From a virus: a stretch of 64,000 nucleotides of DNA. The notes below the pieces were generated by a model. It made no database searches and was not told where the DNA came from. It saw nothing but the letters and a program-made list of their open reading frames with translations. Positions 1 through 64,000 of the stretch are shown in pieces. Where the stretch lies: positions 1 through 64,000 of IMG/VR virus record IMGVR_UViG_3300045049_000070; one strand, written 5' to 3'. The position numbers and the translations under genes were made by a program. Within the stretch, counting starts at the first letter, position 1. Each line of letters starts with the position of its first letter.

Positions 1-1
1 T

Positions 2-133
2 TATGATCCATGGGAAGACCCTAGGATTGAAAATGAGCCCTGCGATGGTTGCAATGGTACTGGCAAAGACCTGTACTTCGTTGAGAAACAGCACGCACAT
101 CACACAAATCCAAGAGCAAAGGAAAGACTATGA
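2..133 (+). CDS. 3' end of hypothetical protein with a CxxCxGxG (DnaJ-type Zn finger) motif, truncated by the window edge
   Basis: Frame from position 2 reads YDPWEDPRIENEPCDGCNGTGKDL...KERL*; its stop overlaps the ATG at 130. Confidence 0.5.
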   Translation, partial: YDPWEDPRIENEPCDGCNGTGKDLYFVEKQHAHHTNPRAKERL

Positions 134-321
134 AGTCGTTTGAACTTCCTCAACCTGAGTGCGAGGATGATTACGCGTTCATGCCTAACTACGATCAAAA
201 CCCGATGGTGCCACTGGAGGTAACTCCGCCTTCAGTGGCAACCACAAGGAGAAACGATCGTGGAAAGATTCAATCGCGCGGAGAGACGCGCACAAACAGT
301 GAGGCTGAAGGCCAAGCGTAA
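130..321 (+). CDS. hypothetical protein
   Basis: ATGA coupling with the upstream stop, but overlaps the next ORF by about 60 nt. Confidence 0.35.
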   Translation: MKSFELPQPECEDDYAFMPNYDQNPMVPLEVTPPSVATTRRNDRGKIQSRGETRTNSEAEGQA

Positions 322-538
322 AACCTACTGGGGATATCCTCAGAGATTTGGAACGTGCGGATATCCTCCGCACTCTCCTGAAGGAATGTCCCCTCGCCAA
401 CTTGGAATGGTTTCGCAAACTCCTCATCCGTGCTCATGCGCTCTCGGATGTGGAAATGCTAGAGCATTCTACGGACGTACTTTGAAGGAAATTGTTCATA
501 TGATCGAAGAAAAGGAGGGCATCATGTTACTTCGTTAG
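260..538 (+). CDS. small basic protein with CSC..CGN.R motif
   Basis: AAGGAG RBS upstream of the GTG; Arg/Lys-rich N-terminus; PCSCALGCGNAR. Confidence 0.6.
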   Translation: MERFNRAERRAQTVRLKAKRKTYWGYPQRFGTCGYPPHSPEGMSPRQLGMVSQTPHPCSCALGCGNARAFYGRTLKEIVHMIEEKEGIMLLR

Positions 539-556
539 ATAATACTAGGAGTAACG

Positions 557-910
557 ATGTCCAGAACTTACCGCCGCATCCGCGGCGACATGCATCATCG
601 CGGCGGATACACCGAGTTCCGTGAATACGGGCACTACTTCGACGAGGAGAGCGGCTACTACCGCTCTTGGTCGATTCAGGGTCGTGCACCGGATACGCTG
701 ACTCGCGAGATGATCCTCAACCGCGTGAAGTTCCACATGGATGGGCGTCGCACGATGGGTCAGACACCGACTTGGTGGTGGCACATGACGACCACTGTCC
801 CTGCTCGCCGCGAGGAGCGCGATCTTTGCAAGAAGATCCTGCGCCTCAAGGACTTGGAGGACGCTCCGATCTTCCCGGATCGCAAGCGCCCCAAGGAATG
901 GTACTGGTGA
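557..910 (+). CDS. small basic hypothetical protein (MSRTYRR start)
   Basis: TAGGAG RBS; visibly GC-richer codons than most of the window. Confidence 0.75.
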   Translation: MSRTYRRIRGDMHHRGGYTEFREYGHYFDEESGYYRSWSIQGRAPDTLTREMILNRVKFHMDGRRTMGQTPTWWWHMTTTVPARREERDLCKKILRLKDLEDAPIFPDRKRPKEWYW

Positions 911-912
911 TC

Positions 913-932
913 AGAGGGGCTTCGGCCCCTCT
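913..932 (+). terminator. stable cUUCGg hairpin (terminator or mRNA-stabilising stem)
   Basis: AGAGGGGC-TTCG-GCCCCTCT immediately after the stop at 910; no clear U-tract. Confidence 0.5.
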
Positions 933-971
933 ACTCACATCTTGACTCGCAACCACTTTGCTCTTTCAAAC

Positions 972-1346
972 ATGAACAACGCACTAGTTCCCGTTTCGCC
1001 TCCAGCCACCGACCCCATGAGCATCCACCAGCGCATCCGCCGTGGACAAGCCATCGCCCTGCTCTACATCGCTGCTCAGCATCTCAGTCAAGCTGCGAGC
1101 GACGACGCCTGCCGCCTTATCGAAGAAGCCAATGATCCATGGCAGAACTATGGCTTCAACAAGCAGATGCGGCGTTCTCCTTACATGACCCGTGCCGATG
1201 GACACGGTTCCCATGAGTGGTTCATGCAGAAGGAGTCGCAGGACGCCCGCGACCTTCGCATTGCACGCATGACGACGCCCCATTGGCTGCACACGAAGCC
1301 GGCTCCGGAGAAAGACATCTTCGAACTCATCAAACACGCAACATGA
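972..1346 (+). CDS. hypothetical protein
   Basis: ORF 942..1346, start moved to the ATG at 972; coupled to the next gene. Confidence 0.6.
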   Translation: MNNALVPVSPPATDPMSIHQRIRRGQAIALLYIAAQHLSQAASDDACRLIEEANDPWQNYGFNKQMRRSPYMTRADGHGSHEWFMQKESQDARDLRIARMTTPHWLHTKPAPEKDIFELIKHAT

Positions 1347-1639
1347 AGCTGCATCTTTCGTCCGACAAGGACAAGTCCGATACAGAGGCGTTGATCGCCA
1401 AACTGAACGAAGTCATGAGGACGGCTACCGTCAGAGGTGATCTGGCCCTGTTGGCCGTGGCGGTGTTCAGTGGCGAGTACGCTGCTGACCAAATCACCGT
1501 GATTCCCAAGAACGCAGGCAAAGCCGAACGTGAAACAGTGATTCGCGAGAACAAGCTCAAGATGAACTTCTTCGACGACTTTGTTCGAACGGCAAAGGCC
1601 GAGAGGCTGGCCGAAATCGTCCACGAGGTTATCGGATGA
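1343..1639 (+). CDS. hypothetical protein
   Basis: ATGA overlaps at both ends (MKLHLSSDK...). Confidence 0.65.
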   Translation: MKLHLSSDKDKSDTEALIAKLNEVMRTATVRGDLALLAVAVFSGEYAADQITVIPKNAGKAERETVIRENKLKMNFFDDFVRTAKAERLAEIVHEVIG

Positions 1640-2493
1640 GACTGATCTCCAATTTCAAGGACTACTACGATAGTCTGCAGGATCCATCAGATAGGGACCT
1701 GACATATGTCCGTATGAAGAAGTTGCTAGACGCGGACGATCCGGTCACAACAGAAATGAATCTGTATCAGTTCAGCGTACCTGATACCTTTGAATGGAAG
1801 CACGATCGAAAACTTGGGCAAGACTTGGCAGATCTGGTGTCCAAAGAATGGAACAAACAAATCGTGCCTCGATACGAAGATCCGCGCGTAGGTCATGGGT
1901 ACTATACAAGTTACGCGCGATTCCAATGCGTAGTAGTCCTATTCTGCGGAAAGTTGTATCGTGGCATCCGCTACAGCGAGCGCTGGTCTTATTTGGACAA
2001 CAATGTTATTCCAACAAGCTTACGAGGCGATCCTGGAATGGTGAGTCGTGTTTATTGGGATGCAGCCTCTTTTGTTGCCGACTTCCATCAAGTTGACAGG
2101 AGAGGTAAACTCCTAGAAGACGCGAAGTATGTTCGAAGCGGAAACGCAGTATTGACATATTTCCAACCTCAGAACAATCGAGTTTTAATGGACCTCCACT
2201 TCAAGACAGGCTGTCCGGTGATAGGTCTTGAAAAAGACCCCGAGTCTAAAACCGCCCCGCACTGGAGCAAGCGTTTCCATCACGTGGCAGTTTTGAATCC
2301 GAGCCTGCGTGAAATGCAATTCTTTAGAGTCACAGACGTGAACTCTGCATTCCAGGAGCTGTCAATGTTCGTTGGTGGTGTTCTGGCGAACAATGACAAA
2401 CCAGAGTCTGTCGACAACAACTACAAGATTTTGGCACATGGCTTCGATCTTAAGGAAAGCTTTCGTAAAGGACCAACCAAGGAGCACAGATGA
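1636..2493 (+). CDS. hypothetical phage protein
   Basis: 285 aa ORF, coupled on both sides. Confidence 0.8.
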   Translation: MRLISNFKDYYDSLQDPSDRDLTYVRMKKLLDADDPVTTEMNLYQFSVPDTFEWKHDRKLGQDLADLVSKEWNKQIVPRYEDPRVGHGYYTSYARFQCVVVLFCGKLYRGIRYSERWSYLDNNVIPTSLRGDPGMVSRVYWDAASFVADFHQVDRRGKLLEDAKYVRSGNAVLTYFQPQNNRVLMDLHFKTGCPVIGLEKDPESKTAPHWSKRFHHVAVLNPSLREMQFFRVTDVNSAFQELSMFVGGVLANNDKPESVDNNYKILAHGFDLKESFRKGPTKEHR

Positions 2494-3197
2494 CGTTGAA
2501 GCGATACAACATTGGATCTCATGGCAATGAGGTTGAAACTCCGGATGGTAAATACGTAAGAGCTGCAGACTTGGCCGGTCGAGTGGGCGACTTCAATCCT
2601 ACTATTTACTTCATCTCAGCATTTGACGATAACTATATGGAGACTCGTCGTGTCCTTCGTTTAGAAGGAGGGAAGACTGTGCCTCGTTCTACAGTTGTTA
2701 GACACGGTCCTCCTGAAGATAAAAAGTACAGGATTGAGCGACAGCGTGATGATGGTGTAATGCTCTACTACCAAGACACTGGACGATTCGGCTATTGGAC
2801 CAAGAATCCTGAGTGGGCGACTGTTGATGGACTAGCAAAAATGGTCGAAGTCCATAGGTATGTGGAGAAACTGGCCGGGAAGAGAGGATATTACTATCCG
2901 AGTCTCGGATCGAGGACATTTGGGTTCTACTTCAAGAAAGAGCAAGCAATAGCTGCGGTAGAACGTAACCAGTCGGATATGCACGAACGAATGTATACAT
3001 GGATCGTCATCGAACCATACCATACGTGGGGAATCCATCCAATATCTGCAGCTCTTGATACGGAAGGTGACGTAGACGAATCATTGTGGTTCAAATGGGA
3101 AGTAACGGATAGCTCGAAAGAGAACTATTCTGGTAGGTGGGTACGTGCCGAACGTCCTGAAGAAACGAAGCACACAGTTTGTTTTGCAGTTGGATAA
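2490..3197 (+). CDS. hypothetical protein
   Basis: 235 aa ORF, AAGGAG RBS. Confidence 0.8.
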   Translation: MTLKRYNIGSHGNEVETPDGKYVRAADLAGRVGDFNPTIYFISAFDDNYMETRRVLRLEGGKTVPRSTVVRHGPPEDKKYRIERQRDDGVMLYYQDTGRFGYWTKNPEWATVDGLAKMVEVHRYVEKLAGKRGYYYPSLGSRTFGFYFKKEQAIAAVERNQSDMHERMYTWIVIEPYHTWGIHPISAALDTEGDVDESLWFKWEVTDSSKENYSGRWVRAERPEETKHTVCFAVG

Positions 3198-3209
3198 GGA
3201 GAAAGACGG

Positions 3210-3533
3210 ATGTCAATTCGTGATCAGTTTCTAAAAGAATGGGACAACTTTGTACTTGCGTTTACTGGAGCGTTCGATACTCCTGCTGATAGGAAGAAGT
3301 TTGCAGACGATCCTTACGCACAAGATGCTGTTCGCCGCTTCAAGGTCCTTAAGGATATGGTTGATCAACTCCGACAAGCAGGGAAACCTGCACCGTTCCA
3401 ACCCGTCGGAACGGTGGAAAGGTATCTTTCGACTGCTAGCTGTATTCGCTGGTCTGGCATTCCTGTTGAGCACGGTACAGAGTTGTTTGTCCGCCTTGAA
3501 GACATGTTGAAAGCAACTCCAAACAAAGAGTGA
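3210..3533 (+). CDS. hypothetical protein
   Basis: TAAGGAG RBS. Confidence 0.75.
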   Translation: MSIRDQFLKEWDNFVLAFTGAFDTPADRKKFADDPYAQDAVRRFKVLKDMVDQLRQAGKPAPFQPVGTVERYLSTASCIRWSGIPVEHGTELFVRLEDMLKATPNKE

Positions 3534-4009
3534 GGATCACTATGAAAAGCACGATCATCAATACAAAGACTGGTCAGCCAGTTGACATGACTACCAAGAA
3601 GGTAGTGGAGGTTCTTTCTAACATACCTTCCATTTCAGAAGCGGAAGAACGCTGGCGACATGTTGGTCTGGTGGTAGATCGGCTACCAGAAGATAAGATG
3701 GATCGATATGTGGGAATCGATCGTTTACATCCAAACGATATGATTCTTGTTGCGGTCGAAACTGGAGGCCCCACAGACATGTTTAAGAAGCGTGGTGTGT
3801 GGCTTACAGGAATACAACGTAGTCATGCGATCCTGAAAGCACCAAGAGTTGGGGCTGCCATCTCTTACATTGAAACGAAGCCAATGTATGAGATACAAAC
3901 CCTATGGAAGTCTACCGCAGACCAGATCAAGGCATTCGACTTGCTTCGTGACCAGATGCTTGGTGCTCTATCGTTTCTTGGCTATAGGGAGGATGGGAAC
4001 AAGCGATGA
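3530..4009 (+). CDS. hypothetical protein
   Basis: ORF coupled within the operon. Confidence 0.7.
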   Translation: MRITMKSTIINTKTGQPVDMTTKKVVEVLSNIPSISEAEERWRHVGLVVDRLPEDKMDRYVGIDRLHPNDMILVAVETGGPTDMFKKRGVWLTGIQRSHAILKAPRVGAAISYIETKPMYEIQTLWKSTADQIKAFDLLRDQMLGALSFLGYREDGNKR

Positions 4010-4383
4010 GACTTAATGAGTTTTCTTCACCCCATTTCATAGGGTTAACTATCCCTCCACCAAACTGGAAGGCTGTGGCTAAACGGTTCTTCGCGCCTTC
4101 AGTACGCTATATGTCGGATAGTGCTGTGGACGACAGTCGCGAACACCTTGGTTGGTTCTATTTAATACTATCTCAACTGACTGAGGACGAATACATTGAA
4201 TATCACCAAAACGAATCCGATGTCGCAGGTTATGTGACTTTATTACGGATCCATGATTGGCAGTACCAATTCAGTGACGATCAGCAAGTTTGGAAGAAAG
4301 GAAACAACGAAAGGCAAAGGTTAGAAGCACTCCAACGAAAGCTGGACCCCGACCAATCAATCTGGAACCAATTCAAGAGGTGA
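4006..4383 (+). CDS. hypothetical protein
   Basis: Coupled ORF; C-terminal HDWQYQFSDD..VW..G helical motif. Confidence 0.7.
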   Translation: MRLNEFSSPHFIGLTIPPPNWKAVAKRFFAPSVRYMSDSAVDDSREHLGWFYLILSQLTEDEYIEYHQNESDVAGYVTLLRIHDWQYQFSDDQQVWKKGNNERQRLEALQRKLDPDQSIWNQFKR

Positions 4384-4387
4384 AGAT

Positions 4388-4660
4388 ATGAACCAAAAAC
4401 CGCAACAGCAACATCCACATTCAAACAAGAAGCCGCCACAAAAGTTTTGGGCACCGAAATCACTTGAGCAACAATATGCGGAAGGTAAAGCCGCTAGCAT
4501 AAGTCCGGTTGGAACTCATGGCTATTACGAAGCACGTCGAAGACATCTCAATCCAGAACGATACATCAACCTATTGATTCTTTTTGGGCGGGACTTTCCG
4601 AAGCGAATAAAGGGTCGTTCGAAGAGAGGTTGGACGTCCCCTACTAAGCCGGTTCGCTAA
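4388..4660 (+). CDS. small basic hypothetical protein
   Basis: GAGGT RBS. Confidence 0.6.
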   Translation: MNQKPQQQHPHSNKKPPQKFWAPKSLEQQYAEGKAASISPVGTHGYYEARRRHLNPERYINLLILFGRDFPKRIKGRSKRGWTSPTKPVR

Positions 4661-4675
4661 CTAAAAGGATTAATC

Positions 4676-5032
4676 ATGAACAGAAGAGATTTCTTGAAAG
4701 GAATGGCAGTCGCTTCGATTGCTATCACTGCTCCGGCCATAGTTACGTCGAAAGGTATTCGCACTTTCTATGCGCCACATTCACGTATTCCGAAAAACGA
4801 CTTCCGAGACTGGTACACGTACGAGATTTTTGATATCTCTACTGGTCGTGTCTCTTGCACAGAGACACGTTTTAACCAACAACTTGGACGGATCTATCGT
4901 CACGGGTTTGCAAAAGGCGAGATCTCTGTAATCATGGCAATGCGTGCCATCAGACACGAAAGTGACAGGTCGATTTTCTTAATCGATTCCCTTCGTCAAG
5001 GGATTGAAACAATTGAAATTATCACACTGTAA
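4676..5032 (+). CDS. protein with twin-arginine (Tat)-like signal peptide
   Basis: MNRRDFLKG followed by hydrophobic MAVASIAITAPA; AAGGA RBS. Confidence 0.7.
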   Translation: MNRRDFLKGMAVASIAITAPAIVTSKGIRTFYAPHSRIPKNDFRDWYTYEIFDISTGRVSCTETRFNQQLGRIYRHGFAKGEISVIMAMRAIRHESDRSIFLIDSLRQGIETIEIITL

Positions 5033-5035
5033 ATA
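5028..5035 (+). promoter_or_regulatory. putative phage middle-promoter motif TGTAAAT
   Basis: Same motif recurs at about 36715, 43017, 44477 and 51199 (+) and 13232, 14348 (-), each upstream of a gene start. Confidence 0.55.
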
Positions 5036-5092
5036 ATTGGTAAGTGCATACCAGCACAAAACCTTCTCCAACCACTAGTCAGGGGCTGACTT

Positions 5093-6214
5093 ATGAGCAG
5101 ACGAGTAGGTGCCTTACTTGGGCGCTTCGAACCGCGTCATCGCGGACACAATTCGATCATAGAACAGGCAGCACAGAAATGTGATCACTTGTTGGTACTG
5201 ATCGGCTCGGCGAACAGGCCGAGATCACTACGCAACCCGTTCACATACGAAGAGCGATGGGCTGACATGCGTCAGTACTTGAGCGAAAACTTGAAAATCG
5301 GGTTCAGCATCTATCCATTAAACGACTACCGCTATTCGAACCAACAATGGGTGACGGATACGTGCGCAGCAGTCGACCATTTGATGGACACCAATCATCA
5401 ATACTTTGCAGGCTTCGACAGGAAGCCAATCTTGTTTGGACACACAAAGCCAGATACTGGATATCTCCAGGACTTCAAGCTTTGGCCATACGAGGAGCTT
5501 CATTCCGGATGGGATGGGTGTGCTACTGAAATGCGGGACAAGGAATTTTCCTTTGCCGAGATGGGACAAGACAACGTCACATTCTCAGATCACTTGCAGT
5601 TGACAGGACAAGAACTGCATAACTTGCTTGCTGACCGGAAAGCTCTACAAAAAGAAGCAAAAGATTTCGCCACCTATCTATACAAAGACACCCTCCAGTT
5701 CGTGTGCAGTGATGTCGTAGTAGAGTGTGCTGGACATGTGTTGATGATCAAACGGGGCAATAGTCCAGGACTTGGGTGTTGGGCTTGGCCCGGTGGATTC
5801 AAGGAAAACAACGAAACGTTCTACGAGTGTGCTCTAAGAGAACTTCGTCAAGAGACAGGACTACGAATTCCATTACCCGCTTTGATGAGTTCTGCTGTTG
5901 AATTTGAAGGCAACAAGATGCCGGAAGCACAGCTTGTCAACTACAAGATATACGACAGCCCAGACCGCGACATGGGTATACCGAGAATCACGGTTGCCTA
6001 TCATCTGAAAGTACAGCCGAATCGCGATGGCACGATGCCTAAAACAAAGGCACGCGACGATGCTCGTGAGACACAGTGGGTTCCGTTTTACGACTTCCTG
6101 AATCATTACAAATGTCACAGTGATCACCAAGACATCGGCTACGATCTGCTGAACGCGTTTCCGACGCCTGCTCATTTGAATCCTGCGTATCCCAAGTACA
6201 GCAAAACCATCTAG
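5093..6214 (+). CDS. nadM: bifunctional NMN adenylyltransferase / Nudix (ADP-ribose) hydrolase, NadM-Nudix
   Basis: GRFEPRHRGH (HxGH), IGSAN...RNPFT, and Nudix box PGGFKENNETFYECALRELRQETG. Confidence 0.92.
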   Translation: MSRRVGALLGRFEPRHRGHNSIIEQAAQKCDHLLVLIGSANRPRSLRNPFTYEERWADMRQYLSENLKIGFSIYPLNDYRYSNQQWVTDTCAAVDHLMDTNHQYFAGFDRKPILFGHTKPDTGYLQDFKLWPYEELHSGWDGCATEMRDKEFSFAEMGQDNVTFSDHLQLTGQELHNLLADRKALQKEAKDFATYLYKDTLQFVCSDVVVECAGHVLMIKRGNSPGLGCWAWPGGFKENNETFYECALRELRQETGLRIPLPALMSSAVEFEGNKMPEAQLVNYKIYDSPDRDMGIPRITVAYHLKVQPNRDGTMPKTKARDDARETQWVPFYDFLNHYKCHSDHQDIGYDLLNAFPTPAHLNPAYPKYSKTI

Positions 6215-6221
6215 GACATCT

Positions 6222-6419
6222 ATGAAGATAGAAAGATCACACATCTTAGTCAAGAACGGTGTTGACGTACCTCAACGTCAAGTAGTGATGTCTGTGGATG
6301 AAGCCAAACAACTTGCGGAAGAACTAAGACCACACCTAACCGGATTTGTAGTTGGTGAACACAAGAAGTGTGAGCGATTATGCAAACTGGTTGGCGTGCA
6401 TCTCGATCTAGTCAATTAA
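6222..6419 (+). CDS. hypothetical protein
   Basis: TAGGA RBS. Confidence 0.6.
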   Translation: MKIERSHILVKNGVDVPQRQVVMSVDEAKQLAEELRPHLTGFVVGEHKKCERLCKLVGVHLDLVN

Positions 6420-6443
6420 CATCAATCAACTGGAGCAACAAAC

Positions 6444-7001
6444 ATGCAACAAGAAATAGCGCTTGGCTGCGAAGCCAAAGACTTGACGACTGGGCTTAAA
6501 GGTATCATCACAAGTCGCGTCGTTCTCATGAACGGAAACCTACGATTTATCTTGCAACCACCTTGTGCGCCGGGTGCTGACAAGATGCCAGATGGATATG
6601 AAATCGATGCCCAATCATTGGAGTATGTCAGTCAAGGCATCATGAAGAGCGGTATTCCGTGTCCTGCCGACACGGGAATCGAACTTGGAAATGAGTATGA
6701 AGACATCGTATCAGGCACTGTTGGAATTGCTATCGCACGTTACGATAGCATGAATGGATGCGTACGATACGTAATCCAAGGAAAAACCAAGAAAGATGCT
6801 AAGGAGCCAAACGTAGTCTACGTAGACTACTCTCAGCTGAAGCCTACAGGGAAGAACTCAGTCATGACTCATCTGAAGAAGGCAATCGAGAAGGCAAAGA
6901 AGCTGAGTTCCAAAGCTGAAGCAGATTCTATGCCAAAGGCCGCCCGTAGAGTTTCAACCGCCACTCCGGGTGGCCCCACAACGAAAGCACCGAGGTTCTG
7001 A
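6444..7001 (+). CDS. hypothetical protein with two tandem SH3/KOW-like repeats
   Basis: IALGCEAKDLTTGLKGII..MNG vs IELGNEYEDIVSGTVGIA..MNG. Confidence 0.8.
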   Translation: MQQEIALGCEAKDLTTGLKGIITSRVVLMNGNLRFILQPPCAPGADKMPDGYEIDAQSLEYVSQGIMKSGIPCPADTGIELGNEYEDIVSGTVGIAIARYDSMNGCVRYVIQGKTKKDAKEPNVVYVDYSQLKPTGKNSVMTHLKKAIEKAKKLSSKAEADSMPKAARRVSTATPGGPTTKAPRF

Positions 7002-7003
7002 CC

Positions 7004-7834
7004 ATGAATACAGAAAAAGATCTGCATGATTTTGGTGTCGGAGACATCGTACGTTGTGTTCGTCCAATGGGAGAATTTCTCAAGATTGGAAACGAATACA
7101 AGGTCACTTTTATATCGGCTGACGACATTTGTGTTGAGGGCTGGTCTTACAGGTGGGATAGGACACGGTTCACACTAGTAAGAAGAGCAGCAAAGACGTC
7201 AAAGAAGCGAAGAGATCAGTTATCCATGCCAGATGCAATGTCACCGTTCGAGGATCTTTTTGAATCGAAAGAGACAGCTCCGAAGAAATTTCAAGTAGGT
7301 GACATAGTCAGATGTATTGATCTCGACTATGGAAAACGACTCGAGTTAAATCGTGAGTACGAAGTTACGCACATTTCTGGCGATGGTAGTGTTGAGGTCC
7401 ATGGTTTTGAAGGTTTCCACTTCATAAAGAGACGCTTTGAACTCGTCTCTAGAAGGAGCGTTAATATAAACGATTTCATTACTAAGACGGCTAAAAGAAT
7501 TGCAAACGATTTAACGATTCCCGACAATATCCTACAGGATCCCGCACTTGTGTTCCCGTATGAAGTAACGTGGAAAACTGCACAGGAGTTAGAAAATCTT
7601 GCGGTTTGTGTCCTGAAGTCACGTCCAGTAGACGTATCTGTCAACTTAACCTTCAGTGAAGGCCCCAATAAGAATGGTGTTACCTTTGCTAAAGAATTGT
7701 CCTCAGCTACTGAAGCCAAAAAGCCAGTAGTGTTAGCCGCTCCATGTCCGAATGCATTGACGATGACCGAAATGCCGACTGTCTTTGGTCGTAGCGCAGC
7801 CTTGTGGGGTGCTTGCAATGCCTCGCTGGATTGA
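7004..7834 (+). CDS. hypothetical protein with two tandem FxVGDIVRC repeats
   Basis: FGVGDIVRCV..EYKVTFIS..RF.LV vs FQVGDIVRCI..EYEVTHIS..RFELV. Confidence 0.8.
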   Translation: MNTEKDLHDFGVGDIVRCVRPMGEFLKIGNEYKVTFISADDICVEGWSYRWDRTRFTLVRRAAKTSKKRRDQLSMPDAMSPFEDLFESKETAPKKFQVGDIVRCIDLDYGKRLELNREYEVTHISGDGSVEVHGFEGFHFIKRRFELVSRRSVNINDFITKTAKRIANDLTIPDNILQDPALVFPYEVTWKTAQELENLAVCVLKSRPVDVSVNLTFSEGPNKNGVTFAKELSSATEAKKPVVLAAPCPNALTMTEMPTVFGRSAALWGACNASLD

Positions 7835-8246
7835 CAACAAGGTAGAGCGGCCCACGATGACATGGAATGAACGAGTCCTTTTCGAGAAGCTGGGGCGCGA
7901 GATGTACGCGATGACGACGACCGTCCATTCTCCAAACATCCCGTTTGTTGAACAGTGCGAAATGATCCCCGGCATCTGGGAGCATCTTGTGCAGGAGCGC
8001 GACCGCTTACGGGAAATCGCCTCTGGTGTGGAAGGAACCGGAACCCATTCCAGTACAGAATACGAACGCATAACATCGTGGCTCCGCAATCTGGGGAACA
8101 AATACTTAGGTGATGGAATCCATGATGGAATACGTGCATCAACAATACTTGAAGTAATCGAAAGAGAAATTGGTAGCAGGAGACAACATGACAAAACCGA
8201 TTCCGACACAGGCACCACTACGGTTTCGCCTGCTGTGGAGGGCTGA
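7785..8246 (+). CDS. hypothetical protein (start uncertain)
   Basis: ORF filling the operon gap. Confidence 0.55.
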   Translation: MVVAQPCGVLAMPRWIDNKVERPTMTWNERVLFEKLGREMYAMTTTVHSPNIPFVEQCEMIPGIWEHLVQERDRLREIASGVEGTGTHSSTEYERITSWLRNLGNKYLGDGIHDGIRASTILEVIEREIGSRRQHDKTDSDTGTTTVSPAVEG

Positions 8247-8310
8247 AGTCCTCATCAACAATCTGAAGCAGACTTTTCTTTTCTCAACCGGCCATTCGAA
8301 AGGGGCTTGA
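8188..8310 (+). CDS. 40-aa ORF directly upstream of nadV (not in the ORF track)
   Basis: AGGAGA RBS; MTKPIPTQAPLRFRLLWRAEVLINNLKQTFLFSTGHSKGA*; stop 2 nt before the nadV ATG. Confidence 0.45.
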   Translation: MTKPIPTQAPLRFRLLWRAEVLINNLKQTFLFSTGHSKGA

Positions 8311-8312
8311 AA

Positions 8313-9908
8313 ATGGCAAACACCGAGCAACAAGAAGTTTATACCGACAACCAGATCGATCCGAACAAGGGTCCGATGCGCATCGACGGAGAACCTGTAT
8401 TCAGGTCTGAATACGAGAAAATGACGCAAAGCATTCCGTTCTACACGGACAGCTATAAACCATCAATGGATCCTCAGTATCCACCGGAGGTGGAAACCGT
8501 CCACAGCTATGGAGAATCGCGGGGTGCTCCAGTCGATCATGTGATGATGGCTGGAAACCAAGTCTTCGTCGACAAGTTGGCGGAAGGCACAAACATGCGT
8601 GAAGTCAATTTCGCACGTGAGTATTGGGCAGCGCATGGCGTACCCTTTCCGTACGAAATGTGGAAGACCATCGTCAAAGAATATGGTGGACGAATCCCAC
8701 TGACAATTCGTGCGGTACCAGAAGGGATTCTGATCCCGCCACGTAATCCGCTGGTGACCGTGGAGAACAACGGTGGGCGTGCAACTCGGGCCCTAACCAC
8801 ATGGGTAGAGACGATGGGTCTGTCGTATCTTTGGTACATGTCTACTGTTGCAACAAACGACTACTACCTCAGACAAACAATCGGGAAGTATTACGAATTG
8901 AGTGTCGACGCTGGTCTCTACGATCCAGGTCGTTTATTCCGCGACCACGACTTCGGATGGCGTGGCGTTGCTCCAGGAGCGGGTATTTACGGTGGAGGAG
9001 CGCACACGTTCAACTCGTTGGGCACTGACACATTCGGTTCTATCCCGTTCATGTGTTGGCACTATGGTGCGGCACCGAACGAGGTTGGATTCTCGATTCC
9101 GGCTATGGAGCACAGCACGGTTACTTCGTGGGGCAAGGATCGTGAAAACGACGCGTTCCTCAACATGACGGAAATCTACGCACATTCGAGTCGCCCATAT
9201 GCGATGGTGATAGACAGCTATGATCCGGAACGTGCTGTCGAGTGGATCACCAATCCTGATGGACCGATCGTCAAGATCCTGAAGGAGCGCAATGCCATCT
9301 GTGTGTTGCGTCCTGACAGTGGAAATCCGACCGAACTACTTCCAAAGTTGGCACAGATCGTAGCACGGAACGTTGGTTATACGACCAACAAGAAGGGCTA
9401 CAAGATCTTCAACTACTTCCGATTTATCTGGGGTGATGGTATCACGCACGAAGTCATCAATCGTATCGAGAACATGATGGTGTCTATCATGGGCTTCTCA
9501 GCAGAAAACTTCGCCTTTGGCCAAGGCGGAGCCAAACTCCAGTTGGTAGGTCGTGATGATCTCCAGTTCGCATACAAATGCTCGGCTGTGCGTTTAACCC
9601 ATGGTTCGTGGCGGAATGTCTATAAGCAGCCTGCTGGTATCTTGAACAAGAACTCGAAGATGGGTCTGGTTGAAACATTCGTTCTTGACCCAAGTAATTG
9701 GGAGTACGATGACATTTTGTATGTACGTGACATTCGCGACACCGAATCCATCGAAAGACTGAAGCTCGTTCCATTGATGGAAACTGTGTTCGAAAACGGA
9801 ATAGTGGAAAAACGATGGACCATAAAAGAAGTACGAGCGAACACTGAAAGAATCTACAAGAACGCTCCACAAGGTCACAGCGCTGGCGTTTACCCGCCTT
9901 TGGTGTGA
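8313..9908 (+). CDS. nadV: nicotinamide phosphoribosyltransferase (Nampt/NadV)
   Basis: TDSYKPS, HDFGWRG, GTDT, SIPAMEHS, VIDSYD, LRPDSG, WGDG and FAYKCS motifs. Confidence 0.95.
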   Translation: MANTEQQEVYTDNQIDPNKGPMRIDGEPVFRSEYEKMTQSIPFYTDSYKPSMDPQYPPEVETVHSYGESRGAPVDHVMMAGNQVFVDKLAEGTNMREVNFAREYWAAHGVPFPYEMWKTIVKEYGGRIPLTIRAVPEGILIPPRNPLVTVENNGGRATRALTTWVETMGLSYLWYMSTVATNDYYLRQTIGKYYELSVDAGLYDPGRLFRDHDFGWRGVAPGAGIYGGGAHTFNSLGTDTFGSIPFMCWHYGAAPNEVGFSIPAMEHSTVTSWGKDRENDAFLNMTEIYAHSSRPYAMVIDSYDPERAVEWITNPDGPIVKILKERNAICVLRPDSGNPTELLPKLAQIVARNVGYTTNKKGYKIFNYFRFIWGDGITHEVINRIENMMVSIMGFSAENFAFGQGGAKLQLVGRDDLQFAYKCSAVRLTHGSWRNVYKQPAGILNKNSKMGLVETFVLDPSNWEYDDILYVRDIRDTESIERLKLVPLMETVFENGIVEKRWTIKEVRANTERIYKNAPQGHSAGVYPPLV

Positions 9909-10114
9909 AAACTTCGCAGCTACGCGTTACTACGATGCTAGCTCTACTAACGCTAGTATCTAGTAATACCCCAACTGTCTTTGCACTCAAACGTGAGGAA
10001 GGACAGTTGGATACTAGCTATCCATTAGATTCCTTGTCCGACAGGGATAGGAAGCGTCTTGTCGCTGAATCACGTCGCAAACGCATTCAAGGTCCTAAGA
10101 GAGGAAGGTGGTGA
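9905..10114 (+). CDS. hypothetical protein, possible signal peptide
   Basis: Coupled GTGA start; hydrophobic N-terminus. Confidence 0.5.
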   Translation: MKTSQLRVTTMLALLTLVSSNTPTVFALKREEGQLDTSYPLDSLSDRDRKRLVAESRRKRIQGPKRGRW

Positions 10115-10383
10115 CAATGAGCCGGTACTTACAACGTGTCATCGACATAGCCACACGCTGTGGTTTCAAGATGAAGTTCAATCGCAATCGCAAGAAATGC
10201 ACGTTCACAAACGTGATCAACCAACGAGTAACTATCGAACTTGAGACAGAACTCTACGTCGAAGACGGTGAGATCGTTGTTTGGTTCAACTGTAACGATG
10301 GCATGTCTGGCAATGACTCAGACTACGCTTTCTGGAAGTCATTCAAACGTATGATGACCAATGCGGATGGACTCTCCCTATGA
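10108..10383 (+). CDS. hypothetical protein
   Basis: ORF coupled within the operon. Confidence 0.65.
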   Translation: MVTMSRYLQRVIDIATRCGFKMKFNRNRKKCTFTNVINQRVTIELETELYVEDGEIVVWFNCNDGMSGNDSDYAFWKSFKRMMTNADGLSL

Positions 10384-10583
10384 GTCGCACGAAGAACACT
10401 ACCAAACGACGAACCGTCAATCGCTTTAAGGACGGTGAGCGCGCGGAACACGATCCAGCGTTTAGCGGTGAACGTTATGGCAATCGTCGTAAAGACGTGA
10501 AGAAGGTGAAACGAGCTGTCAGCAAAGCGCTTCGCGGACAACAGAAGAAGGTTGATAGAAAGGAAATTAAAGATGTCAACTGA
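10380..10583 (+). CDS. small, very basic protein (MSRT start)
   Basis: Lys/Arg-rich 67 aa; ATGA coupling. Confidence 0.65.
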   Translation: MSRTKNTTKRRTVNRFKDGERAEHDPAFSGERYGNRRKDVKKVKRAVSKALRGQQKKVDRKEIKDVN

Positions 10584-10770
10584 AACGCCCGAGGAAGTCC
10601 AATGGCGTAATATCCGCAAAGTTGTCAAAGCGCTTGCTGATCATTGTTTTGGCAGTCCTGACGATCCCAAGTACGGACTCTACCATGTAGCACTGACGAC
10701 CAGCTTGACAGCAAAAGACGGTCCTACCTTCCAACTAGAGCCACTTCCGAAGTCAAAGGACAAGAAATGA
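10552..10770 (+). CDS. hypothetical protein
   Basis: Probable start at MSTETP after an AAGGA RBS. Confidence 0.55.
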   Translation: MIERKLKMSTETPEEVQWRNIRKVVKALADHCFGSPDDPKYGLYHVALTTSLTAKDGPTFQLEPLPKSKDKK

Positions 10771-11072
10771 ATAAGGACATGCACGATTTAGAACTCTATT
10801 TGTGGAACTTTGGTACCATTTTTGGACTAATGCTCACAGCTGCTGCGATCGTTAACCTTCACCTAACCGGATACAACCTAATTGCAATCTTCGCTTTGCT
10901 ATGGGTTGCGGGTGCAATGATTGATGTTTGCTTAATGGTAAGCTGCGCGGCAATCGTGGGATTTAAACGCTTGCGAGACCTCGGCTGGCTCAGTCCTAAA
11001 CTACATCTGCGTCGCATCACTTGTGTTGCCCTCTGTATGTATGCCATGAAGATGTTGACCCTTCTAACATAG
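10767..11072 (+). CDS. membrane protein
   Basis: Two to three hydrophobic segments. Confidence 0.65.
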   Translation: MNKDMHDLELYLWNFGTIFGLMLTAAAIVNLHLTGYNLIAIFALLWVAGAMIDVCLMVSCAAIVGFKRLRDLGWLSPKLHLRRITCVALCMYAMKMLTLLT

Positions 11073-11079
11073 GACCAAA

Positions 11080-11523
11080 ATGGATAACGCAAGACGGATG
11101 GAAGATGTGGTTGCCAAACTTTGCATCGACATTTGGGACGAAACGCCACAGAATCACGTGTGCGGCCTGATCGAGGAAGTGATGGAGGCTGCGGCCGAAA
11201 CTCATCTTCTTACTGAGCAAGAAGCGATTGCTGTGGCAACAGCAGCTATCAAGAGGGCGTGGGCGTCAACTATGCTTGGAGATCCAAGAGTCTATGACGA
11301 ACAAGCGCACAAACGACGAATTAACTCAGAACTCAACGATGTCGTCACAATGGCTTGTGTGGTGCGCCAAACGTCAGGCAGTCCTCAACTTGCAACTGAA
11401 TCGTTCGTATCATCTGCGCTTGACAAGCTAATGGTGATCACCCAGAAGGCATTAAATCATAATGGACTCAAAGAGTTGATGCAGAAGCTTGATCGAAAGA
11501 GAGAACAAGGAATTCGGTTGTGA
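11080..11523 (+). CDS. MazG-like (all-alpha NTP pyrophosphatase) protein
   Basis: GLIEEVMEAAAE ... NSELNDVV fits the EExxE...ExxD pattern. Confidence 0.5.
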   Translation: MDNARRMEDVVAKLCIDIWDETPQNHVCGLIEEVMEAAAETHLLTEQEAIAVATAAIKRAWASTMLGDPRVYDEQAHKRRINSELNDVVTMACVVRQTSGSPQLATESFVSSALDKLMVITQKALNHNGLKELMQKLDRKREQGIRL

Positions 11524-11939
11524 ACTTCATTAATCTATGGAACGAAATCAAGAACACGTTGCCGCACGTAGATACTTCTGAGTGGAGCCTTACCGACGAA
11601 CAGATTTCGATTATCAACCAGATAAACGTTTGCAAACGAAGGATGCGATCGTCATACTACTGGATTCAGCTGATGGTCATTTTGTTCATCTCTCTAACCT
11701 TATGCATGACAGTCCTGCAAGAAGACCAAGCATTTATTGCCGTCACGTTCAGACTAGTAATGGCCTTTGCTGTAGGATTCGGATTCTCTAAGATAATCCG
11801 TCTTGCAGAGGCACACGATCAATTCGTTCAGCTGCATGCTCAGTTGATGAACACTAGCCCTCCGTTACCCGGAGCACCGGGATACGTTGAACCTTTACCC
11901 GAAGGAATAAATGATGGGCGTAGAACCGAAACCACCTGA
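11520..11939 (+). CDS. two-TM membrane protein
   Basis: Two hydrophobic helices and a Pro-rich tail. Confidence 0.65.
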   Translation: MNFINLWNEIKNTLPHVDTSEWSLTDEQISIINQINVCKRRMRSSYYWIQLMVILFISLTLCMTVLQEDQAFIAVTFRLVMAFAVGFGFSKIIRLAEAHDQFVQLHAQLMNTSPPLPGAPGYVEPLPEGINDGRRTETT

Positions 11940-11978
11940 CAAATATCTACGCGGTGGAGACCATCATTGGCTTGAAGA

Positions 11979-12197
11979 ATGGAAGAAGGTGTTTTACGAA
12001 TTAGCACAGACATCTATCAAACGCAACACATGAACTTCTTCAAAAAGCTGCTATATCAACGCATACAAAAGCGGAATGCGCGTAAGATGCGTGAACACAT
12101 CATAGAGATGCAACGTTGCACTCCGAATGTGCCTGAAAACGAGAGGCTAAGAACTCTCCTATATCAAGTCCGTCGTGAGCTCGAAGCACGAATGTAG
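11979..12197 (+). CDS. hypothetical protein
   Basis: Last + ORF before the terminator; start uncertain. Confidence 0.5.
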   Translation: MEEGVLRISTDIYQTQHMNFFKKLLYQRIQKRNARKMREHIIEMQRCTPNVPENERLRTLLYQVRRELEARM

Positions 12198-12219
12198 AGA
12201 GAATGGAATGTCCAAAAGA

Positions 12220-12255
12220 AAAGCCCTGTAGATGATGAGTCTACAGGGCTTTGTC
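12220..12255. terminator. bidirectional rho-independent terminator
   Basis: AAAGCCCTGTAGA-TGATGAG-TCTACAGGGCTTT between convergent genes. Confidence 0.85.
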
Positions 12256-12274
12256 ATTTGCGCCTCTGATTTTA

Positions 12275-13000
12275 TCAGGCTGTCTCAGCGTTCAGTTCTT
12301 TAAGAACTGCCTTAAGGTGTTTCATTACCTTGGTCTTGTTCGTGAACTCACGACTCAAAAACGCCAGATCTGCTTTACGCAAGTTACTGATGTTCTTAAG
12401 TTTGGCAACTATTTGAGTTTCGCTCATTTCGTCTTCATGAGCTCGCGCCACAAGATTCTGCACCTTGATCGAAGGTCCCTTCTTTGGCTTCGTTTCTGTA
12501 GTTTTTGTTGCCTGAGCCTGAGCTTTAGGGGCCTTCTTTTTTGATCCTTCGGTAGCCACGTCGAAGAAATCGTCTTCGTCGTCTTCGCCGACGCCAGACG
12601 ATTGTTCTGCCATCACACCAGCTTTCTTCAGCGCCATTCTGGCTTTTTGTTCTTCGTTGCGAAGTCTAGTAATTTCTTCCTTCGCTTCTTCTGTAGAAAG
12701 CAAAACAGCTGCATACTCTGGAGTAACTAATTTCAGCAGACGCGTGTTGATCGTCTTACGGAAATCAGCCGAATCCAGCACTTGCATTCGCGGAACCTGC
12801 TGCGTAATGTCAAAAGGAATAAACGACTTTGGCACCCTGACGATATCTGCGCCATTACCATTTTTCTTCGGGATAGAGATAACGACTTTACCTTCAAGGG
12901 AGTCACGTGTGTTATTCAAAACCCATACTGGACCGCGATCTGCTTTCTCCAGCTCTTCAAGAGTTGTCCATTTACGACCGCGGGAAATTACTTCTGCCAT
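12275..13000 (-). CDS. hypothetical phage protein
   Basis: 241 aa ORF, AGGA RBS, acidic patch EDDEDDFFD. Confidence 0.85.
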   Translation of the reverse strand: MAEVISRGRKWTTLEELEKADRGPVWVLNNTRDSLEGKVVISIPKKNGNGADIVRVPKSFIPFDITQQVPRMQVLDSADFRKTINTRLLKLVTPEYAAVLLSTEEAKEEITRLRNEEQKARMALKKAGVMAEQSSGVGEDDEDDFFDVATEGSKKKAPKAQAQATKTTETKPKKGPSIKVQNLVARAHEDEMSETQIVAKLKNISNLRKADLAFLSREFTNKTKVMKHLKAVLKELNAETA

Positions 13001-13063
13001 AGATTGTGTATCCTAACTGTAGATTGTTGAAAATGACGTGCCCCGCTGTTCGCGTTTATTGGT

Positions 13064-13573
13064 CTACAGTTTGATTGACGCTAATGACTCTCTTACGTCA
13101 TTTAGCTTGAATGTTGACCCTGTTCGTTGTGCCCATTTTGTGAATCGTTTTGGCGACCAGAATTTCTTTTGTTGATTTGGTGCCAATCCAAACACAGTGC
13201 TGAGTACGACGCTAACGTGGCTGTCCTTCTCATTTACAGTTTCACCCACCTTGATGGGCGGAAAGTCTACAACTTGGCTATTCTTTTCAATATGTCTCGG
13301 AAATGATTGTCGGATATATTCAGCATATCTGTCGATTGCCAGTCCGAGTTTGATATTCTTGGTCGCCGCCGTCGCTGCGGTCCTCACCTTGAATGTCTTT
13401 TCCCCTTTTATCGCAGCAATTGTTTGAACGTCGACCCCATCGTCACTCAGTTCTTGAAATCCGCATTGCCCATTTCCACGTCGATAACAACATTTTACGG
13501 GACACAAACTGACCGTCAGTTCTAGATGCTCAAGTCCGCAATACACCTCAGACACCATTTCCTTTTGCAGCAA
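13064..13573 (-). CDS. hypothetical protein with Cys cluster
   Basis: CPVKCCY...C. Confidence 0.7.
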   Translation of the reverse strand: MLQKEMVSEVYCGLEHLELTVSLCPVKCCYRRGNGQCGFQELSDDGVDVQTIAAIKGEKTFKVRTAATAATKNIKLGLAIDRYAEYIRQSFPRHIEKNSQVVDFPPIKVGETVNEKDSHVSVVLSTVFGLAPNQQKKFWSPKRFTKWAQRTGSTFKLNDVRESLASIKL

Positions 13574-13748
13574 TCTTAGCGATTCTCACTTCGACTTCTA
13601 CAATTCCACATTCTGAACATTCAGGTTGCTCTCTTTTCAGGTCATCTTCAGATGCGAATATCGTTACTCCACCTTTGGCTTCACCAAGTTCATACCGGAA
13701 ACTTGTGGAACACATAAATCCCTTTCGAATATCAGTATTATCGTTCAT
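13548..13748 (-). CDS. small hypothetical protein
   Basis: Coupled to the ruvC-like stop; CSECGIVEVEV. Confidence 0.6.
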   Translation of the reverse strand: MNDNTDIRKGFMCSTSFRYELGEAKGGVTIFASEDDLKREQPECSECGIVEVEVRIAKIAAKGNGV

Positions 13749-14368
13749 CTTTCGTTCTTTCTGTTGTAGAGTTTCGCTGTGCTTGTGTCTTCAACTTGGG
13801 TCATTAGACGATAGAATCGCTTCCGACCCATGGTCCCAAAATCTTTCTGTCCCAGAGCTTGATGCAACGCGTACACGCCAATTAGGCTTGCATCTAATTG
13901 GTGAGGTGCCGTCTTGCACAGACGATATTCATCTTTCAGCTCAATTCCATGACGAGCAACCGCGTTCTTCCACACAGCTGCCGGAATATACGCGTCTGGC
14001 AATCCTAGCGATTGCAATAAGCCGAGCATCATGTTCACGGCTTCAACAGTCGGTCCTTTGATGCCTCGTGTCATATATCGTTCGCCATAAATCCCCCTTG
14101 GCTTCCATCTGTCCACCATTTCTGTTGCCCATTCGAGAAACGCACGACTCTGTTCCTGTCGCTCCCTGTGATCCTTCAGGTTATTTATCGGACACGGACA
14201 TAATCCATTGATCAGCACGTCGAATTTTACTCGATCGTCAATCAATCGGCCTTCAACGATCGAAAATCCATAGTTCTTGGAACCCGGGTCGTGGGCAAAG
14301 ATTCTTAGCGCATTTTTGTTCTGTGATCTGGTGGACATAGCATTCTCATTTACAAAGCGGACTTGCAT
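13745..14368 (-). CDS. ruvC: RuvC-like Holliday junction resolvase
   Basis: IFAHDPGSKNYG, YGERY, WK and HQLDA catalytic pattern; true start may be MSTRSQ at about 14338. Confidence 0.75.
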   Translation of the reverse strand: MQVRFVNENAMSTRSQNKNALRIFAHDPGSKNYGFSIVEGRLIDDRVKFDVLINGLCPCPINNLKDHRERQEQSRAFLEWATEMVDRWKPRGIYGERYMTRGIKGPTVEAVNMMLGLLQSLGLPDAYIPAAVWKNAVARHGIELKDEYRLCKTAPHQLDASLIGVYALHQALGQKDFGTMGRKRFYRLMTQVEDTSTAKLYNRKNER

Positions 14369-14377
14369 CCTGGGCCT

Positions 14378-14387
14378 TAATTTGATT
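14378..14387 (+). promoter_or_regulatory. putative late-promoter motif TAATTTGATT
   Basis: Exact copies at 16423, 29428 and 36691; one-mismatch copies at 17105 and 62869; all lie just upstream of gene starts. Confidence 0.65.
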
Positions 14388-14419
14388 CAGTATTAAATTG
14401 CAGTCCAGGAGCTGAGAAC

Positions 14420-15691
14420 GTGCCTTTTCAACGCCGCTCGAACAATAAAATCCTTCCGCCAAATAGTCGCACAGCGGATGTGGCTCGGAAGACGCTGGAT
14501 GCTCTGGTTCCAGTCCAACAGCGAAAATATGCGAACGCATTCAAAGCAAATGGATATGAAACGTTGGTCTACAGTAGATTGAAACACGGAACTCCGTGTT
14601 CATGTCAATCTTCTAGACGAGCACAGGCCAGCATTCTTGACGAGCAAACAGGAAAATTGAAGAAAGGCCAGATGGAGAAAATATTGACCGGAGGACTATC
14701 TTTCCGTGTCAATCCATACGGCGTAAAAGAACCGATGCGTGACGATCTGCGTGCCCCTCGTGGTGGTCAATCTCAACCCCGAGACGAGCAGATTTATGAC
14801 GTGCTAGACAACAGTAAACCAGTTGCTGATTGGGAATTAGAGGACGACGTACTCGATAATCCTAATGCGACAGTCACTAGGGCAGCGAATGGTGACGAAG
14901 ATGATGCACAGGCTGATATTGTTGATCAAACAGCAGATGATGCTAGCGAGCTGGTGGACATTGAAGCGTATGCTAATGACAGCAAATGCGCAGTTTGTTT
15001 CGGGACCGGATATGTCGGTGGATTTACGTTGCTGAACGGATTGCGCTTAGTGATATGCACACAATGGCCTGCCATCTCCAATCTGGTGGGAACTATTGAA
15101 CCAAACCGTGTTCCGCATTCATTCTTTACGACAGATGTGTCGTTTACCGTCACGTTACCAAAAGGAGTGATTGGTGTTGATGCATTCAGATTGTGGAACA
15201 ACGATTTGCAGATTCACCCACTGACCATCACAATTGACGGTCTTTCGTATTCGATGGACTTGTTAAGAGCGTTTTGTGACGGACGTCCGCATACGTTCAG
15301 ATTCCAGTTTGAACGCCTGACGTATTTCACGCACGTAGAGCTCCAATTCAATTTGTCGGCCATTCCTGCTCTATTCGATTTCCCACGCGGGACGTTTGGA
15401 GCAAACATGCAGAACGTGGAAAATTTGGAGGACATGCAGTTGTATGCGAGTCCAGAGATTCCAAACATCGAACGTGAAGACATGCTGGTCGAATGTACGT
15501 TGGGGAAGGCATTGGTCGTCAGTTCAGTAACTGATTGGAAGACCAACAAACGTGATATTCTGGGCTGGGACGTGAACGTGCGTGCGCTCCAACCATCAGA
15601 ACTATTGAACTTGCTCCCACGTCGTCACCCAACGCATCAGAAATCCACTTACATGATAAGAGACAATATTGATGGTGGACGGAGAACGTAA
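14420..15691 (+). CDS. putative virion neck/head-completion protein with Zn-binding motif
   Basis: CSC ... CAVCFGTGYVGG; first gene after the late motif; AGGAG RBS. Confidence 0.55.
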   Translation: MPFQRRSNNKILPPNSRTADVARKTLDALVPVQQRKYANAFKANGYETLVYSRLKHGTPCSCQSSRRAQASILDEQTGKLKKGQMEKILTGGLSFRVNPYGVKEPMRDDLRAPRGGQSQPRDEQIYDVLDNSKPVADWELEDDVLDNPNATVTRAANGDEDDAQADIVDQTADDASELVDIEAYANDSKCAVCFGTGYVGGFTLLNGLRLVICTQWPAISNLVGTIEPNRVPHSFFTTDVSFTVTLPKGVIGVDAFRLWNNDLQIHPLTITIDGLSYSMDLLRAFCDGRPHTFRFQFERLTYFTHVELQFNLSAIPALFDFPRGTFGANMQNVENLEDMQLYASPEIPNIEREDMLVECTLGKALVVSSVTDWKTNKRDILGWDVNVRALQPSELLNLLPRRHPTHQKSTYMIRDNIDGGRRT

Positions 15692-16167
15692 TGCCAATCA
15701 CGAACAAGACTGTAGATTTGTGGTCACAAGTTCAACTGAAGGTCGATGGACGTCCTGTCAAAAGCGGTGATTTCTATGACATCAGTTATGATGTTTATCT
15801 GGATAACGAGTATGTCGGTTATTTGATCTCGGACTACGCATTGAATACTACTGTCCAGAATTTCTTAGACAAATTGGCTCCAGATCAATCACGATTAGCT
15901 GATGTTATGTCTGCTGTTCCTTCACGATATAGATTCAACTACTATTATCTGAACTACCTAGAAATCAAAAGAAAGTGGCAAGGTCAGGGAATAGGTGGAA
16001 TCGCGTTGCAGAAATGGTTTTCCAAGTTGAAGTCCCCAGCGATGGTTGGATTAACGCCCGCAAAGATTGCGAATGTCCCAGTAGATATCGTCCGTAAGTT
16101 CTATCTTAAGAATGGATTCAAGAAAGTAAATCCGCATTATTTTGTCACTTTCATTAAGAGCAAATAG
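15691..16167 (+). CDS. GNAT-family acetyltransferase with MPITNK leader
   Basis: YLEIKRKWQGQGIG (acetyl-CoA motif A) and KFYLKNGF (motif B). Confidence 0.8.
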   Translation: MPITNKTVDLWSQVQLKVDGRPVKSGDFYDISYDVYLDNEYVGYLISDYALNTTVQNFLDKLAPDQSRLADVMSAVPSRYRFNYYYLNYLEIKRKWQGQGIGGIALQKWFSKLKSPAMVGLTPAKIANVPVDIVRKFYLKNGFKKVNPHYFVTFIKSK

Positions 16168-16168
16168 T

Positions 16169-16405
16169 ATGGAAACCGTTTACGCTAACATTAGACGATT
16201 GGGTCGTATTCTAGCCGTGGCAAATAATCGTGGAATCGGTGAAGGGCTCGATAATCCATTTGCAACCGAAGCCGATATTCTCAACGATGATGTGGGAACC
16301 CAAGAAGAATATGAACATGCTGATCGTATGGGATTAAATGGACGTCCGATCGAAAAACCCACGGGAACAGGCATGGATCGAGAATCTATGGGGATGCAAT
16401 CGTGA
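16169..16405 (+). CDS. small hypothetical protein
   Basis: METVYANIRRLGRILAVA..., ATG 2 nt after the upstream stop. Confidence 0.55.
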   Translation: METVYANIRRLGRILAVANNRGIGEGLDNPFATEADILNDDVGTQEEYEHADRMGLNGRPIEKPTGTGMDRESMGMQS

Positions 16406-16420
16406 TCGGCATTTCGTGTG

Positions 16421-16535
16421 GGTAATTTGATTCCATACACAAGATAGTTGGGTGGCGGTGGTTGGACCAGAATTCATTCTGGAAACCGTTCCGTTCCGTC
16501 GTCATTCACTTAGGATTAGGAAATTATGGCGATCA
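16421..16535 (+). repeat. promoter/structured 5' leader, copy 1 (direct repeat)
   Basis: 30-nt exact match GATTCCATACACAAGATAGTTGGGTGGCGG plus CGTCATTCA and AGGAAATTATGGCGATCA shared with 17103-17201. Confidence 0.9.
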
Positions 16536-17107
16536 CTAATCGTCCAGAGACTGCTGAGACCTATAAAGACTATATTGAGATTCTGAAAAGGAAATATAAA
16601 CTGCGAGTATTAGGTGATGGAGCGTTCGGAACAGTGTTCCAGCACCCCACCTTGAAGAACGTAGCAGTGAAGGTCTACAGACAAGTGAAATGGATGTCAG
16701 CAACCAAATGGTTGGAATGGTGCAAGAAGCATCCGGAGAATCCTTACGTTCCTAAGATCTATAAGGTTGATTCTCTCCAAATAGAACAAGAAGGCTATCA
16801 ACGATACCTGCATAACGTGGTGTTTATGGAGAAACTATCTCGCGTTTCATCCACCTTTGTCGACGAGGTTCTTCAGAAAACAGGAGCATCAACCCATGTC
16901 TTGTATAAGACAGTTGATGAAGGAAGACTTGTGTACGAATTCTATTCGGATTCACGCAAGAATGTTCGTACTCTGAAAGACAAGAAATTGGCAGAAGTGC
17001 TATTGGCGATAGATCAGTTTGGCGATCAGTCTGATGGAACAGATTTGCGATATTCAAATTTCCTTCGTCGGGATCAACAATTGGTGTTCGTTGATCCTGT
17101 GAGGTAA
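16526..17107 (+). CDS. Ser/Thr protein kinase (T7 gp0.7-like) with MAITNR leader
   Basis: LGDGAFGTVFQHP..VAVKV, PYVPKIY, DLRYSNF, FVDPV. Confidence 0.8.
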   Translation: MAITNRPETAETYKDYIEILKRKYKLRVLGDGAFGTVFQHPTLKNVAVKVYRQVKWMSATKWLEWCKKHPENPYVPKIYKVDSLQIEQEGYQRYLHNVVFMEKLSRVSSTFVDEVLQKTGASTHVLYKTVDEGRLVYEFYSDSRKNVRTLKDKKLAEVLLAIDQFGDQSDGTDLRYSNFLRRDQQLVFVDPVR

Positions 17108-17201
17108 TTGGATTCCATACACAAGATAGTTGGGTGGCGGCTTCGATTTGATTTATCGAAAACCGAACCGCCGTCATTCATAGAGGAAATTATGGCGATC
17201 A
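17103..17201 (+). repeat. promoter/structured 5' leader, copy 2 (direct repeat)
   Basis: Matches copy 1; the kinase TAA stop is the start of the TAATTGGATT motif. Confidence 0.9.
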
Positions 17202-18415
17202 AACGATTGATGGGCTGTACTGAGATTGCTGACGCAACGCAGTATCGTAGCCTTACCGACGTTGAAAGACATCTGCAACAGATTAAAGATCAACTAAACG
17301 ACGCTGACGCGCTTCTGCGTACATACCGACTTCAATTCGCACGAGCTGAGACCTCGGCCATCAAATTCACAGTCGGTCAGGATATTGATGGCCCCAAGAA
17401 GGGCGGAAAGATAATCACGAATCAGATTGACAAAGTGGTGATTCCCAAGATGGATGCTCTGCGCTCCAACTTTGAGGTCGTCAATCAACTGGCAGAAAAG
17501 GTCCAAGAACTAGAGACCATGTATGCGTCGGTCGAAATCAATTTTCGCGGCGTTCGTGGGCAGCCAGATGTGCTGAAGTCGATCAAGACTATGAAAGCCG
17601 GAGCCGAAAAGAAGCTGCAGGATGCTCTCGACTTTCTAAACGATATCGGCACCAAATACGCCCCAACGGCCTTCAAGGAAATGACCAAGAAGGTTGCGGC
17701 GCGTCTGAACGAAGATCTTGACTTTGAGAAAGCCAAGTCTGCTGTATACGCTACTGAGATGGCGACAGGAGAATTGTCTTTCACTCTTTATATTGAACTA
17801 AAAAACCTCTCAGACGAAAACGGCGAAACATGGCCCAAATTCTACATCGTTCTGACGTGCGTTTTGGTTCCAATAGCTACCGACAAAACGAAACTGAGTG
17901 TCGAAACCTACGTCACTGTAATGCACGATTTCCAGCCTCCAGGACGTTTTGATGCGGGAAAACGAGTGACGACTGATAAGGAAGCGCTGGCCGAAATCGG
18001 ACATCTACTTAGCCTAGAAAATATCGCGACAGCTATCGGCACTTTGCCTCATAATCTGGTAGGGATTGACAAGAAGTTCTTGAAAACTGGAGCCGAGCGT
18101 GTACGTGATGTAGAGGTAGATGAATCTAGCTTCACGTTCTGGTTCCTGAAAGCGGTAAAAGAAGCAGAAGCACGTTCGTTGATGAATACTCTGTATCCGC
18201 AAGTTAAAGCAATGCTGTCACACATTAAGCGCGCTCAGGTAAAGATGCGACTGCTGGAAGCCAGCGACGGAGGATGGGGCGCGAAATACAGTCTGGTCAA
18301 TCTGGCTCGTGACGACCAGATTTCTGTGCAAGATCTTGATTGGCTGAAGAAGCAATTCAAGATGAGTGACGAAAAGCTACGTGAAGTAGTGAAGATCGTC
18401 AACAAAGGAAATTAA
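17192..18415 (+). CDS. putative virion protein with coiled-coil N-terminal half
   Basis: Start reassigned to the ATG at 17192 (GAGGAAAT RBS); MAIKRL... Confidence 0.7.
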   Translation: MAIKRLMGCTEIADATQYRSLTDVERHLQQIKDQLNDADALLRTYRLQFARAETSAIKFTVGQDIDGPKKGGKIITNQIDKVVIPKMDALRSNFEVVNQLAEKVQELETMYASVEINFRGVRGQPDVLKSIKTMKAGAEKKLQDALDFLNDIGTKYAPTAFKEMTKKVAARLNEDLDFEKAKSAVYATEMATGELSFTLYIELKNLSDENGETWPKFYIVLTCVLVPIATDKTKLSVETYVTVMHDFQPPGRFDAGKRVTTDKEALAEIGHLLSLENIATAIGTLPHNLVGIDKKFLKTGAERVRDVEVDESSFTFWFLKAVKEAEARSLMNTLYPQVKAMLSHIKRAQVKMRLLEASDGGWGAKYSLVNLARDDQISVQDLDWLKKQFKMSDEKLREVVKIVNKGN

Positions 18416-18423
18416 GACATATC

Positions 18424-18858
18424 ATGAAGATCAGACTTCAAGCCGCTGTTCGTCTTAAGAAAGTTTTAGCCGCAGCACTAAAATCCTTCCCTACGTTAAG
18501 CAAATATCCGACAATCGTGAAAGCAGTCGAGGAAATTGGACTCGACAACAACAGCAGAAAAGACTCTTATTATGGACGCGCCGAGTGGTATCTTACCAAA
18601 GGGAAATATAAGCCTGCAGAATTAGAAGCAACATGCAAAGAACTTTCCGGACAGAATGTCAGTAAGCTCAAGAATCCAAAGGCTATTGAGATGTATGGAA
18701 AGAACGGAAACTTCTTAGAAGTTCTGGCTATAGGCGAAGATAGGGATCAAAGAGATGTTATGTCCCGTTCACCGAAATACAAACGTGTGTTTGACTTTCT
18801 AGCCGATGTATTCGACGGTGCAGAGTGTCCTATCCACTCGCTATTCAGAGGTGAATAA
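18424..18858 (+). CDS. hypothetical protein with type-B leader
   Basis: MKIRLQAAVRLKKVLA. Confidence 0.75.
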   Translation: MKIRLQAAVRLKKVLAAALKSFPTLSKYPTIVKAVEEIGLDNNSRKDSYYGRAEWYLTKGKYKPAELEATCKELSGQNVSKLKNPKAIEMYGKNGNFLEVLAIGEDRDQRDVMSRSPKYKRVFDFLADVFDGAECPIHSLFRGE

Positions 18859-19134
18859 ATGAGGATTCAAGCTGTCGCACGGCTTAAAGAAGCCGCTGGT
18901 GTTCTAGACGTTAAACAGAAACAGAAGATACAGAGTGGTCTAGCACAGATATCTGAAGGAATGGCGATCATCAGAGTTGGCCTTAATACGTTGAAACCAA
19001 TTGTTGATGTTCTCAAGAAGAATGATGGAAGTTCTTACGTCGATCATGCAAGTGTCACTAACTCACTCAAAGATTTTGAGTTTGTTTTCAAAGCACTTAA
19101 AGACGCGATTAAAGACGACGACAAAGGCATCTAA
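18859..19134 (+). CDS. hypothetical protein with type-B leader
   Basis: MRIQAVARLKEAA; GAGGTG RBS. Confidence 0.75.
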   Translation: MRIQAVARLKEAAGVLDVKQKQKIQSGLAQISEGMAIIRVGLNTLKPIVDVLKKNDGSSYVDHASVTNSLKDFEFVFKALKDAIKDDDKGI

Positions 19135-19919
19135 TGAAACTGCAAGCACTTGCGCGCCTGTTGTCGCTAGCAGGTGCTTATACCGAAGACAGACTGACAC
19201 GCGAACAAGCAAAGAAACTAGCGCTTCAGTTACGTCCGCTAATCAAACGTCATTGTCAGGGTTTCCAGCTAGCGGGCTCATATCGTCGCGGCAAGACTGA
19301 TATTGGTGACTTAGATTTTGTGGTAGTCAATTGCGATATGGCTGCCTTGCTCTCTGACTTGGTTGAACATGCTGCGGCAACAGAAGCTCCTCGTGCAGGA
19401 TCCGGAATGTTGACCGTCACTGTGCCGTTCGGAAAGAAGAGTATTCAAGTCGAGTTTGTAAACGTCAAGCCTCGCGCGATAGGTAGCGGATTGCTTCATA
19501 GTACGGGAGGTGCAGATTTCAACAAAGGTCTGCGCAGTTACGCCAAGAGTAAGGGAATGCTGCTCAATCAGCATGGTCTGTTCCGTGCTGATAACAAGAG
19601 ATTCTTAGCCGGACGTACTGAAGAAGATGTGTTCGACAAGCTAGGGTGGGCGTTCGTTCCACCTAAAGAACGTGGCTTCAGTTTTATGACCTTGAAGCCC
19701 AAATATCTTATCGATCCATACAAGAATAACCTGTTGTTGAAGAAACCTCAAGGTGAAGGTAAAGTATGGAAGGTCAAATCCAAATCCGATCCAAACAAGC
19801 TCTATTTCGTGACACTAAAACCGAATGGCAAATGGACATGCACATGTCCGCAGTTTGTGTTCAGAAAAGTAGACTGCAAACACATAGATCTAGTTAAAGA
19901 GAGAACAGGTACCAAATGA
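19134..19919 (+). CDS. minimal family X DNA polymerase with C-terminal SWIM zinc finger and type-B leader
   Basis: AGSYRRGKTDIGDLDFV, HSTGG..FN..LR..AK.KG..LNQHGL, CTCPQF...CKHI; starts MKLQALARL. Confidence 0.9.
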   Translation: MKLQALARLLSLAGAYTEDRLTREQAKKLALQLRPLIKRHCQGFQLAGSYRRGKTDIGDLDFVVVNCDMAALLSDLVEHAAATEAPRAGSGMLTVTVPFGKKSIQVEFVNVKPRAIGSGLLHSTGGADFNKGLRSYAKSKGMLLNQHGLFRADNKRFLAGRTEEDVFDKLGWAFVPPKERGFSFMTLKPKYLIDPYKNNLLLKKPQGEGKVWKVKSKSDPNKLYFVTLKPNGKWTCTCPQFVFRKVDCKHIDLVKERTGTK

Positions 19920-20515
19920 ATCCCGTTAATCTAGCAAAGCTATCCTACACGTTCCTAGACTCGAACGGTGCTGCGTATGTCGGAAAAGAAGTGACTGTCT
20001 ACGAAGACAACTCTAGTATTCCTGTTCGTACATTCACGTCAGACGGTCGTTTCTTGGGTTCAATTGGATATACAGACCCAAATGGATTGTTTCAGACCTA
20101 CGTCCTGCAGGGCAAGAGCTATCGTTTAGTGATCCGTGATGCGGCTCTGAATGGGTTTGAACTCGACGAAGTGACGGGCATTGTTCCTTCGAATGCCAAT
20201 CCATCGAATGCAGCTCCGCTGACTGGTCCGCTGGCAATCACTGCATCACGAACGTTGACCGCTCAAGATAACGGACGTACTTTGGTGTCGAACGTCACGT
20301 CGGCGATCGTACTAACGATTCCTAAAGGACTCGCTTCTGGATTTGGATGTGCAGTCCATCAACAGAATACAGGAAAAGTTACATTTGCTGCCGCATCTGG
20401 TGTAACTATGACAAATGTTGGCGATCAATATTCGACGTCAGGCCAGAAAGCTACGATTGGATTAGTAAACATTGCTCAGGACGCTTACAACGTTACTGGT
20501 TCTACTGGAGCGTAA
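19916..20515 (+). CDS. putative tail-fibre/tailspike-associated structural protein
   Basis: Thr/Ser/Gly-rich beta protein (TLT..DNG..L; LTIP.GL..GF...V.Q..TG.VTF). Confidence 0.6.
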   Translation: MNPVNLAKLSYTFLDSNGAAYVGKEVTVYEDNSSIPVRTFTSDGRFLGSIGYTDPNGLFQTYVLQGKSYRLVIRDAALNGFELDEVTGIVPSNANPSNAAPLTGPLAITASRTLTAQDNGRTLVSNVTSAIVLTIPKGLASGFGCAVHQQNTGKVTFAAASGVTMTNVGDQYSTSGQKATIGLVNIAQDAYNVTGSTGA

Positions 20516-20520
20516 TCCAG

Positions 20521-22317
20521 ATGATGTTATCAAATGCTTTTCTAGCAGCTCTTGCAGCGGCCGGAAATCAGAATTTCACCTATTATGTAGATTCGGTAAA
20601 CGGGAACGATGCGAACAACGGTACATCTAAAGCATCTGCCTTCCAATCGCTGAGCAGCGTTCCGTTGCTAACCACCGGTCAATCAGTTGGACTGGCATGT
20701 GGATCGTACTGGCGTGGATATCTTCTAGACGTCAATAGTTCTGGTAACATCATCTTTGGATCGTACGGAACAGGTGCCCCTCCGGTAATGGATGGAGCAG
20801 TCGTCGTTACTGGGTGGACACAGAACGGAACATATTCTGATATCTACCAAGTTTCGTTCACACGTGACAATACGAATCCGACGACCACCGAACTACTTGG
20901 TCTGTGGATAGATGGTATACGCCCACGGTTTGCCTCGTCATTGGCTGATTTGGAAGCTAACGGTGGATGGTATGCAGATTCACGTATCTCCCTGACAACA
21001 AACGTGTACGTGAAAACGGTGCCTAACTCGCACACGATTGAGATCAGCAAATACGATTGGGCGATCGGATGCTACAACGCAGCGACTCCATGCTACGTAA
21101 ATGGTCCAATCGAAATGAAGCGTTATCTGGCGCATTACAACGCGCTCCAGATGGGCCCAGGACAGGCTCAACAATTCATTGTTAGAGATGGAACTATCCA
21201 CCATACGGTTACTCAAGCGTCATTGACACAAGATTTCATCTTGACTGAGCTGGATATACCGTCTGATCCAAATCTGATGGTCGCCTATCGTGATAATCCT
21301 GTTGGTTTTACACCAGTGATAAAACGTGGATTTGCCATCTTTGATCAAGCTACGTTAGGCGGCCAGAATTTCACAGTTCATGCAATTTCTGAGCACAGCG
21401 GATCAACAGATATCCAGAGTCTGGATGCAGAACAGTGCGGCTTTGTTGGAATAAATGGATTGGCCCATCTGTCTGCATCAAGTGGGCATCTAGAAGGAAT
21501 CTATTGTCACAACGTTGTCAGTGACGGAATATTCTTGGGTCCTGGGTCAACGGTGACTAGACTACTGATGTGGGACGATCAAGTCTCTAACTATAACGGC
21601 GGTGTCGCTGCAATGACACAAATCCACGCCGTTGTAAACGCATCTGCTTCTATCACTGACTGCGCTGTGTGGGGAAAGAAAGGTGCTCAGATGGTAATGG
21701 ACACCGTAGGAACAGTTCCGTTACCAATGTCGCACACTGTGCTATCTTCTGACAATGGTCAAGCGATCAACGTTACAAGTGGATCAATTGCCGTCAACTT
21801 CTGTGTCATTGACACAAACGATACCAACATACAGATTTGGGATGGATCTGATCCAGGATCGTACACTGGAGATTATAACGTATGGGCGTGGTGGCGCAAT
21901 CCGTCTGGCTTCCGACCCGGTGCCGTAAAAGGACAATGGAAAGGCTCTCTGATATTCCACCTAAATGATTGGCAAGCAGCGTCTGGTCAGGATGCTCATA
22001 GTGTAGGCCTTGATTCTGCCGATCAGGTGAGTGGCAATGCCAATGCATTCTGGTTAGGAATGGCTCTAGGAACTGGTGGACCTGAAGTTGGTGACTTCCG
22101 AATCAATCCAAATGCCAGAGTAATAGGTGGTGACGGAACGGCGTACATTGGAACGTTCACTGATGGAACTCCAATCACACAAGCGGGTCCTCAAACTCAC
22201 TGGGATTGGAACGCCAGAGCAATCGCATCTGGTCCTCCAACACATATACCACAGCTGCCAATAACTCTGTCTCAGATGCGACAGTATATTCAAACCCCAA
22301 AATTATGGACCTTCTGA
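20521..22317 (+). CDS. right-handed beta-helix (pectin-lyase-like) tailspike/depolymerase-like protein
   Basis: YYVDSVNGNDANNGTS..AF.SL and GSYGTGAPPV.DG motifs; start at ATG 20521. Confidence 0.65.
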   Translation: MMLSNAFLAALAAAGNQNFTYYVDSVNGNDANNGTSKASAFQSLSSVPLLTTGQSVGLACGSYWRGYLLDVNSSGNIIFGSYGTGAPPVMDGAVVVTGWTQNGTYSDIYQVSFTRDNTNPTTTELLGLWIDGIRPRFASSLADLEANGGWYADSRISLTTNVYVKTVPNSHTIEISKYDWAIGCYNAATPCYVNGPIEMKRYLAHYNALQMGPGQAQQFIVRDGTIHHTVTQASLTQDFILTELDIPSDPNLMVAYRDNPVGFTPVIKRGFAIFDQATLGGQNFTVHAISEHSGSTDIQSLDAEQCGFVGINGLAHLSASSGHLEGIYCHNVVSDGIFLGPGSTVTRLLMWDDQVSNYNGGVAAMTQIHAVVNASASITDCAVWGKKGAQMVMDTVGTVPLPMSHTVLSSDNGQAINVTSGSIAVNFCVIDTNDTNIQIWDGSDPGSYTGDYNVWAWWRNPSGFRPGAVKGQWKGSLIFHLNDWQAASGQDAHSVGLDSADQVSGNANAFWLGMALGTGGPEVGDFRINPNARVIGGDGTAYIGTFTDGTPITQAGPQTHWDWNARAIASGPPTHIPQLPITLSQMRQYIQTPKLWTF

Positions 22318-22775
22318 TGAAGATCAATGCGCCCAATAGACTGAAGGAAATTGCAGTCGAAATCAAACCTGAGAATCGTGGCAAGTTGCACAAGCGGCTT
22401 GGTATTCCAGAAGGAGAGACAATTCCAATGTCTCGTCTACATTCTGAACTCAAGAAAGCCAAGGACAGCGGCGATACTGAGCTCGAAAAGATGGTGAACT
22501 TCGCCATAAATTTTCACCACAAGGCCTCTGTGCAAAAGGCGGCAAAGAAACGCCTTCGTGATTACTTAGTGTCGTTCATTCCAGAACATTGGCCTGGAAC
22601 GACTGCGGTCCTAGAAGACGATTGTGTGATCGTGAAAGGACCAAAAGCACAGTTGGATAAGATCTATAAAGAATACCATGAAGATGGCCATCCAGGCGAA
22701 CTCGCTTGCTATCGCTATCCGAATTATGTGTCGATAACATCGACAGGCCGCAAAATGGGCGGAATGCCATGGTGA
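22317..22775 (+). CDS. hypothetical protein with type-B leader
   Basis: MKINAPNRLKEIA; GKLHKRLGIPEGETIP motif. Confidence 0.7.
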   Translation: MKINAPNRLKEIAVEIKPENRGKLHKRLGIPEGETIPMSRLHSELKKAKDSGDTELEKMVNFAINFHHKASVQKAAKKRLRDYLVSFIPEHWPGTTAVLEDDCVIVKGPKAQLDKIYKEYHEDGHPGELACYRYPNYVSITSTGRKMGGMPW

Positions 22776-22778
22776 TGT

Positions 22779-23432
22779 ATGCCTGTACCCTACGTTAAGA
22801 AATTAGCAGAGAAGCATGGCATGTCTGTCGATAAGGCAGAAGAACATTGGTCAAAGGCTAAGCAGAGAGCAGCTGACGAAGGCAAGTCTGAAGATTATGC
22901 GTATATCACTGGCATCTTTAAGCGAATGATGGGTGAAAAAGCTGGAGCCGAATCGGATGCTGCTGAACGATTGTACTGGGAGTTTGATGCTCGCAAGAAA
23001 GGTTACGGACCTTGGAAAACACGGCCACAGTCAGAGCGTGATGCATTTAAGCAAATCTTACGTGGAGTTGGAGTGACCGCCAGTCAAAGAGCTAATGTCG
23101 TTCTTGCGGCAATTGCCAATCAAGCCCAAGCTAAACGGTTCTTGATCGACATTGGTTTGCATCCAACTAAGATCGGACAATCTGACGATAATTACGTTTC
23201 GTGGTCGATTGCAAAAGACAGCGAAGAACAGGACGTAGTAAACAAGATAAGTGAAGCACTTGGCCGTTCTGGAAAGAAAGTCGCGAAAGATTACGGTCCT
23301 CCGATTAAACGCATTACCAAGACAATCCGTTGGCTGTGGGAAGTTCCAGGCAAAGGCGTTATGGTCTTCTATCCACACAGCTACAAAGTCGGTTTCATGA
23401 ACAAGATCGAAGACGATCCCGGAGAAGAGTAA
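22779..23432 (+). CDS. multi-domain hypothetical protein, ChaB-like helical N-terminus
   Basis: MPVPYVKKLAEKHG..W.KAK..A; internal DAAERL and VVLAA. Confidence 0.7.
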   Translation: MPVPYVKKLAEKHGMSVDKAEEHWSKAKQRAADEGKSEDYAYITGIFKRMMGEKAGAESDAAERLYWEFDARKKGYGPWKTRPQSERDAFKQILRGVGVTASQRANVVLAAIANQAQAKRFLIDIGLHPTKIGQSDDNYVSWSIAKDSEEQDVVNKISEALGRSGKKVAKDYGPPIKRITKTIRWLWEVPGKGVMVFYPHSYKVGFMNKIEDDPGEE

Positions 23433-23912
23433 ATGGCTATCACCAAAATCCATGCTGCTGAACGTTTGAAACAAACGGCTCTTACCGACACAAAAGGAGC
23501 AGCTGCGTTTGTACAGAAGGTCTTTGACAAATATCAGCTTGGTCTTAAAGTCAAAGCCGACAGAAATCCAGATAATGAGACTGAACCGGCATTAGCTGTA
23601 TCCGGCCGATACAAAGGGCAGGAAATTGAGTTCAACATCATTCTCATGGCGGACGGTAAGCGGCCGGATGTAGTTTTTGATGTCTTCGCATGGCCAGAAA
23701 TGTCCAATGAATCACCAGATGATTATGAGGCAATGGACGTTCTAATGCACAACGGCATGAAAAAGAAAAGCGAACGTCGTGCGTTGGTAAAAGGTCTAAA
23801 TCAAGCAGCTGGGACGCTCAGAGATTCTGCGAATAGACTTGTAGACTACGCCGATTGGCTTGAACGAGTATCTAAAGCTATGGCGGACATTGGAAGTAAG
23901 TACGGGAAATAA
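23433..23912 (+). CDS. hypothetical protein with hybrid A/B leader
   Basis: MAITKIHAAERLKQTA. Confidence 0.75.
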   Translation: MAITKIHAAERLKQTALTDTKGAAAFVQKVFDKYQLGLKVKADRNPDNETEPALAVSGRYKGQEIEFNIILMADGKRPDVVFDVFAWPEMSNESPDDYEAMDVLMHNGMKKKSERRALVKGLNQAAGTLRDSANRLVDYADWLERVSKAMADIGSKYGK

Positions 23913-23913
23913 C

Positions 23914-24546
23914 ATGAAAGCAGAAAGTCGCTTGAAAGTTCTTGCGACCGAAGGTGAATCGCTGATCGAACGACGTAACAAACAGACTACTGACCTGTTG
24001 CACCGTCTTAAGTCCATGGGTCTATCTGGAGATTGGCGAGTAGAATCGCATCATTCGGTCATCGTGTTTAGACCTCAGGTAAGCATTGCTATTGGTGATT
24101 GGTGGACGTCAAAGACAGAACCTATTCCCGATGGTGAACATATTCTTGGAGAGTTGCTTTACGACTTGCGTAAATTAGGCTACCGTCTAGACAAAGCCAG
24201 ATCACGTAAAATAGGCAGCATGCATGAAAGTGCGTTTTGGACTAACGGCCACGATGTAATCAGAGTAATGGTCACATATGGCCCCGACGACAATCATCAC
24301 GTAAGTTACATAGAATTTGCGTTCTACGAACCAGAATCTGCTGCTCGTTATATTGGCACGCAACAGTGGTTTCTCGACAAGCCTGTTCATAACCAGAAAG
24401 ATTATCTGACAAAGAAGCCGTTCTCTAAGTTCAAGCAGGTTCACGAAGACCACAAACAGCAGAAAGAACAAGAAGCGACAGATGAGCAGGATGAACGATA
24501 CGGACGTGCGATGGAACGTCTGCGCCAACGACTGCAGAAAGACTGA
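23914..24546 (+). CDS. hypothetical protein with type-B leader
   Basis: MKAESRLKVLA; start reassigned to ATG 23914. Confidence 0.7.
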   Translation: MKAESRLKVLATEGESLIERRNKQTTDLLHRLKSMGLSGDWRVESHHSVIVFRPQVSIAIGDWWTSKTEPIPDGEHILGELLYDLRKLGYRLDKARSRKIGSMHESAFWTNGHDVIRVMVTYGPDDNHHVSYIEFAFYEPESAARYIGTQQWFLDKPVHNQKDYLTKKPFSKFKQVHEDHKQQKEQEATDEQDERYGRAMERLRQRLQKD

Positions 24547-24555
24547 AAGTCAATC

Positions 24556-25011
24556 ATGCCTAGCAACAGCAAACGTATTAAAGAGATTCTTGATCGTCTT
24601 GGAAAGATCAAAGAAATCCTAAGACGTAATGTCGATCCTAAGAAGAAAGCACCAGCGATTAAAGAACGTGAAGAATTGAAAAAAGAATTACAGAAGCTTG
24701 GATACACTGGCAAACTATATTCTAGTCTCGGTGCCGTAGCTCGTTTGCAAGAGATCGCTGCTACGAAGCAGGAGTGGGAAACCGTCTATAACGCTACGTT
24801 CAAGGTAATGCTCAAGCACGGACAAAGATATCTTGCTCGTGCCAAATGGTATTACGAGAACGACTACAGCGAAGTGATCATCGCATTCGAGACCGACATG
24901 GATGATGTTCCTGAGAGCTTGCTAAACGAGCTGAAGTCGTGCAATACGAAGAACGTTAGAGTCGATCCCTGCCGAAGCATTCATGGTAGCGGATTCACAC
25001 GATATAGATAA
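24556..25011 (+). CDS. hypothetical protein with internal type-B motif
   Basis: Basic N-terminal domain followed by GAVARLQEIAA. Confidence 0.7.
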   Translation: MPSNSKRIKEILDRLGKIKEILRRNVDPKKKAPAIKEREELKKELQKLGYTGKLYSSLGAVARLQEIAATKQEWETVYNATFKVMLKHGQRYLARAKWYYENDYSEVIIAFETDMDDVPESLLNELKSCNTKNVRVDPCRSIHGSGFTRYR

Positions 25012-25017
25012 GACATT

Positions 25018-26490
25018 ATGAACAGCACACAAGTAATCGTCAAGTACCCCGCCGACATACGAAACGTTTCAGTCGACTTCACCGACGTACTTGTGGGTGG
25101 AGAGCAAATCACAAGCGGTAGCTTGAGCGTCAGTGATCCAACAGGATTGACAGTCAGCGGACTAGGTTTTACTGCCAGTACCATCAGCCTTAATGTAGGT
25201 GGCGGGGCAGATAAGCAATCGTATGGTGTGCAAGTGACAGCCAACACGAGTGGCGGTCATATCTACACCAAACAATTAGCAGTGGTCAACAATTCTGATT
25301 TGGCTGCCAACTATCAGAACGTAAACGTAGATGCGTTCCAGGCTCTGGTTGGAAAGCTTGAGGCAGGAACATCGGCGTTAGGTAAAGTCAACTTCTCGTT
25401 TCCAGCAACAGTTGATACAACGACTGGTGTTGTTGGATGGGAATTGCTAGACATTGATGGGATTGTTCTTTCGTCTGGACAGGCGTTTGGATATCAGACA
25501 GTCACCACTGTTGGTGGCAAACGTGTTGAAGCACAAGCTATCATATCTGTTCCATCGAACACGAAACCAACGTTGGAAGGTCAGTCGTACCAGATTCGCT
25601 GGACATTGACTCTAAACGGCAATCAGAACTATGCGTATGAAAACCTGATTGTCACTGGACCAAATACTGTTCCAGAAGGCCCGGAAGATGTAATCGAGCT
25701 ATCGGACGCAGCGTCGTTCTGTGCATCAATAGTGTCTCCGACTCCGTTCGACACTGTTACTGCCGACATCTATGTCAAAAACGATAAGCTGGTTGCAGAC
25801 GCACCGACTACAGCTGTTCAGACCGCAGACGGATGGCTGTACACGATCAATGTGACTAACGATGGTACATTGGTCGCCAGCCTAGATCCGTATACTGTGA
25901 TGTGGAAGCAATCGAATGTTGCACGTCCAAACTATGTTGAACGCAGCACCGGACGACTGTTTGTCGTCAACGCCAGCTTGATGCAGGCAGTAAATGACAT
26001 GCGGATTATCGTCAATCGAGCTGAGTCCTCGATTCTCGGCGCGAACGACATCATCTTCACAGAACAGATTCTGCTGGCGTACCTGCGTCGCGGTCGCGAC
26101 GCGTTCAACAGTGCATATGGCATGTTCACTGCATTTGACATGAGAAACGCCAGCGGCGGTATTCGCGAGTATTGGCTGCGCTTCAGTGAAATCATGTGCC
26201 TGCGTGCTCAGTTCCTGGCCGAAGGTGAAAAGGTGTTCAATCTTAGTGGACAAGGTATTTCGCTGGATGTGGATCGTACTTCGTACTATAGTCAGTTGGC
26301 TGACAACATGCAATCGCAGCTGGACAACGAATGCAAGTCCATGAAACAAAACCTGATCAAGAAAGGCATCCTTGGCGGTGACGGCAACGTCGACAACTTG
26401 ACGGCAATGCGTCGTGGATCGAACGGAGCAGTGGCTATCACAATCACTCCAGCCTCCTCACTTGGATGGCGTTGGGCACGGAGATTCTAA
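25018..26490 (+). CDS. putative virion neck/head-tail adaptor protein with N-terminal fibre-adaptor-like domain
   Basis: KYPAD.R..SVDF..L...GG...Y.V...TSGG N-domain; Ig-like middle; helical C-terminus. Confidence 0.55.
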   Translation: MNSTQVIVKYPADIRNVSVDFTDVLVGGEQITSGSLSVSDPTGLTVSGLGFTASTISLNVGGGADKQSYGVQVTANTSGGHIYTKQLAVVNNSDLAANYQNVNVDAFQALVGKLEAGTSALGKVNFSFPATVDTTTGVVGWELLDIDGIVLSSGQAFGYQTVTTVGGKRVEAQAIISVPSNTKPTLEGQSYQIRWTLTLNGNQNYAYENLIVTGPNTVPEGPEDVIELSDAASFCASIVSPTPFDTVTADIYVKNDKLVADAPTTAVQTADGWLYTINVTNDGTLVASLDPYTVMWKQSNVARPNYVERSTGRLFVVNASLMQAVNDMRIIVNRAESSILGANDIIFTEQILLAYLRRGRDAFNSAYGMFTAFDMRNASGGIREYWLRFSEIMCLRAQFLAEGEKVFNLSGQGISLDVDRTSYYSQLADNMQSQLDNECKSMKQNLIKKGILGGDGNVDNLTAMRRGSNGAVAITITPASSLGWRWARRF

Positions 26491-26495
26491 ATATC

Positions 26496-26768
26496 ATGGC
26501 GATCATAAATCGTGTCGAAGCCGTTCGAAAGCGCATTTACGAGTTCGTCCCCGGAAGACCAAAATTCTTTTACGCAGACGAAGTCGATAGCATCATTAAC
26601 AATCTAAAAACAAAAGGCAAGGCAGAGCTGCTACATAATGCGTTAAGCGACTTTTTCGATTTTAGTGTCGACAGGAGTAATCTAAAGAATCCAAAGAAAG
26701 CTTCTGATCAACTCTGCAAAGACGTTGGGAAAACTGTCTGGTACTCAGAAATAGACGATGATCACTAA
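26496..26768 (+). CDS. hypothetical protein with type-A leader
   Basis: MAIINRVEA; start reassigned to ATG 26496. Confidence 0.7.
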   Translation: MAIINRVEAVRKRIYEFVPGRPKFFYADEVDSIINNLKTKGKAELLHNALSDFFDFSVDRSNLKNPKKASDQLCKDVGKTVWYSEIDDDH

Positions 26769-27519
26769 CCGTATACAAGCGGCTGCTTTATACAGATTGG
26801 TCGACAGCATGCCTTCAGTAACTGTCTACCACGGAACCACTGAGAAAGAAGCCGAAAGAGGACTGAAAAATCCTGATAACCTAAATACAAACTGGGCACA
26901 AGGTCTCCTGCCTCCAAATAGTCATCATCTAACAACTGACTTGAATCTAGCGAAAGGATATGCATCATCTGGTGTTCCTAGAAAATATTTCAAGGAATCA
27001 GAGAAGCGAATGAATGATGCTATTGATGACGTTCAACGAACAGCTAGAGATTACGAAAAGAAGCTAGGATTGGATCCAGATTCTAAGATGTGGTCCGTGT
27101 GGAAAGAACAATCTCCACACACCTTTAAGAAGAAATATCCGAATGTATTCAAGCTTGGAGAAGTTGAATACGAGAAGCGTGTCAAGCAGCTAATGAAATT
27201 CTCTAAAAGTCTTTATATAGCTTTCGATGACAAAGTGGAGCAAAAGAAACTTGAAGACGTTCGCGGTCAAGGTGGATATGTTCTATCGTTTACCCTTACT
27301 CCAAAGAAGGTGCTCGCATTTTCAAAACCCTTTGACTCTCTTGACAAGTATGAACTATTTAGTGCCCTTCAGCGAATGAAGGGCAAGTTCCAGTGTATCT
27401 ATTTTCCCAGTTCATATTTGCGTCCAGAAAATATGAAAGGTGGTCGTGTCAAGAGAAGTGATTACTATATTGTAGTAGGAACAAAGCTTCTCTCAAATCA
27501 GAAGAGAATAGACTTATGA
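26758..27519 (+). CDS. ADP-ribosyltransferase-fold-like protein with leader
   Basis: MITNRIQAAALYRL; VYHGTT ... LTTDLNLAKGYA ... GGYVLSF. Confidence 0.5.
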   Translation: MITNRIQAAALYRLVDSMPSVTVYHGTTEKEAERGLKNPDNLNTNWAQGLLPPNSHHLTTDLNLAKGYASSGVPRKYFKESEKRMNDAIDDVQRTARDYEKKLGLDPDSKMWSVWKEQSPHTFKKKYPNVFKLGEVEYEKRVKQLMKFSKSLYIAFDDKVEQKKLEDVRGQGGYVLSFTLTPKKVLAFSKPFDSLDKYELFSALQRMKGKFQCIYFPSSYLRPENMKGGRVKRSDYYIVVGTKLLSNQKRIDL

Positions 27520-28166
27520 CGATCACCAATCGAATCGTTGCTGTCCCGAAAGAAGCTAATCCAAACAGCAAAGAGTGGAAAGCCGGATACTCTGCCGGTC
27601 GCAATGGGAAGAGTAGCAAATCACCTCACGTAAAAGGCACTCAAAAGGAAATCGACTGGACGGATGGATGGATAACTGGTGATCATGAACGTAATAGTCC
27701 ACCTCCAAAATCAACTAAGGATGTTTTGGGATATTCGATACAAGATCGCTTAGAACGTTTACGACAACGTCGTGGGGATCCTCCAGATGTCTGGTACACG
27801 CATGAAACAGCGGTTCCGTCCAAAAGCGTTTACTACGTTCTCAGACGATTATTCAAGACACTATTTCCACACGGAGGAGCTGGCGACGTTCCGCCGTATG
27901 GAACAAACATATGTCATGGGCGAGTGGCAGAAGCAATCAAACGTAGGAACTACAATCCAGAAGACAAAATCTGGCTGTATGGCGCGTCTGGTGGTGATGT
28001 CATGCATTCGGTCCTGACAGACGAACATAATCGAGTGATCCTCGATCCTTGGGCTGGAAGCGGAAACGCTTTTGGTGGACGAGATGGTTATGGCAAACCC
28101 GGTGACATGCTTGACTGTTTATGGGTCGAAACAGTGGCCGGACTTCAAGACGAATTTGGTATTTAA
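27516..28166 (+). CDS. leader-tagged two-domain protein: RMF-like motif plus Cys-His-Asp (papain/transglutaminase-like) domain
   Basis: MTITNRIVA; GYSAGRNGK..SP...W.DGW; ICHG ... MHSVL ... ILDPW. Confidence 0.5.
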   Translation: MTITNRIVAVPKEANPNSKEWKAGYSAGRNGKSSKSPHVKGTQKEIDWTDGWITGDHERNSPPPKSTKDVLGYSIQDRLERLRQRRGDPPDVWYTHETAVPSKSVYYVLRRLFKTLFPHGGAGDVPPYGTNICHGRVAEAIKRRNYNPEDKIWLYGASGGDVMHSVLTDEHNRVILDPWAGSGNAFGGRDGYGKPGDMLDCLWVETVAGLQDEFGI

Positions 28167-28181
28167 CACATAGGAGCTATC

Positions 28182-28316
28182 ATGTTTTCAACAGTTTTGA
28201 TTTTTGTTGCTGGTGTCGTGTTTGCAGCCTTCTTTCCAAAAGCTACTCAATGGGCACACGATAAGGCCGTTGCCACATTCACTGCGTTAAAGAGTCTGTT
28301 CGCTAAGAAGCAATAA
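28182..28316 (+). CDS. 44-aa single-TM membrane protein (not in the ORF track)
   Basis: TAGGAG RBS; MFSTVLIFVAGVVFAAFFPKATQWAHDKAVATFTALKSLFAKKQ*. Confidence 0.7.
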   Translation: MFSTVLIFVAGVVFAAFFPKATQWAHDKAVATFTALKSLFAKKQ

Positions 28317-28317
28317 T

Positions 28318-28629
28318 ATGGCAATCTCAGAACGTATAACGTCAGCTATTGGAATAACTCCTGAACAGAAGCAGATACAAACCAAGTTCCTGACGTTGCT
28401 GAAGCGTAGTAATAGAGGGATCAAGGCAGAACAAGCAGGTAGTGTTTGGGAGGTCTACTACACTTCGAAAGACCACAGCATCACCTTTGGTGACGACTTG
28501 CTGAAGTTCTCGGTAAAGAACGGTATAACCATATCAATCATAAAAGACTCTACTGTAATCAAACTCAGTGCGATCTTCTCTATGGATAGAAACCAAATGC
28601 AAGAGCTTATAGATAACATCAGTGACTAA
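28318..28629 (+). CDS. hypothetical protein with type-A leader
   Basis: MAISERITSA. Confidence 0.7.
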   Translation: MAISERITSAIGITPEQKQIQTKFLTLLKRSNRGIKAEQAGSVWEVYYTSKDHSITFGDDLLKFSVKNGITISIIKDSTVIKLSAIFSMDRNQMQELIDNISD

Positions 28630-28950
28630 ATGCAGTTCCGACGCGGCAAGAATGGTGTGACGCGTATAGTGCGTGATACATACCGAAAGAAGTACGCACC
28701 GACAGTCGGCGGTAAGAAAGTAACTGAAGATTGGTGGACACTCAAACAGCGTGTTCTTAAACGAGATGGATACAGATGTCGTCAATGCAACGTAAAACAC
28801 GGTTCAGATGATCCACAAAAACCTGGATCAAAGATCTGGCTAGACGTACATCATATACGTGAGTTGTCGCGTGGTGGAACTACGACGATGGCTAATCTAA
28901 TTTCTTTATGTCGACGTTGTCACCAAACACGTCACTCCCATCACTTCTAA
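28630..28950 (+). CDS. HNH endonuclease
   Basis: RDGYRCRQC ... DVHHI...GG...NLISLCRRCH. Confidence 0.9.
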   Translation: MQFRRGKNGVTRIVRDTYRKKYAPTVGGKKVTEDWWTLKQRVLKRDGYRCRQCNVKHGSDDPQKPGSKIWLDVHHIRELSRGGTTTMANLISLCRRCHQTRHSHHF

Positions 28951-28960
28951 AGGACGAAAT

Positions 28961-29419
28961 ATGGGCATCGTAGTTCTAACAGGGGCCGCAGCTCGCGGTC
29001 ATATGGATCACAGACCAGATTTGCCGACCACTAATGAGCCACGAATGCTCATTCATTGGGATGGTGTTGCAAATCGAAAAGTCAATTCAAACTTGGCTGA
29101 TGGCGTATGCTGGCTCAATCCGCAAGCACTTATCCGTTATGGACTGGTTAATATGGGTCTGCAATTCCACTCGTTGAACAGTGGGGCAGGAACGATCAAG
29201 ATTGAAGGATCGATGAGTCCTGGTGAATTTGCTGACCGTCTAAAAGACAGTTCAGATGCGTGGTCGAATGCGGTAATATCTAAGGAAGCGAATAATTTTG
29301 CGACAATTTCTGCCGCGCTAGCGAGTGGAGCGTCCGTAAATTCGACAATTATTTATACGTTGCTCCGAATTACGTTCCCAGTCGGAACACCATGCAGTTT
29401 GTCCATCACTTCGATGTAA
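28961..29419 (+). CDS. hypothetical protein, probably structural
   Basis: AAGGA RBS; beta-rich sequence. Confidence 0.7.
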   Translation: MGIVVLTGAAARGHMDHRPDLPTTNEPRMLIHWDGVANRKVNSNLADGVCWLNPQALIRYGLVNMGLQFHSLNSGAGTIKIEGSMSPGEFADRLKDSSDAWSNAVISKEANNFATISAALASGASVNSTIIYTLLRITFPVGTPCSLSITSM

Positions 29420-29488
29420 GACGACCGTAATTTGATTACGTACCCTAGAGGTCGCTGCCCACCAATTCAATTTGCCCGGAGATCGAAT

Positions 29489-30022
29489 ATGTCCCAACCT
29501 TCGGAGCAGTTCTTGGACGTCACTGTCCAGGCACAGTCTCCGCCAGACGTTGAACAAAACGATGATGTAACTCTTGAAGATATCATCACAGCTTTTCTAG
29601 ACGTCAATCCAACTCCCTCAGACGATCAAATACATACGTTGGCTGCGCTTCTGAACGTTCCCTTTGAGGATTTTGAAGCCGTTATCTATAAGATGTTTTC
29701 GCGCTACGTGAAAGATCCAGAATCTTACGCCGTAGACGATGCAATTAACGGATTAACCCAACGAGATGGACCAGAAGACGATCCGGTAGAAAACCTACTC
29801 GTTTGCTTCTTTTCCTACCATCCGGATCCAACAGATGTTGAGATCCACCAGCTCTCGGGGTTGATCGATATGACGCCCGAAGAACTGGAAGAAATTCTGT
29901 ATGCGATGCTATCAGAGATCAACGACGATCAGGAAGCAGAAATAGCATCAGATGAAATAGCTACTGAACCGTGTGAGCAAGATGAGTTCCCGTACCAGAA
30001 CGATCAGCTCCATACACCGTGA
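29489..30022 (+). CDS. acidic protein with duplicated helical domain
   Basis: FLDVNPTPSDDQIHTLA..L vs FFSYHPDPTDVEIHQLS..I; preceded by TAATTTGATT at 29428. Confidence 0.75.
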   Translation: MSQPSEQFLDVTVQAQSPPDVEQNDDVTLEDIITAFLDVNPTPSDDQIHTLAALLNVPFEDFEAVIYKMFSRYVKDPESYAVDDAINGLTQRDGPEDDPVENLLVCFFSYHPDPTDVEIHQLSGLIDMTPEELEEILYAMLSEINDDQEAEIASDEIATEPCEQDEFPYQNDQLHTP

Positions 30023-30039
30023 AATGCAAAGGATTTATC

Positions 30040-30870
30040 ATGTCTCAAGATACATATCGCCTGTTTGATCTGGACAAAGTTGCTGCTCAACTGTCCCGCT
30101 TTACTGTAAACGTCCACGACTACAAAATGCTGAGCCCAACAGTTGCTCGTGTGATTTTGTCGTACACAGGAACGGTCCCAACACAAGAACAAATGCGTCA
30201 AGAAATTGCTGCTCTGTTCGACAACAACGCATCGGCTGTAGCCGGATCCTTCCGCCAACTGACAACGGCTGGTGACGTGAAGAGCGCAGTTGGCTTTGTC
30301 AAGATGAGTCGCGAAGTGCGTCCTTTCGGCGACGAAGAAGTGAAGGCTGCGGCTGATACTCACAAGGTAATGGCATCTAACCTGCTGATGAATAAAGCAG
30401 ATGGTTCCATGTGGGAAATCAAGAGCGGTGCGATGGGCAAATATCTAGCCAAGCAAACTGGGGACGATCTGCGTGAGCTTATCCATCTAGCTCACGCTTC
30501 GGTCGGCGGCCTACCGCGATTCAGTTCGATTGCCAGCCTTGCCAGCATGACGCAACCGAAAGAATTCGCAGCATACGTTGACCTGAACGCTGAAGAAGTG
30601 CTGCATGGTTTTGTAATCGAGTCATCCGCCGACAAGATCAAGATCTTGGCCAAAGAAACTGACGAAGTAGTTGAAGTAGCTGCCGATCAGTTGGTCCAAG
30701 TGCAAGATTTGGAAGGTGAGGAAAAGGCTGCTATTACCGCCAGCCCGGAAATGCAAAACTTCAGCCAAGACGCTGCTGGCATGGTTGCCTATTACCGTCT
30801 GGCATATCGCTACTCTCCTGATTACATTCAGAAGATTATCGACATAATCGGTCAACACTCTTTCGCGTAA
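30040..30870 (+). CDS. putative virion structural protein
   Basis: AAGGA RBS; late-motif operon; followed by a terminator. Confidence 0.65.
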   Translation: MSQDTYRLFDLDKVAAQLSRFTVNVHDYKMLSPTVARVILSYTGTVPTQEQMRQEIAALFDNNASAVAGSFRQLTTAGDVKSAVGFVKMSREVRPFGDEEVKAAADTHKVMASNLLMNKADGSMWEIKSGAMGKYLAKQTGDDLRELIHLAHASVGGLPRFSSIASLASMTQPKEFAAYVDLNAEEVLHGFVIESSADKIKILAKETDEVVEVAADQLVQVQDLEGEEKAAITASPEMQNFSQDAAGMVAYYRLAYRYSPDYIQKIIDIIGQHSFA

Positions 30871-30884
30871 GGCTAACGCGGTTC

Positions 30885-30927
30885 AAACGGGAGCCTGTCC
30901 ACCACGGATAGAGCTCCCGTTTTCGTT
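30885..30927 (+). terminator. rho-independent terminator
   Basis: AAACGGGAGC...GCTCCCGTTTTCGTT. Confidence 0.75.
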
Positions 30928-30940
30928 CCAAGGACACATC

Positions 30941-31297
30941 ATGGCAATCACAAACAAAGTCACTGCAAAGCCTTCGCAGGAAACTGCTCTCAGTTGGGCA
31001 GATATGGCGAAAACGGTTAACACTGTCGTTAATGAACTCCGCGCGGGCGGAGTCAAGTTGAAGAAAGAGAATGAACCTGTACGCGGGCCTTCTTACTACA
31101 GACAGTTCTATATCTGCTTGTCAGGTGAGGAATCGATTCCAAAAATCTTGAAAGCACGTGGATTCAAGACTGATAAACTTGGGACGATGGGAAAGCGAGT
31201 AGGCTCGTATGGAGTGGCTGTAGACTACGATCCCAACGATAACATGATTGAAATCGTCATTACAGATTTCGACGGTCCACAAGAAGAACCTTTCTGA
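30941..31297 (+). CDS. hypothetical protein with type-A leader
   Basis: MAITNKVTA. Confidence 0.75.
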   Translation: MAITNKVTAKPSQETALSWADMAKTVNTVVNELRAGGVKLKKENEPVRGPSYYRQFYICLSGEESIPKILKARGFKTDKLGTMGKRVGSYGVAVDYDPNDNMIEIVITDFDGPQEEPF

Positions 31298-31299
31298 TC

Positions 31300-31521
31300 A
31301 TGGCAATCAAGAACCGTATTCAAGCTACTCCAGGCGAGCTCACTGGATGGTTCTTGCCTGTAGACAGTGTTAGCGACATCCAACGTGAACGCATTACAGA
31401 ATTCGTAAGGCGAGCAAAGGGTGCTCACTTCATCAACATCTTGATGCGTATCGACGGTCAAGACGAGAATATTGAGGCCGACTGGCTCAGTCGTCTCGAT
31501 CCAAGTACTTCCATCGTATAA
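31300..31521 (+). CDS. type-A leader protein, paralog of 31811..32035
   Basis: MAIKNRIQA..GWFL..KGAHFI..RI.G.DE..DW. Confidence 0.8.
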   Translation: MAIKNRIQATPGELTGWFLPVDSVSDIQRERITEFVRRAKGAHFINILMRIDGQDENIEADWLSRLDPSTSIV

Positions 31522-31547
31522 ACCACCGTGCAGTAGAGTGGACGATC

Positions 31548-31811
31548 ATGCAACGCCTCCAACCAAACGGCAGACTGTGGAACTTCGTTATCGCAGTAGA
31601 CCAGTTGATAGCCACATGGTTTGGAGCGTGGCCTGACGAGACATTGAGCAGTTATGCTTGGCGTCTTGAGCGTGCTGGTGACCCCGAAGGTCACTACTGG
31701 CGTGTACAGATCGACGACATCTTTGAGCATTTGTTTGGTGTACGGGATCATTGTGAAAACGCACATGCAAGTCACATGATACGTAATTCCATCCCTCCTG
31801 AGGAGCGCTAA
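31548..31811 (+). CDS. small phage protein (IAxDQ..G.PDETLSS motif)
   Basis: NFVIAVDQL..FGAWPDETLSSYAWR..HC. Confidence 0.7.
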   Translation: MQRLQPNGRLWNFVIAVDQLIATWFGAWPDETLSSYAWRLERAGDPEGHYWRVQIDDIFEHLFGVRDHCENAHASHMIRNSIPPEER

Positions 31812-32035
31812 TGGCGATCAAGAACAGAATTCAAGCCAGTACCAGGATTAAGGGCTGGTTTCTAAAAGCAACAGATGATCAAGAGTACGCGCAGCGAATT
31901 AACTCGATCATCAACTGGTTGAAGGGTGCACACTTCATTGATCTTGCGGTTCGAATCAATGGGAAAGATGAACGAGAACAAGGCGATTGGGTCAAGTACC
32001 TAGAGCCAGTGTTTGGAGAAGAAGATGTCACTTAA
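31811..32035 (+). CDS. type-A leader protein, paralog of 31300..31521
   Basis: MAIKNRIQA..GWFL..KGAHFI. Confidence 0.8.
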   Translation: MAIKNRIQASTRIKGWFLKATDDQEYAQRINSIINWLKGAHFIDLAVRINGKDEREQGDWVKYLEPVFGEEDVT

Positions 32036-32486
32036 GAAAGTAGAAGCAGCACAAATTAGCGCGGCCGGGATTATCTTTGTGCATGATGGACAGTTCTTGT
32101 TAATCATGCGTGCGCGTGATGTTGTCTCTCCATCTGTGTGGTGCGGAGCTGGTGGAAAGATCGAACCGGGCGAAACACCGGAACAGGCCGCCATACGCGA
32201 GTCTGAGGAAGAAATTGGGTTTCCATCTGATTTGCCAATGGAACTGATTCCGCTATATGTGTTCAATAGCGACAGTCTGGTATTTCATAACTATATCGGA
32301 TGGCTAAAGGGTGACCGATTTGACCCTAAGCTGAATTGGGAGTCAGATGGATGGGCATGGTTCACGATGGAGAATCTGCCACAGAATGGATTACACTTCG
32401 GCTTTCAGGCTATACTGTCTGATCCAATGGCAGCGTCCTTGTTGAACAGAACTATTGAAGGTTCCGTACTAAAGAGAGCAGAATGA
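32025..32486 (+). CDS. Nudix hydrolase
   Basis: GGKIEPGETPEQAAIRESEEEIG Nudix box; start MSLKKVEA. Confidence 0.9.
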   Translation: MSLKKVEAAQISAAGIIFVHDGQFLLIMRARDVVSPSVWCGAGGKIEPGETPEQAAIRESEEEIGFPSDLPMELIPLYVFNSDSLVFHNYIGWLKGDRFDPKLNWESDGWAWFTMENLPQNGLHFGFQAILSDPMAASLLNRTIEGSVLKRAE

Positions 32487-32716
32487 TGCCCATCTCAAAT
32501 AGAGTCGAAGCTGTAGGCGAATCTCCAGAAGAAACAAAGGAGTGGGAAGCCATCGCCAAGTTTGTGGCGCGCGGCAAAGGAAGTGCCGTCAAGGACAAAG
32601 GCAAGAAAGTAATGTCTACGTATGACAGACTTCCAAAGTCAAATCCCACTATTCACGAGATCGAAGTTAATGGAACTCGATACGCCATTGTGAAAATCAT
32701 CAGTCTGAGTAACTAA
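32483..32716 (+). CDS. hypothetical protein with type-A leader
   Basis: MMPISNRVEA. Confidence 0.7.
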   Translation: MMPISNRVEAVGESPEETKEWEAIAKFVARGKGSAVKDKGKKVMSTYDRLPKSNPTIHEIEVNGTRYAIVKIISLSN

Positions 32717-32729
32717 GCACTAAAGCATC

Positions 32730-33116
32730 ATGACTATAACAAATCGCATAACGGCATCTCCAGCAACGCTGGAAGAACGTACCAACATTCCAAACGATCC
32801 GATTAGTGTTGCTCGTGCTCATTGGTTTATCGCTCATTTCCAGAACGGTCTTGAACGACAACTTCATTTGGCTTTCGATCCGTCCTTGACCGGACACGAC
32901 AGAATCGTGTTCAAGAGGAAAGGAAATCAGCTGAACGCTGAATCGATTGTGGCATGGCTAGAACATGCGGGGCTGAAGTTTCGTCCTGCCCGTATGAGCG
33001 TCGGAATCCCATATGCCATGATAAGCGATCGCCAATCTATCGACGGCCAATACATCTACTTCTCTGTCACATACTATGCAACACAAGGCACAGTGACTGT
33101 CTCGTGCCAATGGTGA
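32730..33116 (+). CDS. hypothetical protein with type-A leader
   Basis: MTITNRITA. Confidence 0.75.
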   Translation: MTITNRITASPATLEERTNIPNDPISVARAHWFIAHFQNGLERQLHLAFDPSLTGHDRIVFKRKGNQLNAESIVAWLEHAGLKFRPARMSVGIPYAMISDRQSIDGQYIYFSVTYYATQGTVTVSCQW

Positions 33117-33260
33117 GCGATGTATGGAAAACAAGCCTGAACACGAGTATGATATTGAGCTGTTAATCATACTGTTCATAGAATGGCTAGCTCTGATGTG
33201 GGAGATTGTTGGTCCTGCATTCACGTTCACATTCCAATAAAGAAAGATAAAGGTTAAACA

Positions 33261-34109
33261 ATGAAGATGCGTAACGTCGGTCCTAAGAAGATCACGCAAT
33301 CGCTGCTAGAAGGTCCTGCTCGTAGGAAGAAACGTACTAAAGATGGCGTAACAGAATATGAAAATGGAGATCGAACGTATAAGGTTCTGGCACGTAAAGA
33401 TCCTGATGACTTGTCTCCAGAAGAGGAACGGACGTTAAAGAAGTTACGTCGTGAGCGTAAAGAACGCAGAAAGAAGCGTGAGCACGAGGCAATGCTCAAA
33501 GGGCAAGCTGAAGACAACAGGTTTGATAAGCGCCTCAAGGGGAAAGAAAAGAAGATCAGCAAGAGCAGAGAGCTAGTGGTCCAATCTGGTGTACTAGATC
33601 TGACTGAAAAAGACAAGCGACGCATTGCCAAACAAACTGAATCGTTCTTTGGAGGCAAAAGCTCCAAGATCATGGAGATGCTCGAGATGGGTGACTCTGA
33701 TGGTGGTATCACCATTCTGAAGAAAACCTTATTGATGACCATCATTCGTGTGTTGCCTATGTCTGAACAGATTCTTTCAGCTTCAGGTACAGAAAAAGGC
33801 ACGTACCAATTTGTCACTTTAGTGAGCCAAATGCGTGAGCTGATGGCCGACATACAGGCTGACAAGGACAAGCAGTACATTGCTCAATCGATCACCGAAC
33901 AGATCCTACGGCCTGCATTTATGAACTTGGCGCAGGAAATGATCAATCAGCATCACGACTTCCGTAAACGTAGCGATATGTTCGTTGTGCCGGAAAAGTC
34001 TAGTAGGTTTAGTCAAGAGCTAATGGAACTAGGTAAGTCTCTAGCCAGTTCTATGCAAGTCGAATATAGAGACGTAAGTGCCAAGATCAACGAAGCACTT
34101 AAAAACTAA
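33261..34109 (+). CDS. hypothetical protein, basic N-terminus and helical C-terminus (possible packaging factor)
   Basis: 282 aa ORF, AAGGT RBS; function not recognisable. Confidence 0.6.
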   Translation: MKMRNVGPKKITQSLLEGPARRKKRTKDGVTEYENGDRTYKVLARKDPDDLSPEEERTLKKLRRERKERRKKREHEAMLKGQAEDNRFDKRLKGKEKKISKSRELVVQSGVLDLTEKDKRRIAKQTESFFGGKSSKIMEMLEMGDSDGGITILKKTLLMTIIRVLPMSEQILSASGTEKGTYQFVTLVSQMRELMADIQADKDKQYIAQSITEQILRPAFMNLAQEMINQHHDFRKRSDMFVVPEKSSRFSQELMELGKSLASSMQVEYRDVSAKINEALKN

Positions 34110-34117
34110 GGACTATC

Positions 34118-34366
34118 ATGTCACGTTTAGCAGTTGGATCAGCGATTCGCCAAGGACTGGAATACATTGGAGATTTCTTTGGCATCCTTATAATGGGATG
34201 GCCAGTCGTACTGATCATTACGGTGCTATTTGCACTTTTCGGATTTATTGGCTGGATCTTCTGGGGGACTGTTCTAAGTGCTTGGCTTCTGTGGAGCGCA
34301 GGCATTGGATTCGTGATCTCCATGTTTCTCTGTGCTCTTATTTTCGCTCAAGGTAATATTCAATAA
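34118..34366 (+). CDS. small membrane protein
   Basis: Two long hydrophobic segments; TAAGGA RBS. Confidence 0.75.
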   Translation: MSRLAVGSAIRQGLEYIGDFFGILIMGWPVVLIITVLFALFGFIGWIFWGTVLSAWLLWSAGIGFVISMFLCALIFAQGNIQ

Positions 34367-34374
34367 GGAACAAC

Positions 34375-34845
34375 ATGTCTGCACTCGTAACCGATCCTAC
34401 CGACCCACGTCTTGGCCATGGCGAAGACAAAGAACGTGTCCCGCAGAACGCCGCTTATCTCGTTCTGAGTGATGAAGAAAGGGCCAAGGGCTTCGTGCGT
34501 CCTGTGCGCCAAACTTACAAGCACGTTGGTCTGAAACCACCGGGAACCCTTCGTGACTTGACAGACGAAGAGAAGGAACGCCACAAGCAGTGGGGTTATG
34601 TCAAGTTTGAGCCCAACCCAAATTATCCTGAGAAGAGCTCGGTGATCGGTACATACTGGACTCAGGAACGCTTAGACAAGGCAGGTAAGGGCTGTCAGAC
34701 GACTACGACCATGAGTCGGTCAATCGCAGAAACTTATGCACGCGATCCTCACTTCTATGGGTCTACATATTGCTGCACGTGTCAACGTCACATAGCTGTC
34801 GCAGAATTTGTATGGGATGGAACTGACGAACGGGTAGGTAGCTAA
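34375..34845 (+). CDS. hypothetical protein with Zn-ribbon-like C-terminus
   Basis: GC.T.T.M...IAETYARDP.FYG.TYC..C..H. Confidence 0.8.
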   Translation: MSALVTDPTDPRLGHGEDKERVPQNAAYLVLSDEERAKGFVRPVRQTYKHVGLKPPGTLRDLTDEEKERHKQWGYVKFEPNPNYPEKSSVIGTYWTQERLDKAGKGCQTTTTMSRSIAETYARDPHFYGSTYCCTCQRHIAVAEFVWDGTDERVGS

Positions 34846-34846
34846 A

Positions 34847-35179
34847 ATGATTGGGAATGCCTCTGATCTTTTCATGTTCTTGAACGCCGTTCTTTCGCCA
34901 TATGTTCTAGAGCTAATAATTTCGTTCTATATCCTTCTAATGGTAGACTGGAAACAGACGCTGGACATATCAGAACACTCAGACAAATGGTGGGAGCGCA
35001 ATCCGATTTTGGGTCGTCATCCAAGTAAGCTAAGAGTTAACACATGGTTCACCTTCTGCTTTGTAGTCGATACCCTCATTTTGTGGCACTGGCCAGAACA
35101 ACGAACCAAGATTGCTGTTCCTCTGTTATTTGAACTCTGGTGTGTGATAAACAACCTAAGACTCGGTATCAAACCATGA
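34847..35179 (+). CDS. membrane protein
   Basis: Hydrophobic segments; DW.QT...E.NPILG.HP motif. Confidence 0.7.
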   Translation: MIGNASDLFMFLNAVLSPYVLELIISFYILLMVDWKQTLDISEHSDKWWERNPILGRHPSKLRVNTWFTFCFVVDTLILWHWPEQRTKIAVPLLFELWCVINNLRLGIKP

Positions 35180-35877
35180 CTATGTATCAAAAACCATGGC
35201 CTCGTCAAATTAAGTGCTGCTTCTTAGAAGCAACGACTATAGAAGAACAACGTTTGCGCCGATATACCAACAACTATGGAGAGTGTCCCGATATCAATAA
35301 CAATGGTCTTCATCAAAACTGGGTTAAGATCGGTGAAATAGAAAACGATGGTCGTGACGAAGAGAAACGTCGTGAAGATCACAGCTTAGGCAACGGCGTA
35401 AATCACGATGTTGAACCGGGTCAAATTTACCCGGTTTCGTACGACGATCCACGATGGCCATCTCATTGCACTTGCGGATTCAAGTTTCCTGACGAGGTAG
35501 TACGTCAGTACTTCCCAGAGAGGATGTATCGCGTGCAAGGAACTGATACACTAGTTACGCTTCGTAACGCACCTGCCGGAGCAATGTGGTATGCTACTTG
35601 GCTCGAAAAGTACGATGCATATAAAGGACCGGATGGCAGATGTTTGATTGTCAAACTTCCAAATGGAAATGATTGGACGATCGATAGTCGAGCCTCCAAC
35701 TGCACATTGCCTAACGATACTGTTCACAAATGCTGGATACGTCATGGGACACCTCCGAACATAACCGTGGACAAAAACGGCTTCACGTGTGCTGCGGGTG
35801 CTGGATCGATTCTTAGTGGTCAGGGTGATCGTCATTATCATGGATTTCTCATAAATGGTGAGCTTCGAGAATGCTAG
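35176..35877 (+). CDS. hypothetical Cys/His-rich protein
   Basis: CW.RHG.PP.ITV...C..G.GSI...YHGFL.NG; start reassigned to 35176. Confidence 0.7.
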   Translation: MTMYQKPWPRQIKCCFLEATTIEEQRLRRYTNNYGECPDINNNGLHQNWVKIGEIENDGRDEEKRREDHSLGNGVNHDVEPGQIYPVSYDDPRWPSHCTCGFKFPDEVVRQYFPERMYRVQGTDTLVTLRNAPAGAMWYATWLEKYDAYKGPDGRCLIVKLPNGNDWTIDSRASNCTLPNDTVHKCWIRHGTPPNITVDKNGFTCAAGAGSILSGQGDRHYHGFLINGELREC

Positions 35878-35921
35878 AACTTGAAGATTCTTGAGGAATG
35901 GTTTCTTAGAGGAGTGTTGAA

Positions 35922-36686
35922 ATGCCGGTAGTGCCAACTGCCCCACCATCAAAACTTGAAGGTCAGGATCAGACACTAACAGATCTAACGATCATTGGTG
36001 TTCCACCTGAATTTCAGTCGCAGTGGCCTACTGTTCCTGCGTATCCTTCGAAGTTCAGCGATGAAGGCTTCCATGTATGGCAAGGCCTCCTGAACGATCA
36101 GTCGTTTACGCGTCTGATGACCACAACTGGGAGCAAGGATGCAGCATGGCACATGACTATTCATGAATGGCTGCATCGCTGTGAACTGGCAGTCATAAAA
36201 CCGTTTCCTGACAACACACCTACTGCCGGAACTGCTTTCGTTCACGAACAAGCGCGCCGTGGTCGTATATTTCTCGTAGACTACTGTAATGAAATCGGCT
36301 TGTTTGAGAAAGTCAAAGTCTGGTATCCTCATCGTGAGTATATACGGACCGACAATCGAATCATCATCTACAGTTGGGCACGGATGTTCCCAATTAGTGA
36401 TGTGACATTCCCAAATTGGCTTACAAGCTTGTCCATGCCTCGATTCATTAAGCACACTCGTGGTCGTATGGTCGCAACGATAAGACCGGGTGTACGGTTA
36501 TGGATTGACTGTTTGAATTTGAAGCGCATATCAGTTGGACAAGAAATAGACGTGACAGGCACGATCGATATTCCAGGCAATCCAGCTCCTACCCGACAAG
36601 AAGTGGACGAATTCTTGGACGCTCGCGTATGGTTACCAATAGTTCGTTCAATTCGTTTTGATTTTGTCACTAATCGCATCTTCTAA
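35922..36686 (+). CDS. hypothetical protein
   Basis: GAGGAG RBS; 254 aa. Confidence 0.8.
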   Translation: MPVVPTAPPSKLEGQDQTLTDLTIIGVPPEFQSQWPTVPAYPSKFSDEGFHVWQGLLNDQSFTRLMTTTGSKDAAWHMTIHEWLHRCELAVIKPFPDNTPTAGTAFVHEQARRGRIFLVDYCNEIGLFEKVKVWYPHREYIRTDNRIIIYSWARMFPISDVTFPNWLTSLSMPRFIKHTRGRMVATIRPGVRLWIDCLNLKRISVGQEIDVTGTIDIPGNPAPTRQEVDEFLDARVWLPIVRSIRFDFVTNRIF

Positions 36687-36741
36687 TCAGTAATTTGATT
36701 GGAAAATCCATAGACTGTAAATAAGGCCGTATAGGACCATC

Positions 36742-36984
36742 ATGATCGACAACCAGATCCTATCCATGACTGAAGAAGAGATAGATTCAGCAGTCGTTTC
36801 CATTGTCTCTCAGTTTGAGGATAATGAAAGGGATTTTCAACTCGCCAGCCAGATGTACAATAGTCTGTACTTCCGTGACGTTTCGCCAGCGTTGCGTAAA
36901 CGTGCGTGTTTGGGTCTAAGGGACCACTTCACAAATAGAACCAACAATTACTGGAACACGCAGGCTGAGAACCAATTCTTGTAA
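36742..36984 (+). CDS. hypothetical protein
   Basis: TAGGA RBS; preceded by both TAATTTGATT (36691) and CTGTAAAT (36715). Confidence 0.7.
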   Translation: MIDNQILSMTEEEIDSAVVSIVSQFEDNERDFQLASQMYNSLYFRDVSPALRKRACLGLRDHFTNRTNNYWNTQAENQFL

Positions 36985-36999
36985 TACTAGAAGATCGAC

Positions 37000-39900
37000 A
37001 TGCGACCATTAACAAACCTTCGTCCGAGAACCGAATTTCGTCTAGACGTCAAACAGTTGCGTTCAGGCTTTATCGGTATCTTTGACGCGAAGCTTGGATC
37101 TAAAAACGCGCTAGCAGACATCTACTACATGCTTGTAGCAGATGCGTTCTTGCCAGCCGTTCGTGATTTGCATCCAAATACGGATGAAGTCAAGAAAGTG
37201 ATGGCACCGAAAGACGGAATGTCCTCACTTCGTGACCGTGACCGCCATCGTGTGGTGAGATCGACTCTGCGTAAGAACAACGCGGCAAAACGTTTGGAGT
37301 TCCGAACACCACTCGCACAGCTGAATGCTGGTGCGATTGCCACTCGTCTTGGGATAAGCTATATTTTCGGCGTTAAACCAAACGAGGCAGGATATGTGGA
37401 AGGATTCGACAACACAGAAATGGTGGGCGGTCACATTATTTCTGGTAAGGATGTCGATTCACTGTTCAAAAACATACCTTCCAAGGCACGAGCGCTGTTC
37501 AAAGATTGCCTGCTTTCGCTAGAAGCTACTAAGGAAGGCAACGACGTCTGGCTTTGGGGTACGTTCATCATCACCCAACCAGAAGCAGAGTATCTTTGCA
37601 ACTGCAAGTGGGTTGAGCTGCGTCTAAGTGATATCTATCCCACATTGATCGACTGGACAGCCTCTGTATTCGGACGATACAGTCGTCTTCCAAAGACGAT
37701 CACTAAAGTGTCGATGATTGCCAACGAAGTTAAGGACGTGTTGGCTACTTCCGAGCCTGGAAAAGTCAAACCACGTACTGGCGTAAGCGGCATTGTTGCT
37801 GACATTAATGGCGACTACTATGTCATTCCAGAAGTAGATCAGAGCGCAGAATACGAACAGCTCCTGATGGAGTTTGGTCTACAAGAAGACGGTTCTTACT
37901 CCTGGAATCAAATCAAAAAGTTGGGTAAGGAGCAGCCAGCTGAAGGCCTCCCGCCAGAAGAAGATGAAGAAGGCGAAGGCGACGAGGGCGAGAACTATCG
38001 CGTAGGCGAAGAAAATATCAACGACCTGAATCCAGGACAACGGAAAAAACTTCCAGCCAATATGCCAATTTTTAGCGATTGGCTGAATGACAAGTTTGTC
38101 TACTCTAATACGGCTGGTAACCTTGCAGTATATGACCTAAGCGATACTGTTCCAGCAACTGCCTATCATTTCACACAATTCTTTGACACTAAGATCAAGG
38201 GTGGGGAAGGCCGCGAAGGTGGAATGGCTGCGTTCCTTAATCAGATGGTCAACGTGGCAGGTGGGTTTGACTCATCTATCTGGAACGAGTCGGTAGTTGC
38301 ATCAGACGCTAAAGTGCGTTCGTCACGTGATTTGATGAACGCAGTTGATCGTGTCGTGCCACACTCAGATATGAGAGCACGCTCGTTCGCTGATGCAATG
38401 TCACGAGCATTCCTGATTCAAAAAGTGTATGCTGGCGAGGGCGGAGCCGACGCTGTATATCAAGGCCGTGATAACATTCGCTACGAATATGTCAAGATAG
38501 AAGATCTTGTTCCAAATTCACAGTTCGATGCGTTCAAATTTGTTGGTCGCATTGTTACCAAAGCAGCTGAAGCCATTGAGAACAACATGGAGGTTCTCTA
38601 CAACAGAATGAGTGTGATGAGTGCACTCAAACTGTTGGCCGTTGCTCGCATGATGAAGGAAAGTGCTCCGGCTGCAAAACAGATACGTGAACTTGATACG
38701 AAGGAGCGTAACGCCTACATCAATCAAGGTGTTGACCCTACATACAAACCAGCACCTATTGCCAACATCAAAGAACTGAAGATCAACAAGAAGACTGGAG
38801 AAGTTGAATCTGGTCTGGTGTTCCAGCCACACCAAGCAAAGATCGACAACTTGATGCGTGAACACCCTAAGTGTGCTGCATATCCAGTCGACGCTGGTGG
38901 TGGGAAGACCATCCTTTTGATGACGAACATCCTGCGTGAAATGCAGGCAGGCGTTTGTAAGAGACCTATCATTGCATGCCCTTCTACGTTGGTCAACCAA
39001 TATGTAGAAGAAGCAGTGTTCGTAACAGAAGGCCGGGTTAACATCATTCCGGTGACGAATCAGACTGTACGCATGCACGGTCTTGAGACGATCGCTAAGA
39101 TGATTGAGCAGGCTCCCCCAAATACGATCGTTGTTACGGATTTCGATTTCGTCAAGGGCAAATCGAAGATCCTTAGCTACGGCAATCGTAGCATCATTAT
39201 GTGGAACAACGCGGAATGGCTGCGCCAGTTCGAGTTTGACCTGATGTGCGTTGATGAGTGCCATAAGCTAAAGAACATCAGTTCTGCCCGTCGTCAGGCA
39301 GTAGCTAGACTGATGCAAGACATACCGTATAAGCGTATTGCTAGCGGTACGTTGGTGGATGACACGTTGACCGATCTGGTTTCACAGATCGCCCTGATGG
39401 ATCCTACGATCTTTGGATCGCAGGAGAAATTCAAAGCAGACTATGGTGATGATGTCCGCGGCAATAAGGTTCTGAGCTGGAAGAAGGGTTCGCAAGAAGC
39501 CATTCAGCAAAAGATCCGTGACAACATGATTTGGGCGCAAGCACGCCGCAAAGAGTGGGCATCACTGTTGCCTCCAGCAAAAGAAGAGTTCTGGGCTGTT
39601 GATCTGTCAGAAAACCAGCGTCTTCTGTACGATTCAATCCTACAAGAAACGACTGACTTGATCGAAGAGGCAATGTCTAAAGACCCAGAGCTCAAGGAAG
39701 CTCTCGAGTCTGGTGACGAAACGCTGGCCGACGACCTTGAAGCAATGTTGCGTCCGTATTTGTCACGTTTGGAACGTTTCCTTTCAGCTCCAGAAGTTGA
39801 CGAGTTGGCACCTGTCTTTCTTAAGACAGAAGATGATAAGATCAGTCCAAAAGTACGTAAGATTCACGAGATCTGCCAAGAGCACCTTCGTAAGAAGCTT

Positions 39901-41769
39901 CCTGGTAAGATCGTAATCTTTACAAACTATAAGGCTAGCGCTGAAGCGGTGTTCAAATTCGCTCCTCCTGATCTCAGGAAGACGATGATTCATTATACGG
40001 CTGGCCGTAAGATGGAGTGTCGTGCAGAATTTGCCCGCAATCCAAACAAGATGATCATGGTAGGACAATCATCTTCGATGGACACAGGCATCAACTTCCA
40101 GGTAGCATCCCGTTTGATACGCATGGAAACCATATGGACACCGGGTCTGTTGGAACAAGGTAATGCACGCATCAATAGGCCTCAGTTGAAGAAGGCAGAA
40201 ATGCGCAACATGGTCTATTTCGATTGGATCATGGTGAACAGATCGATCGACATTACAAAAGTTGCTCGACTAACCGCCAAGATCATTTCGAAAGCCAAGT
40301 TTGATAATGCAGGACCCGGTGGTTTCCCGGACTATGCAGAACTGCCGGACATGCCAATCATCCCGATGAACATCGAGACGATTGCTGCTAAGAACGACTT
40401 CTTAACTGATCTTAAGGATTACCTGGATGCATATTCTGAGCTGAACGCGCCTGAGACTGGTGTTCGTGCACGTGACTATGCAGAATACAGAAGAGAGAAC
40501 GAAGGCAAGTTGCATCCTGTACCTGTTCCGCACGGAAAGTTGCTGCCCGGATCTAAGCTGATGTCGAGAGTTCCATACGTTCCAGGAATGGCATTGTACG
40601 GTACAGACCAACTTGGCTTGGTGCGTTATGATGAGTTCTGTAACATCGACCTTGATGAGTTTGAAACATCTGACGATGAATCTGAGGAAGGAGAAGACGC
40701 TCTCGGTAAAGACGAAGCGATTTCTGACCAAGATCCTAAAGCTGTCGAGAAGCGACGTCATTTAGCTGCTCTGGAACGCAGATGGGAAGCTGAGCGTGCT
40801 CTGGTCATGAATATGCCATGCCACACTGAGTATGGTGACGGCGTAATCATAGGACTTAAGAAGAAAGTTTGGATACGCTTCCCCTGGAGCGGTAAGATGT
40901 GGCGCATTCCGAAGTTGCAGGTGTTTGTGATTACACGAACTACCACCAATAACAAGGACATGCGTAAGGAACTGCTGAAAGCTGTTGGCGATATACCGAT
41001 TGACGCCCCTATCGAAGTGCCAGTTGAAGTAGGTAGACAAACCAACAAGATTCGCAAACAGATCGCGGAAAAGAAGGCTGTAAAAGAAGGTAAACGGCCG
41101 GTTAAAGAAGAGACTCCAGACGAAGAAACTGGAGCTAGCTTCCAGTTCGCTATCATCAACGATATGTTGGCTATCGAGTTTGATGCAGAAGCATCAAGTC
41201 CGGAAGCAGCGGCTGCCATGCAAAACTATGGGTTCAAGCTCAGTCCAGATTTCTGGATCGCGAGAATCAAAGGCCCAATAGTGATGGTCAACTTGTTCAA
41301 CAACTTGGCTGCCAAGGGTTTCACAGTCGACAAGAAGACGGGTGAACACCTGAAGCGCATCTATTTGGTGATCAAGAAGCAGAAGTCATTGATCAAGCAA
41401 GCCGGCTTTGCGACCAGTCTGGACATCACTCACTTTCTGCGTGAGACCGTCAAACCCTCAGCAGATCCTAAGCAAATGAAGGTCTACCCGATGGTTCGCG
41501 ATGGTTTGCTATACATGGTAATGCCTATCAAGGGTCAGTCTGCGAACGCCAAGGCCGTGAAAGTGCCTAGCCCTATGATTCAATGGAAGAAGGGTGGTGG
41601 TCAGTCAGAAATGCTGCGATTCTGCAAGAACAAAGCAGAAGCGTTGCAAGTGCTCCAACGTATCAAGGCTGACGGGATCAAAATCCTGAATGCTAAGGAG
41701 TTGGAGAAGCAATGGAAGACCATAAAAGTTGGAGGTAAGATTAAGCTTCCAAAAACTGAGAAAGAGTAA
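37000..41769 (+). CDS. large SNF2/SF2-family helicase/translocase
   Basis: DAGGGKT (Walker A), CPSTL, VDECH (DExH), ASGT, TGINFQ, EQGNARINR. Confidence 0.9.
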   Translation: MRPLTNLRPRTEFRLDVKQLRSGFIGIFDAKLGSKNALADIYYMLVADAFLPAVRDLHPNTDEVKKVMAPKDGMSSLRDRDRHRVVRSTLRKNNAAKRLEFRTPLAQLNAGAIATRLGISYIFGVKPNEAGYVEGFDNTEMVGGHIISGKDVDSLFKNIPSKARALFKDCLLSLEATKEGNDVWLWGTFIITQPEAEYLCNCKWVELRLSDIYPTLIDWTASVFGRYSRLPKTITKVSMIANEVKDVLATSEPGKVKPRTGVSGIVADINGDYYVIPEVDQSAEYEQLLMEFGLQEDGSYSWNQIKKLGKEQPAEGLPPEEDEEGEGDEGENYRVGEENINDLNPGQRKKLPANMPIFSDWLNDKFVYSNTAGNLAVYDLSDTVPATAYHFTQFFDTKIKGGEGREGGMAAFLNQMVNVAGGFDSSIWNESVVASDAKVRSSRDLMNAVDRVVPHSDMRARSFADAMSRAFLIQKVYAGEGGADAVYQGRDNIRYEYVKIEDLVPNSQFDAFKFVGRIVTKAAEAIENNMEVLYNRMSVMSALKLLAVARMMKESAPAAKQIRELDTKERNAYINQGVDPTYKPAPIANIKELKINKKTGEVESGLVFQPHQAKIDNLMREHPKCAAYPVDAGGGKTILLMTNILREMQAGVCKRPIIACPSTLVNQYVEEAVFVTEGRVNIIPVTNQTVRMHGLETIAKMIEQAPPNTIVVTDFDFVKGKSKILSYGNRSIIMWNNAEWLRQFEFDLMCVDECHKLKNISSARRQAVARLMQDIPYKRIASGTLVDDTLTDLVSQIALMDPTIFGSQEKFKADYGDDVRGNKVLSWKKGSQEAIQQKIRDNMIWAQARRKEWASLLPPAKEEFWAVDLSENQRLLYDSILQETTDLIEEAMSKDPELKEALESGDETLADDLEAMLRPYLSRLERFLSAPEVDELAPVFLKTEDDKISPKVRKIHEICQEHLRKKLPGKIVIFTNYKASAEAVFKFAPPDLRKTMIHYTAGRKMECRAEFARNPNKMIMVGQSSSMDTGINFQVASRLIRMETIWTPGLLEQGNARINRPQLKKAEMRNMVYFDWIMVNRSIDITKVARLTAKIISKAKFDNAGPGGFPDYAELPDMPIIPMNIETIAAKNDFLTDLKDYLDAYSELNAPETGVRARDYAEYRRENEGKLHPVPVPHGKLLPGSKLMSRVPYVPGMALYGTDQLGLVRYDEFCNIDLDEFETSDDESEEGEDALGKDEAISDQDPKAVEKRRHLAALERRWEAERALVMNMPCHTEYGDGVIIGLKKKVWIRFPWSGKMWRIPKLQVFVITRTTTNNKDMRKELLKAVGDIPIDAPIEVPVEVGRQTNKIRKQIAEKKAVKEGKRPVKEETPDEETGASFQFAIINDMLAIEFDAEASSPEAAAAMQNYGFKLSPDFWIARIKGPIVMVNLFNNLAAKGFTVDKKTGEHLKRIYLVIKKQKSLIKQAGFATSLDITHFLRETVKPSADPKQMKVYPMVRDGLLYMVMPIKGQSANAKAVKVPSPMIQWKKGGGQSEMLRFCKNKAEALQVLQRIKADGIKILNAKELEKQWKTIKVGGKIKLPKTEKE

Positions 41770-41777
41770 GTAAACAT

Positions 41778-41804
41778 GGGAGGGCTATAGCCCTCCCTCT
41801 TTTT
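41778..41804 (+). terminator. rho-independent terminator
   Basis: GGGAGGGC-TATA-GCCCTCCC-TCTTTTT. Confidence 0.8.
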
Positions 41805-41817
41805 AGAAGGAAATGTA

Positions 41818-42513
41818 ATGGAACAGCAAACAAAGTCAGTGCAAGATCTTACCCAAGACGATCTGTATGATATGATCAAACACTATTTGGCAAAGGTGGG
41901 GGCGATTCCACATGCTATAGTGCAATGGGACCATAACATTGAACGCATCTTCAAAGAACATTGCCATTTTGGTCTTGGTATCTCGCATCCGATTCTTGTG
42001 CCGCATAAATTGGAAGCATTCCATCCGAAACTTTTTGACGCGATGTTTGGGTCGGCACAAGGTGAAGTAACTACTTCTGCAGCGGCAGAAAATGTGGTAT
42101 CCTCAACGAGTTCGACAACTGGAGTTCAGACGCAAGAAAGTGCTCCAGCTGAACCGCAATTCAAGCAGCACGACAATGGCGATCTAAGTTTTGCTCTGAA
42201 GACTGGCGTTAACCAAGTAGTTCCTCCGACAACAGAAGAACAACTCGCTGTCCAAGTTACGGACAATACGGCAAAGGTTGCTAACGACCTAAGCACCGGA
42301 GACGTTGTAACTAAAGAAGTGTTGGAATCAGATAAGTCGGCAGATTCCCAGTCAGAAGCCGAAGCTACTGACGAAGAAAACGCAAAGATTGCGGCGACTA
42401 ACGCAGCGCCCGATCCGACTACAGCCCCAGTGCCGCCTGCCGTTACGCCTTCAGTAACTCCGGCCCCAACGCCTGCGCCTGCTACTGACGAGCCAAACAT
42501 CGAAGGTGCATGA
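41818..42513 (+). CDS. hypothetical protein with Pro/Ala/Thr-rich disordered tail
   Basis: AAGGA RBS; TPAPTPAPA tail. Confidence 0.75.
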   Translation: MEQQTKSVQDLTQDDLYDMIKHYLAKVGAIPHAIVQWDHNIERIFKEHCHFGLGISHPILVPHKLEAFHPKLFDAMFGSAQGEVTTSAAAENVVSSTSSTTGVQTQESAPAEPQFKQHDNGDLSFALKTGVNQVVPPTTEEQLAVQVTDNTAKVANDLSTGDVVTKEVLESDKSADSQSEAEATDEENAKIAATNAAPDPTTAPVPPAVTPSVTPAPTPAPATDEPNIEGA

Positions 42514-42514
42514 T

Positions 42515-42730
42515 GTGAAGAACCTGATTCGCGCACTAGTGTTATGTGCCCCACTGACCGGGTGTGCGGTCAGACTCGATTCCTGCCGCCCTAGCATCTC
42601 AGTCGACAGGGTAGACGAAATGCCAGACGGCGTTATCTCATTGAATCAATGTCAGTTCAATATCCAGCATCCGACGGCATGCATCGGAACCTTGTGGCTC
42701 AAACTTAAATGTAAAACGGAGAACTTGTAA
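42515..42730 (+). CDS. putative lipoprotein
   Basis: GTG start, MKNLIRALVLCAPLTG-C lipobox. Confidence 0.55.
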   Translation: MKNLIRALVLCAPLTGCAVRLDSCRPSISVDRVDEMPDGVISLNQCQFNIQHPTACIGTLWLKLKCKTENL

Positions 42731-43014
42731 TGAAATATCCTCGCCAAAATTACGCCAGCGTTCTAAGTGCGGCCTCTGGTGCGGCAAGTGCATGTCATTG
42801 CATCGGTCCACAAAACGGCCAACCTGTGTGCCCATGTGAAATGCGTGGCGTTGAGATCAGAAACGGACGCTATGTCCGTGTCACAGATCTTGGTGCTGTG
42901 CCAAGTGGTCTGGTAGGAATTCCTCGCGGAGAGGAACACAAATGCGGCAAATGCCAGACCTGTTATTTCCAGAAGCAAGAATGCGACTGGTGTCCAGGTC
43001 AGCAGACGTCGTAG
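42730..43014 (+). CDS. small Cys-rich protein
   Basis: CHCIGPQNGQPVCPCEM and CGKC..CDWC. Confidence 0.7.
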   Translation: MKYPRQNYASVLSAASGAASACHCIGPQNGQPVCPCEMRGVEIRNGRYVRVTDLGAVPSGLVGIPRGEEHKCGKCQTCYFQKQECDWCPGQQTS

Positions 43015-43025
43015 GGTTGTAAATT

Positions 43026-43051
43026 GAGGGGTCGCCATTTGGCGGCCCTTC
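43026..43051 (+). terminator. hairpin, terminator-like
   Basis: GAGGGGTCGCC-ATTT-GGCGGCCCTTC directly after TTGTAAAT. Confidence 0.5.
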
Positions 43052-43069
43052 TGCATTTGGGGATCAGAA

Positions 43070-43267
43070 ATGAATATCGTCATATTCAGTTTATGGCTCT
43101 TGGTATATCCGGCTGTAAACGAACATCCGCCAGTCGTAGTGGAGCGCTTCAAAAGCTTCCAAGACTGTGAAGAGTTTCGCAAGGAAGTGGATCCTTTGTC
43201 ACGCGGGTCGTCTTCTCAACCATTAAAGTGCATTCGTGCTACAGTCGCTCGTTATCATGAGCAATAA
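43070..43267 (+). CDS. small secreted/membrane-anchored protein
   Basis: Hydrophobic N-terminus; F.S...C...C pattern. Confidence 0.6.
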   Translation: MNIVIFSLWLLVYPAVNEHPPVVVERFKSFQDCEEFRKEVDPLSRGSSSQPLKCIRATVARYHEQ

Positions 43268-44075
43268 GTATAAGTACATACGTCCGGTTAGTGATCTGCA
43301 TGCAAATGCATTTCAGAGTAAACCAATACATGAAGTAGCGATATTCTTTGTTCCTCCGGATGATCGTGATTCAGAAACTATTCTAATACTGGCTGGTGAT
43401 ATCTCACACTACAGGGGTCAATTGTGTGATTTCTTCCAGATAATGGCAACACGATTCGCAGCCGTCATCTATGTTCCAGGAAACCATGAGTACTATGGAT
43501 CTGAAATGGATGAGTGGAATTCCACAGTGGAAAACACTATCAATTGCCTGTATGGAGTACACGCTTCATTGGGTGACGTACGATCGAAAGAGTTCTTTAC
43601 CGAAGATGGTCAGCCTCTAGTTCGCTTTATCAGTAGCACGTTCTGGGCTGATGGCGGCAAGACTATGGATGAGCATATCGTTGTCGCTAATAGTATGAAT
43701 GACTTTGTTCACATTCGCAAAGGTCATCGCAAGTTCACGGTTGGTGACATGATGACGCTGCATGCGCAACAAAAGAAGCAGACTGACGAACTATTAAGCA
43801 CACCGTGGGCAGGTAAGACAATAGTGGTAACCCATCACGTCCCATCGTACTCTTTGTGTCATCCAAGATTTCCTGTAGAAGGTAACGGTGGATTTGCAAG
43901 TGCATCGGATGACTTGATAGTTAAACACAAACCATGGCTATGGATCCATGGACATACGCACGATACTATCGACACAAAGATAGATGAGACTAGGATAGTT
44001 TGCAATCCACGAGGATACTTACGTGAGTGGAATACTAAGTACAATAAGTTCCCACAACTGTTCATAGAGATCTAA
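43257..44075 (+). CDS. calcineurin-like metallophosphoesterase
   Basis: SDLH, AGDI, GNHE, THH, HGHTH. Confidence 0.92.
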   Translation: MSNKYKYIRPVSDLHANAFQSKPIHEVAIFFVPPDDRDSETILILAGDISHYRGQLCDFFQIMATRFAAVIYVPGNHEYYGSEMDEWNSTVENTINCLYGVHASLGDVRSKEFFTEDGQPLVRFISSTFWADGGKTMDEHIVVANSMNDFVHIRKGHRKFTVGDMMTLHAQQKKQTDELLSTPWAGKTIVVTHHVPSYSLCHPRFPVEGNGGFASASDDLIVKHKPWLWIHGHTHDTIDTKIDETRIVCNPRGYLREWNTKYNKFPQLFIEI

Positions 44076-44076
44076 C

Positions 44077-44475
44077 ATGCAAAGAAGAGGTCTTCTTAAG
44101 ACGATTCCAGCACTTGGCGTTGCAGTCGTATTTCCTGCGTTAGCATTGACTACAGCAGTTCCGAATAAACTATCTTCATTAGATATAATGAATAGGAGAC
44201 GTCTCAATATCAAGATAGCGGAACGTATCTGTTGGGACGTAGGGTTTGTGACGGAAGCATATGGATGTAACGACCTTAACTCTAAAGAGGTACTGCGAAC
44301 GTTAGTATCACGGTACATGTCGGAATTAGAGAGAATACGCGCGATCGTTAAATGGAAATGCATCTGTGATGATACAAATAATCCGGTGTCAGTCATAGAC
44401 GCTAACAGAATAGGCATCCATGTTTGGTGGCAATATACAAATGATGATATGTCCTACCATTACATGCAGTCTTAA
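44077..44475 (+). CDS. Tat-like signal peptide plus tail-sheath C-terminal-like domain
   Basis: MQRRGLLK + hydrophobic stretch; NRRRL...CDDTNNPVSVIDANRI. Confidence 0.55.
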   Translation: MQRRGLLKTIPALGVAVVFPALALTTAVPNKLSSLDIMNRRRLNIKIAERICWDVGFVTEAYGCNDLNSKEVLRTLVSRYMSELERIRAIVKWKCICDDTNNPVSVIDANRIGIHVWWQYTNDDMSYHYMQS

Positions 44476-44519
44476 GCTGTAAATGTTTGCAGCAATATAA
44501 ATAACCCACGAGGTCCGGA

Positions 44520-47500
44520 GTGTCAGAGCTTTTAGGTAAGCGCTATCGTCCAGATGTTTGGACGTCCAAGAATGACTACGGCTTGTCCCTCCCTATCGAT
44601 GCGGACTGGAACGACAAGCCTCAGCGTGTGATGCTAGTTATCGAGACGATCGACAGTCAAGACCTTACGGAAGGTAGACTGCTCCACGAACGAGCACGCA
44701 CGGTAGTCCATAACCTCATTCAGTATTCTTGTATTCAGGCGAAGCACGAGTTTGGTTTCAAGCGTAAAGACTGTGCATTTGCCACTGTTAACTTCAATTC
44801 GTATAAGTTCTTTGACCAGCCGAAAGAAACTTGGCCAGGACATCGCCGTAAGATGGCGAAGCGTGTCTGGGAAATTATTGCCCAAAAGAAACCGACTCAT
44901 GTGATTGTGTTCGGCGATTGGGCAATGAAGGCTATGATGCCCGGCACTGATTGGCTGGAAAAGAAGCGCGGATGGGTGTTTGATGCTGATGCGCATGGGC
45001 ATCCAGTTAAGATCACTGGCACGTTGGACTTACAGCCACTATACTCGACTCGTAAGGAAGATACAAACAACGATGACGATGAAGGTGAAGAAGGTGACGT
45101 CTTCGGTAAGGCGAATCTGCTCTACTACGTCAGCCGCAACGTCATCAACGCACTCGCTGGTCGCAACCTCTACGATCTGAGCCACATCAAGCCCAATCCG
45201 GTGGTGGTCGACACTATCGAGAAGTTCGATAAGCTCTTCAAGAAACTGACTTCTAAGGAAGTGGTAGCAGTAGACACCGAAACCAAGAACGGTTCGGTTA
45301 ACCACAACGCGATCCACACAATTCAGTTTGCCTTTAATGAAGATAAAGGCTACCTGCTACCAATAGATCACCCACAAACTCCCTTCTCTAAAGAGGAGCG
45401 CAAGTACATAAAGAAGAAGTTGCGTAAATTCTTCGGTGCGGAGAGGGGTGCTATCCCACTGAAGTATCTAATCACACAGTATGGTATCTTCGACCTACGT
45501 GTGTTGCGTGTGGAACTCGGTTTGCCAATCATCTGGCATCGTGTGTGGGAGATCACAGCCGGCGAATGGTGCTTGGATGAGAATCTCAAATACTTGGCAG
45601 GGCAACCGTTCAATACACCACAAGGTGGATTGGAACAGATCTTCATGGTCTACGGCAATGGCCATTACAAGACTGCTCCGTTTGGTAAGGGTGATCGTGC
45701 TAACCCCGAGTTGACAAAGCTGACCAATCCAGACTTCATCGACTATGGTGTGCTAGACGTACAATCTATCTTCGGTATCCACTTGATGCAGATCAAGAGG
45801 GCATCAAAACTAAAGGTTGGGGACAAGGAGTTCACTCCGTTTTACAAACGTTTGGTACTACGACAGTTCTCAAACACTGTGCATGTGCTGTCTCACATGA
45901 AACAGAACGGAAGCACTGTAGACAAGGAATACCTGCAACTGCTTATTTCTAAAGACAGTCCGTTGCTGGAGCTGATCAGGAAAGCAAAGGCGGATCTACT
46001 TAAATACCCACAGGTACAGAAGGCGAACCGTGTTCTGTTGGCAGAATCGAGTGGACAACAATCTCACAAGGGACTGTTCAATCGCATTCAAACAGTATTC
46101 AGATGGAATAAGTCTCAACACTTGAAGACACTATTCTTCGGCATAATGAAGCTGAAGCCAGTGTCATTCTCGAAGAAGACAAAACTGCCATCTACTGACA
46201 AGTTCTTCATCAAGGCCTATCAGGATGAACATGAGCTTGTGAAGAAGTTCGGCGAATATCAGAAGCTGACAAAACTCTATTCCACATATGTGAAGGGATG
46301 GTGGAAAGTCCTGTCGAAGAACATCGACAGTCTGGCTGACTTCAAGTTGCGTCCAGACTATGGTTTCTTCTTGGTGGTAACAGGTCGTCTAAATTCGAGC
46401 AAGCCATCACTTCAGCAGGTACCAGCGCGTGGGGAAGTAGCGAAGTATATCAAGCGAATGTTCATCGCACGCGCAGGTCTGTTACTAATCAAATTCGACT
46501 ATAGCGCACACGAGATTAGATGCTGGTCTTACGTGTCAGGCGACGAAGTGCTGGCCGAACTGTTCAAGATAGGCCAGCGACTACGTAAGAAATTCCGTAA
46601 GGATCCAGATGCTGAAAAGGCAAAGGAGCTTAAGACCAAGGGTGATATTCACATCATCAACGCGTTCCACTTTTTTGCGCGCTGGATTGACAAGTCTGAT
46701 CCACTTCGTGATGCTATCAAACAGATCGTGTTCGGTGTGGTATACGGTAAGGGCGTGAAGGCGTTAGCTCGAGATATCAAGCAGACAGAAGAGCTTGCTC
46801 AAGAAATTATGGACAAGCTGTTTGCCAAGTATCCTAAAGCGACAAAGTGGTTGCATTGGTCTATGAACCACGCAATGGACTTTTTGTATACATATAGTCC
46901 TCTAGGAATGCGACGTAACCTGTTTGGCGTAATGACCGGAGTGAAGAGCATAGTTAGCGCTATGCGTCGCCGTGCAGCAAATAGTCCAATTCAGGGATTC
47001 GCGAGCCAGATCGGTGTTACCACCGCTCGTTTGATTACCGAAGAGCTGTACAGAACTTTGATGCATTTCGGGTACATGGACCGTAAAACTCGCGTGATGC
47101 CCGCTGACATCACCAAGGCCATTCACGATGCACTTCATACGGAAGCCCCATACGAAATCGTTTTGATCGTGCTACACGTTATTCAGTATACAGCTACATA
47201 TGGAGTTGCCAAGTGGTATAAGGACAACTATGGCGTAGACATGCTTGTCGAACCTGAGATCGAGATGGAAATTGGCGCTTCAGAAGACAAGATGTACAAA
47301 TGGGATTGGACCCAAAAGAAATGGGATAAGAGCGAGAAGCCTAGTGCATCTTCTCTGAAAGAGATCTTAGAGCAAGCAGTGAAAGACCAAGCGAAACTTG
47401 GCTTCTGCAAAGACCCTGAACTTGCTCTTGAGAAGATCTGGGAGCCTTACCGGAAACCTGAAGTCAAGCAATATCTGCTGACCAATTATCCAATCTTGGG

Positions 47501-47528
47501 CATGAGACCCAAAGCATCTAAGGAGTGA
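44520..47528 (+). CDS. family A DNA polymerase with N-terminal UDG-like and 3'-5' exonuclease domains
   Basis: AVDTET (Exo I), TGRLNSSKPSLQQ, DYSAHEIR (motif A), RDAIKQIVFGVVYG (B), IHDA (C). Confidence 0.95.
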   Translation: MSELLGKRYRPDVWTSKNDYGLSLPIDADWNDKPQRVMLVIETIDSQDLTEGRLLHERARTVVHNLIQYSCIQAKHEFGFKRKDCAFATVNFNSYKFFDQPKETWPGHRRKMAKRVWEIIAQKKPTHVIVFGDWAMKAMMPGTDWLEKKRGWVFDADAHGHPVKITGTLDLQPLYSTRKEDTNNDDDEGEEGDVFGKANLLYYVSRNVINALAGRNLYDLSHIKPNPVVVDTIEKFDKLFKKLTSKEVVAVDTETKNGSVNHNAIHTIQFAFNEDKGYLLPIDHPQTPFSKEERKYIKKKLRKFFGAERGAIPLKYLITQYGIFDLRVLRVELGLPIIWHRVWEITAGEWCLDENLKYLAGQPFNTPQGGLEQIFMVYGNGHYKTAPFGKGDRANPELTKLTNPDFIDYGVLDVQSIFGIHLMQIKRASKLKVGDKEFTPFYKRLVLRQFSNTVHVLSHMKQNGSTVDKEYLQLLISKDSPLLELIRKAKADLLKYPQVQKANRVLLAESSGQQSHKGLFNRIQTVFRWNKSQHLKTLFFGIMKLKPVSFSKKTKLPSTDKFFIKAYQDEHELVKKFGEYQKLTKLYSTYVKGWWKVLSKNIDSLADFKLRPDYGFFLVVTGRLNSSKPSLQQVPARGEVAKYIKRMFIARAGLLLIKFDYSAHEIRCWSYVSGDEVLAELFKIGQRLRKKFRKDPDAEKAKELKTKGDIHIINAFHFFARWIDKSDPLRDAIKQIVFGVVYGKGVKALARDIKQTEELAQEIMDKLFAKYPKATKWLHWSMNHAMDFLYTYSPLGMRRNLFGVMTGVKSIVSAMRRRAANSPIQGFASQIGVTTARLITEELYRTLMHFGYMDRKTRVMPADITKAIHDALHTEAPYEIVLIVLHVIQYTATYGVAKWYKDNYGVDMLVEPEIEMEIGASEDKMYKWDWTQKKWDKSEKPSASSLKEILEQAVKDQAKLGFCKDPELALEKIWEPYRKPEVKQYLLTNYPILGMRPKASKE

Positions 47529-48691
47529 CACGCGTGAAGGCAATTCGTAACTGGTTCTCGAAGACATTCGGCAACAATCAAATGTCTGCGGATCATGAAC
47601 CAGTGTCCATAGATCGTAGGGTAAAGGTTCTCTTTATCCTCAAATTCCGTGAAGTGGAAGACAAAGACTGCGGTGTTTACAGTGTTCCTGGATTCAGCTC
47701 GGGTTTGTTCAACTCTGCTCGTATGGTCAGTAGTATGTTGGCCCTGGAAACAGATGGACGATTCGAGTCAAAATTGGTTCATGTGGTAGACAACAACGAC
47801 ATTGATCGAGAAGTCACAAAATACGCAGCAGACGTAGTGATTATTGAAGCATTCTGGGTAGTGCCGGAAAAGTTCGAGATCCTGCAGAAGCTGCACCCTA
47901 AAGTGAAGTGGATTATCCGTAATCACAGTAACGTACCGTTCTTGGCGCAAGAAGGTGTGATCATGCGATGGATCGGAGAGTACATCAAATTCGACAACGT
48001 CTACGTAGGCACTAATACGAAGGAATCTCTGCACGATTTACGGGAAGCAATGACCGCAACCGTCGGTCATTTCTTTGCGCACCGAAAGGTACTGTACTTT
48101 CCGAACTATTACAAGAATGAAACGCCTGCTATCGATTGGGAGTCTAAATGGCGTGAAGTTGGTGAACTACACATTGGATGCTTCGGTGCTATTAGGCCGC
48201 TGAAGAACCATCTAGTTCAAGCAGTGGCAGCCATCAAGGTAGCACGCCAGTTGAATAAGGAACTCTACTTCCATGTGAACGCCGGCCGCTATGAAACTGG
48301 TGGTCTTCCTGTAATGCACAACTTACGTGGCTTATTTGACCATCAGTCGAGAGCTAATCTTGTTGAGCATAAGTGGATGAAGCATCAAGACTTCTTAAAG
48401 CTGGTTGGCTCGATGGATGTTGCAATGCAGGTATCTTTGTCAGAGACGTTTAACATTGTAACAGCCGATGCTGTGATGATGAACGTTCCTGTGATAGTAA
48501 GTCCAGAAGTCTTCTGGGTGAACGATCGTTATTACGCACATCCAAACAACGCAAACGAGATAGCAGAGCGCCTGATGCGCGTTCTACTCGAAGAGAAGGA
48601 CCGTCACTCAATAAACAAACATCACTTGACGGTCTACAATAGTGAGAGCAAGGACGCCATTCTAGAGACATTACACGAGGTGTATCAATGA
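47525..48691 (+). CDS. GT-B (family 4-like) glycosyltransferase
   Basis: FGAIRPLKN and SETFNIVTADAV..NVPVI nucleotide-sugar motifs. Confidence 0.8.
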   Translation: MTRVKAIRNWFSKTFGNNQMSADHEPVSIDRRVKVLFILKFREVEDKDCGVYSVPGFSSGLFNSARMVSSMLALETDGRFESKLVHVVDNNDIDREVTKYAADVVIIEAFWVVPEKFEILQKLHPKVKWIIRNHSNVPFLAQEGVIMRWIGEYIKFDNVYVGTNTKESLHDLREAMTATVGHFFAHRKVLYFPNYYKNETPAIDWESKWREVGELHIGCFGAIRPLKNHLVQAVAAIKVARQLNKELYFHVNAGRYETGGLPVMHNLRGLFDHQSRANLVEHKWMKHQDFLKLVGSMDVAMQVSLSETFNIVTADAVMMNVPVIVSPEVFWVNDRYYAHPNNANEIAERLMRVLLEEKDRHSINKHHLTVYNSESKDAILETLHEVYQ

Positions 48692-49611
48692 AAAAAGCAT
48701 ATTGGATGCGTGACAATCATACGTTCAGGCCAATTCCATTAGATATGGAAGAAGCCATTGAAGTAATTCGTGAAGAGTTCACTGAAAGTTGGGCAGGTAC
48801 GCTGTGTAGTAAAGTAGCAGGAACCAAAATGTTGCATGGGACGAATACCGAGTTTACGGCTTTCGAACCATTGGCACGGAAATGGTTACAGAACTACTAC
48901 GATTTGATTCAAAAAGAACCGGAACCTGCGTGGGTAGGGTGCAGTGAGTGTGACTGTACTTTTTCCTGCTACGACGGGAAAGCTCGCTGCATTCGTTTAG
49001 AGCCAATTAGAACCCCGGACGACGAACAAGGGGGCTACCAGACTGAGAGACAGACACAGAAGATTGGGGTCGATACACCGCTCGATCAGCTGACTGACTT
49101 CCAGAAAGGCGCAAGAGCCATGTTTGATGTATTACACGTCAGAGCCGCTAACAACTGGCATCCGCGCTATATGGATAGTTGCGATAAGGAAAACAAGTTG
49201 ATCCAGGAATGGGCAACGGATGCATTAGGTGAAGTTGATCCAAATTCACTGGACGAATGGAAGACTGCAGACCAAATGTTCACAGATGGCGTGCGATTGG
49301 GTAAAGCACAAGCGTATGCGGAGAAGACGAATACGGTTATCGTTCGTGAATTCCAAGAAATGAACATTGCAATCTACATGGGTGTCATCAGTTCGATATT
49401 CATGTCGTTTGGATGCGTAGGAATGTACAGGGGAGCTGGCTGGACAACTCCTACATTCGTTCTTATAGCCTTTAACCTAGTGCTACTGATGTGCACCGGA
49501 ATCGTATTCGCTCAACAACGATCATTAAGACGCGTGCAAAAGAATGGATTCTATCCACCGGCTCCACTACCTCCATCACGTCCTCCTGAAGGATGGTCAC
49601 CAAAGATGTGA
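48688..49611 (+). CDS. hypothetical protein with two C-terminal TM helices
   Basis: GAGGTG RBS; CSECDC motif. Confidence 0.7.
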   Translation: MKKAYWMRDNHTFRPIPLDMEEAIEVIREEFTESWAGTLCSKVAGTKMLHGTNTEFTAFEPLARKWLQNYYDLIQKEPEPAWVGCSECDCTFSCYDGKARCIRLEPIRTPDDEQGGYQTERQTQKIGVDTPLDQLTDFQKGARAMFDVLHVRAANNWHPRYMDSCDKENKLIQEWATDALGEVDPNSLDEWKTADQMFTDGVRLGKAQAYAEKTNTVIVREFQEMNIAIYMGVISSIFMSFGCVGMYRGAGWTTPTFVLIAFNLVLLMCTGIVFAQQRSLRRVQKNGFYPPAPLPPSRPPEGWSPKM

Positions 49612-49618
49612 GGGTAAC

Positions 49619-49810
49619 ATGGAGTTCATCTACTGCCATCTATACAACGTCAACACTGAGAGGAGTATTTGCAAGGCACAGTTCAGAGCGATCCCACTAC
49701 GTGGGGATCTTATCTGGGATCAGAATACTTCTCGTCGTTTCCGTGTAGTAGAGATCGAACACTACACTGGAGGAGATGTCATCATACACGTTAAACAGGA
49801 GAGAGAATGA
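49619..49810 (+). CDS. small hypothetical protein
   Basis: MEFIYCHL after GAGGG RBS; coupled to the next gene. Confidence 0.55.
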   Translation: MEFIYCHLYNVNTERSICKAQFRAIPLRGDLIWDQNTSRRFRVVEIEHYTGGDVIIHVKQERE

Positions 49811-50280
49811 ACTACGAATGTCATATCACTGTCAATACTGCAGATGCCAAGAAGGCCACAAAGATTGCAGAAGAACAGCACTGGAAAACTAGTGAGATCG
49901 CGCGCGATCCAGTGCTTGGTGATAAGAATTTCTTCTATCTGACTACACATACCAATAGTTATGCATTGATGTTATCGCGAATGTCGCGTTGTGCAGAAGC
50001 GTTGAGATCCTGGGACGTTGAAGTAATTCGTGAGAAAATCGAGCTTATCATCCACGACACTAAGACCAATCGCATTGCGTGTGCAAGTGATGTTTTAGAA
50101 TCAGAATCAATGGTTGCCATTAAGACGAAAACTCAAAGGCCGACAGTACGTTTCGTAAAACAATGCGAGCAGCATAGTGGCATGCCGTTCAAAGCATTTG
50201 CGTCATATTCTGGATCATATCTGACAGAATCATATTGCCCAAATTGTGAAGAGTCTGCTGACAATGTCCGCCCTAGATAG
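49807..50280 (+). CDS. hypothetical protein
   Basis: YECHITV ... REKIE pattern; AGGAG RBS. Confidence 0.7.
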   Translation: MNYECHITVNTADAKKATKIAEEQHWKTSEIARDPVLGDKNFFYLTTHTNSYALMLSRMSRCAEALRSWDVEVIREKIELIIHDTKTNRIACASDVLESESMVAIKTKTQRPTVRFVKQCEQHSGMPFKAFASYSGSYLTESYCPNCEESADNVRPR

Positions 50281-50992
50281 TGAAATCCATGGTGGTCTGT
50301 TGGTAAATATTCTGAACCTAGATAGGATGGAACCAATAACTTTTCCATTCGATGATAGTGTTCCGACCAACGGTGTAAATACAAAGCGCGGTAACCAGAT
50401 CAAGGAATATGATCCAACTACAGTCAATCCTTTTGATTACTGGCACAGTAGCAGAAACGCATCAAAGCAGAATATCTTTGTTGTAGAGCGCGGAATCACT
50501 GTAGAAGGTAGAATGGTAGGACACGAGGCTGATCGTGTTCTAAGGCATACTCTTCATCATGTAGTTACGATGAACGAGGGAACTAGACGCGAAGAACGTC
50601 AGGATATGTTAGAACAGGTGACTAGTGCAGTGATGCCAAACCTATCTAGTCCGGCAATGATAAGCATGGAGATGCAATCTAGCCAGCCAAAGTTCTTGTT
50701 GATTTCTAGAGAGATTCCTATCTATATAAACGTATTCTGCGACGAAGCATGCATGTTATTGGTCTGGTCGAATGAAAAGCAAATCGAAAGTCGCATGCGC
50801 GAGCATTATGGCAATCGATTCGTTGTCTACAGAATGCCCCCGATTGTAAATAGCGTGTGTGTTGTACAGACATATTTCTTGCGTAAACGCATTAAGCGAT
50901 GGCGAAATGAAATGCGCGGTGATAATTTGAGGCTTCTAAATGCGTTAGAAGGATTCATATTTAGACGCGCAAAGCAGGATGATAGAGAATGA
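50246..50992 (+). CDS. hypothetical protein
   Basis: 248 aa ORF within the operon. Confidence 0.7.
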   Translation: MKSLLTMSALDSEIHGGLLVNILNLDRMEPITFPFDDSVPTNGVNTKRGNQIKEYDPTTVNPFDYWHSSRNASKQNIFVVERGITVEGRMVGHEADRVLRHTLHHVVTMNEGTRREERQDMLEQVTSAVMPNLSSPAMISMEMQSSQPKFLLISREIPIYINVFCDEACMLLVWSNEKQIESRMREHYGNRFVVYRMPPIVNSVCVVQTYFLRKRIKRWRNEMRGDNLRLLNALEGFIFRRAKQDDRE

Positions 50993-51204
50993 GTTACAGG
51001 CAACAGTTAGAAAGTATCTTTACTGATATAGAATTAAACGTACTCGAACAGATGGTCTCATTCGAATCTTCTACGGATACTGGATCAGATCATGTGAATA
51101 GCATGTCAGCAGCCGAGAAACGTGCCAGGATTTCTATTCTAGATAAGATCAATGGAAAACAAAATATCCGGCAGTCAACAACTACGCCACCGAGCAAGTT
51201 GTAA
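50989..51204 (+). CDS. hypothetical protein
   Basis: Coupled ATGA start. Confidence 0.55.
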   Translation: MSYRQQLESIFTDIELNVLEQMVSFESSTDTGSDHVNSMSAAEKRARISILDKINGKQNIRQSTTTPPSKL

Positions 51205-51250
51205 ATGAAGCCCATGTGCAACAGGCATAAACCAGAAGGAAAGGAAATAG

Positions 51251-52474
51251 GTGACTAGAGCCCGCTTTAGAACTGAGCGGACGTTTGAAGACACGCAGAA
51301 CTTCTCCAAAGAACCAAGAGCCGAAGACATCGTAGATGTTCTGAAGTATCCACCAAAAGATTGGCTTACTGTTAGAGCAGTAGGTCCAGTAGTGGCAAAT
51401 GGTGGACATTGGGTAAATACGGAGCCTCCTGCAAAGGACAAGAAGACGAAAGCCTTCTATGTTCCTTGTCTTGCGTTCGATCCAAAAACAGAAGAACGAG
51501 ATAGCACCAAATATTGTGCGTGGTGCGCTGATACAAGCGGTTGGGTTCGTCCTGCTCTCGACTACTGGCAGAACTTCATTGTGCGTGAACTGGAAGAGAA
51601 CATGCCTGCGAAGTTGAAAGAGCCAACGAAGAAGGAACGGAAAACTGGCTTCAAGGAAAAGGGCAGCAACTCCTGGACTCCTTGCAAAGCTGGTCGTATT
51701 ACACCCGGCTTCATGCGTGACTTGAAGAAGTCAGCGTCTCTTAATCGTCACAAAAACAAAGACGGAGAGAAGAAGGCATATGCTCTGAGCCATGTTAAGT
51801 GCGGTGTAGATCTGGAAATCATGTATGACCCGGATGAAGCACCAGCCAAGAAGTATTCGCTGCAGAAGGGTGAGAAGCGCACGCCGCTTACAGAAGAACA
51901 GCAAGAATATCTATTGCAGCCCATCGAGAATCTTAACATTACGTTTAAGGCAGAAGCTGAAGCAGATGGCGATGAAGAAAAACTTGCCAAATTGCTAAAA
52001 GCACTCGAAAAGAAGTGGACGTCTGAGCACGAAGGTTGGCTCAAGCGTATGAAGAAGAAATGGAAGTCCAAGTTCGGATCAGAGGGTGACGACGAGGACG
52101 ATGACGATGATGACGATGATGAGGACGATGATGATCGTCCTAAGGGTAAAGGCAAGAAGGGTAAGAAGTCTGCAGGCAAGAAATCTAGTCGAGACGAAGA
52201 CGATGACGACGATTCCGACGAGGATGATGACGACAACGAATTCGACTCAGACAAGAAGTCTTCAAAGAAGTCCAAGAAGTCAAAGCATCGTGATGATGAA
52301 GACGATGACGAAGATGACGATGAAGATTCCGACGACGATGACGACGAAGATGAGGACGACGAGCCCAAGTCTAAGAAGAAGTCGAAGAAGGGCAAAAAGT
52401 CCAAGAAGTCACGTGACGACGATGATGACGAGGACGAAGATGACGATGATGACGACGAAGACGATGATGACTGA
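51251..52474 (+). CDS. putative single-stranded DNA-binding protein (gp32-like) with long D/E- and K-block tail
   Basis: HWV..PC...CAWC Zn site, G.DLEI.YD, acidic tail; located between pol and recA. Confidence 0.65.
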   Translation: MTRARFRTERTFEDTQNFSKEPRAEDIVDVLKYPPKDWLTVRAVGPVVANGGHWVNTEPPAKDKKTKAFYVPCLAFDPKTEERDSTKYCAWCADTSGWVRPALDYWQNFIVRELEENMPAKLKEPTKKERKTGFKEKGSNSWTPCKAGRITPGFMRDLKKSASLNRHKNKDGEKKAYALSHVKCGVDLEIMYDPDEAPAKKYSLQKGEKRTPLTEEQQEYLLQPIENLNITFKAEAEADGDEEKLAKLLKALEKKWTSEHEGWLKRMKKKWKSKFGSEGDDEDDDDDDDDEDDDDRPKGKGKKGKKSAGKKSSRDEDDDDDSDEDDDDNEFDSDKKSSKKSKKSKHRDDEDDDEDDDEDSDDDDDEDEDDEPKSKKKSKKGKKSKKSRDDDDDEDEDDDDDDEDDDD

Positions 52475-52535
52475 GTCGACAACCAATCAATCTGAAATTA
52501 ACCACAATCACGTAAACTCCGGAGTTTAACACCAA

Positions 52536-53027
52536 ATGGCAAAGATGGATAAAGCAGTCGCGAAGAAGTTTGAAGAAGTCGACGAGAAGCTGGAAGCTTT
52601 GAAGAAGGCTCTTGCTAAACTCGCAAAGGGTGGCAAGGCCGACAAGAAGGGTAAGGCGGATGACGACGAGGATGACGAAGACTTCGACCTCGACGAAGAC
52701 GACGACGTAGAAGAGTCTGGAAAGAAGGGCAAGAAAGCCGCAAAGAAGGCAGCTAAAAAGGCTGGAAAGAAAGGCGGTAAGAAAGCCAAGGACGAAGACG
52801 ATGACGACGATTCCGACGAGGATGACGACGACTCTGATGATGACGAGGACGACGAGCCAAAAGGCAAGAAGGGTAAGAAGGCTGCCAAGAAAGCTGCTAA
52901 GAAGGGTGGCAAGAAGGGCAAAAAGTCTGATGACGACGATGACGATGACGACGATTCCGACGAGGATGACGACGGAGACGACGATGATGACGACTCCGAT
53001 GATGACTTCGACGATGACGACGAGTAA
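52536..53027 (+). CDS. low-complexity Lys/Ala- and Asp-block protein (histone-like/IDP)
   Basis: KKAAKKAAKK repeats alternating with poly-D tracts; GGAG RBS; followed by a terminator. Confidence 0.8.
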   Translation: MAKMDKAVAKKFEEVDEKLEALKKALAKLAKGGKADKKGKADDDEDDEDFDLDEDDDVEESGKKGKKAAKKAAKKAGKKGGKKAKDEDDDDDSDEDDDDSDDDEDDEPKGKKGKKAAKKAAKKGGKKGKKSDDDDDDDDDSDEDDDGDDDDDDSDDDFDDDDE

Positions 53028-53053
53028 TCTTAATCACCTAGGCTGATTAGAAT

Positions 53054-53095
53054 CGGGGCCTGCCTGCTGTGCGCGGGTATGGCCCCGTTTTTCTT
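53054..53095 (+). terminator. rho-independent terminator
   Basis: CGGGGCC...GGCCCCG-TTTTTCTT. Confidence 0.8.
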
Positions 53096-53127
53096 GGTAG
53101 ATTCAAACAATCTAGTGTAGGACAAGC

Positions 53128-54780
53128 ATGGCAACAAAGGTCAAGGGCAGCAAAAAGGGTAAGACTGAGGATAAAGCAAAACGCCGTAAGCTAAAAGAAC
53201 GCGAACGTGCGGCGAAGGCGAAGTCGAAGGCCAAAGCAAAGAAGAAGGGTGGCCGCACTGAAGCCCTTGAAGAAGGTGAAGAGATTGAGCCAGCAAAAGG
53301 CCAACGTGGAAAGAAGGTCAAGGAACACGCCGATGAGCCAGAAGCGCGAAAACTCGCTTATGGAAAAGGTATCAAAGCACCGGCTGAGATCCCGGGTCTA
53401 GACATTGATGATGTTCTAAACACTATTGAAAAGAAGACAGGCCTGTCTTCTACTGGCATGGGTGGGGAAGGTGACACACGTATGTCTACCGGACTGCTGA
53501 TGCTTGACCTCATTTCTGGTGGCGGTATCACAGCCGGATGGTATACGACGTTTGGTGAAGAGCAGTCATGTAAGTCAACTCTGGCTATGGCGCTATCCGC
53601 ATTTGCTGTAACACAGGATGTGCCAATAATCGCATATGCCGATTTTGAGGGCTCCACTACTCCTAACTATGTTCAGAACATCCTGAACACGATGGGTGTT
53701 AAAGCTACTGTTGAAGATGTGTTCGGCGTCAAGGACAGGATGGGCAACTATGTGAAACGCCCCCGCATTCGTTACCTGCCCTGCGATACGGCAGAACAGT
53801 TCTTCGATTACTTGGCAATGTTAGAACGCACGTTGCCTGATAAGGTTTTTGAAGCTGGTGAATGGTGGTATGTCTACGAAAACACCAATGAGAATCGTAA
53901 GAAACTGGCGAAGACTGGGCACGAATACGACAAGAAACGTTTCTCCAAATACAACAAATTCTATGTACCAGCTGAGAACGGTGGGCTGCAAGCACTTCTG
54001 ATTACAGACTCCTATCCTGCTATGCTGCCAGAACGCCTAGACGTCGATGAGCCGGGCGCCGGTCTGGCGGCAGTTGCACGTATGTTTGCCGAACAGCTTC
54101 CACGAGTGAAGGGCAAGATGCGTAAGAAGCGCATTGCCGTTATCGGTGTCAACCAATTGCGTGATGTTCCGATGGCGAAGTACGGTCCGCCAAAGAAGCA
54201 GGCTGCAGGTAATGCAGTGCGTTTCTATTCTGATGTTCGTTTTCAAAACACTGCTCGTGCTTTGTCTGCTATCAGTGATGCTAGACCATCTAAAGATAGT
54301 CCGTACGAAGTTGAGAACAGTGTGGAGTACGAAGGCAAAGACTACTACCGCTACATCGACGTTCGTGGAGAAAAGAACAAATTCAGTCAGCCTAATCTCA
54401 GATGCTGGTTGCGCCTATGGGTAGAAGACGGCAACGGTAACGCACGCGGTTTTGATCCAGTTTGGGACACTTATGAATATCTGCGTGCCACTGGTCAAAT
54501 GATCGGTAGTCGTAAAAAGAAGCTCCAGATGAAACTGGAAGGTAACGAAGCACGAAAACCCATCGAGTGGGAAGACTTCAAGACCCTCATACTTGGTGAG
54601 AAGAAAGAGATTGCAGCCATCTGTAAGAAGATTGGCATGAAGCCTTGCTTTGTGCGTAAAGTCTGTTTCCGTCAGATGGAAAAGAAAAAAGGCATCGATA
54701 TGTACTTCGAGCAACGCCGTAAGAAGGCGATGGCGAAGGGTAGCGATGACGATGATGAAACTGGTGGAGATGATGAGTAA
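53128..54780 (+). CDS. recA: RecA/UvsX-like recombinase
   Basis: STG..MLD..GGG, GEEQSCKST, DFEG, ITDS, GVNQLR, GNAVRFYSDVR, KNK. Confidence 0.9.
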   Translation: MATKVKGSKKGKTEDKAKRRKLKERERAAKAKSKAKAKKKGGRTEALEEGEEIEPAKGQRGKKVKEHADEPEARKLAYGKGIKAPAEIPGLDIDDVLNTIEKKTGLSSTGMGGEGDTRMSTGLLMLDLISGGGITAGWYTTFGEEQSCKSTLAMALSAFAVTQDVPIIAYADFEGSTTPNYVQNILNTMGVKATVEDVFGVKDRMGNYVKRPRIRYLPCDTAEQFFDYLAMLERTLPDKVFEAGEWWYVYENTNENRKKLAKTGHEYDKKRFSKYNKFYVPAENGGLQALLITDSYPAMLPERLDVDEPGAGLAAVARMFAEQLPRVKGKMRKKRIAVIGVNQLRDVPMAKYGPPKKQAAGNAVRFYSDVRFQNTARALSAISDARPSKDSPYEVENSVEYEGKDYYRYIDVRGEKNKFSQPNLRCWLRLWVEDGNGNARGFDPVWDTYEYLRATGQMIGSRKKKLQMKLEGNEARKPIEWEDFKTLILGEKKEIAAICKKIGMKPCFVRKVCFRQMEKKKGIDMYFEQRRKKAMAKGSDDDDETGGDDE

Positions 54781-54967
54781 TACACTACGATTCAAGGAAG
54801 AAGATTTCCCAAAGGTAAAACGTATGATGGATCAGGCAGGTGTCTACGGCACGTACTTCTTCCAGAACGGTAGCGTAGACGTTACTTACACGCCGGAAAG
54901 CCTAGCACAGTTCGCTCGCTTTAAGAGGGGAGCACAAGAAGATGCCAAACGGCAAACGCTCCACTAA
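54770..54967 (+). CDS. small hypothetical protein
   Basis: MMSNTLRF start overlapping the recA end. Confidence 0.5.
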   Translation: MMSNTLRFKEEDFPKVKRMMDQAGVYGTYFFQNGSVDVTYTPESLAQFARFKRGAQEDAKRQTLH

Positions 54968-55150
54968 ACTGCCCAAGGTGAGTCGACGTCGAATCGGCTC
55001 ACCAAAGAGACACAAATGGATTCGTCTGTTTAGTCACAGTGAAGCACATGCTATTGTGAATCATCCAGATTGTCACCCAAACTGGACCGAATGTCCGACC
55101 TGTAAGAACGACATTGTAAAGTGTGTAATCCTTAACAAACAAGGACAACC

Positions 55151-55354
55151 ATGAATCTTGCAGGATGGATGTTGTTAGTATTACTAGCTGACGGTTATCC
55201 GACAGCCATTCAGATGAGAAGCTATGACAGTTGTGTTAGCACGATGTTAGAACTGCACATCAAGGTTCCTGAAACGAAACCTACGTGTGTAAACAGAAAT
55301 CCTTTGTACGATGGATTTAGAGTAACTCCTCAATCTGTTACAGGAAAGAAATAA
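55151..55354 (+). CDS. small secreted/membrane-anchored protein
   Basis: Hydrophobic N-terminus, two Cys; AAGGA RBS. Confidence 0.6.
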   Translation: MNLAGWMLLVLLADGYPTAIQMRSYDSCVSTMLELHIKVPETKPTCVNRNPLYDGFRVTPQSVTGKK

Positions 55355-55355
55355 C

Positions 55356-56075
55356 ATGAACATCATCTTCCTACAAGGAGCTGGTGGAACAGGCAAGTCA
55401 TCTGTAGTGAAGGAACTCAAACGTATGTACCCAAGTGGCGGAGTGTATACGTTGAGTTCCAGCACGCGTAAGACTTATGAGCGTCTTGGAATCCAAAGTG
55501 AAACCGATAGTCTTGTCATGGACGATGAGACTCGTGTACGGCTGCAAGAAGCAGTTATGGATGATTGGGCAACTGACATTCAAATCGCAGCCTGTCAGTT
55601 ACAAGATGAAGAGAAAGAGTTCGGAGACCGACTATTAATCGTAGATAGAGGTCCATTCGATCGAATGGCTTATTGGCTACTGACGATGATGGAGTGTAAT
55701 CCAGGTTCAGTAGACAACTATGTCAGCAAGATGAATAAAATGATTGCATGGTTGGATGGGCTTGAAGCTGACATCATGCTGTTTGTAGAGTTTCCTTATC
55801 CAGTCGCGTGGCCTACACAGGATAACTTCCGTACACCGAACGAGCTTCAGACAATGGCGTTATCTTTGATGATCAGCCAAATGTGTTTTCGTCACCATCA
55901 AGATGTGAAGGCTGTATCGAGATACTGGAACATTAATGAGATAGCACCTGCTGGAACAGCTTTGGATAGAGCTTCCAACATGATTACAAGGTATAGTCAG
56001 CTAGTTGACGTGTTCAAAGAGAGCTCGCGTATGCCGAAGAAGCGTGGATTTTTCGATCGTCTGACAGGTAGGTAA
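55356..56075 (+). CDS. P-loop nucleotide kinase-like protein (dNMP kinase / NadR-type ATPase)
   Basis: GAGGTGKS, IVDRGPFD, DNFR. Confidence 0.75.
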   Translation: MNIIFLQGAGGTGKSSVVKELKRMYPSGGVYTLSSSTRKTYERLGIQSETDSLVMDDETRVRLQEAVMDDWATDIQIAACQLQDEEKEFGDRLLIVDRGPFDRMAYWLLTMMECNPGSVDNYVSKMNKMIAWLDGLEADIMLFVEFPYPVAWPTQDNFRTPNELQTMALSLMISQMCFRHHQDVKAVSRYWNINEIAPAGTALDRASNMITRYSQLVDVFKESSRMPKKRGFFDRLTGR

Positions 56076-57106
56076 TGGAGTACATCGGGATAGGAGATCT
56101 CCATTACGATAAAATGGACGGACTGGTTGAAAACGCAAATGACAAGATTAGCGCCTCGATCAGGAAAGTGTTCAAGTACGCCGTAGAAAATGGTGTTCGT
56201 CATGTCATCTTTTATGGTGACTTGTGTGAGCGCTATCGCATGTCATATGAAGCTCAAGTTTCATTCTATCAGATTGCCTTAGATCCTAAGTATGAAGATC
56301 TTGTTATACATGCGATACTTGGCAATCATGACTTCGCTGAGACGGGGGCACATAGCCTAGAAGTGTTGAAGGTACTTGCTAACTTGATGGACAAGCGTCT
56401 GCGTGTGTATACAGAGCAGAAGCTAGTAAAGCTGGATGGCAAGAAGTTCAACATGATGCCGCATCCAGTGCTAGAAACTCGTCGTGACTGTCTCAACATT
56501 GGTCACTTCGAAATGAAGAACAGTTTTCGAGATAATGGAAGGCAAATCGGCCATGGATTCACAACTGCCCATAAATGTTGTGTTGGACACTTACACACCA
56601 ACCACCGAGTGCGAAGAGCACATTATAGTGGAACACTGTACCAGACAAACTTTGGAGAGTCCTTGCCAAAGTTTTTCCATCACGTACGGTACGAGGACGA
56701 TGACCCATATTCTGTCGGAGTGGAGAGCGTTCCCTTCGATCCACCATGGAAGCTCATCAACTTACAGGTGAAATCAGAGTCAGACTTGAAAGCAATTGAA
56801 GACGACGAGAACGTTCTCTATAAACTATTTGTGCACGAAGGTTTGGACCTCGACATTGGTGATGTGATGGCCGAACATCCGAATGTGGTGCGCCATAACA
56901 GATTTGCAAATAAGAAGGAACTACAAGAGCTAATTCAGAACGAATGGGACTTTGAATCTGATTCGTTTGACAACAATTTCGATACTAAAGACGTCGTTGG
57001 CGATTACTTGAGAGAGAAAGCAAGGCTCAAACCAAAGGAAGTAAAGCGTGCGTTTAGTATGCTTGACCGCATTGTACAGAAACAACCAGCAACAACACAG
57101 GAGTAA
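56075..57106 (+). CDS. sbcD: SbcD/Mre11-like nuclease
   Basis: GDLH, GD, GNHD, GH, GHLH, YSGT..Q..FGE. Confidence 0.9.
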   Translation: MEYIGIGDLHYDKMDGLVENANDKISASIRKVFKYAVENGVRHVIFYGDLCERYRMSYEAQVSFYQIALDPKYEDLVIHAILGNHDFAETGAHSLEVLKVLANLMDKRLRVYTEQKLVKLDGKKFNMMPHPVLETRRDCLNIGHFEMKNSFRDNGRQIGHGFTTAHKCCVGHLHTNHRVRRAHYSGTLYQTNFGESLPKFFHHVRYEDDDPYSVGVESVPFDPPWKLINLQVKSESDLKAIEDDENVLYKLFVHEGLDLDIGDVMAEHPNVVRHNRFANKKELQELIQNEWDFESDSFDNNFDTKDVVGDYLREKARLKPKEVKRAFSMLDRIVQKQPATTQE

Positions 57107-57109
57107 ATT

Positions 57110-57409
57110 ATGAAGTGCACTGACCCAGGACATCAATATGAGATCGAAGGCAACCAGACTCTTCGTTTCCTTAAGAAGGAACGTAATGGCACGGGTGCCG
57201 AATTGAAGACAACTATTACAGGCACCACGAATGAGGAGCTGATCGAAGTGCTACTCGATCGACTGAATCATCTTAATAGCATGTTTCCATGTGTTGAGAA
57301 CGAACGTGCTATTGGCCACCTAATCCAAGCTAAAGATTGGTTGGATCTACGAACAAGTAAACGTCAGTCTCAAGGCGTTGAAGGAACTGCACAATCTCAT
57401 CAATCATGA
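57110..57409 (+). CDS. Tad1-like anti-defence sponge protein
   Basis: H.Y.I...L.F..G...E.L..DRL..L...FPC.EN..A..H...A..W...R...R...VEG matches the Tad1 pattern; AGGAG RBS. Confidence 0.7.
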   Translation: MKCTDPGHQYEIEGNQTLRFLKKERNGTGAELKTTITGTTNEELIEVLLDRLNHLNSMFPCVENERAIGHLIQAKDWLDLRTSKRQSQGVEGTAQSHQS

Positions 57410-57975
57410 TGGTAACTCTGCTCGATGACAGCTTTCTGACGCACGAGCACGAAACTGTCGTACGCTGCTACCAGAAGACGCCGTTCGAGCAAGTAACATG
57501 GGATCATCTGAACAAGGTGATCTCTGTCACCAACGAGCTCGAGCCTCCTCTGGCTGACTCTGATCGGCAAGTGCAGATATTCTACTACGCAAAGGTAAAG
57601 GATGATTTCCTTGGCTACGTGAAGGACTGTGTAATAGCCACTTGGATGCAGGCTCTGTTGGACTCACAAGGATGGGACAGTACATTCCTGGCTCATCCAA
57701 TGGCTGGCGTGAAGCGTGGGCGCCTACCGATGGCCGTTGCTCCTGAAGGTTTTGCACTATCAGCAGTGCAATGCGATCAGGCTTTCGAACTTCATCTCAA
57801 TCCAATCAAGTACGTCTATGGATGTACTTCCGTCTGCTTGTGGGGCAACGAACTGTTTAGGAACGGTAAATGGGTAAAGAACAACGGCTTCGAAGCAGCG
57901 CAGGCGAATTACTCAAATGTACGCCTTGACTATGCTTGTTTAGGTGCAGTGTTTCCAAATCTACTAGATTCATGA
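57406..57975 (+). CDS. hypothetical protein
   Basis: Coupled ORF. Confidence 0.7.
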   Translation: MMVTLLDDSFLTHEHETVVRCYQKTPFEQVTWDHLNKVISVTNELEPPLADSDRQVQIFYYAKVKDDFLGYVKDCVIATWMQALLDSQGWDSTFLAHPMAGVKRGRLPMAVAPEGFALSAVQCDQAFELHLNPIKYVYGCTSVCLWGNELFRNGKWVKNNGFEAAQANYSNVRLDYACLGAVFPNLLDS

Positions 57976-58358
57976 TTCCGTTCGAGGTTATGAAGGCTGT
58001 CAACGCAGCATACGTTGACTTTACGATATCAGACTTGTCACCCAAGACAATCGTGGTGCGGGTTAGGAATGCATTGATACATCTGAACTATCCGATTACG
58101 CATCTGGTAATTAGTAAAGACGTAATGAGTCAGATCGTTTCTGAAGACTGGTGGTCTCAAAGCATGGATCCGGTAACGCAAGTGGAAACCACGGCAGGCG
58201 TGATAGGTACTCTATATGGGATGACTGTCTGTTCTGACTTCGTTGGCAACGTGCCTAAGGAATCGGTGCTCGAACCAAAAACATTGGCTGCAGTCGTCGT
58301 TCACCCAAAACTTGTAATCAACAAAGTTAGATATTTGCCTATTGCGACGAGACCATGA
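57972..58358 (+). CDS. hypothetical protein resembling a major-capsid-protein fragment
   Basis: MDPVTQVE..AG.IGTLYGMTV.SD...VL.P. Confidence 0.45.
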   Translation: MIPFEVMKAVNAAYVDFTISDLSPKTIVVRVRNALIHLNYPITHLVISKDVMSQIVSEDWWSQSMDPVTQVETTAGVIGTLYGMTVCSDFVGNVPKESVLEPKTLAAVVVHPKLVINKVRYLPIATRP

Positions 58359-59446
58359 GTAAAAAATCTGAAACGAAAGACGTTGGCGCACAGTTTCATA
58401 ATCTCTACAGACCAAAGACACTTGAGAAAGTAATTGGACAAGAAGCGGCTGTGAAACGGCTCAATGGAATTATAGAAAGCAAACGCTATCCGTCAACGAT
58501 GCTCTTCACTGGACCACCGAGTTCTGGGAAGACCACGTTGGCGAGAGCATTTGCAGCCGGTGTTTTTGGTACAAAACACATCAAGCACCACCCTGACTTC
58601 CACGAGCTAAACGGGGCTGCTGAAGGTAATATCGACAACATCCGCAGCGTGATGCGAATGGCACGTTTACGCCCACGAACCGGACCACGGCGCATCATCA
58701 TGATTGATGAATGTCACGGACTAACTGGACAAAGCCTCGAGGCGGTGTTGAAGCCTCTGGAGGAGCCGCCGCCGTTCACGATGTTCATTCTTGGAACAAG
58801 TGAACCGGAAAAACTAAAGTCGTCGCTGAAGACACGCGGTTCGCACTTTGCGCTTAAACCATACTCGCGTGAAGAAGTTCTAAAGTACATTAAACGAATT
58901 GTCAAGCTTGAGGACATGTCTTACATGACTGATGAGCTGATGGCAACTGTTGCAGAAAACTCCAATGGGGAACTACGCACTGTCTGTCAGCTGCTGGAAG
59001 CAATTGTCCAAACAGCAGGCAAAGACGGAAAGGTAAAGAAGGAAGATGTACTACAGTCACTGTCCTCTGTTGAGACAGATGATGCCAAAGTAGCGATGAA
59101 TATCCTTTTCGAAGCATATTCAGGCAACATGGAAGGTGTGTATCGTCATCTGTTGGATACCACTGATGGCTTCCGTATGGTGCAATTGCTTCTTGGCTTT
59201 AACAGCTTCCTAATCAATGCAACGACTCTCAAAGGTGAAAAGCATCGGTCTGTTTGGTGGAATAAAAACAACAAAGACTTGTGGGAAGCGATCAAAGAAC
59301 TGAAGGTAGACTTACGTAATATGTCTATCGTGCAGTCGTACCTAATTAGCGCCAGATCCAGGAGCGGTGCATTTATGGTTAGTGAGCAAATGCTTCTTGG
59401 AGACGAGATCTTTAAAGCTGTGTCGGTGATCAAGAAGTCAAAATGA
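58355..59446 (+). CDS. clamp-loader AAA+ ATPase (DnaX gamma/tau-like)
   Basis: YRPKTL..VIGQ, GPPSSGKTT, IDECH, LKPLEEPP. Confidence 0.92.
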   Translation: MSKKSETKDVGAQFHNLYRPKTLEKVIGQEAAVKRLNGIIESKRYPSTMLFTGPPSSGKTTLARAFAAGVFGTKHIKHHPDFHELNGAAEGNIDNIRSVMRMARLRPRTGPRRIIMIDECHGLTGQSLEAVLKPLEEPPPFTMFILGTSEPEKLKSSLKTRGSHFALKPYSREEVLKYIKRIVKLEDMSYMTDELMATVAENSNGELRTVCQLLEAIVQTAGKDGKVKKEDVLQSLSSVETDDAKVAMNILFEAYSGNMEGVYRHLLDTTDGFRMVQLLLGFNSFLINATTLKGEKHRSVWWNKNNKDLWEAIKELKVDLRNMSIVQSYLISARSRSGAFMVSEQMLLGDEIFKAVSVIKKSK

Positions 59447-59919
59447 AGCTTAGACCAGTAGATACTCGTCCGTTGCTGGACGACATGTGGAACTTTTATC
59501 GGTACGCGACACCGCACAGTACAGACGAGAACTATCTTAAAAACGGTGCACTCAGGCACGGGAAGACGCTGTGGTTTAAGGACGGGCAGGGCCGCATATG
59601 GCACTGGAACGGACTGTATTCGAGTTGTCTGGGTTTCATCTTGGGATACGCTCAAGAACAAGAACGACACTTGGGATACGCGTACATCCATTGTCTAGAA
59701 GCGGGCCAATGTATTGATAAACATTCGGATAACTTGCCGTATCATTCAACGATAGATAGGTATCAAGTTTATCTAAACTGGCCAGATGGGTGCGGATATG
59801 AATACGATGGTGAGTTGATGCCCAATCATTTACTTTGGTTTGATCATACGAAGGAACATGCCTTCTGGAACAAGGGTAAGGATCCATGGTACATGCTCGT
59901 TTTTGATTTACTCAAATGA
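59443..59919 (+). CDS. 2OG-Fe(II) dioxygenase (Asp/Asn beta-hydroxylase-like)
   Basis: L.AG..I.KHSD ... WFDHTKEH..WN...LVFD. Confidence 0.75.
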   Translation: MKLRPVDTRPLLDDMWNFYRYATPHSTDENYLKNGALRHGKTLWFKDGQGRIWHWNGLYSSCLGFILGYAQEQERHLGYAYIHCLEAGQCIDKHSDNLPYHSTIDRYQVYLNWPDGCGYEYDGELMPNHLLWFDHTKEHAFWNKGKDPWYMLVFDLLK

Positions 59920-60076
59920 TGTCTAAGAAACCGAAACCAGAGGTTAAAGGCAAGAAGCTTTCTCCCAAAGATTTCAGCACTGGTGGATTCTTTTCACAGG
60001 AAGAGCTCAAGGAACTCGGTGTTCCGAAAAGCAAACGGAAACTACCGCCAGTAGGTAAGTCAAAGACCAAGAAACC

Positions 60077-60388
60077 ATGAAATTCCGCAAGGGGGATAAA
60101 GTTTGTGCCTTGCTCGTAGCTAACAAATGGGGTGTAGACTTCACGTGCTTCTGTGGCAAGTTGGTGAAGATAGAAGAACGCGGATCCCTTCTTGTCGCGA
60201 AGATCATGGTTAGCACGTATTACGATCTGTACAAAAAGCAGAAGCACAAACCTTCTGAATTCAGCTTAGACGTACGTCTGTTCAAACTTCTGCCATGGAA
60301 CGAACAAACAAAGGAGTATGTCAAGAGCGTAAGAAAGGCTAGCCAAACGCTGCACGAGGTTACTTGTAAAGTAAGATCAACAAAGTAA
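60077..60388 (+). CDS. hypothetical protein
   Basis: MKFRKGDKV SH3/KOW-like start. Confidence 0.6.
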   Translation: MKFRKGDKVCALLVANKWGVDFTCFCGKLVKIEERGSLLVAKIMVSTYYDLYKKQKHKPSEFSLDVRLFKLLPWNEQTKEYVKSVRKASQTLHEVTCKVRSTK

Positions 60389-60404
60389 CGACCAACAATC
60401 TGCC

Positions 60405-62627
60405 GTGAAGTTATTAGAACTAGAACTGAAGAACGTAAAACCGTTCAAGAGCGCATTGCTAGATCTTGATTATGAAGGCGTAACCGTCATCAAAGGACTG
60501 AACAAGGACGATGGGCCGAAGGCTAGCAATGCAGCGGGTAAAAGCCGGTTGATCTCTGCTTTGCCTGACCTTGTGCTTGATGAAAGTCCTAATGGCAAAG
60601 AAGACAAGATCAAGGGGCAGAAGCGCAAGAAGCAGTTGACTCGTGTTCGTTTCATGAAGGGGAAACACGAGTACGACATAACGAAGAAGATTGGTAAGGG
60701 AAAGAGCTACGAGATAGTCAAGGATGGCAAGTCGATTGACGTACGAACAGTCAAATACAGTCAGCAGAAAATACAGAAGCTGTTTGGTATGTCAGAAACG
60801 CAGTTCTATACTCGTTTCTACATCGACGGAACTATTCCACACGTTCTGATCACTGGAAGTGCAAAACACAGACAAGAGTACATAGTCGATCTGTTCGATT
60901 TAGGTAACATCGATAGCATCCGCAGGCTATTGAATGCAGAACTTACCGCAGTGTCAAAGAAGGCTGTCGAATATAAGACAGTTAAGAGGACACTGGATGA
61001 ACTACGTGAAGACTTACTTCCTAAAGAGAAGCGAATTGCCATTCGTGAACGCTTAGAAAAGCTGAAATCCAAGCAGGAACGTTTATCTGAATCACTTAAG
61101 AACAGCCAACATGTTAGCCAACTATTGACATTTGAACGCCAGAACAAGCAGTTACTGGGACGATTCCATAAGTTGGGCATTACAAGTGATCCTGCAGAAG
61201 AGTTACAAGATCTTCGCAAACGGATTGGTCGCATACAGCTCGACAGATCTAGTTACCACGAATGGGAAGCATACGATAAAGCATTAAATAGCTGGAAGAA
61301 GTCATTTGCTCCAGTTAAGCAGATGCTGGATAGACTAGGTACTGATCTAGAAACAGCTAAGAAGAAGGCACACGAAGCTGGAACAGCAGCCGCTCAACTA
61401 AGTGCTTTAGATGCAGCTCGTGATCCAGGCACCAAACCCGAACTAGTTGAACGACCGAAGTTTGACCATGATGAATGCAAAATCAAGGTACGTCACTACA
61501 AAGATGAATTAGAACATTCTAAGTCGTTTAAGGACGGCAGGTGTTCTCTATGCGGATCCAAGGTAAAGGCACGCTCGCGTGATGAGATAAAGGCAGATCT
61601 TGAGAAATGGGTAAAGCGCATAAACGCCTGCGAGAAGTATGTCTTATATGAGAACCGCATTCGTGAATGGAAGGAACGTAAACGCGCCTACGATGAGAAC
61701 GTCGAACAAGCCAATGCACTGTCGGCAAAGATTGAAGCGCGCGCCCCGTATGTAGATGTGGTAAATGCGGCGTCTGATTTGCGCGCAAAGCCACAGAAAC
61801 CTCTCTGTGACAGGCCAAAGGAGTTTGACGAAGCCCTATTAGAAAGGCTCGAACGTCGTCGTGAACTATTGCGATCAATTCATGATGTATGGACTACAAT
61901 TCAAGAACTTCAAACACTCACCGTTGAAAAGCGCGCAACTGCAGAGGAAGCAGAGTCGCAAGTACAACGACTGAACGAGATCATGGGTGAGATTAATGAT
62001 CTCACCACCAAGGATGTAAAACAGCAGGAAGTGATCCGCCGTATGCGCGGCCTCAAAGAACGCTGTGCTGCTCTATGGGAAGAATGTAAGGACGAGAAAC
62101 TTCTAAAAGCCCTTGTTGGAGCCTATTCGACATCGGGCCTAAAGAAGTTCATGATTGAACGATACTCGAAACTGCTAGAACAGCAGATAAACAAGTACCG
62201 GAAGATGTTCTTCTCTGAAGACTATACGTTTGAGTTCCAATACGATAATGGACTCAAGGTGTTGGTTCATAGAAAGTATGGAAAGCGTGTGGAAACTAGT
62301 GACGTGCGCAAGCTAAGTGGCGCAGAGAAGAGGTTCTTTACATTGCTATCTGTAGTTGCTACGAACACAATGCTTCCAGCAAAGAAACGATTGAACGTTC
62401 TGATACTGGATGAACCAGAATCACAGATGGGAGAACCAGCAATTGAAAGATTCGTACAAACACTATCAATACTACGGCGACTTGTCCCTCACATCATTGT
62501 CGTCACCCCCAAAACAAGTCTTGATATCCCAGATTCTAGGTCGTTTACTGTCGTCAAACAAAATGGTATATCCCGTCTCGTACGGGACAAGACTCGCGGA
62601 GTTGGTAGACAACAAGATGAAATATAG
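60405..62627 (+). CDS. sbcC: SbcC/Rad50-like ABC ATPase
   Basis: NAAGKS, coiled coil, CSLC Zn hook, LSGAE, ILDEP. Confidence 0.92.
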   Translation: MKLLELELKNVKPFKSALLDLDYEGVTVIKGLNKDDGPKASNAAGKSRLISALPDLVLDESPNGKEDKIKGQKRKKQLTRVRFMKGKHEYDITKKIGKGKSYEIVKDGKSIDVRTVKYSQQKIQKLFGMSETQFYTRFYIDGTIPHVLITGSAKHRQEYIVDLFDLGNIDSIRRLLNAELTAVSKKAVEYKTVKRTLDELREDLLPKEKRIAIRERLEKLKSKQERLSESLKNSQHVSQLLTFERQNKQLLGRFHKLGITSDPAEELQDLRKRIGRIQLDRSSYHEWEAYDKALNSWKKSFAPVKQMLDRLGTDLETAKKKAHEAGTAAAQLSALDAARDPGTKPELVERPKFDHDECKIKVRHYKDELEHSKSFKDGRCSLCGSKVKARSRDEIKADLEKWVKRINACEKYVLYENRIREWKERKRAYDENVEQANALSAKIEARAPYVDVVNAASDLRAKPQKPLCDRPKEFDEALLERLERRRELLRSIHDVWTTIQELQTLTVEKRATAEEAESQVQRLNEIMGEINDLTTKDVKQQEVIRRMRGLKERCAALWEECKDEKLLKALVGAYSTSGLKKFMIERYSKLLEQQINKYRKMFFSEDYTFEFQYDNGLKVLVHRKYGKRVETSDVRKLSGAEKRFFTLLSVVATNTMLPAKKRLNVLILDEPESQMGEPAIERFVQTLSILRRLVPHIIVVTPKTSLDIPDSRSFTVVKQNGISRLVRDKTRGVGRQQDEI

Positions 62628-62702
62628 AACGCCTGGATTCGGCCAATGTGTACACGGGTCTACGTATAAACAATGCGAGTTCTGTTCGCAGAACGATTAA
62701 CA

Positions 62703-62867
62703 ATGAATGCAAAACAAGGGCTCATCTTTCTTGGCATTCCGCTTTTGATGTACGTGCTGCAAGGGGTATTGGTCTACTGGACTAATCACCGATACGGTAT
62801 GGCGATTGCTATGTTCGCATATGCAGTTGCCAACGTAGGTCTGATAATGGACATGTTTGGTATCTAG
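62703..62867 (+). CDS. small two-TM membrane protein
   Basis: MNAKQGLIFLGIPLL...YAVANVGL. Confidence 0.6.
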   Translation: MNAKQGLIFLGIPLLMYVLQGVLVYWTNHRYGMAIAMFAYAVANVGLIMDMFGI

Positions 62868-62872
62868 ATAAT

Positions 62873-63319
62873 TTGATGGCGTACACACTGTCACATAGGG
62901 AGACTACGATGGACCTCCACAACCTGAATATACGCCTTCTGGAATACAAACAAATAGCATGGACATGTATTGCAACGCATGATCCAGAAGAAATACATGC
63001 AGAGCTAATGTCGGCGCGTGTAGCTAGCGGAATCACGCATGATGTTGCTCTGGTGATGAGTAACAGTCTATGGATACCATGGTGGAAGAATCCAAAACTT
63101 CTACGCTCATTCAAGCAATGCAACGTATCAGACTATAACTCACGTGGAGTGATAGGAGTATGGGCGTCAATGCATAGCACGGACGAAGTGGTTGTTATGA
63201 CAGATGTCAACGTAAACAAAGATGATCGTACGATCAGCACAATGAGCTTTGCGTTTCTGCACATTTCCCAAGTCAAATATCCTCGTCAGTACGACGCCCC
63301 TGCAAGGAGAATAACATGA
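62873..63319 (+). CDS. hypothetical protein
   Basis: ORF; probable start at MDLHNL after GGGAG. Confidence 0.6.
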   Translation: MMAYTLSHRETTMDLHNLNIRLLEYKQIAWTCIATHDPEEIHAELMSARVASGITHDVALVMSNSLWIPWWKNPKLLRSFKQCNVSDYNSRGVIGVWASMHSTDEVVVMTDVNVNKDDRTISTMSFAFLHISQVKYPRQYDAPARRIT

Positions 63320-63338
63320 CAAGATACAAACTTCAAAA

Positions 63339-64000
63339 ATGATCGTTGCAGTATTTGGTGTTCCAGGTCTTTCGTTCGCAGAATTGACATACTTGCTGAC
63401 AGAACTCGGAATCGGGTTTATGGCAGTAACGGATAAACCGCATAGGATTGGGCAACCGAGTCAAAATCATATAGTTCCGGTGGTATTTGGTTCCGTACGT
63501 TCGTTCTTGCAGCATTATCAAAAGATCAAATTTAGATCAGTTGCTTTTGTCTGTGACACATACACAAAATTGGCAATAGAGCATGGATTTGGCGTACTTG
63601 GTGTAAATAAACTAAGCAGCAAACGACACGAATATACGCAATTCCATGTTCAAGAACTTGGGGCCATTCTACAATCTGTGGACGGGCTGAGGATGCCGAT
63701 AACGGCAGAAAATTTGATCGAACCCAAGGCCTACGATCCAGCTGCCGAGATGATCTCCAAGTTCTCACAATCGGCATTGACCCAAACCCAATCACTGATG
63801 TACAAAGTGAAAAACCAAGAGTTACGGTCAAAGACATTTTTGTTGGTCAAGAGTTGGTTCCTCGGCGATATCAAAAGTAGTGATACGTTACGCAGTAGAC
63901 TGAAAAATATACACAGTAGTGATAAATATGTTGATGACCTGATGGTCGTAATGACAGCATCAGAAGGTCAAGCGTTACGTAGGGTAACGATTGAAAGCCG
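63339..64000 (+). CDS. hypothetical protein, truncated by the window end
   Basis: Open frame MIVAVFGVPGLSFAEL... continues to 64000 without a stop. Confidence 0.7.
   Translation, partial: MIVAVFGVPGLSFAELTYLLTELGIGFMAVTDKPHRIGQPSQNHIVPVVFGSVRSFLQHYQKIKFRSVAFVCDTYTKLAIEHGFGVLGVNKLSSKRHEYTQFHVQELGAILQSVDGLRMPITAENLIEPKAYDPAAEMISKFSQSALTQTQSLMYKVKNQELRSKTFLLVKSWFLGDIKSSDTLRSRLKNIHSSDKYVDDLMVVMTASEGQALRRVTIES

Follow-up and report, generated by a model that had tools for sequence, protein, structure and literature searches.

About 20 otherwise unrelated proteins encoded on a fragment of a giant-phage genome begin with one short peptide. This tag is a real, modular N-terminal element that is selected as a peptide and is carried by unrelated accessory proteins. 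It is probably a T4-like head-loading tag of the RSL1-like jumbo phages, a large clade with few cultured members, and would be cut off after an Ala residue. The fragment is a 72,411-bp contig (29% complete) from an uncultured relative of the Ralstonia jumbo phage RSL1; positions refer to the window, i.e., its first 64,000 nucleotides. The tag comprises approximately 7 to 14 residues, ends in Ala or Arg-Leu, starts with ATG in all cases, and occurs as type A (MAITNRIxA) or type B (canonical; M-K-[IL]-x-A-A-x-R-L-x-A). No publication describing it was found in a literature search.

The tagged genes are accessory genes encoded among structural genes, where they form a variable cluster around a head-tail connector gene (Table 1). 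The latter served as the anchor of the locus and as the query for finding relatives; its product is 39% identical to ORF118 of phiRSL1 and 68% identical to its counterpart in the IMG/VR relative G001. Every leader listed in the first-pass annotation was found at its start, the only exception being position 32483, where the MM- start belongs to the gene placed here at 32486. These leaders belong to 17 distinct genes, namely 11 of type A, five of type B, and the hybrid at 23433, with the hybrid at 26758 already counted within type A. Three tagged genes were added (16169, 17192, and the Nudix gene read from the ATG at 32025), and 15691, 16169, 17192, and 23914 are weak or doubtful members. As the annotation had claimed, the early and replication genes of the contig lack the tag. 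For the two tail-fiber or virion-protein-like genes, no homologue was found in G001. The contig also encodes an HslV-like peptidase. Searches including Pfam and PHROG found no capsid, portal, scaffold, or prohead protease gene in the contig, and the link to the head described below therefore rests on relatives.

Table 1. Features of the tag-bearing locus (all on the + strand; bits refer to the canonical-tag PSSM)
Position	Strand	Feature	N-terminus	Tag	Remarks
14420..15691	+	Conserved gene, counterpart of phiRSL1 ORF115		None	Left edge of variable locus; phrog_21298; 61% identical to G001
15691..16167	+	Tagged gene	MPITNKTVD	Weak type A without terminal Ala	G001 orthologue starts MTINKRAQTF
16169..16405	+	Tagged gene	METVYANIRRLG	Weak canonical type	4.0 bits, rank 8/108
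16421..16458	+	Promoter-like repeat GGTAATTTGATTCC...			Copies at 17103-17140 and 29427-29449
16526..17107	+	T7 gp0.7-like protein kinase	MAITNRPETA	Type A	phrog_15752
17192..18415	+	Conserved core gene of clade	MAIKRL	Doubtful
18424..18858	+	Tagged gene	MKIRLQAAVRLK	Canonical (type B)	16.8 bits
18859..19134	+	Tagged gene	MRIQAVARLKEA	Canonical	15.9 bits
19134..19919	+	Family X polymerase palm-thumb plus SWIM zinc finger	MKLQALARLLSLAG	Canonical	Pfam
19916-20515, 20521-22317	+	Two tail-fiber or virion-protein-like genes		None	PHROG matches: virion structural proteins
22317..22775	+	Tagged gene	MKINAPNRLKEIA	Canonical	14.3 bits; G001 orthologue starts MTIRAIARLKELA
23433..23912	+	Tagged gene	MAITKIHAAERLK	Hybrid: type A start, canonical core	10.5 bits
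23914..24546	+	Tagged gene	MKAESRLKVLA	Weak, shortened	4.5 bits
25018..26490	+	Head-tail connector/adaptor		None	phrog_17327, E 4e-52; Pfam PF23148
26496..26768	+	Tagged gene	MAIINRVEA	Type A	Repeat family D1
26758..27519	+	Possible ADP-ribosyltransferase fold	MITNRIQAAALYRL	Hybrid
27516..28166	+	RMF-like N-domain	MTITNRIVA	Type A	Atlas: residues 15-69 RMF-like
28318..28629	+	Tagged gene	MAISERITSA	Type A variant
30941..31297	+	Tagged gene	MAITNKVTA	Type A	G001 orthologue 32.5% identical overall, starts MAITHRIVA
31300..31521	+	Tagged gene	MAIKNRIQA	Type A	phrog_31185; paralogue of 31811
31811..32035	+	Tagged gene	MAIKNRIQASTRIKG	Type A, then canonical core	15.7 bits at offset 6
32025..32486	+	Nudix hydrolase, internal ATG	MSLKKVEAA	Type A-like	Pfam NUDIX, E 5e-18
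32486..32716	+	Tagged gene	MPISNRVEA	Type A	G001 orthologue 85% identical, starts MPVKNRVEA
32730..33116	+	Tagged gene	MTITNRITA	Type A

Behind the tag, the proteins differ. The first-pass annotation had called the bodies unrelated, and at E ≤ 0.01 a single pair out of 190 (31300/31811) proved to be related beyond the tag; as for a T4-type capsid-targeting sequence (CTS), a short N-terminal peptide is thus common to otherwise unrelated proteins. Pfam and PHROG domains begin downstream of the tag. The kinase assignment of 16526 was borne out (phrog_15752, E 8.8e-12, residues 14 to 192), as was that of the family X polymerase, PolX (Pol lambda/PolX fold, E 6e-15), while the GNAT label of 15691 is weak, its Pfam match lying below the cutoff (PF13508, E 8.9e-4), as does that of the RMF-like domain of 27516 (Pfam RMF, E 7.8e-4). 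An ADP-ribosyltransferase fold for 26758 is a lead from structural matches to DUF3990, RES, PARP, and DarT in the Atlas, at TM values of 0.41 to 0.45, together with ART-PolyVal on 24% of one cluster. In the AlphaFold model of PolX (overall pLDDT, 91.8), the tag appears as a detached N-terminal helix of low confidence (54 for residues 1 to 10 and below 50 for residues 12 to 14) ahead of a confidently folded domain.

Several comparisons separate the tag from chance. The un-anchored core I-x-[NEHK]-[RK]-[IV]-x(1,2)-A has 10 matches in the six-frame translation of the contig, nine of them at codon 2 or 3 of open reading frames of the block and the tenth out of frame. Regular expressions for the tag match 19 of 31 genes in the block and 2 of 77 outside (Fisher 3e-11), and the observed total of 21 compares with a mean of 2.46 and a maximum of 9 in 2,000 shuffles of the first 20 residues; as the expressions were written post hoc, after the data had been seen, these p-values flatter. 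A position-specific scoring matrix (PSSM) built only on 133 tags from 34 other phage loci is independent in this respect. Modeling of N-termini across relatives had been proposed at the outset, and with this matrix the called tags occupy the top 13 of 108 N-termini. The window's tags thus match the model from other RSL1-like genomes, type B with a median of 12.4 bits and type A more weakly, with a median of -2.7 bits compared to -12.0 for the remaining N-termini (p 4e-4).

Conservation resides in the peptide, as the first-pass annotation had proposed. Pairwise comparison of the 11 type A leaders gives a nucleotide identity of 0.673 for codon positions 1 and 2 and 0.360 for position 3, while the 27-nt flanks have values of 0.291 (upstream) and 0.269 (downstream). 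An element acting at the RNA level, such as start-region optimization or a downstream-box-like enhancer, is accordingly very improbable as the origin of the shared start: ATG is found at every tag, and ATC encodes the Ile at codon 3 in 10 of 11 type A leaders, compared with 53% genome-wide. However, synonymous sites are free to vary (CGN/AGA for Arg, among others), canonical and type A tags differ in nucleotides yet replace each other, and the tag is missing from the structural genes of the block, whose expression is presumably high.

The shared start could also be a by-product of gene entry, with cassettes recombining at, or duplicating together with, a common segment of promoter, ribosome-binding site (RBS), and first codons, and the peptide itself having little or no function. 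The promoter-like motif TAATTTGAT, the core of the repeat GGTAATTTGATTCC... and a candidate for the late-type motif of the first-pass annotation, occurs five times in the window (0.78 expected), always on the + strand and in intergenic positions; beyond the repeat copies, it is present at 14378, 36691, and 62869. The kinase gene at 16526 lies between 38-nt direct repeats that are 97% identical and include this motif, and it has the RBS and the first 10 coding nucleotides in common with 17192 (18 identical nucleotides, RBS plus ATGGCGATCA). Beyond this pair, however, upstream identity is at background and third-position identity near it, and the tag is kept on orthologues down to 32.5% identity and across phages whose connector proteins are only 37 to 41% identical. 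We consider this explanation improbable, though less so than an RNA element.

Across 35 related phage loci, the clade tag near the connector gene is found on 154 of 1,162 same-strand open reading frames versus 16 of 1,093 on the opposite strand, and the cultured phages phiRSL1 and BcepSauron and a related 221,431-bp record have it as well. Type B is canonical and clade-wide, whereas type A is a short derivative specific to one lineage, 9 of its 12 matches among the 35 loci belonging to one close relative. The first-pass annotation had seen two addresses in the two types. This view is unsupported, since type A derives from type B, hybrids exist (23433, 26758, and 31811), and the types replace each other on orthologues: PolX carries type B in the source phage and type A in its close relative, and PolX homologues present a canonical tag, type A, or no tag ahead of the conserved AGAYTKDRLTR. 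Likewise, a kinase homologue and several of the Nudix proteins in relatives have tags of the flavor typical of their own genome. The kinase homologue in locus L028 starts with the canonical MKIEAAQRLVA, and the Nudix proteins of G001 and phiRSL1 (ORF109) start with MSINKKVEAAA and MKINSAFRLL, respectively; the likely counterpart of 26758 in locus L051 starts with MEIQAAVRLQASQPLYHGTT. At seven unconstrained positions, tag identity is 0.393 within and 0.260 between genomes, a difference that none of 300 label shuffles reached. Recognition of all tags by a single partner in each genome would lead to this pattern, but gene conversion among cassettes would have the same effect. By the regular expression, 20 of 32 homologous open reading frames in relatives have no tag-like start, and for 17192, with homologues in 16 related loci, the start is tag-like in only 2 of 16. 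A homologue in G001 was found for 7 of 19 tagged genes versus 9 of 13 untagged neighbors; this faster turnover fits accessory cargo.

The connection to the head comes from the capsid proteins of the clade. Of 120 capsid-protein homologues, 117 begin with a peptide of 9 to 19 residues ending in hydrophobic-x-Ala, followed by a conserved [ST][DE][YF][RK] junction, and the long forms resemble the tag (e.g., M-S-K-I-K-V-Q-A-A-R-T-P-T-V-A). This similarity at the start of the capsid proteins ties the tag to head assembly. Tags, too, end in hydrophobic-x-Ala, and the Ala junction of the capsid protein is a candidate cleavage site. When PSSMs derived from the capsid peptides are applied to the window, tagged proteins outrank the others (Mann-Whitney p 7e-4 and 6e-4), and the tag of 18424 ranks at the top of 108 with 13.0 bits; the resemblance is modest, however, as the long-form matrix exceeds 0 bits for only 5 of the 19 tagged proteins scored. 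Genome-by-genome co-variation between capsid N-terminus and tag was not detected (matched mean, 13.17 versus 12.50; 15.8% of 720 permutations as high). Relatives also carry the gene for a head maturation protease (phrog_18299) in which His, Ser, and Glu are invariant; the protease falls into no Pfam family and lacks relatives among sequences of solved structures, with 1 of 61 members touching Pfam S78 (E 0.07) and one touching S78_2 (E 0.005).

A rather unlikely alternative, though the strongest of those weighed, is that the tag serves as a handle outside the head, either as an N-terminal signal for degradation or processing, by which a host ClpXP-type or phage protease would set the lifetime of late accessory enzymes, or as a docking helix for a neck- or connector-like partner. 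Tagged genes gather around the connector gene rather than the capsid gene, from which they are separated by at least 13 kb in complete relatives; the tag of the PolX model is a free amphipathic helix, many of the cargo proteins are enzymes that have no evident reason to be in the virion, the contig encodes the HslV-like peptidase, and the tag may resemble N-terminal ClpX recognition motifs. Yet the N-terminus of the capsid protein is the only other place with the motif, the tag is rare outside the structural block, and it would be surprising for the most abundant structural protein to carry a degron as well.

In the head-loading reading, which we favor, the tag would form an N-terminal helix of 9 to 14 residues, made up of one (type A, ...N-R-I-x-A) or two (canonical, K-I-x-A ... 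R-L-x-A) basic-hydrophobic-x-Ala units. By its resemblance to the first residues of the major capsid protein, it would bring the tagged protein into the assembling prohead via the same partner, possibly the scaffold or the prohead protease; the protease would then clip the tag after Ala, and the cargo would remain in the head with the DNA. Targeting, cleavage, and delivery to the host are what we infer for a cargo of a kinase, a family X polymerase, a Nudix hydrolase, a possible ADP-ribosyltransferase, and some 15 small proteins. The capsid-targeting proposal of the first-pass annotation is thus retained in its modular peptide and in the T4 CTS as closest analogue, is joined to the capsid N-terminus, and loses its two addresses. 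More tentatively, RSL1-like jumbo phages may possess a programmable loading code, copied from the capsid N-terminus, that packs 15 to 20 rapidly exchanged proteins into the head for delivery with the DNA as a first-minute kit for host takeover and antidefense. If so, the tag would be short enough for reuse as a tool for packaging foreign proteins.

Similar roles are known from other viruses. The Dar proteins of P1 are accessory antidefense proteins that this myovirus packs into its head and delivers along with its DNA, and their loading is hierarchical via partner proteins. The role proposed here is alike, but the common short tag sets the present proteins apart, as we know of none in Dar proteins. 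In phiKZ-like giant phages (phiKZ, 201phi2-1, and SPN3US), a lineage different from the RSL1-like phages, PMC5694885 describes dozens of head proteins whose N-terminal propeptides, thought to target the prohead, are removed by the prohead protease, including two SPN3US paralogues with an identical 15-residue start. The propeptides described there mostly exceed 100 residues, end in Ala/Ser/Gly-x-Glu, and include no single short tag common to unrelated proteins; tags of 7 to 14 residues ending in Ala or Arg-Leu do not belong to this type. According to PMC4498786, capsid maturation proteases of herpesviruses cleave on the C-terminal side of L-Q-A and V-Q-A, with YLQA-T and VQA-S as the R- and M-sites of pseudorabies virus. 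These assemblin sites (a serine protease cutting after hydrophobic-x-Ala) resemble IQA-T (31300), IQA-S (31811), and the capsid junction V-x-A-[ST], and the phage protease might conceivably share this specificity, but assemblin is from a eukaryotic virus and its substrates are the scaffold and the protease itself rather than cargo tags. In T4, the capsid protein is N-terminally processed as well, and the targeting peptides end in Leu/Ile-x-Glu; the basic-hydrophobic-x-Ala units found here have no sequence relation to them, and the relatives' protease belongs to a different, unclassified family than gp21. Descent from the T4 internal proteins or gp21 was rejected, the tagged proteins having no PHROG or Pfam match to IP or Alt families. 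The arrangement is nevertheless the same as that described in PMC9958956 and PMC5694885, where an N-terminal CTS of about 10 residues on the otherwise unrelated, nonessential proteins IPI, IPII, IPIII, and Alt brings these proteins into the head, suffices to load foreign ones into the prohead core, and is then clipped off by gp21. T4 cargo includes the ADP-ribosyltransferase Alt, to which the possible ADP-ribosyltransferase 26758 would correspond, while the predicted cargo species per genome are far more numerous here (17 to 20) and comprise many enzymes.

In the first-pass annotation, 17 genes of an array on the plus strand were described as bearing short N-terminal leaders, and all 17 were found to start as annotated. 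Three further tagged genes were added (16169, 17192, and a Nudix gene from 32025), so that the array comprises about 20 tagged genes within 17.4 kb, the largest seen in this analysis. The Nudix orthologue of G001, a complete IMG/VR relative, begins with MSINKKVEAAA, and the Nudix ORF109 of the cultured relative phiRSL1 with MKINSAFRLL. The core of the type A leader (MAITNRIxA) occurs 10 times in the six-frame translation of the contig, nine of these at codon 2-3 of ORFs within the array. The tag regexes, which were drawn up post hoc with the data already in view, match 19 of 31 genes inside the array versus 2 of 77 outside; shuffled N-termini (2000 trials) gave a mean of 2.46 and a maximum of 9 matches, compared with 21 observed. 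A chance origin of the shared N-termini is ruled out by the six-frame core count and the shuffles. When a model was built from the tags of 34 other phage loci only, the called tags were the top 13 of 108 N-termini. An untagged protein of 151 residues contains an internal canonical core, L-G-A-V-A-R-L-Q-E, which follows a stretch that is basic and helical; no start codon lies close to it. This may be an extended propeptide or the product of a gene fusion. The protein at 26758-27519 starts only at residue 18 in a public protein atlas; automatic gene calling can thus miss the tag, which leads to an under-count in databases.

The leader is conserved as a peptide, as had been proposed. Specifically, 11 type A leaders were compared at the nucleotide level: identity is 0.673 at codon positions 1 and 2 and 0.360 at position 3, and over the 27 nt on either side it amounts to 0.291 (upstream) and 0.269 (downstream). 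Arginine is encoded by CGT, CGA, CGC, or AGA. An element acting at the level of translation, a reading on which these values bear, appears very improbable. The codon-position and flank identities also rule out a DNA repeat as the overall explanation; one cassette, that of the kinase, does have flanking repeats. This 682-bp cassette lies between 38-nt direct repeats that are 97% identical, and the kinase gene and its downstream neighbor, 17192, have the same RBS and the same first 10 coding nucleotides. The cassette has the appearance of a gene that was inserted together with a duplicate of the promoter and of the start region, and may exemplify a route by which genes enter the locus. That the tag itself is a by-product of cassette recombination, on which both the repeats of this cassette and the flank identities bear, is considered unlikely.

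The bodies behind the leaders are unrelated, again as claimed before: comparison of 190 pairs without their tags gave a single related pair (31300/31811), which rules out paralogy. Among the cargo labels assigned earlier, those of the kinase (T7 gp0.7-like) and the family X polymerase (PolX) hold, the GNAT label is reduced to a weak match, and an ADP-ribosyltransferase fold is possible, as a lead only; a Nudix hydrolase and an RMF-like domain are also present. The polymerase carries a SWIM finger, and its model (pLDDT 91.8) shows a Pol lambda/PolX fold (E 6e-15). In this model, the tag is predicted as a separate helix (residues 2 to 11, mean pLDDT 54), connected by a disordered linker (residues 12 to 14, pLDDT <50) to the confidently folded domain.

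Around homologues of the connector gene, an untagged head-tail connector/adaptor gene used as the anchor for finding relatives, the canonical tag M-K-[IL]-[ENQ]-A-A-x-R-L-x-A is carried by 154 of 1162 same-strand ORFs versus 16 of 1093 opposite-strand ORFs (35 IMG/VR loci). It is found also in the cultured relative BcepSauron and in a related record of 221,431 bp, and phiRSL1 has the form M-x-Y-x-I-x-A-A-V-x-R-L-x-A-T in ORF111, 112, 123, 124, 127, 133, and others. Type B leaders are this canonical tag (median score, 12.4 bits). The type A regex gave 12 matches in the 35 loci, 9 of them in G001, and from these sequences type A appears nearly restricted to the lineage of this phage; a PolX homologue on another contig has a type A-like N-terminus, MAITHRILAG. 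The PolX orthologues begin with MPILQRILAG in G001 versus MKLQALARLLSLAG in this phage, and among 23 PolX homologues the conserved AGAYTKDRLTR is preceded by a canonical tag, by a type A tag, by a longer domain, or by nothing. Since the types interchange on PolX in this way, hybrids exist (23433, 26758, and 31811), and type B equals the canonical form, the two-address code suggested initially was abandoned in favor of a single degenerate tag, whose simplest description would be one or two units of basic-hydrophobic-x-Ala. Tag likeness is 0.393 within genomes versus 0.260 between genomes, a difference reached in 0 of 300 shuffles, and relatives display genome-specific flavors, i.e., MKIEAA.., MKVKLNAA.., MEIQAA.., and M.FKIEA..RI (loci L021-L054 and the related genome G005). 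New here is the shortened type A, which coexists and interchanges with the ancestral form; the window shows drift of such a code, type A standing beside that form and replacing it on the same cargo. In the literature searched, no account turned up of an N-terminal tag common to different proteins of RSL1-like phages; the virion protein list of phiRSL1 (Yamada 2010) and bioRxiv supplements may bear on the point. The portions consulted of the Matilda preprint, a jumbo-phage review (PMC13282480), PMC11297242, PMC8066314, and the PaBG paper (PMC7412058) are silent on the tag, and the GenBank record of phiRSL1 holds no virion notes.

Turnover is higher for tagged genes than for their untagged neighbors: homologues in G001 were found for 7 of 19 tagged versus 9 of 13 untagged genes, and a search of 30 distinct related loci gave homologues for only 9 of the 20 tagged genes. 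The tagged genes of complete relatives are densely packed in a single cluster around the connector gene; of 30 regex matches in G005, 18 fall within 130-150 kb (cluster at 134.6-145.2 kb). The ORF115-like gene and the connector gene are separated by 9.3 kb in this phage, compared with 5.4 kb in G001 and 1.3 kb in phiRSL1. A promoter-like core, TAATTTGAT, gave five matches versus 0.78 expected by shuffling; an extra copy of the motif was noticed by eye near 64.45 kb of the contig.

Coordinates of the features discussed (window positions unless indicated)
Feature	Position	Strand	Remarks
Array of tagged genes	15691-33116	+	among structural genes
ORF115-like gene	14420-15691		untagged, left edge of variable locus
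Added tagged gene	16169		N-terminus METVYANIRRLG
Added tagged gene	17192		N-terminus MAIKRL, doubtful as tag
Added Nudix gene	32025		internal ATG, N-terminus MSLKKVEAA
Kinase cassette region	16421-17201
Promoter-like core	14378, 16423, 29428, 36691, 62869	+	all intergenic, ahead of structural/tagged gene groups
Longer copies of motif	16421-16458, 17103-17140, 29427-29449
Untagged 151-aa protein	24556-25011		internal core at residues 58-66 (24727-24753)
Connector gene	25018-26490	+
T5 A1-like "DNA transfer protein"	L001 4593-6062 (contig 66593-68062, past window)	-	phrog_1745, E 1e-142; at contig end
HslV-like peptidase	L001 6401-6856 (contig 68401-68856, past window)	-	at contig end
Clade protease (G001)	L006 12582-13388	-	alignment A2

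The window covers the first 64 kb of a single virus contig of 72,411 bp with an estimated completeness of 29% (CheckV), and no near-identical DNA to the array was present among 50,697 phage records. The connector protein shares 68% identity with that of G001 (248,884 bp, 100% complete), 39% with phiRSL1 ORF118, and 37% with BcepSauron gp092. The gene content (NAD salvage, a 1589-aa SNF2 helicase, DNA polymerase, SSB, UvsX, SbcCD, and clamp loader) is in keeping with an RSL1-like jumbo myovirus. The NAD salvage genes, at 5093-6214 and 8313-9908, encode an NMN adenylyltransferase/Nudix fusion and a nicotinamide phosphoribosyltransferase (compare phiRSL1 ORF104 and ORF106). No capsid, portal, terminase, or prohead-protease genes were found on the 72,411-bp contig.

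G001 has genes for a capsid protein and for a head maturation protease (phrog_18299). Capsid homologues of the clade, in 117 of 120 cases, start with a peptide of 9 to 19 residues that has a hydrophobic-x-Ala end immediately ahead of a conserved [ST]-[DE]-[YF]-[RK]; G001 has a short form of this peptide. The long forms are tag-like, for example M-S-K-I-K-V-Q-A-A-R-T-P-T-V-A and, in genome G004, M-R-K-V-K-I-S-A-S-K..., which occurs alongside tags M-K-V-K-L-N-A-A.... PSSMs from the capsid peptides place the tagged proteins of the window above other proteins (p 7e-4 and 6e-4), a modest effect; genome-by-genome co-variation of capsid N-terminus and tag flavor was not significant, 15.8% of permutations being as good. 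A less probable reading, which we regard as possible, is that the tag acts as a degron or serves some other partner as a handle. The clade protease has invariant His137, Ser195, Glu246, and Ser248 and a nearly invariant Cys-Cys-Cys-His insert, which is zinc-ribbon-like. The G001 and phiRSL1 enzymes fall into no Pfam family, and no relative was found among sequences of solved structures; 2 of 61 family members gave one faint match each, one to S78 and one to S78_2. The clade is very large: searches gave 530 homologues of the capsid protein (E<=1e-20) and 606 of the protease (E<=1e-3).

On balance, our analysis somewhat favors a T4-like head-loading peptide that is cut off after Ala as the best-supported reading of the tag. 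The tag would mimic the N-terminus of the capsid protein and bring the cargo protein into the prohead, where the maturation protease would then remove it, cutting after Ala. If so, sequence alone would flag hundreds of candidate virion-delivered proteins, a ready list for seeking host-takeover and anti-defence functions, and the tag would offer a simple handle to package chosen proteins in jumbo-phage heads. The T4 precedent for head loading is, in the portions of the sources consulted, well established (PMC9958956, PMC5694885); a tag that loads proteins into the head would be, next to that of T4, only the second short code for capsid targeting to be known, in a very large clade unrelated to T4. 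The proposed cut after Ala also resembles that of the herpesvirus capsid protease, which, according to the portion consulted of PMC4498786, cleaves after L-Q-A or V-Q-A.

Follow-up and report, generated by a model that had tools for sequence, protein, structure and literature searches.

A moron of lambdoid phages is an additional gene that brings a promoter and a terminator of its own and is inserted between genes that are adjacent in relatives. T4-type phages have the promoter-early stem-loop (PeSL) cassettes, which Arbiol et al. 2010 (PMC2839356) and Comeau et al. 2014 (PMC4122927) describe as composite intergenic units made up of an upstream stop codon, a promoter, a stem-loop, a Shine-Dalgarno site and a start codon. 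Their copies flank non-core genes in plastic regions, and direct copies offer homology for deletion or exchange (PMC2839356, PMC4122927). For the T4 genes e, soc, 49 and I-TevI, translational gating has been described, with the promoter located in the DNA encoding the 5' strand of a helix. The helix sequesters the ribosome site and the AUG, long read-through transcripts being closed and promoter-started ones open (PMC3014915).

Here we analysed a window of 64,000 nucleotides (positions 1 to 64,000 of IMG/VR record IMGVR_UViG_3300045049_000070), in which a kinase-like gene lies between two direct copies of such a composite unit. The whole record has 72,411 bp, an estimated ~29% of the genome, and comes from an uncultured soil jumbo phage that is related to Motura and Sarumanvirus and is not T4-type. 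By the conserved protein G407, encoded downstream of the kinase, the nearest cultured phages are Achromobacter phage Motura and the Burkholderia phages BcepSauron, BcepSaruman and BCSR5, at 23-25% identity. The DNA context was compared with two relatives (n=2), L004 and L003, whose G407 orthologues have 79% and 53% amino acid identity, respectively; for the 53% relative a complete genome of 248,884 bp (G001) was used. Two distant phages, L138 and L139, have G407 homologues with 28% identity. A blastn search of 15000-19000 against cultured phages gave 0 matches, single-protein queries of IMG/VR with G407 and with the kinase gave 0 close relatives, and the GTDB genome contigs had no match to the G407 profile. 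A 14-mer scan of viral contigs returned at least 118 random matches, with the leader motif also present only at the two loci of the record and in L004, and the sole match to the specific box-to-start pattern among viral contigs was the L003 genome.

An assembly error confined to one data set does not account for the duplicated arrangement: across the whole 5 kb, a 28.7-kb Logan contig shows 0 differences, and 16852-17250 is bridged by a 399-nt contig that comes from a second run. This check is not fully independent, because both runs are of the same sample. No deletion or joint variant was present in the Logan contigs from 3 runs of this one sample, which says nothing either way because contigs drop rare variants.

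Table 1. Features of the kinase-G407 locus and the other box sites (coordinates of the window; outside the cassettes the box is TAATTTGATT)
Feature	Position	Strand	Remarks
Box, exact	14378..14387	+	42 nt before the start of a gene of 423 aa (G423)
Cassette copy 1, 115 nt	16421..16535	+	box, structured leader, ribosome site, first 10 nt of the kinase ORF; direct repeats D1, D3, D5
Box of copy 1, TAATTTGATT + CCATA	16423..16437	+	consensus form of L004; same 15 nt before the L004 orthologue
Leader stem-loop, copy 1	16449..16508	+	middle stem 16449-16459/16498-16508; inner hairpin 16467-16472/16477-16482
Kinase-like ORF, 193 aa	16526..17107	+	phrog_15752; start codon in copy 1, stop codon in copy 2
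Cassette copy 2, 99 nt	17103..17201	+	orthologous position before G407; orthologous leaders in L004 and L003
Box of copy 2, TAATTGGATT + CCATA	17105..17119	+	T-to-G variant; TAA = kinase stop
Leader stem-loop, copy 2	17131..17180	+	middle stem 17131-17141/17170-17180; inner hairpin 17142-17147/17155-17160
G407, conserved protein, 407 aa	17192..18415	+	function not assigned to a family; 11 homologues besides itself
Box, exact	29428..29437	+	9 nt past the previous stop; 61 nt before ATG 29489
Box, exact	36691..36700	+	5 nt past the previous stop; 51 nt before an 80-aa ORF at 36742

The unit runs from an upstream stop codon through a Shine-Dalgarno site to a downstream start codon, and its two copies stand in direct orientation, 682 nt apart, on both sides of the 193-codon kinase-like ORF (Table 1). 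Their first 38 nt (16421-16458 and 17103-17140) match at 97%, and this stretch includes a 30-nt block that is identical in both (16429-16458 = 17111-17140) and forms the only such pair in the window when up to 3 mismatches are allowed, two matches being found in 0/100 shuffles. At the other end, an 18-mer that contains the ribosome site and ATGGCGATCA, with AGGA and ATG inside it, is also identical (16518-16535 = 17184-17201); even when 3 mismatches are tolerated it has no third copy, and two copies occurred in 0/100 shuffles. The preliminary description had reported these two copies of box, 30-nt block and start block, and we found them where it placed them. It had also assigned the kinase stop to the first TAA of copy 2, and this TAA (17105-17107) does belong to the box TAATTGGATT. 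Between the cassettes, only 16536-17102 is specific to the kinase.

Copies 1 and 2 agree in 88/116 aligned columns, while copy 2 and the L004 leader agree in fewer (73/106), and the 30-nt block differs from the L004 leader at ACAAGATAGTT versus ACACAGACACC. Because the block shared by the two units differs from the orthologous leader of L004, the units are homologous copies and not look-alike promoters. The centres of the copies (~20-40 nt) are too divergent for a simple recent duplication while the flanks are 100% identical, and because of this combination gene conversion, replacement of the hairpin or a donor allele must be invoked. The proposal that the duplication supplied the MAI start of the kinase cannot be told apart from a habit of the genome as a whole: the record has ATGGCGATCA at 5 places, and the first 18 nt of the kinase are nearer to the start of gene 26496 (16/18) than to that of G407.

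By comparison with the relatives, the cassette appears to belong natively to G407. The L004 orthologue is preceded once by the box, GGGTGGCGG, a hairpin, CCGCCGTCATTCA, the ribosome site and ATGGCGATCAAACG, and the L003 leader, which is shorter, combines the box core TTTGATTCCATA with a hairpin and ATGGCAATCAAACG. Among the G407 homologues M1 and A2 are invariant, and K4 and L6 nearly so. The protein had no match in a PHROG search, no Foldseek match in the PDB at E <=0.001 for its AF2 model (pLDDT 70.3) and no usable match in the ESM Atlas. A Pfam similarity to VPS28 (26 bits) was taken as spurious coiled-coil similarity and set aside. With G407 lacking a known family or fold match, its earlier designation as a late gene is unsupported.

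The box recurs outside the cassettes: the record of 72,411 nt has 5 boxes and 2 full cassettes. The exact TAATTTGATT is present 4 times on the + strand and 0 times on the - strand, with 0.097 expected per strand (Poisson P = 3.4e-6). The box is probably a phage promoter element, because all five sites, the copy-2 variant included, lie on the coding strand 42-103 nt before a start codon. Where the upstream ORF is co-directional (4/4), the box falls between -2 and +18 nt of its stop, and the box at 14378 stands at the head of a rightward block of genes preceded by four leftward ORFs, with a counterpart in the same place in L004, TTAATTTGATG. Copy 2 has changed from T to G at a position where the remaining 4 boxes of the record, and all 4 boxes seen in relatives, have T, and the three non-cassette sites share only ~10-15 nt. 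A candidate consensus would be TAATTTGATT, 2-3 bases, then RTA, and we infer promoter activity for it. With one mismatch the box is not commoner than in shuffles (11 observed, mean 10.2), and it is not enriched in G001, where TTTGATT occurs 12 times forward and 12 times reverse. A scan of 14200-18600 for the sigma-70 consensus gave 7 sites for 7.1 expected, none of them at either cassette. A search for RNA runs containing the sequence listed none. As for a phage RNA polymerase in G001, Rpb2_6 had no match; the T7-type family had none either, but its control also matched nowhere, so that this second search is uninformative.

Between box and ribosome site, a hairpin is predicted in 4/4 leaders (copy 1, copy 2, L004 and L003), with unrelated inner sequences. 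The pairing of the 5' and 3' arms, as first described, reappears in the consensus that RNAalifold gives for copy 1, copy 2 and L004 (TGGGTGGCG with CGTCATTCA, three G-U pairs). Separate folding of the inner segments recovers both inner hairpins, CCAGAA/TTCTGG in copy 1 and TTCGAT/ATCGAA in copy 2; when the copy-2 leader is folded in full, its inner pairing is slightly different. The middle stem has 9 invariant pairs and 2 one-sided changes, both substitutions in copy 1 retaining pairing as G-U. Shuffle fractions for the inner hairpins were 0.105, 0.103, 0.213 and 0.004 (Fisher combined P 0.003), and the z-scores of single leaders only -1.0 to -2.9. The suggested conserved RNA structure is based on four leaders, with 0 compensatory changes in the middle stem, and four are too few to demonstrate true covariation. 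The stem-loop may have a role in the leader. We rejected the leader hairpins as terminators, as the T-run is absent, and no terminator-like site was found on the + strand of 14200-18600. The cassette leaders had no match in Rfam. A sub-threshold CRISPR-DR match to Rfam at 14554 is unrelated to the cassette.

The ORF between the copies, present once in the record, matches phrog_15752, the T7 gp0.7-type kinase family, with E 8.8e-12 over residues 14-192. A 4-sequence alignment has G30, G32, K49, D173, N178 and D190 as invariants, within a Gly-rich loop, a VAVK lysine, a D-x4-N motif and a C-terminal D, which we take to be the Gly-rich loop, the beta-3 lysine, the catalytic Asp/Asn and the metal-binding Asp of a kinase. 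Profile match and motifs together indicate a kinase-like protein of the T7 gp0.7 type. Pfam gave only a sub-threshold YrbL-PhoP_reg match (16.2 bits, cut-off 31.5), and 0/12 scanned members of the family pass a Pfam cut-off. With the AF2 model (pLDDT 60.2), the best Foldseek match had E 9e-3 and TM was <=0.31, all the matches listed being protein kinases, and a PDB profile search returned kinase N-lobes at E 0.003-1. No match was found by tblastn in 50,697 cultured-phage records. The family is large, with 2,738 cluster representatives at E <=0.001 and proteins of 170-210 aa. Composition gives no sign of a foreign origin of the kinase, because its GC (0.426) falls inside the 0.40-0.48 spanned by the neighbouring genes.

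The preliminary description had proposed looking for an empty site, and both L004 and L003 have one: each carries a single leader before the G407 orthologue and no kinase. Four kinase queries run by tblastn against L003, L004, L005 and the complete G001 gave no match at E <=1. The homology of the record to L004 and L003 begins at the box. In the slot between an 87-aa gene and the G407 cassette, our record has the kinase, L004 has an unrelated gene of 120 aa and L003 has nothing; on this comparison the slot appears to be a hotspot for cargo. In L138 and L139, a kinase (34% and 30% identical to ours) directly follows the G407 homologue; the junctions overlap or are 2 nt long, and a cassette is absent. 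A kinase without the duplicated leader, which the preliminary description had named among the observations that would speak against its reading, exists in these distant relatives, but on the other side of G407. From this cassette-free, downstream location in two distant phages, the link between kinase and G407 appears to be old and the upstream position a lineage-specific relocation or re-insertion; because it adjoins the G407 homologue there, the kinase may be an old resident rather than new cargo. The gene downstream of the G407 homologue in Motura was considered as a further kinase and rejected (hhalign probability 0.9%). The recombination route first suggested for the kinase is partly supported: it has the homologous copies and the kinase-free, single-leader sites in its favour, and against it the kinases that adjoin G407 homologues in L138 and L139 without any duplicated leader.

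We propose, with a probability of about 0.62 for the explanation as a whole, that a portable G407 cassette was duplicated by recombination around an in-frame kinase. The portable expression cassette would comprise the promoter-like box, the 5'-leader stem-loop, the Shine-Dalgarno site and the start ATGGCGATCA. Recombination in the source lineage would have left a second copy upstream, with the kinase-like gene fused in frame between the two, so that copy 1 would give the start region of the kinase and the TAA of the copy-2 box its stop. As a consequence, the kinase would be driven by the transcription and translation signals of G407, and the direct repeats would permit its precise loss or exchange by homologous recombination. 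What is observed in this explanation is the repeats, the reading frames, the kinase-free single-cassette sites of the two relatives, and where and how often the box recurs; beyond this, we infer that the event was a gain or relocation here and not a loss elsewhere, and that the kinase can be excised by recombination.

Loss instead of gain seems unlikely. Here the order cassette-kinase-cassette-G407 would be ancestral for the subgroup, L004 and L003 would have excised the kinase via the repeats, and the window would represent the unexcised state. The kinase is indeed linked to the G407 homologue in the distant L138 and L139, and has diverged about as much as G407 itself, as expected for long co-residence, but its downstream, cassette-free location in those phages implies that the upstream position is not ancestral. 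The single functional cassette of the relatives is exactly what recombination in either identical block would produce; however, the slot in L004 holds a different gene and no second cassette, and the identical 30-nt block, being unlike that of L004, argues for copying or conversion after the L004 split.

It is doubtful that the unit is instead an RNA-level element, a processing site or translational operator, in which the box would be the 5' arm of a helix in read-through transcripts and what was duplicated would be a regulatory RNA element. The box can pair, in copy 2, L004 and L003, with the start region UAUGGC(G/A)AUCAAA and enclose the ribosome site and the AUG, but against random pairs of genome windows the energies of the box-to-start duplexes are unexceptional (null fractions 0.23, 0.20, 0.14 and 0.03). 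The L003 leader has a z-score of -2.87, with 0/200 shuffles folding as well. Rfam gave no match. The box at 14378 and its L004 counterpart form the 5' arm of a local hairpin of 9-11 bp whose partner arm differs by a change that preserves pairing, and in centroid folds the boxes at 29428 and 36691 fall within small hairpins; the geometry of the partner is, however, different at every site. Read-through RNA is likely with the surrounding genes all co-directional and tightly packed, but the box also heads a transcription unit that must have a promoter. The promoter and RNA-level readings are compatible, as they are in T4 gene e (PMC3014915).

A stronger version of the duplicated cassette we regard as speculative and improbable as a whole. 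It would be a gene-capture module in which the promoter box doubles as a strand of the helix that closes the ribosome site and AUG and in which start and stop are ready-made; copying it would install a foreign or relocated ORF in frame, timed at both transcription and translation and removable through the direct repeats, and the kinase would be deliberately kept beside G407 because both act together. The reading without any duplication, in which two independent promoters and leaders of the same class are alike through shared functional constraint, is very improbable: the box at three other sites and the recurrent ATGGCGATCA starts would fit it, but those three sites have no more than their ~10-15 nt in common, the 30-nt identity includes positions that vary in the L004 orthologue, GGGTGGCG occurs nowhere in the record beyond the two cassettes and CGTCATTCA only at 16500 and 17172, and the 8 nt preceding the ATG are common to the kinase and G407 only.

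The duplicated G407 cassette, our preferred reading, can be set against each of the known systems. Like the T7 gp0.7-type kinases, the 193-aa ORF has the phrog_15752 match and the catalytic motifs, but it is a minimal form that ends right past the last conserved Asp. It represents a widespread family of mini-kinases of 170-210 aa that has no Pfam family, with a link to G407 conserved in two gene orders. As in a moron, the kinase lies with an expression signal between genes that are adjacent in relatives; the difference is that this signal duplicates the cassette of the neighbouring gene and that no terminator is predicted. With T4 gating, the predicted folds of copy 2, L004 and L003 share the layout, which is also possible in copy 1, but the predicted helix is AU-rich and bulged, its duplex energies are within the bulk of the null in 3/4 leaders, and the box class is unrelated to the T4 late TATAAATA.

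By analogy, the cassette would work like the PeSL cassettes and yet not be one, because the sigma-70 consensus is absent and the phage lineage is different. The likeness to PeSL cassettes consists in a unit that extends from the upstream stop codon to the start codon with a stem-loop predicted inside, in a stem-loop whose position relative to the promoter box varies, and in indels between relatives that are bounded by the cassette, L004 and L003 having one cassette and no kinase. The differences are a phage-specific box of 10-15 nt instead of the sigma-70 -35/-10 consensus, a Motura/Sarumanvirus-related jumbo phage instead of a T4-type myovirus, two full copies only in the 72-kb fragment, the other three sites sharing the box alone, and an identity that continues into the first codons, with no U-tract and hence no predicted terminator. 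The finding is well explained in these terms, and it extends a known mechanism without overturning current understanding. It provides a candidate promoter consensus for a phage group in which the one related-phage paper searched names no promoter, and points to a cargo hotspot between two conserved genes. The modular shuffling by cassettes known from T4-type phages would thus have a counterpart in an unrelated soil jumbo phage lineage, with a box unlike sigma-70 promoters and a unit that extends from the stop codon into the first codons.

The kinase gene is bracketed by two direct copies of a cassette consisting of a box, a hairpin leader, a ribosome site and a start codon, and the duplicated unit observed in the preliminary description is real. 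The first blocks of the two copies are 97% identical over 38 nt, with an identical 30-nt core that was reproduced by no shuffle. CGTCATTCA occurs in the record only at the two listed positions, and the 18-mer containing AGGA and ATGGCGATCA is identical in both copies; a search allowing up to 3 mismatches finds no further one. In a global alignment of the units (115 versus 99 nt), 88 of 116 columns are identical, and the two units differ mainly over the central 20-40 nt and by a 6-nt indel ahead of the ribosome site. The 193-aa kinase ORF has its ATG within copy 1, and its TAA is that of the copy-2 box. A 28.7-kb Logan contig spans the region with zero differences, and the right junction is bridged in a second run of the same sample.

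Coordinates of the cassette copies, neighboring genes and other features
Feature	Sequence	Coordinates
Copies 1 and 2, first block	window	16421-16458; 17103-17140
CGTCATTCA	window	16500; 17172
Identical 18-mer	window	16518; 17184
Kinase ORF	window	16526-17107
G407 (gene downstream of copy 2)	window	17192-18415
Box of G423	window	14378
G423-site hairpin	window	14372-14406
G423-site hairpin	L004	about 1535-1575
G423-G407-kinase trio	L138	548-3998
G423-G407-kinase trio	L139	1785-3516
MAI starts	window	16526, 23433, 26496, 28318, 30941, 31300, 31811
MAI starts	G001	160649, 168669, 171086
N-terminal motif	window	18424, 18859, 19134, 22317, 23433
N-terminal motif	L003	7269
N-terminal motif	L004	6385
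N-terminal motif	L139	802, 3513
N-terminal motif	L141	5110
NAD salvage pair	window	5093-9908
Polymerase beta-like protein	window	19134-19919
Polymerase beta-like protein	L003	6499-7272
Asp/Glu and Lys-rich tracts	window	52040-53030
ORFs with these tracts	window	51251-52474; 52536-53027

Judged from their sequences, copies 1 and 2 are true duplicates, because 11 nt of the identical 30-nt block differ in the orthologue from the relative L004, and because the 8 nt before the ATG are common only to the kinase and the 407-aa gene G407. How far the duplication extends on its right side is uncertain, since the record contains ATGGCGATCA five times and MAI is the most frequent N-terminal tripeptide (7/115 ATG ORFs of at least 60 aa). 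These recurrent starts could reflect either a preference at translation initiation or a common N-terminal peptide; several small genes carry MAI-x-N-R/K-I/V-x-A. Each copy retains one feature that looks ancestral: copy 1 the consensus box, where copy 2 has a G in place of the T present in all eight other sites seen, and copy 2 a perfect, L004-like middle stem, where copy 1 carries two changes, each converting a pair to G-U. Simple neutral decay does not fit a diverged centre between perfect flanks; the possible explanations are flank gene conversion, hairpin replacement or a donor allele.

The preliminary description had proposed that the kinase was acquired, or can be lost, by recombination between the repeats, and had suggested looking in related phages for an empty site with a single leader. 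Such a site exists: both relatives with 5' context that were compared carry a single cassette without the kinase. In L004, a metagenome contig (79% amino acid identity in G407), a homologue of the 423-aa gene G423, a 142-aa gene homologous to the window's 87-aa gene and an unrelated 120-aa gene are followed by one cassette (box, GGGTGGCGG, 4-bp hairpin, CCGCCGTCATTCA, ribosome site and ATGGCGATCAAACG) and the G407 orthologue. The L003 locus (53%) comes from the complete 248,884-bp record G001; there a 242-aa GNAT-like gene precedes a 53-nt leader containing TTTGATTCCATA, a 6-bp GC hairpin and ATGGCAATCAAACG, and then the G407 orthologue. tblastn with four members of the kinase family found nothing at E <= 1 in the L003 and L004 loci, in L005 or in the whole of G001. 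The cargo in the slot before the cassette differs from genome to genome.

A profile scan of IMG/VR yielded three kinase loci, L138, L139 and L140. In the distant phages L138 and L139 a G423 homologue (34%, E 6e-70) and a G407 homologue (28%, E 5e-43) are followed directly by the kinase, and in L138 by a second kinase paralogue directly after the first; the junctions before the kinase overlap or span 2 nt, with no box and no leader. A kinase in relatives without the duplicated leader, one of the refuting observations named earlier, was thus found, but downstream of the G407 homologue. The three genes sit tightly packed in both phages, and a functional link between the kinase and G407 is possible. 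The L140 kinase sits in a different context, in Achromobacter phage Motura the gene after the G423 and G407 homologues is not a kinase, and the kinase had no match among cultured phage records. Taken together, these contexts indicate that the kinase-G407 neighbourhood is old but patchy, and that the position upstream of G407, within a duplicated cassette, is peculiar to the lineage of the window. The kinase could have been relocated, for example if cassette-G407-kinase was duplicated in tandem and the first G407 body was then deleted, or could have been re-acquired from another phage via recombination in the cassette; both routes fit the data. Less probably, the kinase was lost in the closer relatives. 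The reading of the kinase locus as a product of cassette recombination is well supported; that such a duplication serves to tag new cargo, as the preliminary description suggested, is a conjecture.

The kinase ORF matches phrog_15752, annotated as a T7 gp0.7-type kinase, over residues 14-192 (E 8.8e-12). G30, G32, K49, D173, N178 and D190 are kept in a 4-sequence alignment, and they fit the Gly-rich loop, beta-3 lysine, catalytic D/N and terminal metal-binding Asp; QLVF-x-DPV is common to all four proteins, each of which ends one residue later. The structure model is weak (pLDDT 60.2), and Foldseek with this model gave no match reaching E 0.001, every match listed being a protein kinase. A profile search placed 2,738 cluster representatives in this mini-kinase family (E <= 0.001), mostly of 170-210 aa, and none of the 12 members scanned passed the Pfam cut-off. 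Some members (P0018, P0019, P0042, P0052 and P0079) have 650-1,340 aa and 3-5 matched stretches, and represent either kinase modules in tandem or gene calls that were fused. G407 has 11 homologues besides itself, with M1 and A2 invariant and K4 and L6 nearly so. Family, PHROG, fold and ESM Atlas searches assigned it no function, so describing it as a late gene is unsupported. A series of otherwise unrelated genes following G407 begins with a common N-terminal motif (hydrophobic, Q/x, A, x, A, R, L, K/R, E; for example MRIQAVARLKE, MKLQALARLL and MIIQAALRLRAAS) that recurs in relatives as far off as Motura and may be a common targeting or processing signal.

CheckV completeness of the record (72,411 bp, the window being its first 64,000 bases) is 29%, implying a jumbo phage of about 250 kb. 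The sequence is present in DNA runs from soil and rhizosphere metagenomes, and most genes lie on the + strand. The nearest cultured phages via G407 are Motura and the Burkholderia phages BcepSauron, BcepSaruman and BCSR5 (23-25% identity); a 2026 preprint places Sarumanvirus phages distant from phiKZ-like nucleus-forming phages (10.64898/2026.10.21.760668). The window also encodes an NAD salvage pair, comprising an adenylyltransferase/cytidylyltransferase-Nudix fusion (phrog_395) and a nicotinamide phosphoribosyltransferase (phrog_448, E 8e-102), and a 261-aa protein, conserved in L003, that combines the palm and thumb domains of DNA polymerase beta with a SWIM zinc finger at its C-terminus. 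Long tracts encode Asp/Glu runs alternating with Lys-rich runs, in dozens of repeat copies at 9-15-nt spacing across at least two ORFs.

The box, TAATTTGATT, occurs exactly four times on the + strand of the record and zero times on the - strand (0.097 expected per strand; P = 3.4e-6). With the copy-2 variant, all five boxes precede a start codon, by 42, 103, 87, 61 and 51 nt, and the four with a co-directional upstream gene lie -2 to +18 nt from its stop. The G423 box heads a rightward block after four leftward ORFs, so a promoter is required there, and L004 has the same box in the same place. The aligned sites suggest a consensus of TAATTTGATT, two or three bases and RTA. Counting against a promoter, the box is not a sigma-70-type site and is enriched neither in G001 nor, at one mismatch, in the window, and G001 yielded no multisubunit RNA polymerase domain. 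The box is a plausible candidate promoter, on indirect but consistent evidence. At the G423 site, in the window as in L004, it also forms the 5' arm of a 9-11-bp hairpin, with a pair-preserving change in the 3' arm (G-U in the window versus G-C in L004).

Predicted folds place a stem-loop between box and ribosome site in every leader. Copy 1, copy 2 and L004 share a conserved middle stem of 11 pairs, UGGGUGGCGG with its CCGUCAUUCA partner; across these three leaders nine pairs are invariant, two show one-sided changes and none a compensatory one. The inner hairpins are unrelated in sequence, with shuffle fractions of 0.105, 0.103, 0.213 and 0.004 (combined P 0.003), and the whole leaders have z-scores of -1.0, -1.7, -1.4 and -2.9; these suggestive signals do not amount to covariation evidence. 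The box is also predicted to pair with the start region UAUGGC(G/A)AUCAAA in copy 2, L004 and L003, closing the leader over the ribosome site and AUG, and copy 1 can form the core of this helix because both arms lie within duplicated blocks. The helix energies are unexceptional compared with random genome window pairs (0.23, 0.20, 0.14 and 0.03), and a translational gate is only a hypothesis. The promoter and RNA-structure readings are plausible but unproven.

The predicted box-start helix has a layout like that of T4 genes e, soc, 49 and I-TevI, in which read-through transcripts are closed and transcripts from the embedded late promoter are open (PMC3014915). According to PMC2839356 and PMC4122927, the promoter-early stem-loop (PeSL) cassettes of T4-type phages follow the order stop codon, strong promoter, stem-loop, Shine-Dalgarno site and start, flank non-core genes, and mediate insertion, deletion and replacement between close relatives. 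Unlike a PeSL, the cassette described here has no sigma-70 consensus promoter and lies outside a T4-type genome; since both are defining features of a PeSL, we class it apart. The PeSL is nevertheless the closest described system, and the duplicated cassette works like one.
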